Shown: positions 1 through 64,000, counted from the stretch's first letter. The stretch is 64,000 bases of DNA from Chloroflexota bacterium (GCA_016219545.1 JACRMH010000041.1:69297-133296), one strand, 5' to 3'. Notes: generated from the letters alone by a model not told the origin. Numbers and translations are program-made.

Positions 1-100
1 TCAACACTTCTCCAGCTTCGGCGGAAAAGCTCACGCCTTGTACGGCTTGTAATTCACCAAATGATTTTTTGAGGTTATTAACTTCGATTGCCTTGGACAT
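1..100 (-). CDS. ABC transporter ATP-binding protein, 5' part only (runs off the window)
   Basis: Reverse strand from the ATG at 100 reads MSKAIEVNNLKKSFGELQAVQGVSFSAEAGEVL, a typical ABC ATPase N-terminus; AAGGAA ribosome-binding site upstream. Confidence 0.85.
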   Translation of the reverse strand, partial: MSKAIEVNNLKKSFGELQAVQGVSFSAEAGEVL

Positions 101-212
101 AATTGATTCCTTTTTTATCTCTTCCCTCCCAAAATGAGGAGGGTGCGCTTTAGCGCAGGTGGGGTCGGTTTTGATTATCCCAAGTATACGCGCACCACTT
201 AAGCAGCACCAT

Positions 213-250
213 TGCGCTTTCGCACATTAAGGACACTGTCCTTTCGTACA
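213..250. promoter_or_regulatory. Tandem direct repeat, candidate response-regulator binding sites
   Basis: TGCGCTTTCGCACA (213-226) and TGTCCTTTCGTACA (237-250) lie between the divergent ABC and kinase genes. Confidence 0.4.
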
Positions 251-289
251 ATGTCCCTGCACGCCTGCTTGCGATAAAATGAGATCACC

Positions 290-1465
290 ATGCAAACCAA
301 AACCTCCAACCGCGTCAAAGTCGAGCAGGATTACCGTCTCTTTTTTGTGTTCATGACCCTCATCATGGTCGGCATGTATGTGGTATCTCTCATCGAAAAC
401 CCCGCTTTGCAGAAATTCTGGCCTGCTGCCCTCTTCACCATTTTGCTCACAGCCCACATCACCCTGCATTGGATAGTGATCCGCCTTATTCAAACGCCCG
501 TCCGCAAGGCAGCCTACATCATCGGGCAGGGCCTGCTGGCATTTGTCATCATCCAAATGTCGGGCAACATCGGTATGATCTTTGCACTTTACATGGCCCT
601 GATCGGTGAATGCATCGGCATTCTGGGGATCACCCGCTGGGCGGCGCTCACTGTTCTTTTTTATATGGCGCTATCAGTATCCAACTTTGGCTTATTCGCC
701 GATACCGGGAGTGCCTTTTTCTGGCTGCTCGCCAGCATCCCGACCATTATTTTCGTCAGCCTGTATGTTACGTTGTATACCCGTCAGGCCGAAGCGCGCG
801 AACGCGCACAAGCTCTCGCCGATGAACTCAGTGAATATGTTGCCAAGGTTGAAGATCTCACCATAGCCAATGAACGCCAGCGAATGGCGCGCGAACTCCA
901 CGATACACTCTCACAGGGTCTCGCAGGTTTGGTCCTGCAACTCGAGGCCGCCGACGCGCATCTCAGTAACAAGCATCCGGAACGCGCGCAGGAAATTATC
1001 CAGCAATCCATGGAAACCGCCCGTTCAGTTTTAGGCGATGCCCGCAAGGCCATCAGTGACCTGCGTCATGAGTCTGGAGAATTGGAAGATTCTCTACGCC
1101 TTGAAATTTTCCGCTTCACCGAAGCCACCGGCATCCCATGCAATTTCCACCTCGCTCTTTCCCAGCCGATAGCGGACTCAGTCCGAGAGACAGTTATCCG
1201 CGCTGTGGCAGAGTCACTTAACAATATTGCACGCCATGCTAAAGCGGCTTCTTCATCGGTCAGTGTCACTGCAAATGAAAATGAGATCACTGTCGATGTT
1301 AAAGATGACGGAATTGGCTTTGATCCCAATGCCATCGCATCGGGGCATTACGGTCTGCTTGGGATGCAGGAACGTGCCCGATTAAACAGAGGCAGGCTCG
1401 AGGTCCGCAGTGAAGCGGGGAAAGGAACTCATCTGACGCTGACTCTTCCCATCGAGTCAAAGTAG
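290..1465 (+). CDS. Membrane sensor histidine kinase (HisKA_3, YdfH/LiaS-like)
   Basis: N-terminal TM helices, ERQRMARELHD H-box, ESLNNIARHA N-box, DDGIGF and GLLGMQER G-boxes. Confidence 0.95.
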   Translation: MQTKTSNRVKVEQDYRLFFVFMTLIMVGMYVVSLIENPALQKFWPAALFTILLTAHITLHWIVIRLIQTPVRKAAYIIGQGLLAFVIIQMSGNIGMIFALYMALIGECIGILGITRWAALTVLFYMALSVSNFGLFADTGSAFFWLLASIPTIIFVSLYVTLYTRQAEARERAQALADELSEYVAKVEDLTIANERQRMARELHDTLSQGLAGLVLQLEAADAHLSNKHPERAQEIIQQSMETARSVLGDARKAISDLRHESGELEDSLRLEIFRFTEATGIPCNFHLALSQPIADSVRETVIRAVAESLNNIARHAKAASSSVSVTANENEITVDVKDDGIGFDPNAIASGHYGLLGMQERARLNRGRLEVRSEAGKGTHLTLTLPIESK

Positions 1466-1475
1466 AATAGGTAAC

Positions 1476-2120
1476 ATGAATCCCCCAATCCGCATTGTGA
1501 TCGCCGATGACCATTTGATCGTCCGCCAGGGTTTGCGTTTGATCCTTGAAACGGAAGATGGTCTTGAACTGGTCGGCGAGGCGTCTGACGGCGCAGAGGC
1601 AATTCAGCGTTGTGTTGAACTAAAACCCAACGTGGTGTTGATGGATCTGCGTATGCCCGGCATGGACGGCTTGACCGCCATTGAACATTTGCAAGTTGAA
1701 CAACCGCAAATCGCCGTAGTAATTTTGACAACCTTCAACGAAGATGACCTGATGCTGGGCGGCTTGAGCGCTGGCGCGAAAGGCTATCTTCTCAAAGATA
1801 CGGACAGGCAAACATTATTCAGCGCCATCCGCGCCGCCGCGCGCGGCGAGACTCTTTTTCAACCCGAAGTCCTTGCGCGGTTGCTTTCCAAGGTGGGTGA
1901 AAAGTCATTTACAGCATCCGCAACTTTTGACCTGACCGAACGGGAGCGCGAAGTATTGAATGCTGTTGCACACGGCGAGCGCAGCAAGGAAATTGCATTG
2001 AAACTCAAGATCACCGAGCGGACAGTGAAAGCGCACCTTGCGAGCATCTACAATAAGCTGGGGGTTGATTCGCGTGCCGGGGCCATCGCGGTCGCTTCGC
2101 AAAACCGATTGCTTTCATAG
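1476..2120 (+). CDS. NarL/LuxR-family response regulator
   Basis: Receiver domain (ADDH, LMDLRMP, GYLLK) plus LuxR HTH (LTEREREVL...TVKAHLASIYNKLGV). Confidence 0.95.
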   Translation: MNPPIRIVIADDHLIVRQGLRLILETEDGLELVGEASDGAEAIQRCVELKPNVVLMDLRMPGMDGLTAIEHLQVEQPQIAVVILTTFNEDDLMLGGLSAGAKGYLLKDTDRQTLFSAIRAAARGETLFQPEVLARLLSKVGEKSFTASATFDLTEREREVLNAVAHGERSKEIALKLKITERTVKAHLASIYNKLGVDSRAGAIAVASQNRLLS

Positions 2121-2149
2121 CTGTATCTACAAATCATCTGAAAATACTG

Positions 2150-2284
2150 TGTCGCTCTGAGGGAGCGTTCTCCCTGGCACCGCCCGCCAGGGCAGGTGTC
2201 GCGACCGAAGAGTCTCGTGTTTTTAGCGTAGAGATCCTCACCGCACTGGCGCGCGGCGCAAGTGTCGCTACGCTCAGGACGACA
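2150..2284. repeat. REP-like palindrome carrying two nested micro-inserts (2172-2198 and 2239-2264)
   Basis: TGTC..CTGAG / CTCAG..GACA outer arms; a related copy is at 31727-31824. Confidence 0.75.
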
Positions 2285-2348
2285 TTTTTGAGATAAGTAT
2301 CAAAAAAAACGCACCATAAAAATTCTTATAAGTAAATTAGCAAGGGGA

Positions 2349-3536
2349 CTATTTAATAATTTTCCTGACGGTTGGTTTGTAACCTGGAAAGACCTGCTCC
2401 ACTGTGGGGTTATTCAAGCGCTTCATTAATATTTCGGAAAGCACATCGCGATAATCGGTTGTGACGGCGAGGTCGCCGGGGCCGATCAATTGACCTTCCC
2501 GCAAGCCGGGCCATGCTCCGTGGACCTTGCCGCCATTCACATTCCCACCCAATACCATCATCATACTGCCGTGACCGTGATCTGTCCCCAAGCTTCCATT
2601 TTCAGAACAGCGCCGCCCAAACTCAGACATGGTGACTGTGGTGATCTTGTTCATGTGGTCGAACATATCTGCATGAAAAGCGGCGAGACCTTCGGCGAGG
2701 TCTTTCATTAGGCCGGGCATCAAGCCGCTGGTCACACCCTGAGCGAAATGTGTATCCCAGCCGCCGAGATCAATGGCCGAGACTTCGAGTCCCACATCCG
2801 CTTGGATGAGCATGGCAGTTTGTTTGAGCGCAAGCCCAAATTCAGAGTCGGGATATTTCGCGTCACGCACCGCGAGATAAGTCTGCGGGTCGAGCTTTTC
2901 AAGCGTGTTCATGATCGCAAGCGTATCCTGCCCAAGCACGTCATTTTGATAAACACTGCTCAACGCGCTTTGCATTTGCTTCAACGCGCGCATATCTCCG
3001 CCTAGATGAAAATCCGCGATGGACCTTAGCACCGAGACGGGCACTGATCCGGCGAGACTCTTCTGCGGGCGAGTCCCCATACCTACAGCGCGGAGCGGCG
3101 ACACATTACCGGTATTCAATGCCGCGAGATGACGACCGATCCAACCCGAAGCAGGACCGCGCTCATCGTCCACACCGCGCTCCATCAGTTCCATCGCTTT
3201 GAAGTGACTGCGCGACTCGTCCGGCGCACCGCAGGCGTGGATAATGGCAAGCTGTTCGCTTTGCCAGGCATTAGTCAACGTTTGCATGGATGGATGAAAT
3301 CCAAAGAATCCGTCGAGGTCAATTGCGCGTTCATCCTTTTTTGCGCTTGTGTCATCCGGGCGCGGAATGCCGAGTGACGGGCGCAGTTGATAATAGGCGT
3401 CCTCGCCGTGCGGCACAACCATGTTGAGCACATCCGCTGCGCCGCGTAAAAAGATGACCACTAAAGTGTCTCCGCGTTGGGCAGTGTTCGTGGGAGCAAA
3501 TGAAAGACGGGGCATCCAGGTTGTTTGTGTGAGCAT
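2349..3536 (-). CDS. DUF1501 family protein
   Basis: LVVIFLRGAAD.LN, SRSHF, GGWDTH, SEFGRR..ENGSLGTDHG, TTDYRDV motifs; paired with DUF1800. Confidence 0.9.
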   Translation of the reverse strand: MLTQTTWMPRLSFAPTNTAQRGDTLVVIFLRGAADVLNMVVPHGEDAYYQLRPSLGIPRPDDTSAKKDERAIDLDGFFGFHPSMQTLTNAWQSEQLAIIHACGAPDESRSHFKAMELMERGVDDERGPASGWIGRHLAALNTGNVSPLRAVGMGTRPQKSLAGSVPVSVLRSIADFHLGGDMRALKQMQSALSSVYQNDVLGQDTLAIMNTLEKLDPQTYLAVRDAKYPDSEFGLALKQTAMLIQADVGLEVSAIDLGGWDTHFAQGVTSGLMPGLMKDLAEGLAAFHADMFDHMNKITTVTMSEFGRRCSENGSLGTDHGHGSMMMVLGGNVNGGKVHGAWPGLREGQLIGPGDLAVTTDYRDVLSEILMKRLNNPTVEQVFPGYKPTVRKIIK

Positions 3537-3556
3537 AATGACTCCTAAAGTTTTTC

Positions 3557-3647
3557 GTCATTGCGAGGAGGGCTTTAGCCTGACGAAGCAATCTGTTTAT
3601 TGGCTTGGAGATTGCTTCAGGCGAAAGAACATCGCCCTCGCAATGAC
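3557..3647. repeat. REP-like palindrome (GTCATTGCGAG...GAAGCAATC / GATTGCTTC...CTCGCAATGAC), uninterrupted copy
   Basis: Same family at 30504-30634, 37000-37141, 48146-48243 and 60511-60600. Confidence 0.85.
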
Positions 3648-3654
3648 AGAGACG

Positions 3655-5136
3655 TTATCTCCATTGAAACGCGGGCGAAGCGATCAGGCTTGCGGCGATG
3701 ACCTGCAAAGTTTCTTCTTCATTCGCTCCGGCAGATCGGATCGATTTGATCAATTCATCGCGCACAGTGTTCGACATTGAAGCGCCCAATAATAAAGATG
3801 AGATCGAATCAACATCGTCTTGTAAAATTCCCGTTGATGCGACATCCAACAAAGATTTGAGATTATGTTTCGTGCCACCGATCTCATTGCGGATCAATGC
3901 GAATGCGAACTGCCAGCGCGGCATGAGATTTCCCTGCCACGCTTCGCTGCGGTCAGGATAACCATCGGGCGTGGTCCAGTTGAAGTAGAGTTGTCCCATG
4001 CGAAGGAGATAATCTTGAACACCAGCGGCATCGGTTTCCACGTTCAACATCCTCATGGCAGAGAGGACAAAGTTTGCGGGACGTTTGTATTTTGGCTGTG
4101 CGAGGGGCAGTCCATCCAACAAAATAATTCGCAGCACGGATTTGATATCGCCTTTTGAGGTGAGAAAAACCTTCGAGGCTTTTTCGACCAACTCAACGGG
4201 AGGTTGATCCGCGATGAATCGGCGCGCAAGTTTTGTCGCAACGAATCGCGCCGCGCTGGGATGAGTCACCAGTGTTTCGATCACCTGCTCCGCTTCTTTG
4301 ATCCCGTTATTAGGAATTGTCATGCCCAAAATATTTTTTGTGCCCGTGTCGTGCAGGTTTTCCTTGAAGACAAAATCACCGAGCCAGAAATGTTCCTTGA
4401 CGTTCCAGCCCGTTAGACAGCGCGCCAGTTCCATTACATCCTGCTGGCTGTAGCCGCCGTCCACGCCGAGGGTGTGCAATTCCATTAACTCGCGCGCATA
4501 ATTTTCATTGGGCGCGCCCTTTTGATTCGCCTGATTGTCGAGATAGGTCATCATGGCGGGTGAATGCGCGGAAGCCCATACCAGGTCACGGAATGAGCCG
4601 AGCGCATTCTTGCGGATCACTTCGCGGTCGTCAACGGTCTTGAGGTAAAAGCAGTTGCCCTTATCAATGTAGATGTTGAAATGGTCGCTCCAGAATTCCG
4701 TCATCACTTCATAGAGTTGACGCTTGCTGTAAAGTTGACGCACGAGCGTGGCGCGGCGTAATTCGTCCGGCGCTTTTTCGCGGTCATAATTTTCAAACAG
4801 TTGGTTGCTGATGCCTTCGATCTCATTTGCCGCCATCTTGAGAGTCTTGAACGGGGTGAGTTGAAGCTCGCAATCGAAATCATTGATCGTTTTAAAATCA
4901 AGCTGTTCTTCGATCCATGCCTGCAAACCGATCCCGGCAAAACGCGCACGCTCCTCCACACGCGGACCGAAGGTGAGTCTTTGAAGCGCAAGGAAATCAC
5001 GCTCGCCGAGCGGAGTCCACGCAGTAGTGGGAAGGTCGCCTGCCAGTCTGCGATACACGGGCGCACACGAGGATAGCGCCGCGCTGGCAGTGACAAGTGC
5101 TCCAAGTTTAAGAAAGTCGCGTCGGGAAAGAGTCAT
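3655..5136 (-). CDS. DUF1800 family protein with Tat/lipoprotein signal
   Basis: SRRDFLK Tat motif then LSSC lipobox; FWSDHFN, YLDN, NENYARELMELHTLG, DVMELARCLTGW, SPAFQWR motifs. Confidence 0.9.
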   Translation of the reverse strand: MTLSRRDFLKLGALVTASAALSSCAPVYRRLAGDLPTTAWTPLGERDFLALQRLTFGPRVEERARFAGIGLQAWIEEQLDFKTINDFDCELQLTPFKTLKMAANEIEGISNQLFENYDREKAPDELRRATLVRQLYSKRQLYEVMTEFWSDHFNIYIDKGNCFYLKTVDDREVIRKNALGSFRDLVWASAHSPAMMTYLDNQANQKGAPNENYARELMELHTLGVDGGYSQQDVMELARCLTGWNVKEHFWLGDFVFKENLHDTGTKNILGMTIPNNGIKEAEQVIETLVTHPSAARFVATKLARRFIADQPPVELVEKASKVFLTSKGDIKSVLRIILLDGLPLAQPKYKRPANFVLSAMRMLNVETDAAGVQDYLLRMGQLYFNWTTPDGYPDRSEAWQGNLMPRWQFAFALIRNEIGGTKHNLKSLLDVASTGILQDDVDSISSLLLGASMSNTVRDELIKSIRSAGANEEETLQVIAASLIASPAFQWR

Positions 5137-5157
5137 AGTAAATAGTTGGTCGGTAAT

Positions 5158-6294
5158 TTATGGATTCGCACGGAACGAATCCCACACCTGCAGGGCGGGT
5201 TTTGGCGTGCCATCTTTTTCGCGCAAGCCCACATTGACAAAGAATCCCAGAGTGTTGATGTCGTCTTTGCTTGTGCCTTGCTGGTCGAAATATTTTGCAT
5301 ACGAGTCGATGTTCAAATCGCTGAACAGCAGATAGATCCAAAAGTCGAGTCGCTCACCAATCTGGGTGTGGATCGCGTTGAGATAATCCACCTGATCTTG
5401 AGGAGTGCCGGGAAGGTTTTCAGTCTGTCGTGAGATAAATCCACCTTCGGCAACGGCCAGCGGCTTGTTGGTGCGTGTGAGCAGAGGAGTGTAATAGTCC
5501 GCGGGAATCTCGCTGCCGGTGCGGAACGCGATGAACGGATAAGACGAAATCACCCACAGATCAAGCTGCGGCTCAAAGACTTCGATATATTCCCATTTGG
5601 TCTCATAAGGTGCGCCTTGGCCTTCAATGGGGACAACACTATTTAACTGCTCCCATTGAAAAGTGACGAATACCTTTGTCTCAGGCGATTCTGCTTTGAC
5701 AGCGGCGTATGTTTCGCGATAGAGGCTGAGAAAATTCGGAAAGTCTTCGGGGTATGCCTCAGCGTACGAGTTGATCTCGGAAGCGAGTCCCAGATATTGC
5801 GGTTTGAACTCGCGCAGGACTCTCAGTGTGAAGTTCTTATATGCGCTGCGAACTTCGGGGGTGGAAAAATTCGCGTTGCTCCAGTCAGTGGGCAGGCCGG
5901 AAAACTCGCGCCGGTTCAATCCATTGAGCGGATCAATCACATAGATCGATTCAAGATTATTCGCCCGCGCAAGGGTCTGCGCGTTTATCATGTCTTCGAT
6001 CTTTTTTGATTTGGAGTCCGCGCTGGATACAAAATCCAACCACGGAATATTTTCCTGAACCAGAGTCACATCGGCGTGTTGTCCCATATCTTTGTACATG
6101 GCGAAGACGCTATTCAAAGAAACTTCTGATGGAGTGGGGAAAAATCCATAAGCGGTGCGTCCGCTCTCGAAGACCGAGGGTTCGGGAGTGTAGGTTGGGT
6201 CTGGGTAGGGCGACATACTTTGGCCGCAGGCCATGCTAACGATGAGGATCAGCAAAACGGGAAGGAATGATCGTGACATCGAAAATTTATGCAT
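5158..6294 (-). CDS. Lipoprotein, putative glycoside-hydrolase-like TIM barrel
   Basis: Hydrophobic signal ending SMAC; LASEINSY and VAEGGF glutamate motifs; start chosen at the ATG overlapping the upstream stop codon. Confidence 0.55.
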   Translation of the reverse strand: MHKFSMSRSFLPVLLILIVSMACGQSMSPYPDPTYTPEPSVFESGRTAYGFFPTPSEVSLNSVFAMYKDMGQHADVTLVQENIPWLDFVSSADSKSKKIEDMINAQTLARANNLESIYVIDPLNGLNRREFSGLPTDWSNANFSTPEVRSAYKNFTLRVLREFKPQYLGLASEINSYAEAYPEDFPNFLSLYRETYAAVKAESPETKVFVTFQWEQLNSVVPIEGQGAPYETKWEYIEVFEPQLDLWVISSYPFIAFRTGSEIPADYYTPLLTRTNKPLAVAEGGFISRQTENLPGTPQDQVDYLNAIHTQIGERLDFWIYLLFSDLNIDSYAKYFDQQGTSKDDINTLGFFVNVGLREKDGTPKPALQVWDSFRANP

Positions 6295-6811
6295 GGGAAG
6301 GTGCTGTCTCATTCGGCGTGGACTGAGTCTTCTCGCGCGGCATCCAATTCAACAGGGCAAAACTCGCCGCGCCAAAGGAAATGATGACCGCAATCGGCAA
6401 AAGAAAGAACCACCCAATGACGGGCAGGAATGACGTCAGTTCGAGAATGACCGCGCCGCGGATGAATCCTGCCAGCGGACTGAACACACTGCCCGCCCGT
6501 TTCATTTGTTCGCTCAGATGCGAGGAAATTCCCGCCGAGCCAATCGAGGAAACCGCAAACGAAGCCGCCAGCAATACCCAACCGAGGAATTTGGCGGGAC
6601 CGAATGGAAGCACAAGCAGGATCACAATTGGGATCGCCAACGCGATCATGACCCCAAGCCCCATCCAGAACGTTCCTCCGAGAGTCTTTTCCACGCGTAC
6701 CTGGGCGCGCGCAACAAGGGGCGGGAACAACAACCACCAAAGAGTCAACATGCTCGGAAATGCAACCGAGATGATGAGCAGAATAAAGAAGATCGCAGAA
6801 ATATCAGCCAT
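6287..6811 (-). CDS. Integral membrane protein (about 4 TM)
   Basis: Hydrophobic 174 aa ORF with LPVIGW motif; resembles the 6951-7439 product. Confidence 0.75.
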   Translation of the reverse strand: MADISAIFFILLIISVAFPSMLTLWWLLFPPLVARAQVRVEKTLGGTFWMGLGVMIALAIPIVILLVLPFGPAKFLGWVLLAASFAVSSIGSAGISSHLSEQMKRAGSVFSPLAGFIRGAVILELTSFLPVIGWFFLLPIAVIISFGAASFALLNWMPREKTQSTPNETAPSHA

Positions 6812-6842
6812 GTTAATTTCCTTTTGTTTATTTGATATAGGG

Positions 6843-6871
6843 AATACAGGAGGGGATATGAAAAAGTTGCG
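6843..6871 (-). promoter_or_regulatory. Putative ECF-sigma promoter (CGCAAC-N17-TGTATT)
   Basis: Shares GCAACTTTTTC-N9-CCTGTATT with the copy upstream of the ECF sigma gene. Confidence 0.7.
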
Positions 6872-6950
6872 GTTTATGAAGTTAACTCAGGTTAAAGAAA
6901 AAGACGCGGGATGAGCGCGCCTTTTTGGAAAGATAAAAGAAGAAAGAGGT

Positions 6951-7439
6951 TTAGGTATTGCGTTGGAAGAATCCCAGAATGGCCGCGCCAATACCGACAA
7001 AGCCGACATAAGGCAGCAGCAGAAACCAACCGAAAAGCGGAAGCGCGCACGCAAAGCACAAGATGACAGTGCTCCATAGGTTTCTTTTCCATGCTGCCAT
7101 ATCCGGGAATATCTTTTCTCCCAGAGATTGAACCATGCCGGTTAACCCAATGCTCAAAAGGATCGCGAGAAAAATAAGGATGGCAAATGCAGGGATCGTT
7201 AGAATGCCTCTCACGAATGCGACTGCATTTTGAGATACAGACAACAACACCAGCGCGATCACACCGAAGAAAAGAAAATTTACCATCCCCAACCCAAACG
7301 AACGCCACGGCATTTGCTGAATGATGTTTTTTGTTTTGAGCACACGCTCTGTGAACAGTGCTCCGATCACAAGAAAATATGCAGAGAGGGTAATGGTCAA
7401 CAGAAGGGTTACAAAGAACAAGCGAAGAACGTTATCCAT
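6951..7439 (-). CDS. Integral membrane protein
   Basis: Hydrophobic 162 aa ORF with LPLFGW and GIGAAIL motifs. Confidence 0.75.
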   Translation of the reverse strand: MDNVLRLFFVTLLLTITLSAYFLVIGALFTERVLKTKNIIQQMPWRSFGLGMVNFLFFGVIALVLLSVSQNAVAFVRGILTIPAFAILIFLAILLSIGLTGMVQSLGEKIFPDMAAWKRNLWSTVILCFACALPLFGWFLLLPYVGFVGIGAAILGFFQRNT

Positions 7440-7452
7440 GGGTGGTCTCCAA

Positions 7453-7959
7453 TTATTTCAATTGATTTTTTAGCAGTACACCGTTTCCCAGCAGCCAGAG
7501 GATGGATACGCCCGCAAGCGCGATCATCAGGCTGGAGAATTCGGCAATGTGAATTTCAGGCATGACCGGCATATGCATCTGTGAAAGCATATCGAGCGCG
7601 GCTGTCCATTGGGACTGGATTTCCGAAATAAAAGTCAAAAGTGACGACGGTTCAATGGCAGGTAAAAGATTAATCACAAACGGCGCAGCGATTATGACTC
7701 CAGCCAGTGCAATTGCAGATTGCAGCACAGCGGTCAACGTGAGCCAGCGCGGCAGGGTATACGTCCTTATGAGTGGAGAAGCGAGCGGGCACGACAAGGC
7801 AACTTCGGGCAGAGACTCCAGCTCGGCAAATAAGGATTCAAGCGCGGAGAGCCGCGCAGTGCAGTCCGCGCATGAGGCGAGGTGATTTTCGACCGTGGCA
7901 CGATCCGTAATTTCATTATCGAGGTATTCGTTCAAGAGTTCGTCGGTTAGATGATTCAT
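7453..7959 (-). CDS. Zinc-binding anti-sigma factor (zf-HC2) with TM segments
   Basis: HLASCADC (HxxxCxxC) motif; ATGA overlap with the sigma gene. Confidence 0.9.
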   Translation of the reverse strand: MNHLTDELLNEYLDNEITDRATVENHLASCADCTARLSALESLFAELESLPEVALSCPLASPLIRTYTLPRWLTLTAVLQSAIALAGVIIAAPFVINLLPAIEPSSLLTFISEIQSQWTAALDMLSQMHMPVMPEIHIAEFSSLMIALAGVSILWLLGNGVLLKNQLK

Positions 7960-8483
7960 TTCAGTTTCTCCGCCAGAATTTTGCGGGCTCGAAAAAGGTG
8001 ACTCTTCACGTCGCTGACCGGAATGTTCAACTCCACAGCAATCTCGTCATAGGATAGTTCCTGAAAATGACGAAGTTCCACGACTACGCGATAATTTGCC
8101 GGAAGAGCGGCGATGGCTTTGCGGATAAGCTCGCTTCGTTCGCGGGTTTCATACGCAGCCTCGGGCTGATTATTCTCATCCGCGAGGCGCTCGTCATCGA
8201 TCTCCACTGTGGGCTTTTGCGTCTCGAAATAATTCAGGCAAATGTTCGCCGCCACACGCCGCACCCACGGACCAAAGTCGCGCTCAAGATCGAACAAGTC
8301 AAGACGGGAATACACGCGCAAAAAAGTCTCCTGTGCAAGGTCTTCCGCTTCGCGGCGTTCATGCGTCATGCGATAACAGACGTTGAAGACACTCGTCTGG
8401 TAACGTGTGGTGAGTTCGCCGATCGCCTCGGCATTCCCGCCACGGGCACGCAGGATCAGATCGCGGTCTGTAAGTGCATTCAT
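7956..8483 (-). CDS. ECF RNA polymerase sigma factor (SigW-like)
   Basis: AEDLAQETFLR region 2; LSYDEIA...VKSHLFRARK region 4. Confidence 0.95.
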   Translation of the reverse strand: MNALTDRDLILRARGGNAEAIGELTTRYQTSVFNVCYRMTHERREAEDLAQETFLRVYSRLDLFDLERDFGPWVRRVAANICLNYFETQKPTVEIDDERLADENNQPEAAYETRERSELIRKAIAALPANYRVVVELRHFQELSYDEIAVELNIPVSDVKSHLFRARKILAEKLK

Positions 8484-8494
8484 CGCTTAAGGAT

Positions 8495-8523
8495 AATACA
8501 GGCGGGTGCGCGAAAAAGTTGCA
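8495..8523 (-). promoter_or_regulatory. Putative autoregulatory ECF promoter (TGCAAC-N17-TGTATT)
   Basis: AAC-type -35 and GTA-type -10, ending 11 nt before the sigma ATG; duplicated at 6843-6871. Confidence 0.7.
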
Positions 8524-8603
8524 GAAATTAAAAATCTCATCTGCTACTTTTCAAAGCAAAGGACTCATTCTATAGTCTATCAGGCTTGATTTTTTGGATA
8601 TTT

Positions 8604-9947
8604 TTATTCAATGACTCGGTCAGTCAATTGGATGGCCAACCCGATATAGGATTCCGGCGAGAGACTCTGCAAGCGGCTGCGGGTTTCATTGTCCACTTCA
8701 ACCGCTTCAACCCATGACCTGTAATCTGCTTCTGTCAAGACGCGGCCTCTTGTCTGCTGTTTGAGTGACTCGTATGCGTCGCTTTTGCCCACTGCACGCA
8801 GGATGGTCTGTGCTCCCTCGCTGACAACTTCCCAATGCGCTTCGAGTTCTACTTTGAGTTTATCTTCATCTGCCGCGATGCGACTCAGTCCGCGTAATAA
8901 ATTTTTCCATGCGAGCAATGTATGTCCCAACGCTGTGCCGAAAGTGCGGCGAACTGTTGAATCAGACAGGTCACGCTGCAGACGGGAGACAGTTAATTTT
9001 TGGGCGTAATGCACGAACATGGCATTGGCAATACCGAGATTTCCTTCCGCATTTTCAAAGTCAATTGGGTTAACTTTTTGCGGCATGGTGGAAGAACCAA
9101 CTTCCCCAGCGACAACGGCTTGTTTCAGATAACCGTCGCTGATGTAGCGCCACATATCCTGGGAGAAATCTATCAAAATGGAATTCAACAAGCGGACAGC
9201 GTCAAAATACCGCACCCAATTATCGTATGGCAAGATCTGATTGGTGAGTAAATTTGGTTTTAGGTTGTATTGCGAAATGAAATCCTGGCTGAAAGCGATC
9301 CAATTAACATTGGGGACGGCAGCCTGCAGAGCGTTGAAGTTTCCCACCGCGCCGGTCAGCTTGGCTTCAAAGATATGTTCCTTGATGAGTTTGTGCGCTT
9401 CTTTCAATCGCGCCAGATACACGGCAAATTCTTTGCCTAATGTAGTCGGCACTGCGGGCTGACCATGAGTCCGCGCGAGCATGGGCAGGGAGCGATAACG
9501 GATGGCGAAGTCTTTTAGCGTATCAATCAAAGACTCTATCGTTGGTAAAAGAACAGCATCACGAGAGTCCCTTAGTGCAATGACTTGCGCAATATTATTT
9601 ACATCTTCGGATGTCAGACCGAAATGAATCCACGGAAATAATTCGGCAGGAATTTTTTCACGCAGAAAATATTCAATGGCTTTCACGTCATGGCGAGTCT
9701 CACGCTCGAAGGCTTGAATGGACTCCGCATCTGAGTCGTTGAAATTGGGTATGACTTCATTGAGCAGGCGGGTTTCAGAGTCACTCAAAGGGCGGATCAA
9801 ACCGATCTTGGAAAGAGCAGGCAAATAGTCCAGCTCGATACGAACCCGGTCGCGCAGAAAAGCAAACTCGGAAAAATAATCCCGCAGCGGCTCGGTTAAA
9901 TCTGTGTAGCGTCCATCCAATGAAGAAAGAGCGTGAAGAGGTTTCAA
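8604..9947 (-). CDS. purB: Adenylosuccinate lyase
   Basis: SLDGRY, TRHDVKAIEY, RTHGQPA, GSSTMPQKVNPIDFEN, SRLQRDLSDS. Confidence 0.97.
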   Translation of the reverse strand: MKPLHALSSLDGRYTDLTEPLRDYFSEFAFLRDRVRIELDYLPALSKIGLIRPLSDSETRLLNEVIPNFNDSDAESIQAFERETRHDVKAIEYFLREKIPAELFPWIHFGLTSEDVNNIAQVIALRDSRDAVLLPTIESLIDTLKDFAIRYRSLPMLARTHGQPAVPTTLGKEFAVYLARLKEAHKLIKEHIFEAKLTGAVGNFNALQAAVPNVNWIAFSQDFISQYNLKPNLLTNQILPYDNWVRYFDAVRLLNSILIDFSQDMWRYISDGYLKQAVVAGEVGSSTMPQKVNPIDFENAEGNLGIANAMFVHYAQKLTVSRLQRDLSDSTVRRTFGTALGHTLLAWKNLLRGLSRIAADEDKLKVELEAHWEVVSEGAQTILRAVGKSDAYESLKQQTRGRVLTEADYRSWVEAVEVDNETRSRLQSLSPESYIGLAIQLTDRVIE

Positions 9948-9965
9948 GTAGTGGTACTCCGTGTG

Positions 9966-11450
9966 TTAGCGATTACTGAGCTGATAGTTCGGCGCTTCCT
10001 TCGTAATAATAACATCATGCGGATGACTTTCAATGAGACCGGCGTTTGTGATGCGCGTGAGGCGGGTCTTGGTGCGAAGATCGTCCAGCGACGCCGCGCC
10101 TGCATACCCCATGCCGGAACGCAAGCCGCCCACGAGCTGATAAACATATTCACCAAGCAGCCCTTTATACGGCACGCGTCCCTCGATGCCTTCAGGCACA
10201 AGCTTACCGCTGCCGCTTTGACCCGTGCCGTAACGGTCTTTTCCGTAACCCTTCAACGCGCCAAGGCTGCCCATACCGCGATATTCCTTGAAGCGGCGTC
10301 CTTCATATAACATCACTTCGCCGGGCGCTTCATCTAAACCGGCCAGCATACTTCCGAGCATGACCGCATCCGCACCGGCGACAATGGCTTTGACAATATC
10401 GCCGCTGAATTTTATACCGCCATCCGCAATGATGGTGACGCCATGTTTTCTCGCGACACGCGCACATTCAAAGATGGCGGAGACTTGGGGCATGCCCGCG
10501 CCGGAGATGACTCGCGTGGTGCAAATGGAGCCCGCGCCGACTCCGACTTTAACCGCATCTGCTCCCGACTTAATGAGAGCTTCCGTCCCTTCAGCAGTGA
10601 CTACATTCCCCGCGATCACAGGCAGGTCTTTCCACGCGCTTTTGATTCTCCGGACGGCTTCCAGCACGCCGATGGAATGTCCGTGCGCCGTGTCAATCGC
10701 GATGACATCCACGCCTGCTTTCATCATGAGATCAACGCGCGTTTCAAGGTCTGCGCCAACACCAACTGCCGCACCGACTAATAATCTTCCTTGTGAATCT
10801 GTTGATGCATTGGGATAGTCCCGCGCCTTTTGAATATCTTTGACGGTGAGCAAACCTTTCAACATTCCGTTCTCATCCACAAGTGGAAGTTTTTCGATGC
10901 GATATTTTTGCAATATTTCTTTTGCTTCCTTTGCAGAAACGCCCACGCGCGCAGTGACCAGCTTATCTTCCTTCGTCATAAATCGATTCACGGGCAGGTT
11001 GTAATCTTCTGCTTCCACAAAACGGATGTCGCGATTGGTGAGGATGCCAATGATCTTTCCGGTCACATCCGTGATCGGCACACCGCTGATGTGATACGTG
11101 GACATGATCTCTTCGGCGCGGCTCAGTGGCGCATCGGGAGATAAACTGATCGGCTCGACGATCATGCCGGACTGCGAACGCTTGACCTTTTCCACTTCAG
11201 CGGCTTGCGCCTCAGGCGGCATGTTGCGGTGGATGATGCCGATCCCGCCCTCACGCGCCAATCCAATCGCCAACCGCGCCTCGGTGACAGTGTCCATTGC
11301 GGCAGAGAGGATCGGGATGTTGAGTTGGATCTGCGGCGTCAATTGCACACGGACATCGGTTTGATTCGGCAACACTTCGGTATAGCCGGGGACAATGAGG
11401 ACGTCGTCAAAGGTGAGTGAGTCAAATGATTTGAATAATTCTTCGTTCAT
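9966..11450 (-). CDS. guaB: IMP dehydrogenase with CBS pair
   Basis: [36 protein letters not shown]. Confidence 0.98.
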
Positions 11451-11478
11451 AAGTTTTTTTCTCCTTATATATAAAAAG

Positions 11479-11539
11479 GCAGGGGCGACCCTTCAAATTC
11501 TGCAAGATATCTTGCTCTCACTGGGCGGGTCGCCCCTAC
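11479..11539. repeat. GTAG-type REP pair (AGGGGCGACCC / GGGTCGCCCCTAC)
   Basis: Related copies at 44750-44776 and 49596-49622. Confidence 0.7.
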
Positions 11540-11551
11540 AGTGTATGGTAA

Positions 11552-12130
11552 TTATTCAGCTTGTTTCATCAAGTAGTCGTGAATGGACGAGTCATAATGC
11601 GCGGTGGAAGCGAAGCCTTTGATGGCCAGTCTTTCACGCGTCTTTGCAGAAATTCCGCCTGCACGGAGTTCATTGAGAATGGAGTTGTAATCGGAAGGAT
11701 CGCAAACCAGTGTGACGCGCTCGTGATTCTTTGCTGCGGCGCGGATGAGAGTCACGCCGCCGATGTCAATGTTTTCGATAGCGTCCGCGTAAGTGACAGT
11801 TGGTTTGGCGATGGTTTCCTCAAATGGATAGAGATTGACAGCAACGAGGTCAATATAATCCCAGCCGAGGTTGAGCAATTGCTGGTGGTCTTCTTCGGTG
11901 GGACGTGCCAGCAGTCCGCCGTGAACAGCGGGGTGCAGAGTCTTGACTCGTCCGCCGAGGATTTCAGGGGATTTTGTGTATTCGGCAACCTCGGTGACAG
12001 ATATGTTATTGTCGCGCAACAATTTGGCGGTGCCGCCTGAGGCGAGCAAAGTCCAGCCGAGGGAGGCGAGTCCTTTGGCGAAGTCAATGAGACCGGATTT
12101 GTTGTGAACAGAGAGAATAGCTGTGGGCAT
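11552..12130 (-). CDS. purH: IMP cyclohydrolase (stand-alone N-terminal MGS-like domain of PurH)
   Basis: ASGGTA, GGRVKTLHP, NLYPF, IDIGGVTLIRAAAKNH; ends at the PurH domain boundary. Confidence 0.92.
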   Translation of the reverse strand: MPTAILSVHNKSGLIDFAKGLASLGWTLLASGGTAKLLRDNNISVTEVAEYTKSPEILGGRVKTLHPAVHGGLLARPTEEDHQQLLNLGWDYIDLVAVNLYPFEETIAKPTVTYADAIENIDIGGVTLIRAAAKNHERVTLVCDPSDYNSILNELRAGGISAKTRERLAIKGFASTAHYDSSIHDYLMKQAE

Positions 12131-12147
12131 GAGATAAATTCCTTTCC

Positions 12148-12212
12148 AACGGATTATTTAACGGATGAACGGATATTGCAACGGATCGCCTTCGGCGAAC
12201 GGATAAACGGAT
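12148..12212. repeat. AACGGAT repeat array with small CGCCTTCGGCG hairpin
   Basis: Six AACGGAT units; siblings at 14021-14068 and inside purF at 16891-16930. Confidence 0.75.
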
Positions 12213-12241
12213 GTTAAAACGAATTTAAGGAATGTGAGTGA

Positions 12242-12829
12242 TTATATTTTTGTAGTGAGTTCCTTGAGAGTGGTTATTAGTAGTTTGTGTTCGGTTTGAT
12301 GAATGCGGATTTCGAGTAAATCTAATGTGTCTTCTGCATATATGGGAACAATCTCTGAGGCGAGGACCGGACCACTGTCCACGCCTTCGTCGGGGACGAG
12401 ATGAACCATGACGCCTGTGTGTTCTATTTCTTCGCGTTGATATGCTTCATAAGCACGTTCAATGGCTTGTGTGCCGGGGAAAGTATTCGGTAATGCGGGA
12501 TGCAGGTTGATGACGCGGTTTGGGAAAGCTGAAAGAAAGGCGGAGGAAAGAATCCGCATCCAGCCGGCGAGGATGATGTAGTCGGGTTGTTTGGTTGTCA
12601 CATAGTCGGATAGTCGCTGGTCATAATCACGGCGGGATTCGTTTTCGAGTTTGGCGAAATAAACTGATTCAATGTTCGCATTCTTGGCGCGGGTGAGTCC
12701 ATGAGCATCTGCTTTGTTGCTGATGACACATACAACCCTCGCATTCAATTCACCAGATACACAGGCATCAAGGATGGCTTGCAGGTTGGATCCGTTACCG
12801 GAGATGAGAACAACAAGACGAGAGACCAT
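12242..12829 (-). CDS. purN: Phosphoribosylglycinamide formyltransferase
   Basis: LISGNGSNLQA, LAGWMRIL, NLHPAL, GVMVH...VDSGP. Confidence 0.96.
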   Translation of the reverse strand: MVSRLVVLISGNGSNLQAILDACVSGELNARVVCVISNKADAHGLTRAKNANIESVYFAKLENESRRDYDQRLSDYVTTKQPDYIILAGWMRILSSAFLSAFPNRVINLHPALPNTFPGTQAIERAYEAYQREEIEHTGVMVHLVPDEGVDSGPVLASEIVPIYAEDTLDLLEIRIHQTEHKLLITTLKELTTKI

Positions 12830-12831
12830 GT

Positions 12832-14007
12832 TTAGTGATGGAAGAGGCGCACGCCGGAGAAGGTCATGGTGATGCCGTATTCGTCGCAGGCGGCGATCAC
12901 ATCTTCGTCACGGTTGGAACCGCCGGGTTGAAGGACATATTTCGCGCCGCTCTTCGCTGCGCGGTCAATGGAGTCGCGGAAGGGGAAGAAGGCATCGGAA
13001 CCGAGAGTCACACCGGACATACCATCCAGCCATGCGCGTCTTTCCTCGGCTGTGAGTTGGCGCGGCGTTTCTGAGAAGATGTTTTTCCAGTTGGCTTTTT
13101 CTGCGTCCGTTACATCGGGTTGCAGGAATTGATCAATGGCATTGTCACGGTCGGGGCGTTTGATGTTGGGAATGAAGGGTAGCGCAAGAACATGTGGATG
13201 TTGGCGCAGTCGCCACAAATCTGCTTTGGCTCCCGCGAGGCGGACGCAATGCACACGCGATTGCTGCCCCGCACCAACACCGATAACCTGTCCATCGAAT
13301 ATAAAGCACACTGAATTGGATTGAGTGTACTTGAGCGTGATCCACGCGATCAACATATCGCGGACTGCGCTTTCGGACAGATCTCTTTTCTGCGTGACAA
13401 TGTTGGCGAAATCAGACGGCGTGACCAAACGATCATGATGACGTTGTTCAAACGTGACACCGAACACTTCGCGAGTTTCCAACACAGATGGTTCATAAGT
13501 CGGGTCAATTTGAACGACGGCATATTTGCCCTGCTTTTTCATCTTGAGAATTTCAAGCGCGTCAGCGTCATAAGCAGGAGCGATGACACCATCGGAGACT
13601 TCGCGGCTGATGAGTTTTGCTGTGGACGCATCCACTGTATCAGATAACGCAATGAAATCGCCGAACGAAGACATTCTGTCCACGCCGCGCGCGCGGGCAT
13701 ATGCAACGGCGAGCGGAGAAAGTTCGAGGTCATCCACGAAATAAATTTTCTTGAGGATGTCAGATAACGGAGTCGCAACGGCTGCTCCTGATGGGCTGAC
13801 ATGTTTGAATGAGGCTGCGGCTGGCAAATTTGTCGCGGCTTTCAATTCGCGGACAAGCTGCCATGAGTTCAACGCATCCAGTAAATTGATGTAACCCGGC
13901 GCGCCGTTGAGAATAGTAATGGGCAAGTCCACATCGGATTTCATGAAAACACGGGCTGGCGCCTGCTGGGGATTGGTTCCATAGCGGAGAGGGAGAGAAG
14001 AGGGCAT
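12832..14007 (-). CDS. purH: AICAR formyltransferase (stand-alone C-terminal domain of PurH)
   Basis: LRYGTNPQQ, FKHVSP, KYTQSNSV, GQQSRVHC, SDAFFPFRD, RLFHH. Confidence 0.93.
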   Translation of the reverse strand: MPSSLPLRYGTNPQQAPARVFMKSDVDLPITILNGAPGYINLLDALNSWQLVRELKAATNLPAAASFKHVSPSGAAVATPLSDILKKIYFVDDLELSPLAVAYARARGVDRMSSFGDFIALSDTVDASTAKLISREVSDGVIAPAYDADALEILKMKKQGKYAVVQIDPTYEPSVLETREVFGVTFEQRHHDRLVTPSDFANIVTQKRDLSESAVRDMLIAWITLKYTQSNSVCFIFDGQVIGVGAGQQSRVHCVRLAGAKADLWRLRQHPHVLALPFIPNIKRPDRDNAIDQFLQPDVTDAEKANWKNIFSETPRQLTAEERRAWLDGMSGVTLGSDAFFPFRDSIDRAAKSGAKYVLQPGGSNRDEDVIAACDEYGITMTFSGVRLFHH

Positions 14008-14020
14008 GTGTAATTCCTTT

Positions 14021-14068
14021 CAACGGATATTTTCCAACGGATCGCTTCGCGAACGGATGAAAACGGAT
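14021..14068. repeat. AACGGAT repeat array with CGCTTCGCG hairpin
   Basis: Same family as 12148-12212. Confidence 0.7.
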
Positions 14069-16332
14069 TAGGCAGTTAGGCGAACTTTCTTTTCGCCTTT
14101 GACAAGTTCGCCGATGATAAAGGTTGGCTCGGGGATTCGGTTTTGGATTTCGTCAACCTTTGTTTTATCAACCACCATCACCATGCCAATACCCATGTTG
14201 AAGACGCGGTACATTTCGTCGGTGGCGATATTTCCTTTTTGCTGGATCAACTTCCAGAGCGGAGGAGGCGTCCACGAGGTGAGGTGAATGACTGCATCAA
14301 GGTCATCCGGCAGAATGCGCGGAATGTTCTCGATGAATCCTCCGCCTGTTAAATGCGCAAGCGCTTTGACGCGGGAAAGGTGGGGATACAAAAGAGGTAA
14401 ATAGGAACGATGCGGGGCGAGCAAAGAATCAGCCAGCGAGCCGCCGAGTTCAGGAAAAACTGTATCAAGCGGAGTATCGGCGAAAATTTTTCGGATGAGG
14501 GAATAACCGTTCGTATGCGGACCGGATGAAGTTAGTCCAATCAGAACATCACCTTCTTTTAGATCTTTGCGAGGCAGAATGTTATCACGCTCAACCGCGC
14601 CGACAATTGTTCCGGCGACATCAAACTCATTTGGCTGATAAACGCCGGGCATTTCAGCGGTCTCACCGCCGAGCAATGCCATGCCCGCTTCTTTGCAAGC
14701 CTCGGCAATGCCAGTGACAACTTCCGCTGTCACTTCGGGGGTCAGCTTGGCTGTGGCGAAATAATCCATAAAGAACAGCGGACGCGCACCTTGCACGAGA
14801 ATATCGTTGATGCAGTGATTGACGATGTCATGTCCAACTCCGCGATAGCGATTTACAGAGGCGGCGAGTTTTACTTTTGTGCCAACACCATCTGTTGATG
14901 CAACCAAGACTGGATTATCAAATGCTTTTAGAACAGAGGCATCATATAGTCCGCCAAAAGAGCCGATGCCTGCGAGAACGGATGGAGTATATGTGGATTT
15001 GACTGCGCCCTTCATTAAGTCAACTGCGCGATTGCCTTCGGTGATGGAGACTCCTGAATCTGCATATGAAAACTGCTTCAAGGCACGCTGAGCAATATCC
15101 TTACGATATAGCATCCCCTCAAATGAGACTTTACAAATATTTTCATATACTTGCTCAACAGCAGATTGAATTCCGTCCGCCCAGGCTGTTAATCCAAATA
15201 CACGCCCGCCTGAAGTAAGAACTTCCCCATTCTCAAATTTCGTCCCTGCATGGAAACAAATTGCATTTGCCGGAAGAGAATAAAACTTCACGAGTTTTCC
15301 ACTTTCCACTTTTTCAGGATACCCTTTACTCGCCAACACTACACAGACCGCTGCGCCATCTTTCCATTGAATGGTCAAATCACTCAGCGTACCGTCTATG
15401 CAAGCCTCAGCAATATCAAGCAAGTCTGTTTCAAGTAATGGAAGAACTGCTTGAGTCTCCGGGTCACCGAAGCGGCAGTTAAACTCCAAAGTGCGGATGC
15501 CGTTTTGAGTCAGCATCAAGCCTGCATACAACACGCCCACAAATGGAATCCCCTCACTCCGCAATCCATCGACAGCAGGTCTCAAAACTAATTCAATGGC
15601 TTCATTCATTAAGTCAACAGTAAGAATTGGAGCAGGGGCATAAGCACCCATACCTCCCGTGTTGGGACCCAAATCACTATCCAGCAAACGTTTATGATCC
15701 TGCGCGGGCAACATGGGAATGACACTCTTGCCATCCGTGAACGCCATCAACGAAACCTCTTGTCCGCTTAGACGTTCTTCGATCACCACTTCATTGCCAG
15801 CCTCGCCAAAAACTCCGTTTACAAATATTTGCTCAAGAGTTGATTTCGTTTCTTCAAGTGTGTTCGGTAGAATCACCCCCTTCCCCGCCGCCAAGCCGGA
15901 AGCCTTGATAACCACTGGATAATTTATTTTTTCAACATGCTCAAGCGCATCGGATAATTTATTGAACACGGCATAGCGCGCCGTTGGGATATGATGCCGC
16001 GCCATAAAATCCTTCGCAAAGACTTTGGACGCTTCTATCTGCGCCGCGGCCTGACTCGGCCCAAAACAGCGGATTCCACTCTTTGAAAGCGAATCCGCCA
16101 ACCCGTCCGCGAGAGGCGTTTCAGGTCCGACCAACACAAGATCAATTTGTTTTTCTTTGCAGAAGCGAATCACATCCGAATGACGATTTACATCCAGCAA
16201 AACATTTTCGCCGCAAGACATTGTCCCTGCGTTGCCGGGCGCAATATAAAGTTTACGCAAGCGCGCTGACTGAGCCACCTTCCACGCCATCGCATGTTCA
16301 CGCCCGCCCGAACCAATGATCAATACATTCAT
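14068..16332 (-). CDS. purD: Fused GAR synthetase / AIR synthetase (PurD-PurM)
   Basis: N-terminal GSGGREHA, KASGLAAGKGV, QDHKR, GPNTGGMG, EFNCRFGDPE; C-terminal TDGVGTK, GGETAEMPG, HTNGYSLIR, VFNMGIG. Start trimmed to MNVLIIG. Confidence 0.95.
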   Translation of the reverse strand: MNVLIIGSGGREHAMAWKVAQSARLRKLYIAPGNAGTMSCGENVLLDVNRHSDVIRFCKEKQIDLVLVGPETPLADGLADSLSKSGIRCFGPSQAAAQIEASKVFAKDFMARHHIPTARYAVFNKLSDALEHVEKINYPVVIKASGLAAGKGVILPNTLEETKSTLEQIFVNGVFGEAGNEVVIEERLSGQEVSLMAFTDGKSVIPMLPAQDHKRLLDSDLGPNTGGMGAYAPAPILTVDLMNEAIELVLRPAVDGLRSEGIPFVGVLYAGLMLTQNGIRTLEFNCRFGDPETQAVLPLLETDLLDIAEACIDGTLSDLTIQWKDGAAVCVVLASKGYPEKVESGKLVKFYSLPANAICFHAGTKFENGEVLTSGGRVFGLTAWADGIQSAVEQVYENICKVSFEGMLYRKDIAQRALKQFSYADSGVSITEGNRAVDLMKGAVKSTYTPSVLAGIGSFGGLYDASVLKAFDNPVLVASTDGVGTKVKLAASVNRYRGVGHDIVNHCINDILVQGARPLFFMDYFATAKLTPEVTAEVVTGIAEACKEAGMALLGGETAEMPGVYQPNEFDVAGTIVGAVERDNILPRKDLKEGDVLIGLTSSGPHTNGYSLIRKIFADTPLDTVFPELGGSLADSLLAPHRSYLPLLYPHLSRVKALAHLTGGGFIENIPRILPDDLDAVIHLTSWTPPPLWKLIQQKGNIATDEMYRVFNMGIGMVMVVDKTKVDEIQNRIPEPTFIIGELVKGEKKVRLTA

Positions 16333-16339
16333 AGTTTTC

Positions 16340-17821
16340 CTACTTAAGGCTTCGCTCAAAACCAGTTTTTACAGTATCAACATTAACTTGAATTGGGTAC
16401 TGCCCCGTAAAACACGCCTGACAAAATCCGTCCTCTCGACCAACAGCGCGCATCATTCCATCGAGCGATAAATAATACAAACTATCCGCTCCCACAAATT
16501 CAGCGATCTCATTTACAGTTCTTTTGTGAGCGATCAGATCATCATACTTTCCCATGTCCACGCCCATAAAACATGGATGTGCGATCGGCGGACAAGTGAT
16601 CGCCACATGCACTTCCTTCGCGCCTGCGTTCCGCAGCAACTTGATCAACGGTCCCGTTGTATTGCCGCGCACGATACTGTCATCGATCATCACCACACGT
16701 TTATCGCGCACATTTTCATTGATGACATTGAACTTCAAAGCCACACCACGCTTGCGGAGAGAATCTGTCGGTTCGATGAAGGTCCGCCCCACATAGCGGT
16801 TCTTGATAAACCCATCGTTATACGGAATCCCGCTCACATGCGAAAACCCGATCGCCGCTGGAATGGAAGAATCAGGCACAGGAATCACCACATCCGCCAT
16901 CCGTTCATCCGTTCCGCGAAGCGATCCGTTGAAAAACTCCCTCGCCAACTCCTCCCCCAACCTCTGTCTCACCTTATGAACACCGATCCCATCCCACACT
17001 TGGTCGGGACGCGCAAAATAGATATGTTCGAACACACACATCGCAGAAGGCTCAGTCGGCGGAAGCGCCTGCGTCACCTTCAACGCATGGTTTGAAAGTT
17101 CAACGATCTCGCCCGGCTTTACATCGCGGATGGCTTCGCAGCCAAGCGTTTGAAGCGCGCCAGTTTCCGATGCAACTGCATGACCGCCGCTCGGCAGCAG
17201 CCCAATGCACAGCGGACGAAACCCCCATGGGTCGCGCACCGCATAAACACTGTCACGAGTTAAGATCACCAACGAATAAGCGCCGATCCATTTCTGCATC
17301 GCGTGCTTAATCCGCTCCTCCCACGTCGCGCCACCATTGCGTGCCAGCATCATCGTCATCACTTCAGTATCCGACGACGATGAAAGCCCCACACCTTTCT
17401 GCATCAACTCATCACGCAACTCAGCCGAGTTGACCAAATTTCCGTTATGCGCCAATGCCAAAGGTCCATGCATGGTTTCGATCATAAAAGGCTGGGCATT
17501 CCGTTCAGACGATGATCCCGTTGTTGAATAGCGCGTGTGACCTATTGCATAATGTCCGCTTAATTTTTCCATCACCGGCTGTGTAAAAACATGCGACACC
17601 AACCCAACCCCTTTATGGATCGACATGCTGTGTCCATCCGCCACCGCGATGCCCGCCGCTTCCTGTCCGCGATGCTGCAACGCAAACAACCCGAAGAAAG
17701 CCATGCGTGCCACATCTTCATTCGGCGCGAACACACCGATCACGCCGCACTCTTCTTTTGGATGATCGTCTGATAACTGATCGCTGATGATTGACAACTG
17801 TTTACTGGACACTCGCATCAT
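16340..17821 (-). CDS. purF: Amidophosphoribosyltransferase
   Basis: EECGV, QHRGQE, GHTRYST, AHNGN, VMIDDSIVRG; Fe-S cysteines including CQAC. Confidence 0.97.
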   Translation of the reverse strand: MMRVSSKQLSIISDQLSDDHPKEECGVIGVFAPNEDVARMAFFGLFALQHRGQEAAGIAVADGHSMSIHKGVGLVSHVFTQPVMEKLSGHYAIGHTRYSTTGSSSERNAQPFMIETMHGPLALAHNGNLVNSAELRDELMQKGVGLSSSSDTEVMTMMLARNGGATWEERIKHAMQKWIGAYSLVILTRDSVYAVRDPWGFRPLCIGLLPSGGHAVASETGALQTLGCEAIRDVKPGEIVELSNHALKVTQALPPTEPSAMCVFEHIYFARPDQVWDGIGVHKVRQRLGEELAREFFNGSLRGTDERMADVVIPVPDSSIPAAIGFSHVSGIPYNDGFIKNRYVGRTFIEPTDSLRKRGVALKFNVINENVRDKRVVMIDDSIVRGNTTGPLIKLLRNAGAKEVHVAITCPPIAHPCFMGVDMGKYDDLIAHKRTVNEIAEFVGADSLYYLSLDGMMRAVGREDGFCQACFTGQYPIQVNVDTVKTGFERSLK

Positions 17822-18278
17822 CCTCTATGATTCTTTCAGCCGCGCGCTTCTGACTCGCCTTGACCTGCTCCCGCACCGACTCATCCATCAACCCGATGAT
17901 TTTTGCCGCCAACAACGCCGCGTTGACAGGTTCCAACACAACCGCAGGAGCGATCCCCGAAGGCATTCTCAGCGACGAATAAATGTCCGCGCCGCCAAAC
18001 GCCTCGCTCACAGGCGGACAAGCAATAACTGGCGCGCTCACCGCACCATCGGTAAATCCACTCAACGCGTTGCTTCGTCCCGCCACAGTGATATACACCT
18101 TCGGGCGCGGATCAGCTTCATATTCGCGCAAAATCTTTAAGGCATGTTCGGCAGTCTTATGTGCAGAAGCAATTCGTAAAACAGTTTCCAATCCATATTG
18201 CTTGCACGCTTCGGATATTTTTTTACAGTGATCCAAATCCGCTTTGGAACCCATGAGAATAACGACAAGGGGTTTCAT
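17802..18278 (-). CDS. purE: AIR carboxylase, class II-like PurE
   Basis: MGSKAD, SAHKT, AGRSNAL, DIYSSLRMPSG; no purK in the operon. Confidence 0.9.
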   Translation of the reverse strand: MKPLVVILMGSKADLDHCKKISEACKQYGLETVLRIASAHKTAEHALKILREYEADPRPKVYITVAGRSNALSGFTDGAVSAPVIACPPVSEAFGGADIYSSLRMPSGIAPAVVLEPVNAALLAAKIIGLMDESVREQVKASQKRAAERIIEDDASVQ

Positions 18279-19246
18279 AAAATGCCTGCCTCCTTCAAGT
18301 TTTCAACAAGTCGCGGCTCGACAGGATACGCGCCGGCTTCGAACTTATTACCTGTCAATAATTCATAGATCGTAATATAGCGTTCGCTCGCCGCCGCCCA
18401 TAATTCAGCAGGCACAGTTGGAATTTCACCATCGCCGCGATAACCTTTCTTGGCATATTCCAACCGGACAAACTCCTTGTCAAAGTTTTCAGGGTCTTCA
18501 CCTGCCGCAAAACGCTCTGCATAAGAATCCGCCTTCCAAAAGCGCGATGAGTCGGGGGTATGGACTTCGTCTATCAAGACCACACTGCCATCTTTTGCAA
18601 TCCCGAATTCATACTTTGTATCTACAAGGATCAAACCCGCTCTGCGTGCAACTTCCTGTCCGCGTTTGAAAATTGCCAGAGCCGCCGCTTGCACTTGTTC
18701 CCACGTCTTTGAATCGAGCAATCCTTTTTCAACAACCTCCGCGCAAGTGAGTCTTTCATCGTGACCAGTCGCGCCGCCTTTGGTTGTGGGTGTGATGATC
18801 GGTTCGGGCAACTCGGCATTCTTCTGCAATCCATCCGGAAAGGTGTAGCCATAGATCTCGCGCTCACCCAGCGAATAGCGATACCACAATGCAGTGGATG
18901 TAATGCCGGTGATATATCCGCGCACGATGACTTCCACCAGAATGGGCTCCGCCACTTTTACGATAGAAACATTCGGGTCAGGCACAGAAACCATGTGATT
19001 GGGAATCAAGTCTTTGGTCTGCTCAAACCACCACGCGGACAATTGATTGAGCACCTGTCCCTTATATGGGACTCGCGCGAGGATAATGTCAAAAGCAGAG
19101 AGGCGATCAGTCGTGACAATGAGTCTTTCACCATTCGGAAGATCGTACCAGTCACGCACTTTGCCCGAAGTCTTGCCTGCCAAAGGCAGATCGGTTTTGT
19201 TCAATGCCTGAGATAAAAGTTTGACTAGTTCATCTTTTGAGATCAT
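18275..19246 (-). CDS. purC: SAICAR synthetase (long type)
   Basis: GKVRD, TDRLSAFD, TPTTK, LVDTKYEFG, DEVHTPDSSRFW, DKEFVR. Confidence 0.96.
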   Translation of the reverse strand: MISKDELVKLLSQALNKTDLPLAGKTSGKVRDWYDLPNGERLIVTTDRLSAFDIILARVPYKGQVLNQLSAWWFEQTKDLIPNHMVSVPDPNVSIVKVAEPILVEVIVRGYITGITSTALWYRYSLGEREIYGYTFPDGLQKNAELPEPIITPTTKGGATGHDERLTCAEVVEKGLLDSKTWEQVQAAALAIFKRGQEVARRAGLILVDTKYEFGIAKDGSVVLIDEVHTPDSSRFWKADSYAERFAAGEDPENFDKEFVRLEYAKKGYRGDGEIPTVPAELWAAASERYITIYELLTGNKFEAGAYPVEPRLVENLKEAGIL

Positions 19247-19258
19247 GAGTTCTCCGTT

Positions 19259-20053
19259 TTATAAATTGCTTGCATATTTGACGCCGTTTTGAAACAAAGC
19301 CAATCCGCTGCAACCATTCACACCGCCTGTCCAGTTCGGATGCTGATATGAATGGATATGATTTTCAGGGTGTGGCATCAATCCGAGCACATTGCCTTGC
19401 AGGTTGCAGATGCCGGCGATATCAAGAAGTGAACCGTTTGGGTTGAATGGATATTCGCCATTCGCAGGTGAACCATCCGAATGGACATACGTGATAGCGA
19501 CTTGATCGTTATCAACAAAAGAAGAAAGAGGAAAGAGTTCAGACGTTTGAAAGTTGCCTTCTCCATGCGCGATTGGGCATTCGATCAATTCAGTCAGTCC
19601 ATCCGTCCAAATACATTTTTTCGACTTTGGCTTGAGTGTCACCCACCTACACTCGAAGTGACCATGTGCATTAAACGTCAACGTCACTTCGGATTCATTC
19701 TTTCTTCTTTCATCTTTCTTTTCTCCGCCCGGCAATATCCCTGATTTCACCAATGCTTGAAATCCATTACAGATCCCGATCACAGGTTTTCCAGAGTCGA
19801 CAAACGCTGCGATCTCCTCGCTGAAGTAGGAATTCAAGTCAAGCGCCAGCAACTTGCCCGCTCCAAGAGCATCCGCATAGGAAAACCCGCCCGCAACAAC
19901 CAGCATTTGATAATCATCGAATCGCGCCTTACCTGCACGCAATTCGCTCAATGGAACGGGATGCGGTTCCGCGCCAGCAAGAGTTAATGCCTCGGCAACA
20001 TCGTGGTCGCGGTTCGTGCCGCGTGCTTGTAAGATCAGAGCCTTTGGTTTCAT
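19259..20053 (-). CDS. purQ: FGAM synthase glutaminase subunit
   Basis: GGFSYAD, GICNGFQ, IAHGEG, NPNGS, MPHPE; start at the ATGA overlap with purL. Confidence 0.95.
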
Positions 20054-22920
20054 AAAGGGGTATTCCATGCTTCGACAAGTTGGGAAACTGTGACATCCAA
20101 TGCTTTGAATCCGTGGAAGAGCGCTGTCAACGATGTCTCTTGTGTGGTTTTGCCCAGCCAATATGAAGGCAAGCCTTTGAAAGTGTTCAGGAATTTTTCT
20201 TTATTTGCAGGGGAAACTTCGACCAATAACGAACCTGTGCTTTCGCCGAATAAAACCCTGACGACATCATCCCACAAATTGGATTCGATCTTCATCCCCA
20301 GCCTGCCGCCGATGCACATCTCTGCGGCTGCAACCGCCAGCCCGCCTTCGGAAATATCATGTACAGAGCGGACCAAACCTTCGGTAATCGCCTGATGCAA
20401 TGCCTTATAAACTTTTGGCGTACTCTGATGCAGAACAGGAATGCTTTCATTCACTTCCCCCATGACCAGCCCAAAATGCGATCCGCCAAAGACAGGTTGA
20501 AAATTTCCAATCACATAAATTTCGTTTCCGGCTTCCTTCAAGTCCATCGTCACGGCTTTCGTCACATCATCCATCATCCCCAGGGCTGAGATCAAAAGCG
20601 TCGGCGGAATGGAATGACGTTGTCCGTCTGCGCCCATGTATTCGTTATTAAGCGAATCTTTTCCGCTGATAAATGGTGCGCCAAACAACATTGCCCCATC
20701 GTGACAGCCGTGCGCGGCTTCGACCAGCGTGCCCATCGTCTCCGGCCGCTTGGGGTCACCCCAGCAGAAATTGTCGAGAATGGCGATCCGCTCAGGGTCA
20801 GCGCCAACCGCCACCGCATTGCGGATCGCTTCGTCAATTACCGCTAGCGCCATGCGATAGGCGTCGCGCTTTCCGTATTCGGGATTGATCCCGTTCGACA
20901 GAACGATCCCCTTCATGCCGCGCGTGCCTTGAGGTTTTATGACCGTTGCGTCAGACGGCGCGTCGGCCTGGATTCCCGTCAACGGCTTGACCACCGTCCC
21001 GCCCTGGATCTCATGGTCGTAAATTCGGATCACAGATGACTTGCTGGCGATGTTGGGATGGGCAAGCAATTTCAATAAAACCTTTTCCGCATCAACGTTA
21101 GCCGACAACTGTTCACTGACAACTGACAACTGTTCACTGATGACCGCACTCAATTGCCTCTGCGGAATGCCCTCATGCAAGAATTCATTATCAAGGTCAA
21201 GAACGATCTTTCCATCATATCGAACTACCAAACGATGCTCGCCTGTGAATGAACCTATATCTGTTAATTCAGTATCGAAGGTATTGCACAATTCCTGCAA
21301 CGCAGAAAGATTCTCCGACGATACCGCGAGCGTCATGCGCTCCTGCGCTTCAGAGAGCCATATCTCCCACGGGGCAAGACCCGGATATTTGAGCCGGACA
21401 TTTCGAAGGTCAACATCCGCGCCGACCTTCGATGCCATTTCACCAACCGCAGACGATAACCCGCCGGCGCCGCAATCGGTGATGTCTGTGTAAAGCCCCA
21501 TATCACGCGCGCGGACGATGACATCTATCAATCCTTTTTCTGTGATCGGGTCGCCGATCTGAACGGACGCGCCCGCTACTTCACCAGTTTGGGCATCCAT
21601 CGTCATAGACGAGAAGGTCGCGCCGCGCAAGCCATCGCGCCCTGTGCGCCCGCCGAGGACAATGACCCTGTCCCCACGCTGTGGATTCTTTTTATGTTTT
21701 CCTTTTGGAGCGATGCCTACGCATCCGCAAAAGACTAACGGGTTGGCTGTGTAGCCTTCATCAAAAAGGATCGCGCCGTTGACCGTGGGAATGCCGATCT
21801 TATTGCCATAATCCTGCACGCCTGCCACCACACCGCTCATGATCCGTTTTGGATGCAGCACACCTTCAGGCAGTTGATCGAATGAAATGTTTTGATTTCC
21901 AAAACATAAAACATCCGTGTTCGCAATCGGCTTGGCAGAGACGCCCAGCACGTCGCGGATGACTCCGCCTACTCCGGTATTCGCGCCGCCAAAGGGTTCG
22001 ATGGCGGACGGATGGTTGTGAGTCTCCACTTTGAATGAGACTTCAAAGTCATCATCAAAGTCAACGATGCCGGCATTATCCACAAAAGCGGACAAGACCC
22101 ACGGGGCGTTGATTTTGTCGGTGGCGGATTTGAGATAAGTTTTTATCAGACTGTCGACAGTGGACGGTTGACCGTTTGAAGCCACGGTCTGTTGTCCACC
22201 GTCAATCGTCACTTTTGCCTTGAACGTTTTATGCCCGCAATGCTCACTCCACGTTTGCGCGATGGTTTCAAATTCAATATCGGTGAGGTCACGATCTTCT
22301 TTAATACAATAACTTTGGATTGCCTTCATTTCGGCAAGGTCCAGCGCAGCGCGGCGGTCTTTGGAGAGGAGGAATAATTCATCATCGTTGAGTCCGCGGA
22401 TGGAGATGGTTTCAATCGCCCCGCTCGATTCAAGTTCTTCAGGAAATGACGGTTCGATGTTGCCAACCTTCCAATGTTGAATGACGTTGTTCGCCAGAAG
22501 TTGTTTTGCAAGTTGTTTTATTTCGTCAGCATTCAAACCTTCAAGCTGAAACCTTAGCCCCGTAGCCGCCCGATGGACTCCGTCAATACCGATCTCATGC
22601 GCCGCGCGGACGATCTCATGGGCGACGGGGTCGGTCACTCCGGGGCGCAGGGAAACTTCCACGGTGACAGAATCAGTCCCGAGGTCGGGATGAGGCGCAG
22701 GAAGTTCCACCCAAAGAGCAGATTGAGTCACGGAGTCGCTTAAAAGTTTGAGGGTCAACTGCTGCAAATCTTCCTGCGACAGTTGACCCTCGACAAAGTA
22801 CAAGTCTTGACACTCTATCCTCTGCAAATTATTGAATCCCAAGGCCCGCGCGTCCAAAAGATAATGTGCCGAGCGCGGATCAAGGTGGGTGAAACAGACG
22901 ATAATTCGGTAGATGGACAT
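20050..22920 (-). CDS. purL: FGAM synthase PurL with two N-terminal PurS-like domains
   Basis: QTWSEHCGHK, KVETHNHPS, DCGAGG, SEAQERM, SGKDS; N-terminal DP...LLSD and RPGVTDP...LLAN repeats resemble PurS. Confidence 0.95.
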   Translation of the reverse strand: MSIYRIIVCFTHLDPRSAHYLLDARALGFNNLQRIECQDLYFVEGQLSQEDLQQLTLKLLSDSVTQSALWVELPAPHPDLGTDSVTVEVSLRPGVTDPVAHEIVRAAHEIGIDGVHRAATGLRFQLEGLNADEIKQLAKQLLANNVIQHWKVGNIEPSFPEELESSGAIETISIRGLNDDELFLLSKDRRAALDLAEMKAIQSYCIKEDRDLTDIEFETIAQTWSEHCGHKTFKAKVTIDGGQQTVASNGQPSTVDSLIKTYLKSATDKINAPWVLSAFVDNAGIVDFDDDFEVSFKVETHNHPSAIEPFGGANTGVGGVIRDVLGVSAKPIANTDVLCFGNQNISFDQLPEGVLHPKRIMSGVVAGVQDYGNKIGIPTVNGAILFDEGYTANPLVFCGCVGIAPKGKHKKNPQRGDRVIVLGGRTGRDGLRGATFSSMTMDAQTGEVAGASVQIGDPITEKGLIDVIVRARDMGLYTDITDCGAGGLSSAVGEMASKVGADVDLRNVRLKYPGLAPWEIWLSEAQERMTLAVSSENLSALQELCNTFDTELTDIGSFTGEHRLVVRYDGKIVLDLDNEFLHEGIPQRQLSAVISEQLSVVSEQLSANVDAEKVLLKLLAHPNIASKSSVIRIYDHEIQGGTVVKPLTGIQADAPSDATVIKPQGTRGMKGIVLSNGINPEYGKRDAYRMALAVIDEAIRNAVAVGADPERIAILDNFCWGDPKRPETMGTLVEAAHGCHDGAMLFGAPFISGKDSLNNEYMGADGQRHSIPPTLLISALGMMDDVTKAVTMDLKEAGNEIYVIGNFQPVFGGSHFGLVMGEVNESIPVLHQSTPKVYKALHQAITEGLVRSVHDISEGGLAVAAAEMCIGGRLGMKIESNLWDDVVRVLFGESTGSLLVEVSPANKEKFLNTFKGLPSYWLGKTTQETSLTALFHGFKALDVTVSQLVEAWNTPL

Positions 22921-22945
22921 GAGAAAGCCTCTCGAAAGTGGGGCG

Positions 22946-22990
22946 ATTGTACATCAACGAAGTTGACTAGTCAACAGTTGTCTAGTCAAA
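22946..22990 (-). promoter_or_regulatory. Sigma70-type promoter of the pur operon overlapped by a tandem palindrome
   Basis: TTGACT (22969-22974)-N17-TACAAT (22946-22951); palindrome GTTGACTAGTCAAC followed by GTTGTCTAGTCAA. Confidence 0.6.
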
Positions 22991-23074
22991 ATACATAATA
23001 ATTAGATTAGAAGGGATGAACCCAAGTTGCCCCCGCAAATTTACACAAACTCTAAGACGCCGTGTCCCTGTTTA

Positions 23075-23662
23075 TCAGCTCACCTGCTCTGACGCCAATT
23101 GTGCAATGATCTGCTCGGATGACATGACCTGTCCGTAGGATTTCAGCGCAGCAAGAAATGCCTTGTGGACATGTTCTGCGGAAATGACAGTCTCGCCATA
23201 TTTCAGGTCGCGCGTGGCGCAGGCATCTTCGGCAACCCAAACTTGAAAGCCGAAGTCTGCGGCGGCGCGGGCGGTGGCATCCACGCACATGTGAGTCATC
23301 ATGCCGGTGATGACCACCCGCTCGATGCCCCAGCCCTTCAACAACTCAAGCAGATTCGTCTCACGGAACGAGTTGGGATAATGCTTATAAACGATCGGCT
23401 CTCCTTCAAAGTGCGCGACTGCATCATGAATATCCGAGCCTTCGGTGCCTTTCACAAAAAAGGTCGCGTCAGGTTTCAGGGCGATATGCTGAATATGGAC
23501 GTGATGTCCGCCATGCTCGCGGAAGCATTGAAGAATCATGTAGGCTTTCTTTGCGGCCTCCAGCGGGTTGACCAGCTCCATTTTGCCGCCGGGAAAATAA
23601 TCTTTTTGGATGTCAATTAGTAATAAGGCTGTTTTCATTTTGAGACCAGTTTTATTTTTCAT
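23075..23662 (-). CDS. Isochorismatase-family cysteine hydrolase
   Basis: LLLIDIQKDYF, KHYPNSF, GMMTHMCV. Confidence 0.92.
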   Translation of the reverse strand: MKNKTGLKMKTALLLIDIQKDYFPGGKMELVNPLEAAKKAYMILQCFREHGGHHVHIQHIALKPDATFFVKGTEGSDIHDAVAHFEGEPIVYKHYPNSFRETNLLELLKGWGIERVVITGMMTHMCVDATARAAADFGFQVWVAEDACATRDLKYGETVISAEHVHKAFLAALKSYGQVMSSEQIIAQLASEQVS

Positions 23663-24029
23663 ACGGCTGCACAGTTTTCAGCCCCCGTAACACACGATAA
23701 TGTTTAACATTGAAAGTAGCAAGTTGCGCATGAACGCCAATAGCGGTTTCCGCGATCAAAGCATCCAGCAGACCAATATTATCACTCAGATGGTGTGCTG
23801 AAAAACTGGTGAGCGCGCGATTATTATCTTCTTCGCTCGGCCAATAAAGCCGGTAATTTGATAATGATCTTTCCAATTGCCTTTGTTCTTTAGCATTCTG
23901 GCATCCCTGTATCAACTCCATGACCACAAGTCCGGGCACGCCAATTTCCTGAGCGCTCTCCAGCCATATTTTTGCCGGCTCATACCCGCGTAATATATCC
24001 ACCATCACGTCAGTGTCAAGCAGGATCAT
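23652..24029 (-). CDS. VapC-type PIN-domain toxin
   Basis: ILLDTDV, ELIQG, DALIAETA, TFNVKHY. Confidence 0.9.
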   Translation of the reverse strand: MILLDTDVMVDILRGYEPAKIWLESAQEIGVPGLVVMELIQGCQNAKEQRQLERSLSNYRLYWPSEEDNNRALTSFSAHHLSDNIGLLDALIAETAIGVHAQLATFNVKHYRVLRGLKTVQPYEK

Positions 24030-24268
24030 AATCCACGCCCGCGCGTTTGCGCTTGCGTACGAAGTTTGCGCGCATACGCAACACTATCTTTGATATCCTT
24101 CCTTTTTGCCCATATCCCAACCAATCCGGAATCGAGCAGGTCTTTTCCCATCATTGCCTTGTCGGAATGGCGCGCGCGCTCGACCAGACGAATGGCCAAT
24201 AAAAGCTGTTCACTGGGAGATAAAAGGTCGGCTTGTTTAAGTAACTTCTCAAAAGTATCTAATGCCAT
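24026..24268 (-). CDS. Putative antitoxin
   Basis: Small ORF coupled to the PIN gene by ATGA; C-terminal GIWAKRKDI.DSVAYARKLR. Confidence 0.7.
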   Translation of the reverse strand: MALDTFEKLLKQADLLSPSEQLLLAIRLVERARHSDKAMMGKDLLDSGLVGIWAKRKDIKDSVAYARKLRTQAQTRGRGL

Positions 24269-24309
24269 TTTGACTCCAATCAATTCTCTGAGCTTGGATT
24301 ATATACCAA

Positions 24310-24933
24310 TTACTTCCTTCCAAAATCCGCCGGATTCTCGCCCCATAGTTTTGTATCCCATTTCAAGATCTTATCTTCAGGCAATTCATTCTCAGCCAGC
24401 CAATTCTCCGCACTGTGGATGAGGGCAAAGAGTACGGCATTCTTTGGCGTGTGCTCAAGTTTGGTTTTGCATATCCCTGTGGTGACCCATGAGATCGCAT
24501 TTTCAGAATCGGAATAAATGGTGACATGCGAATTATGCTTTTCCTCCCAAGTCAGCACATGGACAATGGCCAGAAATTCACCGACATTATTCGTCCCATG
24601 AACATAGGGTCCCACACGGAAAATTTCCTCGCCTGTATCTGTGTTCACGCCGCGATATTCCACTTTGCCGGGCGAGCCGCTGCAAGCTGCATCCACGCAA
24701 ATGGATGGCAGGACAGGTTGAATGCTGGCCGTTTTCCATTTGCCATGCGATGAAACCTTGCCTTTGAATTGTTCATATTTGGAAAGGAAGGCCGCATTGG
24801 CCTCGGCTTCACTTTCGAAGGCCTTGAACTGCGCATCGGCAACGCCTTTCACATGTTTTTCACATTCCGTCCATGAAGTGAAAATACCTGTCTTGCGTCC
24901 CTTCCATACAACATAATACTTTTGCTTTGGCAT
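24310..24933 (-). CDS. Ribonuclease HI with N-terminal hybrid-binding (viroplasmin-like) domain
   Basis: YYVVWKGRKTGIF.SW; VDAACSG, TNNVGEFLA, YSDS, WGENPADFGRK. Confidence 0.93.
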   Translation of the reverse strand: MPKQKYYVVWKGRKTGIFTSWTECEKHVKGVADAQFKAFESEAEANAAFLSKYEQFKGKVSSHGKWKTASIQPVLPSICVDAACSGSPGKVEYRGVNTDTGEEIFRVGPYVHGTNNVGEFLAIVHVLTWEEKHNSHVTIYSDSENAISWVTTGICKTKLEHTPKNAVLFALIHSAENWLAENELPEDKILKWDTKLWGENPADFGRK

Positions 24934-25035
24934 GATTCAATTTTACATCAAAGCATGGAAAGGAAATGAGAATGCAATACGCTCAAGTGTATAATCGCAT
25001 GGTCGTTCCACTTTATCAATAGGAGAAAATAAGCC

Positions 25036-26196
25036 ATGACATTCCAGCCCGTCTACTATTCCCAGCAAGACCCAAAATGGAAGCAGGACATCCTCGGCTT
25101 TGGCGACCCCGCCGACACAATTGGTTACATCGGCTGCGCGTTAACGAGCACAGCCATGCTGGTCAGCGGACATGGTTATGTGGAAACTCCTCAAACCCTC
25201 AATCAAAAATTAAAGAACGTCAACGGCTTTGTCAGCGCCGGCATTCGCTGGAGCGGCGTGACCCAGATCTTCCCCCAGATCGCCGTCAAAAGCAATATCA
25301 CCTGTCTCAATGAAGATGCGCCGCTCGGACTGATAGATGCCTCCATCGCTGCCGGTCAACCCGTCATCGTGATGGTGGATAGCACCCCCGCCGCCGGGCT
25401 ACTCACCCACTGGGTTGTCTTATATGCAAAAGAAGGCAATGACTATCTCATGCTCGACCCATGGCCTTATCAAACCGACGTCACCAAAAAAACATATCTG
25501 CTACCGCGCTATAGTCAGGGCAACCCGATCCAGCGTTCGATCATGCATGTCATCATCTACGAATGTTACACAGCCAGCGGAGGGACCGCCATCCCGGGAT
25601 CATCTGCGCCGACGACTCCGCCTCAGACTCCGCCGGTGCCTGTCCCTGTTCCAACCAGCACCACCACCGCCCGGGTCAAGGCCGAAGCGACTGCTGGCTT
25701 GAATATCCGCTCCAGCATAGATACTTCCAGTACAAGCAATATTATCGGTCGAGTATCGGCAGGAGATGTATTAACTCTCATCGAAGCGGACGGCGCTTCA
25801 AAAATCGGCGCGGTCAATCAATGGGTACGCGTACGCGACGGCCAAAATAACGAAGGTTTCTGCGCCGCCTGGTATCTGGAAAGAATTCCATTAGCCAACC
25901 CCGTGCCGACTCCGCCGCCGGCAACCACTCCGCCTCCCGCCACAACCACGCCGCCTGCGAATCCAATGGTCGTCCTCGCCAAGCCGGTTGTTGGAAGAGC
26001 AGGTGTGAAAATTTATGAAGCCGCTTCCAGCAATTCAAAGGTTTTATTAGTGGCAAAAACACATGCACAATTTGCCGTGTTGGAAGATTCTAAAACTGCC
26101 CAACCCAAGATCGGCGATAATAGCAAATGGTTATATGTGCAGGCCGCAACCGGCGAGAAGGGCTATGTGAATGGCAGTCTTGTACAACTGCCTTAA
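25036..26196 (+). CDS. C39-like cysteine peptidase with two SH3-like domains and Pro/Thr linkers
   Basis: YSQQDPKW, GCALTS, HWVV, MLDP catalytic pattern; LNIRS...WVRV...GFCAAWYL SH3-like domain. Confidence 0.75.
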   Translation: MTFQPVYYSQQDPKWKQDILGFGDPADTIGYIGCALTSTAMLVSGHGYVETPQTLNQKLKNVNGFVSAGIRWSGVTQIFPQIAVKSNITCLNEDAPLGLIDASIAAGQPVIVMVDSTPAAGLLTHWVVLYAKEGNDYLMLDPWPYQTDVTKKTYLLPRYSQGNPIQRSIMHVIIYECYTASGGTAIPGSSAPTTPPQTPPVPVPVPTSTTTARVKAEATAGLNIRSSIDTSSTSNIIGRVSAGDVLTLIEADGASKIGAVNQWVRVRDGQNNEGFCAAWYLERIPLANPVPTPPPATTPPPATTTPPANPMVVLAKPVVGRAGVKIYEAASSNSKVLLVAKTHAQFAVLEDSKTAQPKIGDNSKWLYVQAATGEKGYVNGSLVQLP

Positions 26197-27272
26197 GCAT
26201 TCAAGGCGGTCACGAACACATCCACCATTTTTTCGATGTTGATCTCTTCTGAGACAATTCGAAAAGATTCCTCCCCCATCTTTCTTAAACGCGCTGTGTC
26301 AGACAGCGCGTTTTTCATTGCGCGGACCAAAGCATTGAAATCATCAGGCTCGATCTGCCAGCCATTCCCCTCGCGGACAAGGTCATCCTGTGTGCCGTCG
26401 CCTTTGGCCACGATGACAGGCAGACCATGACTCATCGCTTCCTGAACAGCCAGTCCGCCAGTTCCGGGCAGGACAAATAAGTCTGCTTGTGCGAAATAAG
26501 GTTTGGACTCAGCCCCATGTTTTTCCCCGACAAACTCTGCGGCCGGGTACACATCTTTGGCAAGCGACTCCAAGGCGGCGCGCTCCGGTCCGTCACCGAC
26601 AATGATCAAACGCGGATTAGTTTTTAATTCAGCGCAGGCACGTAACAAAGAATCAAGTTTCTTTCGAGCTTGTAATCTTCCAACAAATAAAATGGTCGCA
26701 CGGTCTACCGTCCGCGGACTACGGTCAAGAGTTTGTATTGGCTTTGGTGAAACCGAATTATGCGCCACGAATATTTTTTCGCGCGGAAAGCCGAGGGACG
26801 CATATTCCTCCGCGCCGCGTTGACTGTATGCAATGAGCGCGTCAAATTGACTCAGGAATGAGAGTCTGCCCCTTTGACGGAACCCGGCCAACGGTCCCGA
26901 AAGATGCGGCGAACCCAATCCCCAGCCAATGACTCTCCGTCCGCGTTGGTGCATCCACTTGACCGCAGAAGGTGTGGATAAATAGCGCGGGTTCGCTTCC
27001 ACGATCAGGGCATCGGGGTTCCACTCGTTGAGCCAGTTGATTAATCCGCGTTGATAACAGAGATAAAATGCGCCGCCGAATAAATGGATATTTTTTGCTT
27101 CGCGGTATTTCGCAATTTGAGGTTTGCCGCTTGCGATCATTTCGGCGGGCTGCGGCATTCCGGCAAAGAGACTCATACCCTCGCATGACTGCGCGAGCAG
27201 GTCAAAGAATGGGACGCGATAACTCGGAAGCACGCGCTGTTGTAAGGCGAGACAATCTGAATAATGACTCAT
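26193..27272 (-). CDS. GT4 glycosyltransferase
   Basis: FVGRL, VGDGPE, GGLAVQEAMSHGLPVI. Confidence 0.92.
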   Translation of the reverse strand: MSHYSDCLALQQRVLPSYRVPFFDLLAQSCEGMSLFAGMPQPAEMIASGKPQIAKYREAKNIHLFGGAFYLCYQRGLINWLNEWNPDALIVEANPRYLSTPSAVKWMHQRGRRVIGWGLGSPHLSGPLAGFRQRGRLSFLSQFDALIAYSQRGAEEYASLGFPREKIFVAHNSVSPKPIQTLDRSPRTVDRATILFVGRLQARKKLDSLLRACAELKTNPRLIIVGDGPERAALESLAKDVYPAAEFVGEKHGAESKPYFAQADLFVLPGTGGLAVQEAMSHGLPVIVAKGDGTQDDLVREGNGWQIEPDDFNALVRAMKNALSDTARLRKMGEESFRIVSEEINIEKMVDVFVTALNA

Positions 27273-28705
27273 GGACATTGACCTGTTGCCCTGCTGAAAA
27301 TGACGGCGTCTTCATCATAATAATCTTCGCACCATTGAGTTGAGTCTCTCATCGTAGAGATCAAGGACGGTTGACCGATGGTGGATAACATGACCAGTTG
27401 AATGTTTTCCCGGTCGAGAAGGCTCTCCCATTGCGGAGCTGCGTTTGCGATGGACAAATATTCCTCCCATTGTTGGGGCGGATAGAGTTCAAAGCGCGTA
27501 TCGATCCACACCGGGCGGGATGGCAAGGCAAAGATGAGATAACTTGAAAAGCCATAATCACTCCACAATGGGCCTTTGATCTCAGGGTGCGCGGACAACC
27601 ATCCGGCTGCCTGGATCGGGTTTGCACCGTCATAAGCGCGCGGCGCATCGGGCCACCATGAACCGCGGACGCCCGGCAGGAGTGCAAATGGGATCAGGAG
27701 CAAAACACAAGCCGTAAGAATATTGAGCGCGGGCTTTTCATTTTTTACGGGACTCTCCAGAATACGCGCATCCCATTCGGCGACCAGGCTAGCTGTAAGG
27801 GTCACCATGATAAAGATGAACCAGATCACATAGCGGACTCCGAGGAGTGCAAGCCACCCGAAAAACAGGAAATTGACCCATTCGAGCAGAGTCAACTTGC
27901 GCGATGAAAAAGCAGCGAGTGGAGCGAAGATCAGCAGCCACGCGAAAAATAAATTCGCCTGCCAGCCACTGTTGACCATCGGCATCCATTCCACGCTAAA
28001 CAACTGGTTGGATGGCGCGTTCAACATATTTTTTACATATCCTAAAACATGGATGCCATGTGGATTAATGAAGACAGCGAACAAAGAAACGCCAAGCGCA
28101 TAAGCCAGTTGTTTTTTATCGCCTTTGCCAAATATAAATGCCGCTGCTCCAAGAATAAACAACAATGGAAATGATCCATGTAAATTCACCCATAACATGG
28201 ATAAGATCGGCATTAACCACAAGCCGCGGTTTTTGCCTTGAGTCCATTTCGAGAGAATGTATAAAACCAAAACAAAGATCGGGTATATAAATAATTGCGG
28301 ACGAAACGACCAGTTACTGCTCCCCGCCAATGCCGCCAGTAAAACCAATAAACTCGCTAATCGCGGACCCACCCCAGCACTCCTCACCAAACTCCAAAGC
28401 AAAATGTATGTAATGGCGATAATGACGGCGCGCAGAAAAAAGGTCAGCATCAACCCGCCTGACTGATAGGTCTTCCAAAATATCACAGCCGCCAGCCACG
28501 ATTGATAAAAAAACGGTGAACCTGTTTGAGTGAAACTATATGTATCAATTGCTGGGACTGAACCTGTGCGAGCCACATCCTGCCCAAGCCGCAGATACCA
28601 CCAATAATCCTGCGGTGAAAGCGGTAGGAGCAGGGCAAGACTCAACAGGATCAGCAGGGCGAGACTCAGCCAGAGAAAATCGTAAGAATGTCGGCGAAAG
28701 TTCAT
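27269..28705 (-). CDS. Multi-TM membrane protein, putative GT-C-fold glycosyltransferase
   Basis: DYWWYL.LG, RPQLF, LWVNLHG, INPHG, IDTRFELY motifs; sits between two GT4 genes. Confidence 0.6.
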   Translation of the reverse strand: MNFRRHSYDFLWLSLALLILLSLALLLPLSPQDYWWYLRLGQDVARTGSVPAIDTYSFTQTGSPFFYQSWLAAVIFWKTYQSGGLMLTFFLRAVIIAITYILLWSLVRSAGVGPRLASLLVLLAALAGSSNWSFRPQLFIYPIFVLVLYILSKWTQGKNRGLWLMPILSMLWVNLHGSFPLLFILGAAAFIFGKGDKKQLAYALGVSLFAVFINPHGIHVLGYVKNMLNAPSNQLFSVEWMPMVNSGWQANLFFAWLLIFAPLAAFSSRKLTLLEWVNFLFFGWLALLGVRYVIWFIFIMVTLTASLVAEWDARILESPVKNEKPALNILTACVLLLIPFALLPGVRGSWWPDAPRAYDGANPIQAAGWLSAHPEIKGPLWSDYGFSSYLIFALPSRPVWIDTRFELYPPQQWEEYLSIANAAPQWESLLDRENIQLVMLSTIGQPSLISTMRDSTQWCEDYYDEDAVIFSRATGQCP

Positions 28706-29772
28706 TCAATATCCTTTTGACCACTGTCCAACAAAACTTTGAGATACGACTCGACCATTTGATCCAACCCAAAAGCGGACTCGGCCCGCTTCCGCGCCGC
28801 CGCCCGGAATTGACTCTGTTTCGTCAACACATCCGCCGCTGATTCGGCCAGCGTGGCAATATCAGGCCTTTCCAATTTCCAGGGATTCCCGCCATAAGGG
28901 ACGATGCATCCGGCATCATCCGTCACCAACTCTTTGAGAGCGCCGCTATCGAAGCCGATGACAGGCAATCCGCAGGCCAACGCTTCAATGACGGAATTCG
29001 GGCAGGGCGGATTCACTTCCGCGCAATACATCATGTGACTGGAGCGTGCCAAGTCCGGAATTTGTTCACGCGGAACGGTGCCGAGAAATTTTATAGAAAG
29101 GTTTGCCACGGAGGACACAGAATTCGTTTTTCGCTTTTTCTCTGTGAACTCTGTGGTTATTCTCTTTTGCGTGGCATCATCCACTTTGCCGGCTACCACC
29201 ACTTCCATGGGAAATTTTTCTGAAAGTTTTTCAGCCAATGCAACGGCATGGAACAGACCTGAATTCAACCCGCCCGCCAAACTACCTTCCAACAACATCA
29301 AGCGGAAACGATCTGTGGGACGGTCGTGCGGTCCGTCGGGAGTGTAAGTTTGCAAGTCAACACCGTTAATGATGACAGAGGCTGGCACTTTTGCCGCTCC
29401 ATACCAATCCTCCCACCATTTGCGGATGAACTGACTTTGATAAATGACCCGGTCTGCAAAGCGTGCGCGGATCAACGCCAGCATGGCATTGCCATACTCC
29501 GCGCGGATATGATAGCGCGGGCCCGTCCAGCGCACACGCTGAACCCAGTTGATGCCGTCGAGGCGCTGCACGATCCGCTGTCCGCGCTGACGGGCTCTTC
29601 GTAACGGGAGCAGGTTGCGGGTCCCGGCAATGACCAGCACCGCATCCGATCTGGCAGAAAGATCGTGCGTCACATCCACACCGCGCGCGCGAAGTCCCTG
29701 CTCGAATTTCAATCGAAAGGAAGCCATGCCGCCAGTCCCTTCCACATACGGAACAATACAAATCGTAGACAT
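28702..29772 (-). CDS. GT4 glycosyltransferase (leaderless start; in-frame palindrome at 29105-29157)
   Basis: NGVDL, CPNSVIEALACGLPV; TATAAT 6 nt before the ATG. Confidence 0.9.
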   Translation of the reverse strand: MSTICIVPYVEGTGGMASFRLKFEQGLRARGVDVTHDLSARSDAVLVIAGTRNLLPLRRARQRGQRIVQRLDGINWVQRVRWTGPRYHIRAEYGNAMLALIRARFADRVIYQSQFIRKWWEDWYGAAKVPASVIINGVDLQTYTPDGPHDRPTDRFRLMLLEGSLAGGLNSGLFHAVALAEKLSEKFPMEVVVAGKVDDATQKRITTEFTEKKRKTNSVSSVANLSIKFLGTVPREQIPDLARSSHMMYCAEVNPPCPNSVIEALACGLPVIGFDSGALKELVTDDAGCIVPYGGNPWKLERPDIATLAESAADVLTKQSQFRAAARKRAESAFGLDQMVESYLKVLLDSGQKDIE

Positions 29773-29858
29773 CATCCCATTATACAATCTTCATCCCCCA
29801 GCCTTCATCCTTTAATTTATGGTATCCTTGCATCAACTCATTTAGGGAGCATTCGTTC

Positions 29859-30488
29859 ATGTACATAGCCATCGAAGGGGTGATCGGCGTCGGCAAGACC
29901 ACACTTGCGCGCCTTCTGCAAAACACATTTGAAGCGGAAGTCCTGCTTGAAATATTCGAGGAAAATCCATTCCTCTCCGATTTTTATGCAGACCGCGCAC
30001 GCTATGCATTCCAGACCCAGATATTCTTTTTACTCAGCCGCTATCATCAACAAAATAATAATGTGCCAAAAATATTGGCAGATAATAAAAACCTGATCGC
30101 CGATTACACTTTCGCGAAAGACGCACTCTTTGCGGGCATCAACTTGAAGGGCGATGAACTGAATATGTATCACAGGGTACATGAAGCGCTCGGCGAAAAA
30201 ATTCCAAAACCAAACCTGCTGGTATATCTGCAAGCCAGCACCGACACTCTCATGAGCCGCATCGCATTCCGCGACCGCCCTTATGAACGCCAAATGGAAC
30301 GCGCTTATATTGACGAATTGAATCATGCGTATGATGATTTCTTTTCAAAGCCATATGACCATACGCCTGTTTTAAAAATTGACTCAAATGAACTGGACAT
30401 TATCCACAACCCAGAACATCTCAAGCGGATCGAGAGCCGCATCCGCGAGACTTTGGGGCTGGTCCCGTTTCAAGCGAGTTTGCTCTAG
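29859..30488 (+). CDS. Deoxynucleoside kinase
   Basis: IEGVIGVGKTT, NPFL.DFY, FQTQIFFLLSRY, RDRPYE. Confidence 0.93.
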   Translation: MYIAIEGVIGVGKTTLARLLQNTFEAEVLLEIFEENPFLSDFYADRARYAFQTQIFFLLSRYHQQNNNVPKILADNKNLIADYTFAKDALFAGINLKGDELNMYHRVHEALGEKIPKPNLLVYLQASTDTLMSRIAFRDRPYERQMERAYIDELNHAYDDFFSKPYDHTPVLKIDSNELDIIHNPEHLKRIESRIRETLGLVPFQASLL

Positions 30489-30503
30489 CTGATGATTGAT
30501 TCC

Positions 30504-30634
30504 GTCACACCTGCACTGCACCAAACGCAGTGCGGTGCAAGTGTTGCGAGGGCGATGCGTTTCCGCCCGAAGCAATCTCACGCACTCACTGAAATTGCTT
30601 CGCCGCAAAGAACAAGAGCGCGGCTCGCAATGAC
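30504..30634. repeat. REP-like palindrome with a 36 nt nested insert (30508-30543)
   Basis: GTCA[insert]TTGCGAG...CTCGCAATGAC. Confidence 0.8.
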
Positions 30635-30650
30635 GAAAAAAGGATAACCC

Positions 30651-31676
30651 ATGCGCGTCACACGTGAATCACTTCTCCGCATTGCCAAAGAGACCGCCCA
30701 GGAGCGGGCTTATAACGACCCCGATATTATTGCCGCATACCTCACCGGCTCGCTGCTTAATGTTGACCCCATGCTCGGCGGCACAGCCGATATTGACATT
30801 GTCTTTGTGTATAAGACTCAGCCGAAGCAGGCACGCGAGTTCGTGAAACTCACTCCTGACTTTCACCTCGACATCAGCCGCCGTGCAAAAGATGATTTCA
30901 AGTCGCCGCGCGAGTTGCGCAGTGACCCGTGGCTCGGCTACGAAATGTACGATCCCATATTGTTGTATGAACGCGAGAAATTTTTCGACTTCGTGCAGGC
31001 CAGTCTGCGCGCCGGCTTTGACTTTGAACAGCCGCCGCTCATGTTACAGCGCTGCCGCAAACTGCTCTCCCACGGCCGCCAGATCTGGACGGACTTGACC
31101 GAAGTAGATTCCGTGGGACCAAAAGAAATAAGAAAATACATGAAGTCGCTCTATCATGTGATCAATGCCGTTGCGGAATTAAGCGGACCGCCCATTCAAG
31201 AACGCAGGTTATTGCTTGAATTCCCCGCCCGCGCCGAGGCCGCCGGCAAATCCGAGTTGACGGCAACAGCCTTCGGATTGATCGATGCCAAGCATATCCA
31301 TGCTGACAAAATAAAAAGCTGGGTTCCCGATTGGAAGTACGCCTTCAAACTTGCCAGCGAAAATCCAAATGTAGATATCCGCATCCATGCCGCGCGAATG
31401 AATTATTACGAAAAGGCCATCAACTTTATGCTCGATGGCGCGATCCCATTATCCGCGCTGTGGCCGCTCTTCCACACGTGGACCTTGTCCGCGGAGGTAT
31501 TGGAGGGCGACCATTTGAATTTCTGGCAAACCGCGGCCAGTGAGTTGGGTCTGCTCGGCGCAGAATTCGCTGAACGTGTGGATGGACTCGACCATTTCAT
31601 TGACGATGTTGATGTGATCCTCGATGAGATCGCAAAAGAGAATGGGTTGGATGAACTACAATCCGCAGGATTATAG
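30651..31676 (+). CDS. Hypothetical protein with N-terminal nucleotidyltransferase-like motif
   Basis: YLTGS...ADIDIVF pattern; remainder appears helical. Confidence 0.55.
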   Translation: MRVTRESLLRIAKETAQERAYNDPDIIAAYLTGSLLNVDPMLGGTADIDIVFVYKTQPKQAREFVKLTPDFHLDISRRAKDDFKSPRELRSDPWLGYEMYDPILLYEREKFFDFVQASLRAGFDFEQPPLMLQRCRKLLSHGRQIWTDLTEVDSVGPKEIRKYMKSLYHVINAVAELSGPPIQERRLLLEFPARAEAAGKSELTATAFGLIDAKHIHADKIKSWVPDWKYAFKLASENPNVDIRIHAARMNYYEKAINFMLDGAIPLSALWPLFHTWTLSAEVLEGDHLNFWQTAASELGLLGAEFAERVDGLDHFIDDVDVILDEIAKENGLDELQSAGL

Positions 31677-31678
31677 TC

Positions 31679-31712
31679 AAAACTTCCGAAGTCTAAAGGC
31701 TTCGGAAGTTTT
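31679..31712. repeat. ACTTCCGAAG / TCGGAAGT palindrome family
   Basis: Siblings at 51838-51869 and 52491-52528. Confidence 0.7.
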
Positions 31713-31726
31713 ATAAATTGGCATCA

Positions 31727-31824
31727 TGTCGTTCTGAGCGTAAGCGAAGAACCTCTGAGATTATCTTCGAGACCCTCACCGCACTGGCGCGCGGCGCAAG
31801 TGTCGCTCACGCTCAGGGAATCAC
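31727..31824. repeat. REP-like element with a 26 nt nested insert (31777-31802)
   Basis: Insert identical to 2239-2264. Confidence 0.75.
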
Positions 31825-31840
31825 GATTGCAGGAGTATTG

Positions 31841-32554
31841 ATGAAAGCTAAGGTTGTTGTGACAATTTCGCTTGTTCTATTCCTACTCGTTGCATTAGGA
31901 TGGCTTGCAAAGGACAATAACCTTGGCGGATTATTCAGCACGGCAACGCCGACAGTAACCAATACCGCAACAGCCACCAACACAAGCACACCCTCTCCAA
32001 CACATCCTTTGAGCCCAACTTCGACTATAACACCTACAATTTCGCCCACACCTAGCTTAGAACCAATTTCAGGTGGATGGAGTATTTATCATATACCAAA
32101 ATATGGTGTTAAATTTTCGTATCCGGCGGTATTTGATAAAGGCTTTCGAGATGGCTATGATGGCGAGGTGTTTTGCGGATTAACTGTAAATAAAGACCCT
32201 AAAGATGTTCAATATTCAATATCAGTAGGGATTATCAACATTAAAATTATGGAAACTGACACAGAATTCGAAGATGTTATTAATACAGTCATTATCGAAA
32301 TGTCAGAAAACTGGAATCTTGAAAAATCAGAAGCATATACAAAAAACGATTTATATGCTTTTCAAATATATTACACCAATAAGACGCGTCCCCGATGGGG
32401 TATTACAACATATTTACCTAACAATGGGTTTATTTTAGAAATTGATTTTTATGAGCAACCCTTTTTCGATTGCGAGTCAGATGAAATTGGTTATTCAAAT
32501 CTTTGGGTATATGAACAAATCTTGAATACCTTAGAATTTGAAACTACTCCATGA
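31841..32554 (+). CDS. Exported hypothetical protein with Thr/Pro linker
   Basis: AGGAG ribosome-binding site, N-terminal TM/signal, T/P-rich linker, AT-rich C-terminal domain. Confidence 0.65.
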   Translation: MKAKVVVTISLVLFLLVALGWLAKDNNLGGLFSTATPTVTNTATATNTSTPSPTHPLSPTSTITPTISPTPSLEPISGGWSIYHIPKYGVKFSYPAVFDKGFRDGYDGEVFCGLTVNKDPKDVQYSISVGIINIKIMETDTEFEDVINTVIIEMSENWNLEKSEAYTKNDLYAFQIYYTNKTRPRWGITTYLPNNGFILEIDFYEQPFFDCESDEIGYSNLWVYEQILNTLEFETTP

Positions 32555-32675
32555 AACAGCGATCAACCCTACTCGCTGCAAGAGTCGAACAGGAAAATGA
32601 TATAGTGTGAACCATGTGATTAAATGGGATTCGATGTCAACATGCAGGCAGAGGTCCCGATCAACAAATGTATAC

Positions 32676-32728
32676 GTACCGCGACATTTATGTCGCCTGC
32701 CATAATAGCGACATAAATGTCGCGGTAC
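32676..32728. repeat. GCGACATTTATGTCGC palindrome family (doublet)
   Basis: Siblings at 35707-35732, 41818-41843 and 47757-47778. Confidence 0.75.
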
Positions 32729-32751
32729 AAAAACCAAAGGAGACTAAACAA

Positions 32752-33732
32752 ATGCCAACTCAATCATCATCCCCCCACCTGCCTTTCGGCGAAAATAAAA
32801 ATGCCCAGTGGTACGGCAAGGACATTCTGTCCGTCAAGCAGTTCAGCCGCGGCGATCTGGAGTATGTGTTCGGCGTGGCGCATGAGATGCGCGGCATGGT
32901 CGAGCGCGTCGGGACCTTTGACTTGCTTAAAGGAAAAATTCTGGCGAACCTTTTTTATGAACCGTCCACCAGAACCTCGTCCTCGTTCACGGCGGCGATG
33001 GAAAGACTCGGCGGCTCGGTCATCCCGATCAGCGAGGTAAAATATTCGTCGGTGTCGAAGGGCGAGAGTTTGCCAGATACCATCCGTACCCTCGAATGTT
33101 ATGCGGACGTGATCGTCCTGCGCCACCCGGAGACGGGTTCGGCGGCGATTGCAGCCAAGGCAGCGAAGAAACCGGTCATCAATGCAGGCGACGGCGTGGG
33201 CGAACATCCGACTCAGGCTTTGCTGGATACGTTCACGATCATGGAAGAATTAGGTCGGCTCGATAACCTGACCGTGACCATGCTCGGTGACCTGAAATAT
33301 GGTCGAACCGTTCACTCGCTGGCGCGCCTGCTTTCGCAGTTCAGCAATATCAAGTTGAATTATGTCTCGCCGGATATTTTGAAGATGCCCAAGGAAGTGA
33401 TGGATGAAGTGGCGGCAAAGAAAGTTCCGCAGACCGAGTATTCATCGCTTGAAAAAGTATTACCTGAAACCGATGTGTTGTATGTGACCCGCGTGCAGAA
33501 GGAAAGATTTGAAGACCCCGCTGATTATGAAAAAGTAAAAGGCGCATATGTGATCGACCCCGAAATCATGAAAGCCGCGAAGAAGGATATGGCCGTGATG
33601 CATCCGCTGCCGCGCGTGGGCGAGATCAGCCCGGACTTTGACGATGATCCGCGTGCCGCGTATTTCCGTCAGATGGAATATGGTCTGTATGTGAGAATGG
33701 CGTTGTTGGCGATGGTGTTGGGAAAGGCTTAA
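32752..33732 (+). CDS. pyrB: Aspartate carbamoyltransferase catalytic subunit
   Basis: [35 protein letters not shown]. Confidence 0.96.
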
Positions 33733-33737
33733 CGTTT

Positions 33738-33790
33738 ACAGGTTGGCAGGTTGGAACGTTCAAACGTTTCGACCTGCCAACGTTCAAACT
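33738..33790. repeat. Inverted arrays of 8 nt units (CAGGTTGG / AACGTTCA) between convergent genes
   Basis: caggttgg caggttgg aacgttca aacgtttc gacctgcc aacgttca. Confidence 0.6.
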
Positions 33791-33797
33791 GGGGATG

Positions 33798-34826
33798 TTA
33801 CGATAACGGCCAGGTCGGCAGGACGTCCATGTCCATTTGCGAGGTGTGCCCCAACGCAAAGCGGAAGTATCCTGCGGATGCGATCATGGCGGCGTTGTCG
33901 GTGCATAAAGCCAACGGGGGAATATGAACAGGAAATTCCGTTTGAGCTTTGAAGGTTTGGCGTAAGGGCCGGTTGGCGGAGACTCCACCTGCGACCAAAA
34001 TTTCTTTTGCACCGAATTCGCGCGCGGCATTCATGGTCTTCTTGAAGAGCACGTCAATGACCGCCTTTTGGAAAGACGCGGCCAAGTCTGCGACGGGAAG
34101 GGTGTGACTCTTCTTTTTTAAGTCACGCACTTCATATAACACGGCTGTCTTTAATCCGCTGAACGAAAAATCATAAGTCCCTTCGAGCCAGGCACGCGGG
34201 AAGTTGAAGCGAGTTGGGTTGCCTTCTTCGGCCGCTTTTTGGATGGCGGGTCCGCCCGGGTAACCGAGCTCCAACAGGCGGGCAACTTTGTCGAAGGCCT
34301 CACCAGCCGCATCGTCGAGGGTTGAACCGAGCCTTTTATAAGTCAAATGATCGGTCATGAGATTCAGTTCGGAATGTCCGCCTGAAACGAGGAGCACCAT
34401 CAAGGGGAATTGCGGCTCGGGCGGGATGATGTCATCGGAGTTGTAAACCCATGCCGAATAAAGATGTCCTTCCAAATGATTCACGCCCACCAGCGGCAGA
34501 CCTGTGCCAAGCGCGAGACCTTTGGCCATGTTCATACCCACGACGAGCGAACCCGCGAGACCGGGTCCCTGCGTGATGGCAAGCGCGTCAATATCTTTGA
34601 GGGTGAGATGCGCCTGCGCGAGCGCCTGCTCCACGACCGGCGTGATGCTCAGCACATGCTGGCGCGATGCCACTTCTGGAAAGACGCCGCCATAACGCGC
34701 GTGGATTTCCATTTGCGAGGCGACAACGGATGAAAGCAAAGCGCGTCCATTTTCAAGGATGGCGCAGGCGGTCTCATCACAGGAGGATTCGATTGCGAGG
34801 ATACGGGCGGATTTGAGGTCGGTCAT
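33798..34826 (-). CDS. tsaD: tRNA t6A threonylcarbamoyltransferase subunit
   Basis: IESSCDET, HLEGH, VSGGH, DDAAGEAFDK, FSFSGLKT, CTDNAAMI. Confidence 0.97.
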   Translation of the reverse strand: MTDLKSARILAIESSCDETACAILENGRALLSSVVASQMEIHARYGGVFPEVASRQHVLSITPVVEQALAQAHLTLKDIDALAITQGPGLAGSLVVGMNMAKGLALGTGLPLVGVNHLEGHLYSAWVYNSDDIIPPEPQFPLMVLLVSGGHSELNLMTDHLTYKRLGSTLDDAAGEAFDKVARLLELGYPGGPAIQKAAEEGNPTRFNFPRAWLEGTYDFSFSGLKTAVLYEVRDLKKKSHTLPVADLAASFQKAVIDVLFKKTMNAAREFGAKEILVAGGVSANRPLRQTFKAQTEFPVHIPPLALCTDNAAMIASAGYFRFALGHTSQMDMDVLPTWPLS

Positions 34827-34870
34827 AGTTATCAGTTATCAGTGAACAGTAAGCAGTTATCAGTTGATGG
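34827..34870. repeat. Heptamer (nCAGTk) tandem repeat
   Basis: agttatcagttatcagtgaacagtaagcagttatcagttg. Confidence 0.7.
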
Positions 34871-34883
34871 TTAGCGGTGAAAA

Positions 34884-35690
34884 TTATAAATGTCTCAAAA
34901 ACGAATTGGGACTATTCAGAAAATCTTTTGTGAGTTTTACGTGTTCAAGGTCTTCATATTGTACCCGTTTCATCTCGCCGTTTTCAAAACTGACAATGTC
35001 GGCTTCGGGGAAAGCCAAAATGATTGGCGAATGTGTGGCGATGATGAATTGGGACTCCTGTTCCAGCATTTGTTTCAACACGGAGAGGAATGCCAGTTGA
35101 CGCGTGGGCGAAAGGGCGGCTTCGGGTTCATCCAAAAGATACAGTCCGCCCGGCACAAAGCGGGATTGGAACAAGGTCATGAAACTTTCGCCGTGGGAAC
35201 GCTGGTCAATGCCCTCGCCGTATCTTCTTTTGATGGCATGTAGTTCATTTCTATACGGAAGCCGCGCCAGGTCAGCGGCGAATTTGGAACGCCCCTTATA
35301 TTCATCGTCAACCGCGTCCAGATCATGGCTCAATTCTTCCTGCGTTTGCCGCATGGCTTTGGCATAGCCGAAAAAATCCTCGGCGCGCAGGAAGAATCCT
35401 TTATGTGTGCGTTTTGTCCATGAAAGACGGAAGTACTGCGAGAGTTTACGCACCCCTGCCAGCGTTTTATCGGTCTTGACGCTTTCACTGCCCACCGTGA
35501 TCGAACCGATTGCGCAGGCAATGGATTCCATGACAGTGGATTTGCCCGATCCATTCTCGCCGACAAAGAATGTGATCGGCGAGTTGAATTCGATCCCCTT
35601 GAGCGACTTGACGATCTCCAGCGTGAATGGAAAGTTTTCAGAGTCCTTTTCATTCCATTCACGCACGGAGATGGATTTCAGATGGATCAA
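34884..35690 (-). CDS. ABC-type ATPase (AAA_21-like, no TM domain)
   Basis: GENGSGKST, RSHGESF, LLDEPE, IATHSP. Confidence 0.88.
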   Translation of the reverse strand: MIHLKSISVREWNEKDSENFPFTLEIVKSLKGIEFNSPITFFVGENGSGKSTVMESIACAIGSITVGSESVKTDKTLAGVRKLSQYFRLSWTKRTHKGFFLRAEDFFGYAKAMRQTQEELSHDLDAVDDEYKGRSKFAADLARLPYRNELHAIKRRYGEGIDQRSHGESFMTLFQSRFVPGGLYLLDEPEAALSPTRQLAFLSVLKQMLEQESQFIIATHSPIILAFPEADIVSFENGEMKRVQYEDLEHVKLTKDFLNSPNSFLRHL

Positions 35691-35728
35691 TTTCTATTCC
35701 TGTAAAGTGCCGCGACATTAATGTCGCG

Positions 35729-36979
35729 CTACGATTTCCACTTCTTCATTGGCAAAACAAAATCGTATGGATACTCGGCGAGGGTTTCCATCTTGCCATC
35801 GGGACGCACCCAGAGCGTATCCTCGATACGGAAGCCCATTCCCTTTTCGGGATAATACAGTCCCGGCTCGGAGGTAATGACCACTCCCGGTGCGAGGCGA
35901 TGTTCGTCACCAAGGATCAAACTGCTGAACGGTCTCTCGTGGATGTTGAGTCCCACGCCGTGACCCAATCCATGCACATACCCTTCGACGGGCGCTTTAG
36001 TATGAAGCGGAGTCTGATGTCCCTTTGATTCGTAGTACTCACAAACCATTTGTTGATAGTTTCGGAATGGTGCGTTCAAATCAAAGTTATCGTTCAACTT
36101 GTCGAATATCTCTTTTACCTGACCATAAAGTTCCAACGCTTCGGGAGTGGCATATCCCAAACTCCAGGTGCGTGTGAAATCATAGTAATATCCGCCGCCG
36201 GGTTCGGCGGGATAAATATCGAACACGATCGTCTGACCGAGTTTCATCAGGTCCTTGGGGTTGCCCGCGGAATGTGGCACGCCGGCGTCATGTCCGATGG
36301 AAAAGATAAAGCCCGAAGGAAGTTCTGCGCCAAGCTCCGAGACCCATAAATGGATCTTCGAGTGGACGTCTCCAATGGTCAGCAAGGAACCATCTTCGTT
36401 CAGCAAAACCTCATCGGCATTCACATCGCGCGAAGTTAGGAAGTCTCTGACTTTTGCCACAACTGCCGTGGTGATCTTTCCAACCTTGCGGATGCGCGCC
36501 ACTTCGGATTCATCCTTGGTTTCCATCGCGCGCATGAAGATCGAATCCTCACGCGCCTCACCGACAAATTCAACAGCGGGCATCAATTTCTGCAGGTGCG
36601 AAAGCAGTCCAAATGTTGCGCTGAGATCGTAAGTCCCATATACGCCCACTCGCCCCGAAGTGACGCCGGCATCTTTGAGCATCAACTCGCAGCGCAAGGC
36701 ATTTGCCAGCAAAGCATCCTTGTTCGCTTTTTTATTCAGGGCATCAAAATCATAAGTGCTGTAGGGGATTAATTTCAATCCACTCTTTCCGGCTTCATCT
36801 CGTTCCATATCGCCGAAAAAGAAGATGGCCTCTTCGCCCTGTTTCTTGATCAGCGTGGCATGGCTGACATGCCCGCCGCCTGTTAAATATCTCATCGGCG
36901 GGTTATGCTCGGCGTTGCCAAACACAATGAGCGCGTCCATGTTTTTGGTTTTCATGATTGCATCTAAATCTGATTTCAT
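35729..36979 (-). CDS. M24 family Xaa-Pro peptidase
   Basis: FDIYP, YYDFTRT, HGLGHGVGL.IHE, EPGLY, RIED. Confidence 0.92.
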   Translation of the reverse strand: MKSDLDAIMKTKNMDALIVFGNAEHNPPMRYLTGGGHVSHATLIKKQGEEAIFFFGDMERDEAGKSGLKLIPYSTYDFDALNKKANKDALLANALRCELMLKDAGVTSGRVGVYGTYDLSATFGLLSHLQKLMPAVEFVGEAREDSIFMRAMETKDESEVARIRKVGKITTAVVAKVRDFLTSRDVNADEVLLNEDGSLLTIGDVHSKIHLWVSELGAELPSGFIFSIGHDAGVPHSAGNPKDLMKLGQTIVFDIYPAEPGGGYYYDFTRTWSLGYATPEALELYGQVKEIFDKLNDNFDLNAPFRNYQQMVCEYYESKGHQTPLHTKAPVEGYVHGLGHGVGLNIHERPFSSLILGDEHRLAPGVVITSEPGLYYPEKGMGFRIEDTLWVRPDGKMETLAEYPYDFVLPMKKWKS

Positions 36980-36999
36980 AATGTCTCCATTGATATGAT

Positions 37000-37141
37000 G
37001 TCATTGCGAGGAGCGTATTTCCCTGGCACCGCCCGCCAGGGCAGGTGTGCGACGAAGTAATCTCCTATTAAATAATGAGAGATTGCTTCGCTCGTTCCAC
37101 CCGCTCGCAACACTTGCACCGCACGCAAGTGCAGGTGTGAC
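37000..37141. repeat. REP-like palindrome with two nested inserts (37021-37047 and 37111-37137)
   Basis: First insert identical to 2172-2198; second related to 30508-30543 and at the equivalent host position. Confidence 0.8.
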
Positions 37142-37148
37142 GGTAATT

Positions 37149-38501
37149 TTATAAAGCATTCTTCAACCCAACCAGCAAAGCACCTTCCTGTTCCGGCAAA
37201 ACGGTACGCGGGTCGAGCAGGATTTTGTCAGCTTCGGTACGTGCGATGATGGGCGGATGCTGCTGGCGTAATTTCTTCAAGAACTTATCCGGCGATTTGA
37301 CTTCCAGCGATAATAAATATGTTTTAGAAGACTCGCCTGGGAGACTTCCTCCTCCCACAGTGGATTCACCCTCCACAACATTGCCCTGACCTAATTGATC
37401 CTTCCACGCTTCGGCGCGACCTTTGACCTGCTTCGGCGTGAGTGACATCATCTTCCAGATCGGGATTTCCCGCTCCGCGTCGTCTTTGAGGTAATGTAAC
37501 AACGTAGCGGTGATTCCGGCGAGACAAACTTTGTCGGCACGCACGGCACGCGCCAACGGATGTCTCTTGATCTTATCGAGCAATGTCTTTTTGCCGACAA
37601 TGATCCCCGCCTGCGGACCGCCCAGCAATTTATCCCCTGAAAAGCAGACAATATCTGCGCCAGCGGCAAGTGACTCTTGAACTGTTGGTTCATGTGCAAT
37701 TCCATATTTGGCTGTGTCGAGCAGTGCGCCGGAGCCGAGGTCATCTACAAGAATGAGATCGGCTTTATGCGCCACGTCAACAAGTTCGTTTAATTCGGGT
37801 TCTTCAGTGAATCCGATCACCTTAAAGTTGGACGGGTGTACGTGCATGATGAGCGCTGTGGGATCTTCGGCAGCGGATTGATAATCGGATAAACGGACTT
37901 TGTTGGTGGTGCCCACTTCCACCAGCTTTGCGCCGGATTGTTTCATCACATCCGGCACGCGAAAGCCGCCGCCGATCTCCACAAGTTGCGAGCGAGAGAT
38001 GATGACTCTTTTTTTATTTGCCAATGCAGATAAGACCAGCAAAACAGCGGAGGCATTATTATTCACCACCAGCGCAGACTCGGCGCCGGTCAACTTTTGT
38101 AAAACGGATTCAGCATGAAGTAAGCGCGAACCGCGCACGCCTTTTTCAAGATCATATTCAAGGTTGGAATATCCGCGTGAGACAATATCCATGGCATGGA
38201 TGGTGGCTTCGCTTAATGGGGCGCGTCCCAGATTGGTGTGCAGGATGACTCCCGTGGCGTTGATGACCGGGACAAGAGTCGGCTTTGTCCACGCGGAGAG
38301 GGTGGAGTCTGCCTGGGCGAGGATCATGTCAATTGAAGGCAGGGCAGGTTGAGGGTCAAGTTTGAAGCGCGCGCGGGTTTCGTCCAATGTGAAACGGATG
38401 GCGGTCAAGGTCAACGGCCGTCCATATCGCGCGATCAGTTCTGCGGCAGTTTGTGTGCGTAATAATTGTCCAACAGAGGGAAGCTCACGAAGGGTTGTCA
38501 T
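37149..38501 (-). CDS. selA: L-seryl-tRNA(Sec) selenium transferase
   Basis: VINATGVILHTNLGRAPL, VNNNA, EIGGGFR, EVGTTN, FSGDKLLGGPQAG. Confidence 0.96.
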   Translation of the reverse strand: MTTLRELPSVGQLLRTQTAAELIARYGRPLTLTAIRFTLDETRARFKLDPQPALPSIDMILAQADSTLSAWTKPTLVPVINATGVILHTNLGRAPLSEATIHAMDIVSRGYSNLEYDLEKGVRGSRLLHAESVLQKLTGAESALVVNNNASAVLLVLSALANKKRVIISRSQLVEIGGGFRVPDVMKQSGAKLVEVGTTNKVRLSDYQSAAEDPTALIMHVHPSNFKVIGFTEEPELNELVDVAHKADLILVDDLGSGALLDTAKYGIAHEPTVQESLAAGADIVCFSGDKLLGGPQAGIIVGKKTLLDKIKRHPLARAVRADKVCLAGITATLLHYLKDDAEREIPIWKMMSLTPKQVKGRAEAWKDQLGQGNVVEGESTVGGGSLPGESSKTYLLSLEVKSPDKFLKKLRQQHPPIIARTEADKILLDPRTVLPEQEGALLVGLKNAL

Positions 38502-38889
38502 CGGGGATGGTTGGCTTTTTCCAGTTGGCTTTTTCGCGCAATCGAATGAAGTATTCAACGGCGATCAAACCGCCCGCGAGACCGAGGATCACGTAAAGCG
38601 TGACGAGGCGTCCGAGTTGAAGCCATGCTAGTGTTGCAAAAAATACGCCCACCCAAATGGATTGCCGCACAATGGCATTGGACTCGGCCGGCGGGTCGCT
38701 GGGAAAACGCTGGTTGAAAAAATATACAAATGGCATTGACGTGCCGGTGAGCGCAATGATGCCGAGGACAAAAAATCCCCAGCGCGCCCAAACAAAGGGC
38801 AGGGAAAAATATAAGAGCGCCGCAAGTCCGCCCCAGCCGATGATGATGAGGGCGATGATAGAGGCAAGATATGATTTGAAGGTTTGCAT
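38485..38889 (-). CDS. Small 4-TM membrane protein
   Basis: Hydrophobic ORF overlapping the hepT stop and the selA start. Confidence 0.7.
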   Translation of the reverse strand: MQTFKSYLASIIALIIIGWGGLAALLYFSLPFVWARWGFFVLGIIALTGTSMPFVYFFNQRFPSDPPAESNAIVRQSIWVGVFFATLAWLQLGRLVTLYVILGLAGGLIAVEYFIRLREKANWKKPTIPDDNPS

Positions 38890-39227
38890 TATTCCTCACC
38901 CAAAATTATTTTCATTTGGTCAAGCAATGCCGGAATGATATTTTCAACGATGTCCCAAACGATCTCATCACTGACACCAAAATAATTATGAGCAACGATG
39001 TCTCGAAAGCCTGCGATCTTGCGCCATGTAATATGCGGATATGCTTTTCGTATTTCTTCAGGGATGTGTTTAACGGCCTCGCCGATGATTTCCAAATTTC
39101 TCAGCACCGCATCAAAGTGAAGGTCATCGTGTACAAAGTCTTTGTAAGCCATCCCCTTGGTAAACTTCAAGACTTTCTCGCAACACTCGACAATATCCGC
39201 AAGATACAACGACTCATCACGCGACAT
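38889..39227 (-). CDS. HepT-like (DUF86) HEPN RNase toxin
   Basis: RNLEIIGEA and RDIVAHNY (Rx4HxY). Confidence 0.92.
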   Translation of the reverse strand: MSRDESLYLADIVECCEKVLKFTKGMAYKDFVHDDLHFDAVLRNLEIIGEAVKHIPEEIRKAYPHITWRKIAGFRDIVAHNYFGVSDEIVWDIVENIIPALLDQMKIILGEE

Positions 39228-39507
39228 GGATCAGGTCTCTCGTTACATTTTCTTTAATACGCGGTTTGATCGCCTGCGGCGTTACCAAGTCCACCTTACA
39301 GCCAAGAACTTCTTCAAGATAAAATTTCGTATCCATGAAACGGTTGAAGGTGGCGCGGCCTTTGAACTCGACCAGAATATCCACGTCACTGTCGGGTCGT
39401 TCCTCGCCGCGCGCAACCGACCCGAAAATTGACAGTGACTTTACGCCCAATTTGGTCAACTGGTCACGGTGTTTGCGGATTCGGGATATGACGGTTCTGC
39501 GTGTCAT
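39217..39507 (-). CDS. MntA-like minimal nucleotidyltransferase antitoxin
   Basis: FGSVARGE...SDVD (GSx10DxD); TATAAT 6 nt before the ATG. Confidence 0.92.
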   Translation of the reverse strand: MTRRTVISRIRKHRDQLTKLGVKSLSIFGSVARGEERPDSDVDILVEFKGRATFNRFMDTKFYLEEVLGCKVDLVTPQAIKPRIKENVTRDLIHVA

Positions 39508-39559
39508 GTGGTTATTATACAACATGGACAGAATGCCTTTGTTAACGGCTGATAAAAAA

Positions 39560-39614
39560 CCACTGAGACATTGAGGTACAGAGTTTTTTCTCTGTGTCTC
39601 CGCGACTCAGTGGT
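39560..39614. repeat. CCAC.GAG...CTC.GTGG palindrome family
   Basis: Related to 29105-29157, 41978-42076 and 47504-47561. Confidence 0.6.
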
Positions 39615-39648
39615 TTGATGCTTAATTAGACCTGACAGGTTTTGGAAG

Positions 39649-41799
39649 TTAAATTTTCTTCTTCGCCTGTTCAACGACTGCAAGTACTTCGGGCGTATCA
39701 ATGCCAAGTTCATGCAATTTCTCTGGCGTGGGAATGCTATTCGCATCCCAGCCGCGGCGTTGATAGACAGCATCCATTAATTGCTCATACTGGTTTTCAC
39801 GATATTTGCGTAAATGTTTCATCTTTTCTTCAGTGGTTATGCCTTCGGGCTCAACTTCAATCAGACGTTTGAGCTGTTCATCATAGCGGTCCTGTCGCGA
39901 TTCATATTCCGCCACGGTGACTGGTCCCATGGCACGATAGGGCGGGAAGTCATGCTGGCGGCCGACACGTCCCATTCGTAATGCAAAGACTTTTTGGAAG
40001 TTGTAAACGCGCTCCGATTGATTTAGCAAATCTTCGATCCGGGTCGGCTTGCCGGTGACGCCTTGATGGATCCACGTGTAATTTTCAACATGCTCTTCCA
40101 CTTTGGCAGGCTCTTTGGTCTGTTTATTATTTTCGGGAGAAATATCATTCCACGGAAGTTTGCAAAGTCCATGCAGGCTGAACCAAGTGCGCCACATGGG
40201 GAAGTAATGCAACGCTTCGGCCTTGTCCTTGAACGACGGCAAAAGATTCTGCACCTGATCCATGAAGATCAACCAGGCTTCATCATGCTGTGGACCTTTG
40301 GTCGCCATGCCATAGCCACCCTGCTGTGCGAGCGACTCCTTGGTGAGGTATTCCGAAATTTCCATTCCCTTAATTTCCATGCCAATATCATGCAGGAATA
40401 TCGGGTCGGCCCCGTATTCACTTACAAACAATTCCTTCATGTAGCGAATGCCCTGACCAACGATCACGCCAAAACCGTCACCGCGCGCCATTTGATGCAG
40501 GAGTTCCAGAGCGGCGGAACCGTTGCCAAAGTTCAATTCAAGTCCGCCGGTTTGCGCTTTGGTGATGTAACCTTCTTCATAACATTCCATCGCAAAGGCG
40601 ACGCAGTTGGCGAACGAGATGCTGTCCACGCCGTACGTGTCGCAATAGAAGTTAAGTTCCAAAACTTTTTGCGGATCGAAATTGCCGATATTCGAACCCA
40701 GCCCGGCAGCGCCTTCATACTCGGGACCATCCACCAGAACGCAATCCCCGGCATAAGGTCCGGTTTTGAGCGGGAAGTGATCCACGCCATGCGAACAGCT
40801 CATGGTGCATCCCAGCCAGCAGCCATCGGGCAGTCCCTGAGTGAAGGATTCCTTCCAGACTTTCGAATCAATCAAATGCGTGTCAGGATGCGAACCGTAG
40901 CGGTAATTATGCGTCGGCAAAAGGTCAAAATGATCCATCACTTCCACGATGTTGGCCGTGCCGATCTTGCGCATTTGATTCTGCTTATCATCTAAATCCG
41001 CAATTTCCTTGTTAATGCGCTGACCCGCCTTGCGGATAAGCGCCATATCCGCCACGCCATTTTTATCGCCGCCCATGTCGGTGTAACGCACCACGATGGC
41101 CTTGATCTTCTTATCGCGGAAGACGCGCCCCGCGCCGCCGCGCCCCGCCTGCTTGAAACGCGCCTCCCTGCGGCGCACATCGTACCAGGTGGAATTGATC
41201 AACGCATAGCGGATATGCTCCGCGGCCTGACCGGCCGACAGCACCGAGATCCCGCGCCGACCTTTGTCGTCGCCTCCGTACCGCGCTGTGAGCTGGTTGC
41301 CAATCTCATGCGAATCCAGCACATCAAGCGGATCGGACTCAATCGTCACTTTGCCAGTATCCCCGTCAATAAAAATGACCACATCCTCAGCCGCCTTGCC
41401 CTGAATCTCGATTGCATCGAAGCCGGAGAATTTTAAGAACGGCGCAAAATATCCGCCCACATTGCTGTCAATAACATTATCCGTCAGCGGACTGAGAGTC
41501 ACCACCGTGGATTTGCCGCTGCCCGGATAAGCCGTGATGCCGCAAATAGGTCCATTGGCAATGACGAGTTCATTCTGCGGGTCATTCCATTTTGTTTCGG
41601 GAGTGACCGCATCCCAGAGGAGTTTGAGAGCAAATCCGCGCCCGCCGGTGAAGATGTCCTTCATCTGCTGTGTGACGGGTTTCTCGCGGAAGATATTATC
41701 GGTTAAGTTAATGTAAAGCGTGCGATTGGCATATCCGCGCTCTACGGAATGTTTTTCGTAGGTATATTCGCCCAAAAGGGTGGATGTAGCTATGGTCAT
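39649..41799 (-). CDS. Aldehyde:ferredoxin oxidoreductase family (tungstopterin) enzyme
   Basis: SPLT...DSNVGG, AGRGG.G, GCWLGCTMSC, GPEYE, CDTYGVDSIS, Y..RGWD..IPT. Confidence 0.9.
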   Translation of the reverse strand: MTIATSTLLGEYTYEKHSVERGYANRTLYINLTDNIFREKPVTQQMKDIFTGGRGFALKLLWDAVTPETKWNDPQNELVIANGPICGITAYPGSGKSTVVTLSPLTDNVIDSNVGGYFAPFLKFSGFDAIEIQGKAAEDVVIFIDGDTGKVTIESDPLDVLDSHEIGNQLTARYGGDDKGRRGISVLSAGQAAEHIRYALINSTWYDVRRREARFKQAGRGGAGRVFRDKKIKAIVVRYTDMGGDKNGVADMALIRKAGQRINKEIADLDDKQNQMRKIGTANIVEVMDHFDLLPTHNYRYGSHPDTHLIDSKVWKESFTQGLPDGCWLGCTMSCSHGVDHFPLKTGPYAGDCVLVDGPEYEGAAGLGSNIGNFDPQKVLELNFYCDTYGVDSISFANCVAFAMECYEEGYITKAQTGGLELNFGNGSAALELLHQMARGDGFGVIVGQGIRYMKELFVSEYGADPIFLHDIGMEIKGMEISEYLTKESLAQQGGYGMATKGPQHDEAWLIFMDQVQNLLPSFKDKAEALHYFPMWRTWFSLHGLCKLPWNDISPENNKQTKEPAKVEEHVENYTWIHQGVTGKPTRIEDLLNQSERVYNFQKVFALRMGRVGRQHDFPPYRAMGPVTVAEYESRQDRYDEQLKRLIEVEPEGITTEEKMKHLRKYRENQYEQLMDAVYQRRGWDANSIPTPEKLHELGIDTPEVLAVVEQAKKKI

Positions 41800-41977
41800 G
41801 TAACTCTCCTGTGATTTGTGCCGCGACATTTATGTCGCGCTACGGGTGTCTTCTTTACCACTTTCATTATCAAGGAAAGGACGTGGAATGCCAATTGATA
41901 ATCTTCCCCTTCTGGGAGTGTCAAGAGACAGGAGGATATATAATTGAAACTCTCCCCTTTCTGGCAGGAAGACCTTT

Positions 41978-42076
41978 ACCACAAAGGAACCAAGGGTCAC
42001 AACACTTGCGCCGTACGCCAGTGCGGTGAGGGAAAAAGCTAAAAATCCTTTGTGTACCTTAGTGACCCTTCGTGGT
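41978..42076. repeat. Palindromic repeat with a 26 nt nested insert (42003-42028)
   Basis: Insert is the reverse complement of the 2239-2264 type with 2 changes. Confidence 0.7.
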
Positions 42077-42102
42077 TATGAAAGAGATGAAAAGAGGCAA
42101 AA

Positions 42103-42615
42103 ATGAACGTATCTGATGCGATTCGATTAAAGCGCGCGGTGAGAAAGTTCCAAGACAAGCCGCTGCCTGATGATGTTGTCAAAGCCATCTTGAATGCGGG
42201 GCGCAGGTCGCAGTCCTCGAAAAATACTCAGGCGTGGCAATTCATTGCGATACGGGATAAAACCATTTTGAAGGCGCTGTCACAGTGCGGCGAGTGGGCG
42301 GGGCATATCGCCGGCGCGGCTTTGTGCGTCGCCATCCTCACACCTGACCCAACCCAAAAATTCCAGATCCTTTTTGATGCGGGTCAGTCCGCGGCATTTA
42401 TGCAATTAGCCGCATGGGAATTGGGAGTCGGTTCTTGTCCCGCGTCTATTTATGAGGCAGAAAAAGCGCGCGGAATTTTAGGCTTCCCCGCTGAATGGCA
42501 TTTGCGGGTGGCGCTGTCCTTTGGGTATGCGTTGGAAGAAGAGAAATTATCCGCACCGCCAACGAAAGGTGGGCGAATGTCGTTGGATGAAGTGGTACAT
42601 TTGGATAGATGGTGA
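42103..42615 (+). CDS. Nitroreductase family protein
   Basis: RAVRKF, SSKNTQAWQF, LAAWELGVGSC. Confidence 0.9.
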   Translation: MNVSDAIRLKRAVRKFQDKPLPDDVVKAILNAGRRSQSSKNTQAWQFIAIRDKTILKALSQCGEWAGHIAGAALCVAILTPDPTQKFQILFDAGQSAAFMQLAAWELGVGSCPASIYEAEKARGILGFPAEWHLRVALSFGYALEEEKLSAPPTKGGRMSLDEVVHLDRW

Positions 42616-42710
42616 TTTGGTGGAGGGCGTGGAGTAAAAGCAGTTGCGCAGTGCCGGCAAAGGTTGTATATTGTTTACAGAAACAATCAAATGACCAAAG
42701 GAGATCAACC

Positions 42711-42926
42711 ATGGCAGACAGCGTCTACAAAGTTATCGAATTAGTCGGAACCAGCAGTGAATCATGGGAGAAAGCCGCGACGGTTGCGGTAGAGCGTGCC
42801 GCCAAATCTCTGCGCGAGTTGCGGGTCGCTGAAGTCGTCGAACTGGACATGGTCATCGACGATGGAAAAATTACGGCATACCGCGCCAAGGTCAAGGTTT
42901 CATTCAAATACGAAGGCAGCGAATAA
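42711..42926 (+). CDS. Dodecin
   Basis: VYKVIELVGTS..SWE.A...YRAKVKVSFK; AGGAG ribosome-binding site. Confidence 0.92.
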   Translation: MADSVYKVIELVGTSSESWEKAATVAVERAAKSLRELRVAEVVELDMVIDDGKITAYRAKVKVSFKYEGSE

Positions 42927-43042
42927 TCTTCTAGGCCGCGCCGGAGATTGCCCCACATGCGGGCGCGAAGCGGTCAAGTCCGTATTGAGGTTGTTTGATG
43001 AATTGGTCATGTGCGATGAGGAGGGTGTGTTGAAAGGGGGTG

Positions 43043-43147
43043 AGCGGGGCTGAAGCCACCTACTCAGTGCGTGAAAGCCCTTCGGGCTAATTGCGCGAGT
43101 CCGCTTCAGCGGACTTCCATGAACTGAGGCAGGGATTTATCCCGCCG
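43043..43147. repeat. Inverted pair of REP-like hairpin units upstream of the HUH transposase
   Basis: AGCCCTTCGGGCT and AGTCCGCTTCAGCGGACT hairpins with GGCTGAAGCC and GGGATTTATCCC sub-hairpins. Confidence 0.65.
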
Positions 43148-43218
43148 AATCATATTTCGTCGTAACATTCCATCGCATCACCGCAAATCAAAACCTATTG
43201 TATGAAAGGAACTCTGTC

Positions 43219-43635
43219 ATGACCTACTGGCGACTTCACTATCATCTCATCTGGGCAACCTTTGAACGCGAGCCAAGCATCACAGTTGAGTGCGAAAAGA
43301 TATTTTATGGCGTGCTATACAACAAAGCAAAAGAATTGGGAATGAAAATCCATGCAGCGGGTAATACTGAAGATCACGCCCACGTTATCGCTTCCATTCC
43401 ACCAAAACTTGCCGTGGCAGATTGTGTCCGTCAGCTTAAAGGAGCGAGTTCGTATGCGATCAATCACATGGATGGAAGCGACGGGAAATTCAAATGGCAG
43501 GAAGGTTATGGCGCGTTAAGTATTGGCGAGCGGTCATTGGAAACAGTCAAGGAATATGCCGCGAAACAAAAAGAACACCATCGAGAAAATAAGATTAATG
43601 AAGTGTATGAAAGGATGGGGGAAGACGACTCGTGA
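43219..43635 (+). mobile_element. tnpA: IS200/IS605-family Y1 (HUH) transposase, no tnpB; RAYT-like context
   Basis: YHLIWAT, EDHAH (HUH), LKGASS, WQEGYG, Y..KQKEHH. Confidence 0.9.
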
Positions 43636-43722
43636 CAATTGAGTTTGGTAAGAATCTGCCAGCTAAAACAATCTAAACATTTGTTCTATTTTTATTTAGT
43701 CAACCAGAAATAGGAGAATGTC

Positions 43723-44742
43723 ATGGCACTCGATCTTTATCCGCGCATTCAGAAAGGATTGGCGGCAACACGCCAGAACCTGAAGGACTTCCTTGAATCA
43801 GCGCCGCCCGAAGAGAAGCAGGTCTGTCTGTGCGATGAGCAGCAGAATGTGGCGGAGCACCTGCATGTCATTGAAACGAGTCTTGGGAAAATAGACAACA
43901 AGACCCTTGGGTTTTGCGAGATCTGTCAGGGATATGTTGACTCTTCACTGCTTGAAATGGATTACACCGCCTCCGTCTGCCTCGACCATTACTCCGAGGC
44001 TGAAATGCGGCGACTGGAGGCTGAACTGGAAATGTCCCAGATCGTCCAGCGCGCACTCCTGCCGCAACGGATGCCCAGCCTCGCGGGGGTGGAACTTGCC
44101 GCGTTCAGTCGCCCCTCCGACATCATCGGCGGAGATTCCTTTGACTTCTTCCAATTCCGCGATGGGACTCAGGGTTTGGTCATTGCCGATGTAAGCGGGC
44201 ACGGCGTTTCGGCCGGGATGCTGATGTCGAGCCTGCAAACCGCCCTGCGCACGATGGCTCCCGATACCGACTCGCCCGCCGAGATCATGCAGCGCATCAA
44301 CCGCTTCTACATCCACAACATTAACTTCACTACATTCGTCACTGTCTTTCTGGCGCGCTTCGACCCTGCCACGGGCGTCCTGAACTATGTCAATGCGGGT
44401 CACAACCCGCCGATCATTTATTGCAAACGCAGCGGCGAGACAAGCCGGCTGATGCCCACCGTCCCCGCCATTGGGCTGATCGAGGAATTTCATCCGCACA
44501 TCGCCTCGGCAACTCTCTCGGAAGGTGATGTGCTGTTGTTGTACACAGACGGCATTACTGAGTCTTTCAATTTGCAGCGGGAACAATTCGGTCAGAACCG
44601 ACTGGGTGAACTGGTTCGCCAAAATGCGCATCTCTCCCCCTCGAACATGATCCAGACCGTGCGGCAAAGCCTGAGTGATTTCGGTGAAAATCAACGGATC
44701 GCAGACGATATCACAATGATCGCGCTCAAGATGACCGGATAA
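43723..44742 (+). CDS. SpoIIE/RsbU-type PP2C phosphatase with N-terminal DksA/TraR-like zinc finger
   Basis: GGDSFD, IADVSGHG, NAGHNPP, YTDGITE, DDIT; N-terminal C-x2-C-x17-C-x2-H. Confidence 0.88.
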   Translation: MALDLYPRIQKGLAATRQNLKDFLESAPPEEKQVCLCDEQQNVAEHLHVIETSLGKIDNKTLGFCEICQGYVDSSLLEMDYTASVCLDHYSEAEMRRLEAELEMSQIVQRALLPQRMPSLAGVELAAFSRPSDIIGGDSFDFFQFRDGTQGLVIADVSGHGVSAGMLMSSLQTALRTMAPDTDSPAEIMQRINRFYIHNINFTTFVTVFLARFDPATGVLNYVNAGHNPPIIYCKRSGETSRLMPTVPAIGLIEEFHPHIASATLSEGDVLLLYTDGITESFNLQREQFGQNRLGELVRQNAHLSPSNMIQTVRQSLSDFGENQRIADDITMIALKMTG

Positions 44743-44778
44743 AATAATAAGGGGCGACCCAATGGGTCGCCCCTACTG

Positions 44779-45408
44779 TTATCCACCCAAGTCTGTAAAT
44801 TTTGCGAACATCTCAGGGGGGAGCATCTTCTTCAGTAATTCCAATTCGTATTGAGTCCTTTTGACCGCGGCCGCGCGCGCATACTCAAAGCGCGGATCTT
44901 GTTTGGGCGAATCCAGATTCATTTTGGCGTGGGAATCATCAGGTGAAAGTTTTAGCGCGATCTTGCGCATGAACGGGATGAAGTAGAACCAGTCCATCGG
45001 GAAATACAATTTGCCGGAGTGCAGGCTTGGGCTGTGGATCAAACTCTTTTGAACAGGATCAACTTCGGGCGCTGAAAGAGGCGTGCCCTTGTGTTGGTCA
45101 AGCCACAAAGAGATGTAATTGGTATGGGAGTAGAAATCCTGTGCGGTATGAGTCAATCTGCCAAATGCCACCCAGGCAAACAGCGCGCCTGTACCCATCA
45201 AAGAAGCAAGAACAAATCCGCGCTGCTCATTGATGTAACGAAGCCCCTTATCAATGGCATTGTTATCGAAATGAAATTCATCGTGACCGATCTGCCCGCT
45301 GAGCGCATCCTGTTTGAGGTTGGCGGCAATGATGATCTCGAGCGCACGCGGACTAAAATGTGCGCCCAAAGCTTCGCGGGTCATTTCTTCGTGAATGGGA
45401 ATTAACAT
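44779..45408 (-). CDS. Hypothetical protein, Het-C/phospholipase C-like zinc-binding fold
   Basis: N-terminal His, HFDN, GRLTHTAQDFYSHTN motif; leaderless start. Confidence 0.6.
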   Translation of the reverse strand: MLIPIHEEMTREALGAHFSPRALEIIIAANLKQDALSGQIGHDEFHFDNNAIDKGLRYINEQRGFVLASLMGTGALFAWVAFGRLTHTAQDFYSHTNYISLWLDQHKGTPLSAPEVDPVQKSLIHSPSLHSGKLYFPMDWFYFIPFMRKIALKLSPDDSHAKMNLDSPKQDPRFEYARAAAVKRTQYELELLKKMLPPEMFAKFTDLGG

Positions 45409-45458
45409 GCGCGGGATTATAAGCGAGGGGTGGATTAAGTGGTTATAATGCGCGCATG
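45406..45458. promoter_or_regulatory. Back-to-back leaderless promoters
   Basis: TATAAT-N7-ATG on the minus strand and TATAAT-N6-ATG on the plus strand. Confidence 0.7.
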
Positions 45459-45998
45459 ACTTTTTACACCGCAACAGGCGATGACGGCACGACAGGCTTG
45501 CTCGGCGAAGGCCGGGTGGCAAAATATCACTCGCGTATCGAAGCCATTGGCGCATTGGATGAAGCCTCGGCTGCGCTCGGGTTGGCGCGCGCGCAATGCA
45601 GTGCAAAAGAAGTGGCGCCAATTTTGCTCGAAGCCCAGCGTGACCTTTACAAGTTAATGGCCGAAGTGGCCGCCACGCCAGAGAACGCACCAAGGTTTCA
45701 TTTTATTAATGAGGCGCGTGTAGACTGGCTGGCGAAGCAAACTGATGCATTAAGCGCAAACGTTGAAATGCCGAGGGAATTCATCCTGCCCGGAGATACT
45801 CTCGGCGGCGCTGCACTTTCGATGGCGAGAGCCATCATCCGCAGGGCGGAACGCTGTGTGGTGAGTCTCTTCGATGAAGAACACATCGTCAACCCGGATT
45901 TACAGCGTTATTTGAATCGTCTATCCTCTTTATGTTTTGTGCTTGAGCTTCTTGAGAATCGGAACGCGGGAAAGAAGACTTCACTGGCAAAACCATAG
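45456..45998 (+). CDS. PduO-type ATP:cob(I)alamin adenosyltransferase
   Basis: YTATGDDGTT, G.LDE, FILPG, RRAER, YLNRLS. Confidence 0.93.
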   Translation: MTFYTATGDDGTTGLLGEGRVAKYHSRIEAIGALDEASAALGLARAQCSAKEVAPILLEAQRDLYKLMAEVAATPENAPRFHFINEARVDWLAKQTDALSANVEMPREFILPGDTLGGAALSMARAIIRRAERCVVSLFDEEHIVNPDLQRYLNRLSSLCFVLELLENRNAGKKTSLAKP

Positions 45999-46727
45999 TT
46001 GGGCGGCTGATAACATTGAGACAGGAATTAAGAGCATGGGTCAAGAATATGATTTCATAAGGCTCGGTGAGTATTCGACACTTCTATGTAGCTACAGTTG
46101 GCTAGAGGTCGAGACCTATTTAATAAGTAATCTTGAAGAACAAGATTACAACAGCGAAGTACTGTTCAAGACCCTACTAAGCCACAAGCTATATCATCGA
46201 TCCTTCCAAACTGCGAAGGCATTAGAAAAGCCATCTGATATCCATGGTCCATTTGAAATTATGAAGCTTCGTCCAGATAGTTTTAAGCAAATTACTCTTG
46301 AACAATTTTCTGGGAAAACGGATGAGCTCATCCATTCAAGGTGTGAGCTTGTTTCAAAAGCTGATGAGATTGATATTGCCAGGCAAGCTGAAACACGGTG
46401 GTTGCTCAATAAACTTCCAAAAGAGTTTGCTGACTACTATGAGCTTAGTATTCTTCGTGAAGACGAAAAATATCGCCATGAATTTTGGTGGGTTCTTACG
46501 GTTTTTCACGAGTTCATAATCGTTGAACGTTCGACAAAAAAGCTTTATATATGCGTTATAGGTTCAGATTAATCTCTTCGGCAAGGCTGCTTTATGAAAC
46601 ACTGCCCAACACAGTATGCACCCGACTGGTGGGAGTCTGCGCGTTTTCAGGCACTTTTCGTGGCTTGAGCTTGGTTCCGGTAAAATGGCGTTGTCTCGTT
46701 CTACCCACCAGCGGCTAACGCAAGCCG
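45999..46727 (+). mobile_element. Solitary integron gene cassette (one ORF plus attC)
   Basis: Starts G/TTGGGC, ends in an attC-like element whose inverse core is GCCCAAC. Confidence 0.7.
46036..46572 (+). CDS. Hypothetical cassette-encoded protein
   Basis: AT-rich ORF with AGGA ribosome-binding site; no family recognised. Confidence 0.7.
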   Translation: MGQEYDFIRLGEYSTLLCSYSWLEVETYLISNLEEQDYNSEVLFKTLLSHKLYHRSFQTAKALEKPSDIHGPFEIMKLRPDSFKQITLEQFSGKTDELIHSRCELVSKADEIDIARQAETRWLLNKLPKEFADYYELSILREDEKYRHEFWWVLTVFHEFIIVERSTKKLYICVIGSD

Positions 46728-46733
46728 TTATTG
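46604..46733 (+). other. attC recombination site
   Basis: Inverse core GCCCAAC (RYYYAAC), inner arms CTGGTGGG / CCCACCAG, crossover at G/TTATTG. Confidence 0.7.
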
Positions 46734-46788
46734 GACTATCAGGGGTTTAGCCCCTGATGAGCGAAAAAAATTCAATTAAAGGATCAAC

Positions 46789-47496
46789 ATGACAGGTACA
46801 TTTATCAATGTCGCCGCCATTCTCATCGGCGGGACGATCGGCTTACTTTTTGGCTCACGCATTCCTGAACGATTTAAGAACACGGTCATCGCGGGCATGG
46901 GACTCTTCACTGCGGCCATGGGCTTGCAGATGTTCTTCAAAAGCGAGAATCAATTGATCGTGCTGGGCGCGTTGATCATCGGCGCCATGCTCGGTGAATG
47001 GATCGGGATCGAAGACTGGCTGCAATCCTTCGGGCAGACTCTTGAAAAGCGCTTCTCCCGTGACGCGGAGACTGGCGCCAGTTCAAGGTTTGTACGCGGC
47101 TTTATGGTTTCCTCCCTGCTGTATTGCATCGGTCCCATCGCCATCCTCGGTTCCATCCAAGACGGCTTGACCGGCGACTACAAATTGCTGGCCGTGAAAT
47201 CCACATTGGATGGATTTGCGTCCATTGCATTCGCATCCACTTTGGGCGTAGGGGTGCTGTTCTCTTCCATTATCATTCTTGTATATCAAGGCGGAGTCAG
47301 CCTTTTGGCACATCAACTCAATGCCATTGTCACCGACCCCATGATGGCCGAAATGACAGCCACCGGCGGCGTGATCTTGATGGGCGTGGCCTTCAATAAT
47401 TTGCTGGAAATCAAGAAGATGCGCGTGGGAAATTTCCTGCCTGCGCTAGCTGTCGCTCCGCTGATCGTGTGGGGGTTGAGTTTGTTGCAGAAATAA
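46789..47496 (+). CDS. DUF554 family membrane protein
   Basis: GTFINV, LYCIGP.AILGS.QDG, KSTLDG, NFLPAL. Confidence 0.9.
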   Translation: MTGTFINVAAILIGGTIGLLFGSRIPERFKNTVIAGMGLFTAAMGLQMFFKSENQLIVLGALIIGAMLGEWIGIEDWLQSFGQTLEKRFSRDAETGASSRFVRGFMVSSLLYCIGPIAILGSIQDGLTGDYKLLAVKSTLDGFASIAFASTLGVGVLFSSIIILVYQGGVSLLAHQLNAIVTDPMMAEMTATGGVILMGVAFNNLLEIKKMRVGNFLPALAVAPLIVWGLSLLQK

Positions 47497-47573
47497 AAAG
47501 GGCAGCCACGGATTTCACAGATTTCACAGATTTTTAAAACCAAATCCTCAAAATCTGTAGCACAAAAGATATA

Positions 47574-47606
47574 AAAAACAGCCTGATGATGCAGGCTGTT
47601 TTTTTT
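47574..47606. terminator. Bidirectional intrinsic terminator
   Basis: AAAAAACAGCCTG-loop-CAGGCTGTTTTTTT between convergent DUF554 and tRNA genes. Confidence 0.8.
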
Positions 47607-47609
47607 GTG

Positions 47610-47681
47610 TGACCCCGGGCGGGCTCGAACCGTCAACAAATTGCTTAAGAGGCAACTGCTCTGCCATTGAGCTACGGGGCC
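47610..47681 (-). tRNA. tRNA-Lys (anticodon CTT)
   Basis: GGCCCCG/CGGGGTC acceptor stem, GTTGC-CTCTTAA-GCAAT anticodon arm, GGTTCGAGCC T-loop; CCA not encoded. Confidence 0.93.
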
Positions 47682-47715
47682 GTTTTATAACGGTATGGCT
47701 TTATTCGCGGACGGT

Positions 47716-47743
47716 ATTATACCGCAAAGGAAATGAGTGTCAA
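47716..47743 (-). promoter_or_regulatory. Consensus sigma70 promoter for tRNA-Lys
   Basis: TTGACA-N16-TATAAT. Confidence 0.8.
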
Positions 47744-47785
47744 CAATTTTTTGTCAGGCAACATAAATGTCGCGCTACATAGAAA

Positions 47786-48139
47786 CTACGGATACTTCTC
47801 CTTCACAAGCGGACTTTCCAGCAGCCAGCCGGTCAGAAGTGTATATCCGGCCACCACGCCGAGGATGACCGCCGAGGCTGTCCAGGAGCGTCCTTCATAA
47901 ATTCGCTGCTGGATGATGTCATTCAGCGCAAACAGCCAAATGATCGCGGCAATGACGGTCATTGACTGAACGGTTATCAGACTCCAGCGCTTCTTGATGA
48001 GCAAAAGAAAGGGCGCGGTCAGAGAAAGTAACATGAAGATTAAATCTCCATATCGCAGAAAATGCGCCGCGACTAAGATTGCAGATAAGGCTAAAAGGGA
48101 TATTCGTAGTTTCATTTTGTTCTCTTTCATTCGCATCAT
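47786..48139 (-). CDS. Small membrane protein (start uncertain)
   Basis: Hydrophobic ORF with AAHFLR motif. Confidence 0.65.
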   Translation of the reverse strand: MMRMKENKMKLRISLLALSAILVAAHFLRYGDLIFMLLSLTAPFLLLIKKRWSLITVQSMTVIAAIIWLFALNDIIQQRIYEGRSWTASAVILGVVAGYTLLTGWLLESPLVKEKYP

Positions 48140-48145
48140 AAATTG

Positions 48146-48243
48146 ATGTCGTTGCGAGGAGCGCTCTTGCTCCTTTGCGACGAAGCAATCTCACTTTATT
48201 AGGAGACTGCTTCGGCAAAATCAAGAGCGCCTCGCAGCGACAT
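48146..48243. repeat. REP-like palindrome, uninterrupted copy
   Basis: ATGTCGTTGCGAG...GAAGCAATCTC / GAGACTGCTTCG...CTCGCAGCGACAT. Confidence 0.8.
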
Positions 48244-48258
48244 TTATTATGGCGAGGG

Positions 48259-49584
48259 TTATGATGGAAAAATCTTATCAAACACTTCGGGACAATACTT
48301 CTGCACCATTTCGGAGGAGATGCCATTCTCTTTGCAGATCTCAGCATACAGGTCAACAGAAGGGCGGCGGATCCGTTTTTGCGTATCGAGATCAAGCCCC
48401 CAGAGACCGAAGCGCTGAGTCCAGCCGCGCTCCCATTCAAAGTTGTCCACGAGTGACCAGTGGAAGTAGCCCTTCACCGGCCAATTGAAGTTGACCGCGC
48501 GCCAGATCTGATGAAGATGCTGAACCATATAACGCGGACGCATGTGGTCGTCTGAATCTTCCACGCCGTTCTCGGTGATAATGATGGGCGTATGCGGATA
48601 CAAGCGCTCAGCCCATTTGATGGAAGTGAAAATCCCTTCGGGGATGTTCGCGATGAATTTGTTGGCGCTCATATCAGCATCTTTGGGATAGCCGCTGTTC
48701 GAGAACAATTCATCAGGCTTGGTGATGTCAAACCAGACCGTGTCCACGGAATAATAATTGAGTCCAAAATAATCCTGAGTGCCTTTGGCTTCGGGGATGT
48801 TCTGATTGCCAAGTGGAGTTTTCATCACGCCTGTTGAAATTGCGGACGGAAATCCCATGTTGAGTCCGTTATAGCGGATGTTGCGCATGAGTCTATCCAA
48901 TGGTGACCAGTTCGTGCGCGGGACCATCGGGCGATAATGCAAAGCATAACCTACGCGCGCTTCGGGTTGCAATTCATGGATGGCGCGATACGCGGCGACA
49001 TGTCCGCGAACCATGTTGCCCAGCACGCGCATGGATAATTTAAAATCTTTTTTTCCGGGCGGGAACGCCCCCGCAACATAGCCGCTCATTACATACACAT
49101 TTGGTTCGTTGATTGTGCACCAGAGCGAGACGTATTCCTTCAACGCATCTACAATTTTGCGAACGTATTTATCGAAAAACGGCACGATGTCTTCGTTCTC
49201 CCAGCCGCCGCGTTCACTGACCCAAAGCGGATCGCTGAAATGATGCAGGCTGACCAGTGCGGTCATGTTGCGTTCTTTGAGTCCGCGCAGCATGGCGCGA
49301 TATTTTTCGATGGCTTCTTCATCCCAGGTATCGGGCGTCGGTTGGATGCGGCTCCACTCCACCGAAAAACGATGCGCGTTCTGCCCGGTCTCGGCGGCGC
49401 GGTCGAAGTCCTCCCGCCAGCGGCCGCCCCACCAATCGGCGGCCAGACCAGATGTCCCGTCGGTATGACCGTCCTGTTCCCACTTCCACCAATTATTATT
49501 TGTGTTGCCGCCTTCCACCTGATGTGAAGCCGTCGCCGTCCCCCATAAAAATCCTTTTGGAAAATGATAGGTTGCTTGAGGCAT
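48259..49584 (-). CDS. GH1 beta-glucosidase
   Basis: FLWGTATASHQVEG, TINEP, ITENG, WSLVDNFEW. Confidence 0.95.
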   Translation of the reverse strand: MPQATYHFPKGFLWGTATASHQVEGGNTNNNWWKWEQDGHTDGTSGLAADWWGGRWREDFDRAAETGQNAHRFSVEWSRIQPTPDTWDEEAIEKYRAMLRGLKERNMTALVSLHHFSDPLWVSERGGWENEDIVPFFDKYVRKIVDALKEYVSLWCTINEPNVYVMSGYVAGAFPPGKKDFKLSMRVLGNMVRGHVAAYRAIHELQPEARVGYALHYRPMVPRTNWSPLDRLMRNIRYNGLNMGFPSAISTGVMKTPLGNQNIPEAKGTQDYFGLNYYSVDTVWFDITKPDELFSNSGYPKDADMSANKFIANIPEGIFTSIKWAERLYPHTPIIITENGVEDSDDHMRPRYMVQHLHQIWRAVNFNWPVKGYFHWSLVDNFEWERGWTQRFGLWGLDLDTQKRIRRPSVDLYAEICKENGISSEMVQKYCPEVFDKIFPS

Positions 49585-49618
49585 GGTTTCTCCGATAGGG
49601 GCGCAATATATTGCGCCC

Positions 49619-50344
49619 CTACGAACGATTCAAATATGCAAGATACAACGCCACCGACCCCGCAACGGCCGCGTTCAATGATTCGATTTTGCCCTTCATG
49701 GGAAGTTTCAAAACAACGTCACATTTTTTGCGGACGAGATCGTGCAAGCCTTCGCCCTCAGAACCGACGACGAGACCGAGCGCACCTTTGAGATGACGAG
49801 ACCCCGCCTCTATCTCCGCTCCGGCTTGATCCAGCCCGACGATCCAGATGTCATTGTCTTTGAGCGCGTCAATCGTCTGGGACAGGTTCGCCTGCGCGAT
49901 GAGCATGTGCTCGCTCGCGCCCGAAGAAGCATTGACCACAGCCGGAGTCACATCTACCGTGCGCGCAGACGGGATGACCACGCCATGCACGCCAAGCGCT
50001 TCCGCCGTGCGGATGAGTGTGCCGAAGTTCTGGGGGTCTTGCAAAGAATCAAGCAGGAGGATGAAAGGCAGTTCGCCATTGGCATGTTCGAGGATGTCGA
50101 GCACATCCGAGTACGGGTATCCACTGACCTCGGCCACGATGCCCTGATTGTTCTGATGCACCTTGTCCAACTTGGGACGCGGCACGCGGCTGATTTTAAT
50201 TTTCTGCTGCTGCGCCAGTTTGATGATCTCGGTGATCTTGCCTTTTTCCTGAACCCCTTCGGCGATCTCGATCGAGAATATCTGCCTGCGCTTTGCGCTC
50301 AGGGTTTCATAGACTGCATTGCGGGAATAGATGAGTTCTTTCAT
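49619..50344 (-). CDS. rlmB: 23S rRNA G2251 2'-O-methyltransferase
   Basis: QDPQNFG, GSEGEG, ESLNAAVAG. Confidence 0.93.
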   Translation of the reverse strand: MKELIYSRNAVYETLSAKRRQIFSIEIAEGVQEKGKITEIIKLAQQQKIKISRVPRPKLDKVHQNNQGIVAEVSGYPYSDVLDILEHANGELPFILLLDSLQDPQNFGTLIRTAEALGVHGVVIPSARTVDVTPAVVNASSGASEHMLIAQANLSQTIDALKDNDIWIVGLDQAGAEIEAGSRHLKGALGLVVGSEGEGLHDLVRKKCDVVLKLPMKGKIESLNAAVAGSVALYLAYLNRS

Positions 50345-50512
50345 GATGAGGTTGATTTTACTTGATAAATAAATTGGGGATGTCTATTTACTCAAACATA
50401 GTTAGAATATAAATATGGCTATAATTTCAACAAGTAATGATATACCTCATACAAAACAAATAATTGGCAATGTCAAGCCGAATTGGGCGGCCTTTCGATC
50501 AGAGATATAACC

Positions 50513-51832
50513 ATGCCTTATCCATTTCATATTCTAAACAATAAAAAATTACTTGCATCTTCACATGATGTTGAAACATTTATACGACATGCTTTGGGAC
50601 AGCAGTTTTTTATTATTGAAAAAATATGCCTTGATGAAACAAAAATACGGTATCACCTTCAACTTTGGAAACGTGATGTAGCGCTTGACCGTTATATGCT
50701 TGATGACAAAATAGGTAAAGTCTATTGGGGTGGAATTGAAATTATTGAATGGAGTGATTCGACTGAAATAGTTCGTATGTGGGTAGCTACACCCGAAGAT
50801 TGGTATATAGGCGAATTTACCCTTGATAAAGATAAAGAAATGGAAAAGCGATTTGAACAATTAGAAAAACTAAGCAATGAAATTTTAGGACATTTCACCC
50901 AACCTGCCAATGAGAACCAAGTCGAAGTGTCTAAAAAGATGGAGATGTCAATGTCTAACAGTTCTGAACAGAATAGTAATGACACAAAACGAAATGTTTT
51001 TGTTGTTCATGGACGCAACGAGTCCTTGCGGCGCTCTATATTCGATCTTTTACGGGCAATCGGATTAAATCCTATTGAATGGACAAAAGCAATTGCTATG
51101 ACTGGAAAAGGCGCTCCATATATTGGCGATGTATTGGACAAGGCAATGGAACAGGCTCAAGCAATAGTTGTTTTGTTTACAGGGGATGATGAAGCCAAAT
51201 TAAAAGATGAATTTCAAAATGAACATGATCCTGATTACGAGAAGCATTTAACTTCACAAGCTAGACCAAACGTACTTTTTGAAGCCGGAATGGCGTTTGG
51301 AAAATATCCAGAAAGAACAATTTTGATTCAAATCGGATCAATCCGTCCATTCAGCGATATTGCAGGACGTCATATTATTCACCTCACAAATTCCGTACAA
51401 GCTAGGCAAGAATTGGCTTCAAGACTAGAAACTGCAGGATGTTCTGTGGATTTGAAAGGAACAGATTGGCACTCCGCTGGAAAGTTCTCAATTCCGAGAG
51501 ATAAGAAGGTACATAAGAAAGAAGCTAGTCTTAAGCATGATATCAAGCAGTCAGTATCACTTGTTGAAAAAGTAGCAAAAGAAAACAACATGCCCGTAGG
51601 AGCTATTAATATCTTAATAGCTTTGACATATGTACCCAGAAGTATGGATGGTCAGGTTTTAGTTGATGTTTTGGCGCAAGCAACAGGAATTAATCCTCTA
51701 CGTGCCAAGAAGGATTGTGAGTTATTAGAGTCGATAGGGTTTGCAAAAAAAGGCAATGTAAGGTTTGAAGAGATTTACTATCATATAACTGATAGAGGCA
51801 AAATCTTTTTACTGGAAACTGGTTTAGTATGA
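50513..51832 (+). CDS. TIR-like (CAP12/Pycsar-type) nucleotide-binding protein with an unknown N-terminal domain and a winged-helix-like C-terminus
   Basis: VFVVHGRN, FTGDD, ARPNVLFEAG, FSDIAG; AT-rich. Confidence 0.8.
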   Translation: MPYPFHILNNKKLLASSHDVETFIRHALGQQFFIIEKICLDETKIRYHLQLWKRDVALDRYMLDDKIGKVYWGGIEIIEWSDSTEIVRMWVATPEDWYIGEFTLDKDKEMEKRFEQLEKLSNEILGHFTQPANENQVEVSKKMEMSMSNSSEQNSNDTKRNVFVVHGRNESLRRSIFDLLRAIGLNPIEWTKAIAMTGKGAPYIGDVLDKAMEQAQAIVVLFTGDDEAKLKDEFQNEHDPDYEKHLTSQARPNVLFEAGMAFGKYPERTILIQIGSIRPFSDIAGRHIIHLTNSVQARQELASRLETAGCSVDLKGTDWHSAGKFSIPRDKKVHKKEASLKHDIKQSVSLVEKVAKENNMPVGAINILIALTYVPRSMDGQVLVDVLAQATGINPLRAKKDCELLESIGFAKKGNVRFEEIYYHITDRGKIFLLETGLV

Positions 51833-52010
51833 TTTACAAAACTTCCGAAGCCAACGCCTCGGAAGTTTTTATAACCCATGTACCAATTCCCAATTTCCCA
51901 TCCCCACCCCGCGACTTTTTAGGCTGATTAGCGACTAATGTATATATCTGTGCCCGCCACAATTGGATCGAAGCCGTCTGTTTTAGCAGGCCGTTCCATG
52001 GAGTTGTTTT

Positions 52011-52415
52011 ATGTCGTATTCGCATTCATCGCCTGCCAGGATATTTATTTTGGGAAATGGTTCATTGCTGGACGAGGGCGTTACCAATATACTGTCCCTC
52101 CACCCCCAATTGAGCGTGACCAATTTCTCATACACAAATGATAATACGTTATATGATCTTGTGAATCTTGAACGTCCGAATACGATCTTTATAAACGAAT
52201 CTAACGCGCTTGATATAGGGCACATTATTGGATTGATCTTTTCCGTTCCTTCAGCCTCTGTCAGATGCGTTATTGTTGTCCATTCTGAAAATAGCATGCT
52301 CGATGTATATTACAGACCCGCAACGCGCCTCCCTGTGACAATGTATCGGAGGAAGTCTGTGATGGTGGATACAAAAGAGGAATTTATCAATCTTGCGCTT
52401 GATGTTTCCTGTTAG
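52011..52415 (+). CDS. Hypothetical protein, degenerate receiver-like fold
   Basis: RIFIL...LLDEGV..IL...ERPNTIFIN pattern; flanked by palindromes. Confidence 0.5.
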   Translation: MSYSHSSPARIFILGNGSLLDEGVTNILSLHPQLSVTNFSYTNDNTLYDLVNLERPNTIFINESNALDIGHIIGLIFSVPSASVRCVIVVHSENSMLDVYYRPATRLPVTMYRRKSVMVDTKEEFINLALDVSC

Positions 52416-52564
52416 CCTGAGTTTTCATCTAAAGGATTGCTAACTTTTTAATTAATTGGGCTGTCAAAAAACACTGCCTGTGCAGAATCAAAAAGGACTT
52501 CCGAAGCCAAAGCCCCGGAAGTCCTTTTTACTTATCACTTTTTACTCGTTACTCATTCCCCAAC

Positions 52565-53962
<1,398 letters not shown>

Positions 53963-53969
53963 GGGCGTT

Positions 53970-54066
53970 TAGTCTCGTGGTCGGGTGGTTGGATAGTCGA
54001 GTGGTCGATGGTCGGATGGTCGGGTAGTGGACTACTTGACTACCTGACTATGAAACTACAAGACTA
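53970..54066. repeat. Inverted arrays of degenerate 7-8 nt units (GTGGTCG / GACTAC)
   Basis: Periodic units followed by their complements. Confidence 0.6.
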
Positions 54067-55140
54067 TTTCTTCTTCTTCGCCAACGCCTCTTCATCCACG
54101 CGGCCAAAGATCATACGGCCGGCGGCGGTCTGCAAAACCTTGGTGATGTTCACATCCATGTACTCGCCGATGTAGTCCTTGCCGTTCTCCACCACTACCA
54201 TCGTGCCGTCTTCCATATAGCCCACACCCTGGCTGTGTTCCTTGCCTTCCTGCATGATGTTAATGCGCAACGCTTCGCCCGGCAATACAACAGACTTGAC
54301 CGCGTTGGCCAGTTCATTGATGTTGAGCACGGTCACGCCTTGCAGTTCGGCGATGCGGTTGAGGTTGTAGTCGTTGGTCAATACGGGACTCTTAAGCTGC
54401 TTGCCCAAAACGACGAGTTTATCGTCCACTTCGCGCACGCCTTCCACGTTGATATCGGAAATGCGGACGAGAATGTTCGGGAGCTTTTGCAGTTCGGCCA
54501 ACACTTCCATGCCGCGGCGTCCGCGCTGACGGCGCATACCGTCCGGGGAATCCGCTATATATTGAAGCTCGTTCAGCACAAAGCGTGGAATGAGAAGCGT
54601 GCCGGGCAGGAAGCCGGTCTTGGCGATATCCGCCACACGCCCGTCAATAATGACACTTGTATCCAGTAAGATGTTGCGGTTGAGGTTTGTCCAAGATGAT
54701 GACCCCCCGCCTTCGGTCTTCCCGCTCAGGGCGCTGAGCAGTCCCATAATATCGCCCTGACGCATCTCGAAAAGCGAGATGCTCAAGTAGGAAAAGATCA
54801 GAACACCGACGAAAGGCAATACCTCGCCGAAGGGGTTGGGCAGAAGTGAAAGCGGAAAAGCCAATAACGCCGCGATCATCAGCCCCACGATCAGTCCCGT
54901 CAACCCGGCAAACAGGCTCTCAGCCGACATGCGCCCAAGCATTGAACGCATGGCGCGCGCCGGGCGGGTGGTGACATAAGGCGTGAACAATAGTCCGCTC
55001 AAAGCGCCGAGCAGTCCCAGCCCCAGTACGTAACCGACGGTCTCTTCTGGAATAGGTCTTGAAAGATTGTATCCCCAGTAACCACCCGTAATGGATAAGA
55101 CGAGCATTCCGATAATTCGAACAATAAATTCGTAACTCAT
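54064..55140 (-). CDS. Membrane PIN/TRAM domain protein (YacL-like)
   Basis: LDTSVIIDGR, RGRRG, TNDYNL, DGTMVVVE, LQTAAGRMIF. Confidence 0.93.
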   Translation of the reverse strand: MSYEFIVRIIGMLVLSITGGYWGYNLSRPIPEETVGYVLGLGLLGALSGLLFTPYVTTRPARAMRSMLGRMSAESLFAGLTGLIVGLMIAALLAFPLSLLPNPFGEVLPFVGVLIFSYLSISLFEMRQGDIMGLLSALSGKTEGGGSSSWTNLNRNILLDTSVIIDGRVADIAKTGFLPGTLLIPRFVLNELQYIADSPDGMRRQRGRRGMEVLAELQKLPNILVRISDINVEGVREVDDKLVVLGKQLKSPVLTNDYNLNRIAELQGVTVLNINELANAVKSVVLPGEALRINIMQEGKEHSQGVGYMEDGTMVVVENGKDYIGEYMDVNITKVLQTAAGRMIFGRVDEEALAKKKK

Positions 55141-55254
55141 AATAACTCCTTGTGATAAAAAAATAAAAGATAAGTGGCGATGATAGCACGGGTACCACCC
55201 ACCGTCAATTGCCCCAATCGAGCTCTTATATTGTTGTTATAATCCACAAAACCT

Positions 55255-56235
55255 ATGGCTATAGACCGTTTTGGAAGAAACATTCATTATTTGCGTATCA
55301 GCCTCACCGATCACTGCAATCTGCGCTGCATTTATTGTATGCCCGAGGACATGACCTTCCGTCCCAATGCAGACCTGATGCAGGACGATGAGATCCTCGC
55401 CTTTACGCGCCTTTTTGCCAGCCTCGGCTTCGACAAGATCCGTTTGACTGGAGGCGAGCCGACAGTCCGCGCCAATATCGTGGACATCGTGCGCGGTATC
55501 TCCGCCACCGAAGGCATCCGCTCGGTCTCCATGACGACGAACGGGCTCCTGTTAAAGAAGCTGGCTCAACCCTTGGCAGACGCCGGACTTCAACGAGTCA
55601 ACGTCAGCATAGATACGCTCGACCCGGCCAAGTTCAAACGCCTCACCCGCTGGGGCAAACTCGAAGAAGTTTGGGAAGGCATTCTCGCCGCAGAAAACGC
55701 CGGGCTGACTCCTATAAAACTTAACGCAGTAGTCGTCAAAGGTTATAACGAAGAAGATGTTGTTGACCTTGCCGCTCTTACCATTGAACATCCCTGGCAG
55801 ATGCGCTTCATCGAAATGATGCCCTTCGCCGGCGCAACCGACCTGCAGATCAATCAGGTCATCACGATGAAGCAAATTCAAGAGACCATCGAATCCGAAT
55901 TCGGTCAGTTGGAAAGCGCCAACGGCGGAAAGCTGGATGGCGAAGCGCAGGTCTTCCACATCCCGGGTGCGAAAGGTGACGTCGGTTTCATATCCTCGGT
56001 CACCCATCCATTCTGCTCGGCCTGTACACGCGCCCGCCTCACATCCGATGGAAAATTGCGCCTGTGCCTTTTGCGCGAAAAAGAAGTGGACCTGCTCACG
56101 CCCATGCGCGCCGGCGCCACCGAAGAAGAATTACGCCGACTCCTGCTTGACGGCGTTTGGGAAAAACCCTGGGGACACGGCCTCGCGGACGGTGTCATCC
56201 CATTGAATCGTATTATGAGTGAAATTGGAGGATAG
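55255..56235 (+). CDS. moaA: GTP 3',8-cyclase
   Basis: CNLRCIYC, RLTGGEP, FCSACTR, C-terminal MSEIGG. Confidence 0.97.
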   Translation: MAIDRFGRNIHYLRISLTDHCNLRCIYCMPEDMTFRPNADLMQDDEILAFTRLFASLGFDKIRLTGGEPTVRANIVDIVRGISATEGIRSVSMTTNGLLLKKLAQPLADAGLQRVNVSIDTLDPAKFKRLTRWGKLEEVWEGILAAENAGLTPIKLNAVVVKGYNEEDVVDLAALTIEHPWQMRFIEMMPFAGATDLQINQVITMKQIQETIESEFGQLESANGGKLDGEAQVFHIPGAKGDVGFISSVTHPFCSACTRARLTSDGKLRLCLLREKEVDLLTPMRAGATEEELRRLLLDGVWEKPWGHGLADGVIPLNRIMSEIGG

Positions 56236-56242
56236 CCCGATA

Positions 56243-56968
56243 GTGAAGAAGATCAAAGCAGTATTGTTCGACCTCGACGGCACGCTTCGTCATCACATCC
56301 CCTCAGGCGGGGATGTTTTTATGGAATACGCCAGAAGCCTCGGCCTGCAAATTTCGGAAGAAGACAGCGTCCGTGCCCAGCATTGGGAACATTTTTATTT
56401 TGCCAGTTCGCTTGAAATCCACAAAGATTCAGAAACATTCAAGGCAGATCAAAAAGGCTTTTGGGTAAATTTCGCAAAACGGCTTCTGGTGGCGCTTGGC
56501 GCTCATCCAACACAAGCCGCCGAAATTGCCCCGAAGGTTTCAGCCTACATGGATGAATTCCATAAGCCGGAAGTCCATGTGCCGGAAGATGCCTACACAC
56601 TTTTGGAGTCTTTACGATCATCGAATTACATCCTCGGCGTGGTATCGAATCGCGAGAAACCATATCCCGAAGAATTGAAGAAGATCAAAATTGACGGTTA
56701 CTTGAAATTCTCACTGGCGGGCGGAGAAGTTAATTCCTACAAGCCGGACGGGGTCATCTTTAAGCGCGCCCTGGAACTTTCCGGCACATCGGCAGACGAG
56801 ACCATGTATGTCGGCGACAATTATTTTGCGGATATTATCGGTGCGCGTCGCGCCGGGCTGACGCCTGTTCTCTACGACCCGACCAATATCTTCCCCGACG
56901 AAGATTGCGCGACCATCAAGTCCTTTGACGCATTACGTGAATTGTTAAATGATGAGACCCTGAAATAA
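56243..56968 (+). CDS. HAD-family hydrolase
   Basis: FDLDGT, VSN, KPD, VGDN..DI.GA. Confidence 0.9.
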   Translation: MKKIKAVLFDLDGTLRHHIPSGGDVFMEYARSLGLQISEEDSVRAQHWEHFYFASSLEIHKDSETFKADQKGFWVNFAKRLLVALGAHPTQAAEIAPKVSAYMDEFHKPEVHVPEDAYTLLESLRSSNYILGVVSNREKPYPEELKKIKIDGYLKFSLAGGEVNSYKPDGVIFKRALELSGTSADETMYVGDNYFADIIGARRAGLTPVLYDPTNIFPDEDCATIKSFDALRELLNDETLK

Positions 56969-57206
56969 CTCCGAAGGAGTGGAATGACTATAGCTTTGTA
57001 AAATATTGGCGTTGTAAGGGGTGTCATGTTCTTTACAAAAGCCATATCATCCCTTCGGGATTGAGTATTGGGTCAAACAAGTTAAAGAAATAACCAAATT
57101 ACGTCAGCCATCAATACCGCGAATTCATAAACGAATTCGCGGTAATCGCGTTAAAATGGAAGTGGATATTTTGTAGTTATAAAAGGAAATCAAAAAGGAG
57201 CTACAC

Positions 57207-58556
57207 ATGGCCTGGGAACGAAAGATCATCCGCACAGTACGAGTCCGCAACTCACAGAAAAAAGGCATATTAGCCAAACTATTGACAGCCATCGCCGAAG
57301 CAGGCGGAAGCACCGGCAGTATCGTGCTCGTCACAGAGACATCGCAAAATGTGGTGCGTGACATCACGATCAACGCCGACGATCAAGAGAGTCTGAATGC
57401 AATTGTCGAGGCAATTCATAACAATGAAGGCACACGCGTGCTTGAAGTACGCGACGAGGTATTGGAGCTTCACCAGAAAGGCAAGATTGCCATCCGCTCG
57501 CGTTACCCAATTGATTCACTGACCACTCTTCGGCGTGTGTACACCCCCGGCGTTGCGGAAGTCTGTCTTCGGATCGCCAAGGACCCGTCACAGGCGCGCT
57601 TGTATACCAGCATCAGCCACATGGTTGCAATCGTGACCGATGGGACAGCGGTGCTTGGACTTGGGGACATTGGCCCGGTGGCGGCCATGCCTGTCATGGA
57701 AGGCAAGGCTATGCTTATGGAAACCCTTGTCGGTTTATCGGGCATCCCCATTTTATTGAACACAAAAAATACAGATGAGATCATCGCCGCGATTGCGGCC
57801 ATTTCCCCAACCTTCTCGGCCATTCAGCTTGAGGATATATCCGCGCCGCGCTGTTTCGAGATCGAAGAAAGATTACAAGCCATGCTTGATATTCCCGTTT
57901 TACATGATGACCAGCATGGCACAGCGGTGGTCTGCACTGCGGCACTACTTAACGCGGCTCGTGAGACCGGCACAGATTTGAACCACGCTGTCATCGGGCA
58001 GATCGGGCTTGGAGCGGCCGGCCACGCCATCGGTCAGATGATGATGCGCCTGACCGGGAACGCAGTCTATGGCGCGGACTTGAGTCAAGATGCTTTAGAT
58101 AGGTTTGAAAAAGCCGGGGGCAGGAAATCCAACTTAAAAGAGATCATGGAAAAATGCGACATCGTGGTGGCGACTACGGGCGCGCCGAATCTGATCAAAC
58201 CGGAAATGGTCCGCAAGGGACAGATCATTCTGGCGCTGTCGAATCCGAACCCTGAAATTGACCCGGATGTTGCACTGGAACATGGTGCGGCTTTTGCAGC
58301 GGACGGGAAATCAGTGAACAATGTTTTGGGATTCCCCGGCATCTTCCGCGGCGCAGTGGATGCGAATGCGCCGCGCATCACACATGAGATGCTATTGGCG
58401 GCCGCGCACGTCATCGCTGAAATGACTCCGCATGGTGAATTGGTGCCAAGTCCGCTCGATAAAAAGGTACATCGTGCTGTGGCGCGTGCCGTGGCAGAGA
58501 CCGCCATCAAACAAGGCATCGCCCGCGCGGAATATGTGCCTTATGTGGAAGAGTAG
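57207..58556 (+). CDS. NAD(P)-dependent malic enzyme with N-terminal ACT domain
   Basis: YTPGVA, TDGTAVLGLG, LEDISAPRCF, HDDQHGT, NNVLGFPG. Confidence 0.93.
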   Translation: MAWERKIIRTVRVRNSQKKGILAKLLTAIAEAGGSTGSIVLVTETSQNVVRDITINADDQESLNAIVEAIHNNEGTRVLEVRDEVLELHQKGKIAIRSRYPIDSLTTLRRVYTPGVAEVCLRIAKDPSQARLYTSISHMVAIVTDGTAVLGLGDIGPVAAMPVMEGKAMLMETLVGLSGIPILLNTKNTDEIIAAIAAISPTFSAIQLEDISAPRCFEIEERLQAMLDIPVLHDDQHGTAVVCTAALLNAARETGTDLNHAVIGQIGLGAAGHAIGQMMMRLTGNAVYGADLSQDALDRFEKAGGRKSNLKEIMEKCDIVVATTGAPNLIKPEMVRKGQIILALSNPNPEIDPDVALEHGAAFAADGKSVNNVLGFPGIFRGAVDANAPRITHEMLLAAAHVIAEMTPHGELVPSPLDKKVHRAVARAVAETAIKQGIARAEYVPYVEE

Positions 58557-58587
58557 ACATAGACCGTTGACAGTGGACGGTAGGTAA

Positions 58588-58626
58588 TAAAAAAAGATGA
58601 CTTACTTTTGAGCAAGTCATCTTTTT
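58588..58626. terminator. Bidirectional intrinsic terminator
   Basis: AAAAAGATGACTT-loop-AAGTCATCTTTTT between convergent genes. Confidence 0.75.
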
Positions 58627-58660
58627 ACTTCTCACTTTTTACTTTTTACTTTTCACTTTC

Positions 58661-59896
58661 TCAATGCTTCCCGTTCTTCAAGGCTTCTTTCAACGTCACG
58701 CCCAGGCGGGAAATTCCTTCGCGAATCGTCTCCGGTCTGGAATAGGAAAAATTAATGCGCATGGTGTTGGCCCCGCCGCCATTCGCATGGAAGGCAGCTC
58801 CCGGTACGAAGGCCACCTTTCGTTCGATGGCTACTTTCAATACGTCAGCCGCATCCACGTTTTCCGGCATCATGCCCCACAGGAACATGCCGCCCTGCGG
58901 TTTTGTCCAGCTTACTTCAGACGGAAACACTTCCTCCATCATTTCAAGCATGGTATCGCGTCTTTCCTTGTATGTGGCGCGGATCACTTTAACATGTTCA
59001 TCAAGGAAGCCGTTTTTGGCAACTTCATAGGCCACGTGCTGGTTGAAGGATGACGTATGCAGGTCAGCGGCTTGTTTGGTCATCACCAGTTTGCGGATCA
59101 CCTGCGGCGGAGCAATGACCCATGCCAGGCGCAGTCCCGGTGCGAGCAGTTTTGAGAACGTGCTCAAGTAAATAACGTTGCCGGTATATTCATCATTGCA
59201 GTCTTCATTGCGGTAGCGGCTGTCGAGAGTCGCAACCGACGGGATGTGTTCGCCTTCATAACGAAGCTGTCCATAGGGATCATCCTCGATGATCGGCACG
59301 CCGTATTTATCTGCAAGCTCCACTAATTGCATGCGGCGCTCGAGGCTGAGCGTGCAGCCTGATGGGTTTTGAAAATTCGGCAGCACATATATGAACTTGG
59401 GGCCAAAACGCAGGGCTTCCTCCAATTGATCCACGATCATGCCGTGCTCGTCCACCGGCACCGAAATATATTGCGCGCCATAGGCATTCCAGGCCTGTAA
59501 CGCGCCCAAATACGTTGGCGATTCCACCACCACATAATCGCCGCGATTAATGAACAACCGTCCGATAAAATCCAAAGCCTGCTGTGACCCGGATGTGATC
59601 ATAATGTTATCGGCAGTCACATGCACGCTAAAACGTGAATTGTGACGCGCGATCATCTCGCGTAAAGGCAGGTATCCTTCAGTGGTGCTGTATTGCAGGG
59701 CCTGCGCTCCCTGTGTTTCCAAAACTATATTGCAAGCCGCTTGAAATTCCTTCAACGGGAAAACTTCCGGCGCAGGCAGACCTCCCGCAAAAGAAATAAT
59801 GTCGGGCTTTTCAGTGAATTTCAACAACTCACGGATCACTGAGCTTCCCATTTTTTGCGTGCGATGTGCGTAGCGATACTCCCACGGTGTCTTCAT
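58661..59896 (-). CDS. Class I/II PLP-dependent aminotransferase (LysN-like)
   Basis: ISFAGGLP, GSQQAL, NFQNPSG, EDDPY, TFSKLLAPGLR. Confidence 0.92.
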   Translation of the reverse strand: MKTPWEYRYAHRTQKMGSSVIRELLKFTEKPDIISFAGGLPAPEVFPLKEFQAACNIVLETQGAQALQYSTTEGYLPLREMIARHNSRFSVHVTADNIMITSGSQQALDFIGRLFINRGDYVVVESPTYLGALQAWNAYGAQYISVPVDEHGMIVDQLEEALRFGPKFIYVLPNFQNPSGCTLSLERRMQLVELADKYGVPIIEDDPYGQLRYEGEHIPSVATLDSRYRNEDCNDEYTGNVIYLSTFSKLLAPGLRLAWVIAPPQVIRKLVMTKQAADLHTSSFNQHVAYEVAKNGFLDEHVKVIRATYKERRDTMLEMMEEVFPSEVSWTKPQGGMFLWGMMPENVDAADVLKVAIERKVAFVPGAAFHANGGGANTMRINFSYSRPETIREGISRLGVTLKEALKNGKH

Positions 59897-59917
59897 TTAC
59901 ACTCCTTAATATTTGAT

Positions 59918-59956
59918 AAAAAAAGCCTGACAGGTATGTGTGTACCCATCAGGCTT
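59918..59956 (-). terminator. Intrinsic terminator in the aminotransferase leader
   Basis: AAGCCTGATGGGTA / TACCTGTCAGGCTT stem followed by a T run, about 20 nt before the ATG. Confidence 0.7.
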
Positions 59957-59965
59957 GCTGACAAC

Positions 59966-60013
59966 TTAAGGCATAAATATGCCTAAAAGGTCGTGTGCCA
60001 AAATCAATGTCAT
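59966..60013 (-). CDS. Putative leader peptide MTLILAHDLLGIFMP
   Basis: AAGGA ribosome-binding site; 15 codons with 4 Leu and 2 Ile; directly before the terminator. Confidence 0.5.
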   Translation of the reverse strand: MTLILAHDLLGIFMP

Positions 60014-60071
60014 CGTTTCCTTATCTTACTCACTTTTTAGCGGGACTGCAACCATTTTAATCACCCTGATT

Positions 60072-60491
60072 TTATGACAAATTTCCCTCGATGATCTTTT
60101 CAAGGGAAGTCCGTGTATAAGAATCAAGCGGAAGTTGAAGAGCCGCTTCCAGCGTGACCCAGATATGCTCCTCCGCTTCATCATTCAGCGTCACTGAGAG
60201 AGAGTCCGTTTTGCAGGCGTAATCAAAGAAGATGAAGTGACGTTTCTGCCAAAACGACGGGTCATAAACGAACTCCTGAAAGTTGATGAATTTCAAGTCG
60301 TAGACATCCAACCCGGTCTCTTCCTTCGCCTCGCGGATAGCCGCCTCTTCGATGCGCTCCCCCAACTCAATATGTCCGCCGGGGACAATATACTTGCCCG
60401 GAAATTTATGACTCTTCAGCAGAAGCAGCTCGCCTGCCGTGTTGAAAATAAAAACACCTGCCGTTGGTTCTGGGAAAATCTGGTCTGCCAT
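60072..60491 (-). CDS. NUDIX hydrolase
   Basis: PGGHIELGE...AAIREAKEETGL. Confidence 0.92.
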   Translation of the reverse strand: MADQIFPEPTAGVFIFNTAGELLLLKSHKFPGKYIVPGGHIELGERIEEAAIREAKEETGLDVYDLKFINFQEFVYDPSFWQKRHFIFFDYACKTDSLSVTLNDEAEEHIWVTLEAALQLPLDSYTRTSLEKIIEGNLS

Positions 60492-60510
60492 TTTTTTGTC
60501 CTTTTTTTCT

Positions 60511-60600
60511 ATGTCGTTGCGAGGAGGATGCTTTTCCCGACGAAGCAACCTCCAACTAACAAGGAGATTGCTCCGTCGCTATCGCTCCTCGCAACGACAT
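60511..60600. repeat. REP-like palindrome, uninterrupted copy
   Basis: ATGTCGTTGCGAGGAG...CTCCTCGCAACGACAT. Confidence 0.8.
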
Positions 60601-60605
60601 AACTA

Positions 60606-61460
60606 TTACCCGAATATCGCGATCACCATCACACCTGCAAACACGATTATGGAACCCACCACGCGGACGCCGCCCATTTCCTCTTTCAAGAATCGCCAGC
60701 CGAGGAAGGCCCCGATCACCGCGCTGACTTCACGGATCGCGCCGGAATAACTCAGCGGCGCAAAAGTATAAGCGAACAGCGCCAGCATGTAAGCCACCAA
60801 TCCCAACACACCACCGAGCAATAAATATCCGCGGTTCTGCTTCCACACATCCACGAACGAACTCCATCCATAACGGCGCGCAAGATAAGGTGTGGTCACA
60901 AACGGGACCATCACGAACATGGATAATCCGTACGGCATGGCCGGTCCATGCTTGACGGCTGTACCGTCAATGAATGTATAAATGGAAATGACCAAAGCCA
61001 CTGAAAGCGCAGTGAGGATTCCGCGTAGGTGCGGCTTTTCGCCTTTGTTCTGTAACAGCGTGGTCGCGCCGATCAAGATGATCCCGCCGGTGATCATGGC
61101 AAGTCCGACATATCCGCCAAAGGTTAATTCTTCACGTAAAAATATCGCCGACCATAACACCAGCAAAGCTGGAGCTGATCCGCGTGCGATGGGATAGACG
61201 AGCGAGAAGTCATGGTCACTGTAGGCGATGCACAACAAAATAAAATAGATCGCTTCCAAGACCATGCTCAGGACCGCAAAGAACCACATAGAGCGCGGCG
61301 GCAACCCGGTGAAGAATATCAGCACAGTTGAAAATAATCCACTGAGGATCACCTGCCAACCCATCGCGATATATTTTTGTTCCGAACTCTTGAGTAAAAA
61401 ATTCCACAAGGCATGCATGGATGCGGAAAAGAAAAGAAGGATGAGGGCGGCAATTGGCAT
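60606..61460 (-). CDS. EamA/DMT family transporter
   Basis: HALWN, SLVYPIARG, AIREVS; about 10 TM. Confidence 0.9.
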   Translation of the reverse strand: MPIAALILLFFSASMHALWNFLLKSSEQKYIAMGWQVILSGLFSTVLIFFTGLPPRSMWFFAVLSMVLEAIYFILLCIAYSDHDFSLVYPIARGSAPALLVLWSAIFLREELTFGGYVGLAMITGGIILIGATTLLQNKGEKPHLRGILTALSVALVISIYTFIDGTAVKHGPAMPYGLSMFVMVPFVTTPYLARRYGWSSFVDVWKQNRGYLLLGGVLGLVAYMLALFAYTFAPLSYSGAIREVSAVIGAFLGWRFLKEEMGGVRVVGSIIVFAGVMVIAIFG

Positions 61461-61463
61461 AGG

Positions 61464-62327
61464 TTATCTCATAAACTCGATCAATTTTCGATTCACTTCT
61501 TTGGGCGCATCATGCTGAACCCAATGCGTGGCTCTATTAAAGAAGGTCAACTCACCCGAATCGCACAAGTCAATGGACGGCTGCGCCATTTCATGACTCA
61601 GCGCCATATCGCGTATCCCCCACAACATCATCACGGGGACATGCACCCGCCGTGCCGGTAATTTTCTACCAAAGGCAGAACGCAACCCGCGACGCATTGC
61701 CGCACGATACCAATTAACCATTCCGGTCAATGCGCCTTTTTGCGACCAGGCTTTTATGTATTCCATCACATCGCTTTCACTGAAGGTATTTTTACGCCCC
61801 GATTGAACCAACATGCGCGCCAGATATTCATAATTATTTTTTCCCAACATCCATTCCACAAAGAACGGGATCTGGAAAAAATATACATACCAGGATCTTT
61901 TGCGTTGGACGGTATTGTGCAAAATAAAATCCGTCATCACATCTGGATGCGGGACGTTCATGATCATCAACTTTTCCAAGCGCTCCGGGTGATTGATGGC
62001 AACCGTCCATGCTACAACAGCGCCCCAATCGTGGCCGACGAGTTTTACTTTTTGGATCCCAAAATGATCGAACAATCCGATAATGTCTTTGGCAAGAATA
62101 TCCACATCATAAGCAGATACACCCTTCGGCTTGTCGGACAGGTTGTATCCGCGCTGATCCGGGATAATGACTCTAAAGCCCGCTTCCGCTAAAGCCGGAA
62201 TCTGACTCCTCCAGCCATAATGGAATTCGGGAAACCCGTGCAATAAAACGACCGGCGTCCCGTTTTCAGGTCCGTCGGTCATTACGTGCAGGTTGATATG
62301 ATTTGTGGCGACAAATTGACTTTGCAT
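61464..62327 (-). CDS. Alpha/beta hydrolase (epoxide hydrolase-like)
   Basis: HGFPE, DQRGY, GHDWG, NWYRA, HWVQH. Confidence 0.92.
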   Translation of the reverse strand: MQSQFVATNHINLHVMTDGPENGTPVVLLHGFPEFHYGWRSQIPALAEAGFRVIIPDQRGYNLSDKPKGVSAYDVDILAKDIIGLFDHFGIQKVKLVGHDWGAVVAWTVAINHPERLEKLMIMNVPHPDVMTDFILHNTVQRKRSWYVYFFQIPFFVEWMLGKNNYEYLARMLVQSGRKNTFSESDVMEYIKAWSQKGALTGMVNWYRAAMRRGLRSAFGRKLPARRVHVPVMMLWGIRDMALSHEMAQPSIDLCDSGELTFFNRATHWVQHDAPKEVNRKLIEFMR

Positions 62328-62350
62328 CGCGCGAGTATAACGGAAAATGA

Positions 62351-63271
62351 TTACCTGCGGCCAAAGTCCCTGGGCGGCAGAGACATTAAATACATGTAAA
62401 CTGCACGCAGTTCATCGTCGGTCATGTGACGATAGGATTTCCACGGCATGTAACTGGAATTGATTCGCCTGCCATGTTTTTCCCCATTGCGAATAATCTC
62501 CATAAAGCCCGCTTCTCCCCATTGAGGTAAACGCCCCCCTTTGCCGGATGTCAGGTTTGGCGCGGCACTCCACTCTGCGGGAAAGCCCGGTATCTTCCCG
62601 CCTGAAAGCGTCAGCCCGTGACAAACTTTACATGACATGGAAAGGTACTCACCGTATTGGGCTGTGACTCCACGTACAGGCGCAATGGGAGGCGAATCGT
62701 TATGTGGAATGAGTTCAGCTGGGATGAAGGTAATATCTTTGACAATATTCATCACCACAAAGCCGGTGAAAGACAGACTACTTGGCGGCGTCTCATTATC
62801 CACAGGCGGGATACTGCGAATATAAGCCAGTACCTTTCCCAGGTCTGTGCCGCTCAGGAAATAAAATTCTGTGGACGGCATAAATAATAACGGAGTCCCG
62901 TCGGTGCGTATTCCATGTTTGATCGCGCGAACCAAATCTTCGTCCGTGCGCTGCGCACCAATCCCGCCCTGACCTGTGGTGAGATTTGGGGTGATGACTC
63001 GACCAATAGCGGGATTATCCAAATAGATCAACCCCTGTAATTTTTCACCATGACATGCTTCGCATCCACGATACTGGAAGATGCGTTTGCCTTCGAGCAG
63101 GGACTCTGCGTCGTTAGGGATGGTGACAATTTCTGCGGAGATCTCGTATGTTTTGCTTAACCGCGCCTGACCCATGCCATACAAAACCAATAGAACAAAA
63201 ACGGGCAGACCGATCACAACGCCCAACGCGATCCCGACCCTTTTTAGTATTGCTTTCATTTTCCTATTCAT
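62351..63271 (-). CDS. Membrane-anchored diheme cytochrome c
   Basis: CEACH and CKVCH, two PNLT motifs, N-terminal TM. Confidence 0.88.
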
Positions 63272-63693
63272 CCTGTGTACAGACGCAGCATATTATTTTC
63301 AAGAACCTCCACGCGCAGCCGCTTCAGTGGCTTTTGCGCAGGGCCTTCCAAAACAACTCCATCCCTATCAAACTGCGACCCATGACATGGACAGGCGAAT
63401 CCATTGTCATTATTTTCTATTGTGCAACCCAGGTGAGTACAGACCAGGCTGTATGCCAGGATCTCCCCCTGCCTGTTGTAGATCACTGCGGGAATGTCGC
63501 TCCTGACCGTGCGCGAACCAATTGGATAACTGGCGACATCTCCGAGGTCAAATTCGGTTGGAGTTTCAGTGGCGGGAAGATAGCTAAAGTAGCGTATCAG
63601 ACCGCTCAACCCGAGCAATCCGCTCAAACCGAACAAGACATTCGTGGATAACTTTATGAAGTCACGGCGTGATAAACGAGTCGTTTTATTCAT
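63268..63693 (-). CDS. Rieske [2Fe-2S] subunit
   Basis: SRRDF Tat motif, CTHLGC, CPCHGS, GPA. Confidence 0.94.
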
Positions 63694-63700
63694 TTCTTTT

Positions 63701-64000
63701 CTACTGAGAGATCGCTCCCAAAAATGTCAGAACAAGAATGACAAGGAAGAGGAGAACTGTAAGTATCTGCGCGATCCGGTTTCCACGCGGAAACCAGCGG
63801 CCCAACTCAGCGCAATTTGCGTTGGGTAAAAGATAGGGCATCACCCCCAACGCGATAACCACCAGCACAGGAGTCAAAATACCTAACAGGAAAGGGTCTC
63901 CAAATTTGAGCAATTGCTGAACCCATAAGAAGAACCATGGCGCGCGTGAATTTCCCGTCAGCGCAGTGGTATCTGAAATAGGCTGTTTGATCGGCGCGGG
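63701..64000 (-). CDS. Cytochrome b, C-terminal part (partial)
   Basis: Frame is open to the window edge; [13 protein letters not shown] resembles the PEWY region; adjacent to the Rieske gene. Confidence 0.7.

Follow-up and report, generated by a model that had tools for sequence, protein, structure and literature searches.

The window, by which we mean the whole 64,000-nt stretch of DNA analysed, comes from a groundwater Anaerolineales MAG (Chloroflexota) and carries seven hairpin-forming repeats of 26-36 nt, each nested within a larger repeat. A first-pass annotation had reported these seven micro-elements, and we found their sequences and coordinates to be exact, with a chance expectation of 0 in dinucleotide shuffles; a catalogue of the whole genome returned the same seven within the window and none besides. 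The elements, their hosts and a nearby transposase gene are as follows, with a caret at each insertion point:

2149..2284, no strand given: host-2 inverted doublet (GTGTCGCTCTGAGGG ... CGCTCAGGACGACA) holding a B27 and an A26
2172..2198, + strand: B27 micro-element (CCCTGG...GGGCAGGTG), left arm of the host-2 doublet, at TTCT^TCGCG
2239..2264, + strand: A26 micro-element, right arm of the host-2 doublet 2149..2284, at TCCT^TCGCT
30504..30634, no strand given: host-1 REPIN-like inverted doublet (GTCA..TTGCGAG...CGAAGCAATCTC / ..ATTGCTTCG...CTCGCAATGAC)
30508..30543, + strand: C36 micro-element in the host-1 doublet 30504..30634, at GTCA^TTGCGAG
31728..31824, no strand given: host-2 doublet, downstream of a terminator hairpin
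31777..31802, + strand: A26 micro-element at GAGACCCT^TCGCT, identical to 2239-2264
37000..37141, no strand given: host-1 REPIN-like doublet with a B27 and a C27
37021..37047, + strand: B27 micro-element, inner hairpin of the left arm of the host-1 doublet, at ATTT^TGCGAC, identical to 2172-2198
37111..37137, - strand: C27 micro-element, right arm of the host-1 doublet, at GTCA^TTGCGAG (minus-strand reading)
41963..42075: two host-3 units (CCACAAAGG..GGTCAC / TCCTTTGTGTACCT^TAGTGACCCTTCGTGG), the second an empty site
42003..42028, - strand: A26 micro-element (GTAC-loop variant) in a host-3 unit, at TTCCCT^TTGTGACCC (minus strand)
43040..43150, + strand: left-end module of the TnpA, ~110 nt with four hairpins, unlike the micro-elements; the genome has effectively one copy
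43198..43635, + strand: IS200-like Y1 transposase, a context gene that the first-pass annotation proposed as the mover

Removing the elements restores the host repeat, as had been claimed. The empty host-1 form GTCATTGCGAG is present at 3557, an empty paralogue of the host at 37021 (...CTCCTT/TGCGACGAAGC) lies at 48150-48195, and the genome holds 17 empty host-2 paralogues, AGAGACCCTTCGCT. The A26 at 42003-42028 differs by 2 changes from those at 2239-2264 and 31777-31802, and the presence of A26 in hosts 1, 2 and 3 upholds the earlier statement that type A occupies more than one host family. The TnpA at 43198-43635 is an intact Y1/HUH protein (PF01797 1.3e-24; NF033573). An Rfam search of the window returned one tRNA only.

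Copies, ends and insertion sites

Searching the whole genome, a check that the first-pass annotation had suggested, gave 93 copies in about 12 sub-types with the common pattern 5'-CAC/CCC...GCAC(T/C)...GCA(A/G)GTG-3'. The copies use at least four host repeat families, themselves high-copy REP/REPIN families, as well as hairpin loops and other micro-elements, and repeats of at least five copies adjoin 73 of the 93, against 2.9% of random positions. They are mostly extragenic (29% of elements, versus 87% of random windows, fall in a frame that runs for at least 150 codons free of stops). Pairwise identity is 93-95% for the inserts versus 33-46% for their flanks, in keeping with the observation that the inserts are more alike than their hosts. 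Nesting also occurs among the micro-elements: B lies within reversed A at CACT^TGCG in four cases and in the loop of a C36 in another, and J39 lies within reversed B. B27 is found in more than 10 contexts, other micro-elements among them, and two copies sit within heptamer arrays (C46:37458 and C8:65986). Element pairs at most 4.5 kb apart are irregularly arranged, and no recurrent pattern was found among the genes between neighbouring elements.

We shifted the 5' and 3' boundaries from -4 to +4 in all 81 combinations and scored junction 14-mers present at least four times in the genome. Only offset (0,0) restored a multi-copy junction (33 elements, summed count 497); none of the other 80 cells exceeded 2 elements or a summed count of 29. 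An unbiased scan was also counted as support for junction restoration at the exact ends. Cutting the element out at offset (0,0) leaves an intact host, so no target sequence is duplicated, and the scored copies showed no target-site duplication, as originally claimed; checked genome-wide, the ends are sharp to one base. Immediately 3' of the element, 76 of the 77 copies scored have a T. A26 has CT at -2/-1 in 25/25 and TCG at +1 to +3 in 23/25, and uses only ~230 host sites of 12,267 CTTCG sites; the other types have only ^T in common. The description of the elements as structure-targeted is right only by half: type A has a strict sequence target, CT^TCG, as well.

Type B matches the A/C types better when reversed (22/27 identical positions for reversed B against A27T, 16/27 forward), so the proposed rule that all elements end in GCARGTG followed by a host T becomes one of two near-symmetric CAC(C/T)TGC-type termini: the T survives, the single polar end does not. 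Among 150 B-type copies listed from ~29 genomes, the linked positions read CACC..GGTG in 112, CACT..AGTG in 35, T..G in 3 and C..A in 0, which may reflect one inherited double change instead of repeated compensation. Aligned over all sub-types, only the 4-bp base CAC(T/C)/(A/G)GTG corresponds throughout; one common structure for a formal covariation count fails because the two stems stand in differing registers in each sub-type. Folding energies from single-sequence DNA folding are unremarkable (z -0.7 to -2.6) and by themselves prove nothing.

Distribution and occupancy in relatives

Micro-element sequences were found in 17 of 24 congeners and, within the same GTDB family, in 74 of 150 genomes and 21 of 36 genera, with 0 matches throughout for the reversed pattern used as a control. 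The first-pass annotation had called the element young, which this spread contradicts; judged by their distribution in sequenced genomes, the elements form a class of ultra-small mobile DNA that is old and spread across the family.

Aligning intergenic regions of relatives, likewise suggested earlier, revealed empty and filled alleles at syntenic sites. At four syntenic congener loci the same host repeat is empty, or filled at another position. The REPIN orthologous to 30504-30634 has GTCATTGCGAG intact and no C36 in G056, and the doublet is wholly absent from G024, G044 and G003. At C50:67610, G000 has A27T in one arm and G024 has B27 in the other, and the orthologous REPINs have near-identical interiors and differ by the insert only. 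At C68:58712, G056 is empty and G044 has a C-type element in the other arm, and C45:79172 differs in occupancy from G024. Differing occupancy at these four loci implies insertions or excisions later than speciation. Solo copies also occur in non-repeat DNA (G016 L113). The loci at 31777, C50:72566/72608 and C50:78479 were uninformative because the relatives lack the entire host repeat; the host-2 doublet 31728..31824 was not at the syntenic site in any relative examined, and at the syntenic site of 37000..37141 intergenic content ranges from 0 to ~670 nt across the genus.

Four groundwater runs contain the region, in each case only in short Logan contigs interrupted at the repeats. Divergence points in metagenome contigs fall precisely at 30507 and 30544, the ends of C36, and the groundwater contigs include one relative without the whole REPIN at 30494-30646. 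The short contigs of the four runs yielded no clean filled/empty micro-element allele, and a metagenome scan with a unique anchor beside the 31777 locus gave 0 matches. Together with the empty alleles, the sharp ends and the several hosts, which the first-pass annotation had named as points on which its proposal could fail, the data support independent, precisely bounded insertions without target duplication into several hosts and into one another.

Relation to known small repeats

Elhai et al. (2008, Genome Res 18:1484) reportedly described SDR1-8 of Nostoc punctiforme and relatives as 'very small mobile repeated elements'. As far as that description extends, SDRs resemble the present elements in being dispersed and too small for coding (SDRs 21-27 nt), in having a common secondary structure despite sequence differences, in being embedded in other repeats (HIP1, heptamer arrays and mini-transposons for SDRs) and nested in each other, and in being limited to one coherent taxon with no mover assigned. 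Our elements are likewise shorter than ~40 nt, dispersed and nested, and keep their structure across divergent sub-families. There are also differences: SDRs belong to the Nostocaceae, whereas the elements here belong to Anaerolineales of the Chloroflexota, measure 26-36 nt, and are marked by CAC...GTG termini, a flanking T that is invariant and the target CT^TCG, all specific to this family. SDRs of Nostocaceae are very small nested mobile repeats (PMC5861425, PMC3116915), and none were found outside Nostocaceae (PMC5861425). The view that the micro-elements belong to no described class is not sustained, as REP-sized (20-40 bp), nested small repeats are known (PMC5861425, PMC3116915, PMC3733652).

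REP/REPIN repeats and their RAYTs (Y1 HUH) form well-described systems (Bertels & Rainey 2011, PMC3116915; Di Nocera et al. 2013, PMC3733652), and REPs regularly found within other palindromes include Anabaena GTAG-15, Thermomicrobium roseum GTAG-23 and Halothiobacillus CGTC-1 (PMC3733652). REPs are 20-40-bp imperfect palindromes, mostly extragenic, with tens to hundreds of copies, long vertical persistence and no target duplication, and the hairpin-forming micro-elements, at 26-36 nt and 93 copies, are alike in these respects. They differ in having no GTAG or CGTC tag, their termini being CAC(C/T).. / CCCTGG.. and ..GCA(A/G)GTG; GTAG tags in the source genome belong to other repeat families only. 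Unlike REPINs, they form no inverted doublets of their own unit and stand as singletons within the doublets of other families. No cognate RAYT lies between micro-elements, the genome's four RAYTs each being flanked by their own GTAG-type REPs.

IS608 and ISDra2 of the IS200/IS605 family move by single-strand 'peel and paste'. That family (overview: PMC6006769) shares with our elements the lack of duplication on insertion, hairpin-based ends and, less clearly, a short sequence target: A26 has a fixed CT^TCG, the other types only ^T in common. The layout of our elements, with a guide-like CAC(T/C) followed by a hairpin and closed on the 3' side by (A/G)GTG, resembles the right end of IS608. Unlike in IS200/IS605, a single overlapping hairpin pair replaces separate left and right ends, with no room for a left-end guide, and conservation of the flank is seen on the 3' side of the element, not the 5' side. 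There is no parent IS with micro-element ends in G000 (no end pair 60-6000 bp apart), and element orientation is not biased with respect to local GC skew (p = 0.14, a weak test in a fragmented MAG).

G+C-rich mobile clusters and ultra-short palindromes of fungal and algal organelles are 30-40 nt long, GC-rich and likewise non-coding, and they proliferate, nest and are site-specific; they differ in their AT-rich organellar context, some short duplications and unrelated sequences. Classical MITEs moved by a DDE transposase were rejected: the termini are near-inverted, yet no target is duplicated. We also reject an integron attC/cassette origin because the R''/R' cores (RYYYAAC / GTTRRRY) and the G^TT junction are missing, the 5' flank being T, A or C and not G.

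Possible routes of movement

The observations as a whole are probably best explained by a REP-class mobile superfamily of 26-36 nt moved in trans. Its self-complementary, non-coding members insert or excise precisely between a variable base and T, mostly at T^T or A^T and at CT^TCG for type A, with no duplication. They land preferentially in hairpin-prone DNA, namely REP/REPIN arms and loops, GTAG-REP loops, heptamer arrays and each other, and some copies, such as six identical GTAG-REP-loop composites, also spread passively as the host repeat amplifies. Movement would be of folded single strands, by a host-encoded nuclease-ligase.

For this nuclease-ligase we tentatively regard a HUH Y1 enzyme (RAYT or IS200-type) as the most likely option. 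The invariant GCAC(T/C) would serve as guide, followed by the variable hairpin, and the terminal (A/G)GTG as cleavage site, cut before the flanking T, much as at the IS608 right end. However, of the 57 Y1 loci examined across 11 genomes (9 in G000, 48 in 10 relatives) not one has micro-elements at its flanks, the base that never varies is on the 3' side whereas the canonical IS200/IS605 target is conserved 5' of the element, and no orientation bias was detected whereas IS608-type movement has a lagging-strand bias. These same three points favour a route without HUH chemistry, either a small RNA copied back to DNA, as Elhai et al. reportedly suggested for SDRs, or an unrecognised recombinase or nuclease that reads a near-palindromic 26-27-bp duplex. 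Such a duplex has 11-bp arms and a 4-5-bp centre, and the near-symmetric termini CAC(C/T)TGC...GCA(A/G)GTG would suit a dimeric duplex binder. We nevertheless consider this route unlikely: neither a candidate enzyme nor an RNA was found, recombinases require partner-site homology, which the element junction (GTG/CAC) does not have with the targets (CT/TCG), and copying by reverse transcriptase generally produces ragged ends or duplications, neither of which is seen here.

That the window's own TnpA mobilises the micro-elements in trans is decidedly improbable. A/C-type elements occur in 16 of 24 genomes with a TnpA orthologue of at least 63% identity and in 58 of 126 others, a weak association in raw genome counts that ignore kinship, the rich genomes clustering in two genera. 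Of the five genomes with most B copies, G181, G168, G173 and G000 possess an orthologue and G137 a 43%-identical homologue; in G137, with 65 B copies, the IS200-like gene is the sole HUH-bearing Y1, and one orthologue has a B-like copy ~50 nt downstream (L031). However, orthologues in other species carry their own ~110-nt four-hairpin module on both sides, unlike the micro-elements. G003, G024, G017 and G044 have no orthologue despite 10-14 A copies each where counted, the orthologue is broken in G001 (19 copies), G084 (16 elements) has no match at E<=1e-25, and G086 (30 elements) has only a more distant IS200-like gene. The window TnpA is thus probably not the moving enzyme, contrary to the original proposal.

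The idea that the micro-elements are fixed host-REP subfamily variants, multiplying only when composites are amplified or gene-converted, draws on six identical composites of A27i in a GTAG-REP loop with the same flanks, two B27 copies with identical flanks (C24:22899 and C27:97071) and loop variants of A26 partly associated with host (CGCG mostly host 2, GTAC mostly host 1), a sign that some copies spread together with their host, but it is highly improbable and largely refuted by the occupancy differences at C50:67610, C68:58712 and C45:79172, by A26 beside many different inner hairpins in its three hosts, by the many contexts of B27 and by the solo copies in non-repeat DNA.

Returning to trans-mobilised REP-class elements, it is possible, if doubtful, that the 26-27-mers are a minimal self-contained HUH-type substrate moved family-wide by a domesticated host enzyme. 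Guide (CAC T/C), hairpin and (A/G)GTG^T would then be packed in one overlapping two-state hairpin, and the folded state of other REPs would set the target.

To our knowledge, how REP-class repeats spread is not settled experimentally. Filled and empty orthologues, nesting and base-sharp ends make the footprint of insertion directly visible: the target is not duplicated, the junction is N^T, and one sub-type uses CT^TCG. They extend to the Chloroflexota the 'very small mobile repeated elements' documented so far only in Nostocaceae. Their persistence across dozens of genera and remodelling of other repeats bear on repeat annotation, on assembly breaks in MAGs and on REPIN population studies. 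Should the minimal-substrate reading prove true, which we rate as less than likely, these elements and the cyanobacterial SDRs would represent an overlooked, widespread tier of bacterial mobile DNA below MITE size.

Catalogue and ends of the micro-elements

The window, positions 69297-133296 of contig C24, holds seven micro-elements, hairpin-forming inserts of 26–36 nt lying inside larger REP/REPIN-like palindromic repeats. The positions and identities that the first-pass annotation had given for them all proved correct, and shuffled controls expect zero matches.

2172-2198, type B
2239-2264, type A
30508-30543, type C
31777-31802, type A
37021-37047, type B
37111-37137 (−), type C
42003-42028 (−), type A

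Across the genome (4.15 Mb, 68 contigs, 49% G+C), we clustered all GCA(A/G)GTG sites by the sequence upstream of them and recovered several related families. The curated catalogue comprises 93 copies (A26, 25 copies; B27, 23; C36, 11; C27, 8; A27T, 6; A27i, 6; D26, 5; F27, 3; and a few longer derivatives), and within the window it gives only the seven. Element ends were examined without assuming them: 7 nt from the left were joined to 7 nt from the right at shifts of −4 to +4 on each side, and each combination was scored by whether the joined 14-mer recurs elsewhere in the genome. At the exact boundaries, 33 elements had a junction 14-mer found at least 4 times, with counts summing to 497, whereas none of the remaining 80 shift combinations exceeded 2 elements or a count of 29. 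An unbiased scan of all GCARGTG sites returned identical lengths (26, 27 and 36) at offset 0. That recurring junctions appear only at the exact boundaries indicates that the insertions are precise and leave no duplication, in agreement with the sharp ends without target duplication described earlier.

Alignment of 12 sub-type consensus sequences over 27 columns showed GCAC at columns 6–9, and GCA plus GTG at the 3′ end, to be invariant. Two alternative, mutually exclusive hairpins are possible in each sub-type. In the first, the 5′ arm pairs with the stretch immediately 5′ of GCA(A/G)GTG (CCCTGGC/GCCAGGG; CACC(T)GCAC/GTGCGGTG; CATTGC/GCAACG; CCCAG/CTGGG); the second has the base CAC(T/C)/(A/G)GTG and extends to the final nucleotide. 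Arm sequences vary among sub-types with complementarity kept, and folding energies by themselves are unremarkable. Among 150 listed B-type copies, counted as sequences and not as events, the linked distant positions read CACC..GGTG in 112, CACT..AGTG in 35, T..G in 3 and C..A in none. B best matches A27T when reversed (22/27), so the two termini are near-symmetric. No Rfam family matched the micro-elements. The sole Rfam match in the window is a tRNA gene at 47610-47681 (−), near a putative solitary integron cassette (45998-46733) proposed in an earlier sequence-only reading.

Host repeats and site occupancy in relatives

Of 77 copies scored, 76 have T as the 3′ flanking base. On the 5′ side, A26 is preceded by T in 25/25 copies and by C before that T in 25/25, B27 by T (18) or C (5), and C-like types by A (16) or T (12). 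The A26 target, CT^TCG (^ marks the insertion point), lies within at least three host families: GGAGATTGCT^TCG... (junction form GGAGATTGCT^TCGTCGGG), an arm of the abundant GTC(G/A)TTGCGAG...CGAAGCAATCTC doublets; GAGACCCT^TCGCT...; and the CCACAAAGG/GGTCAC family. CTTCG occurs at 12,267 sites in the genome, and the 23 TCG-flanked A26 copies are confined to the ~230 sites in two of the host families, hosts 1 and 2 (183 + 49). B27 targets T^TG in GTCGT^TGCGAG, in loops of inner hairpins and in other micro-elements; C types target GTCA^TTGCGAG and GTGTACCT^TCGTGACCC, and they also enter GTAG-type REP hairpins at the centre or in the loop (for example, GGGGCGCAA^TATATTGCGCCCC). Nesting within other micro-elements accounts for seven copies: four B copies interrupt reversed A at CACT^TGCG, one B copy lies in the loop of a C36, and two J39 copies lie in reversed B. 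Separately, two 41-nt A26 derivatives (contigs C53:30749-30790 and C68:55556-55597) have a small palindrome, TGATTTGC..GCAAATCA, replacing part of the loop, a third nesting layer. Two further micro-elements (C46:37458-37484 and C8:65986-66012) lie within GGATGAA-type heptamer arrays, reportedly a context described for SDRs by Elhai et al.; the pur genes of the window hold heptamer arrays according to an earlier sequence-only reading.

A sequence repeated at least 5 times adjoins 73 of the 93 copies, as against 2.9% of random positions, and pairwise identity is 93–95% among inserts versus 33–46% among their flanks. Part of the copies have clearly been amplified along with their host repeat; all six A27i copies sit in a single GTAG-REP loop context, and the loop variants of A26 are in part tied to particular hosts.

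The flanking genes of congeners are only 70–85% identical to those of this genome, and private intergenic repeats are numerous; four syntenic loci were informative on movement. At window 30504-30634, relative G056 carries a doublet of like type between the same two flanking genes; GTCATTGCGAG is uninterrupted, and a B-type in reverse orientation occupies the other arm, which is empty in the window. At C50:67610, where the REPIN interiors are nearly identical in G024, A27T occupies GTCA^TTGCGAG in our genome and the site is empty in G024; at the mirror site in the other arm, conversely, G024 holds B27 in reverse orientation and ours is empty. At C68:58712, A26 lies at GATTGCT^TCGTCG, a site empty in G056 and G044, the latter with a 28-nt C-type at GTCA^TTGCGAG in the other arm. 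At C45:79172, our genome and G024 both have C36 in their common host, but the two copies occupy different arms and point in opposite directions. In addition, a C-like copy stands alone in non-repeat DNA of G016, between TATATATAA and TTCGC. Metagenomic contigs of the source aquifer diverge at the element ends, namely at exactly 30507/30544 and close to 37019/37051. The first-pass annotation had proposed an independent mobile element; with respect to empty alleles, ragged ends and co-inheritance with a single host, we found empty alleles in relatives, sharp ends and several host families. Mobility of the micro-elements is well supported.

The host repeats themselves also vary. In the same aquifer samples, a relative of ~90% identity is represented by contigs in which 9 other letters link 30493 and 30647, so this relative is without the whole host REPIN at 30494-30646. 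In the G022 REPIN orthologous to window 30504-30634 (locus L028, 2130-2320), both arms contain other, unrelated small palindromes as inserts (e.g. GTCGAG..CTCGAC-type); in this host family, the variable interior serves mini-elements of several kinds as a general landing pad. The two conserved genes around window 36985-37155 are spaced ~0 to ~670 nt apart across the genus (loci L111-L139); the stretch between them is empty in some cases and in others taken up by REPINs, GTAG REPs, a lone micro-element or either of two different inserted small genes. This intergenic space is a turnover hotspot.

Candidate movers among Y1-like genes

The genome encodes nine Y1-like genes.

window 43198-43635 (+), IS200-like TnpA
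C40, typical IS200 TnpA
C26:4575, RAYT; REP-RAYT system at 4475-5140
C46:29710, RAYT; REP-RAYT system at 29650-30340
C33:78339, RAYT; REP-RAYT system at 78000-78720
C16:71877, RAYT; REP-RAYT system at 72400-72535
C35:35294-35713, Y1-like without HUH
C37 (−), 178 aa, Y1-like without HUH
C33:30287-31954, Y1-like without HUH

Each RAYT has its own, different GTAG-tagged REP family on both sides (GGCGCTAGAGAGCGCC.ACTAC; GTAGGTCACG..; GCGACATTTATGTCGC; GTAGGGGCGACCC..), and four REP-RAYT systems are unusually rich for a 4-Mb genome. The three HUH-less paralogues, one fused to an N-terminal region of ~400 aa, keep a C-terminal Y-I-x-x..Q (Tyr) motif with (Y/F)(L/F)(Q/H)W replacing HUH, and have orthologues in 10/10 relatives examined; they may be catalytically dead hairpin-DNA binders. 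No micro-elements flank the Y1 genes at these nine loci or at 48 more in ten element-rich relatives.

The window TnpA (43219) had been put forward as the mover, a proposal that we do not uphold because it has its own, unrelated module and is missing from element-bearing relatives. Its orthologues lie in a different neighbourhood in each species, and in most other species stand between two directly oriented copies of a conserved, four-hairpin module of ~110 nt (GAGCGGGGCT..AGCC..; GAAGCCC..GGGCT; GAGTCCGC..GCGGACT; GGCAGGG..CCCGCC) unrelated to the micro-elements; the window locus (43040-43635; orthologue loci L032-L066) retains the upstream module only. At several TnpA loci (L032, L039/L040, L030 vs window), some 60–90 nt of outside flank is repeated on both sides, and this IS seems to insert by an unusual mechanism. 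The gene is missing from G003, G024, G017 and G044 (10–14 A copies where counted), broken in G001, and absent from G084 and G086, which have 16 and 30 elements. Among 150 family genomes, A/C elements occur in 16/24 with a TnpA orthologue versus 58/126 without; several of the element-richest genomes have the orthologue, yet rich genomes cluster in two genera, and the association is weak, with counts uncorrected for phylogeny.

No longer element sharing the micro-element ends was found in the genome, and orientation showed no bias relative to GC skew there. By analogy, given the missing duplication, the hairpins, the short target and a layout reminiscent of a right end, a HUH single-strand mechanism might move the micro-elements, a proposal to which we give slightly under an even chance.

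Age and relation to known repeats

The A/C core pattern was present in 17/24 congeners and in 0/16 genomes from the order's other families. Within the same GTDB family it was found in 74/150 genomes and 21/36 genera, and the B core in 54/150 genomes and 21/36 genera, with a maximum of 65 copies per genome; a reversed-pattern control gave 0 in every genome scanned. This family-wide spread indicates that the micro-element family is old, and the earlier description of it as young does not hold; it is the single insertions that post-date species splits.

The closest likeness in behaviour is to the SDRs of Nostocaceae, which likewise are very small, show nesting and lie within other repeats; PMC5861425 reports that no SDRs were found beyond that lineage. 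In size and form the micro-elements are of the REP class, yet they lack the defining marks of REP/RAYT membership: neither a GTAG nor a CGTC tag is present, the copies do not pair up into doublets, and no RAYT is cognate to them. With no parent IS either, they do not count as IS200/IS605 miniatures, and the lack of target duplication excludes classical MITEs. Di Nocera et al. (PMC3733652) noted REPs sitting inside palindromes, among others in Thermomicrobium roseum, a member of the Chloroflexi; with this precedent and the SDR-like behaviour, the undescribed class first suggested is not supported. They are a new, well-documented variant within a known but rare sort of repeat.
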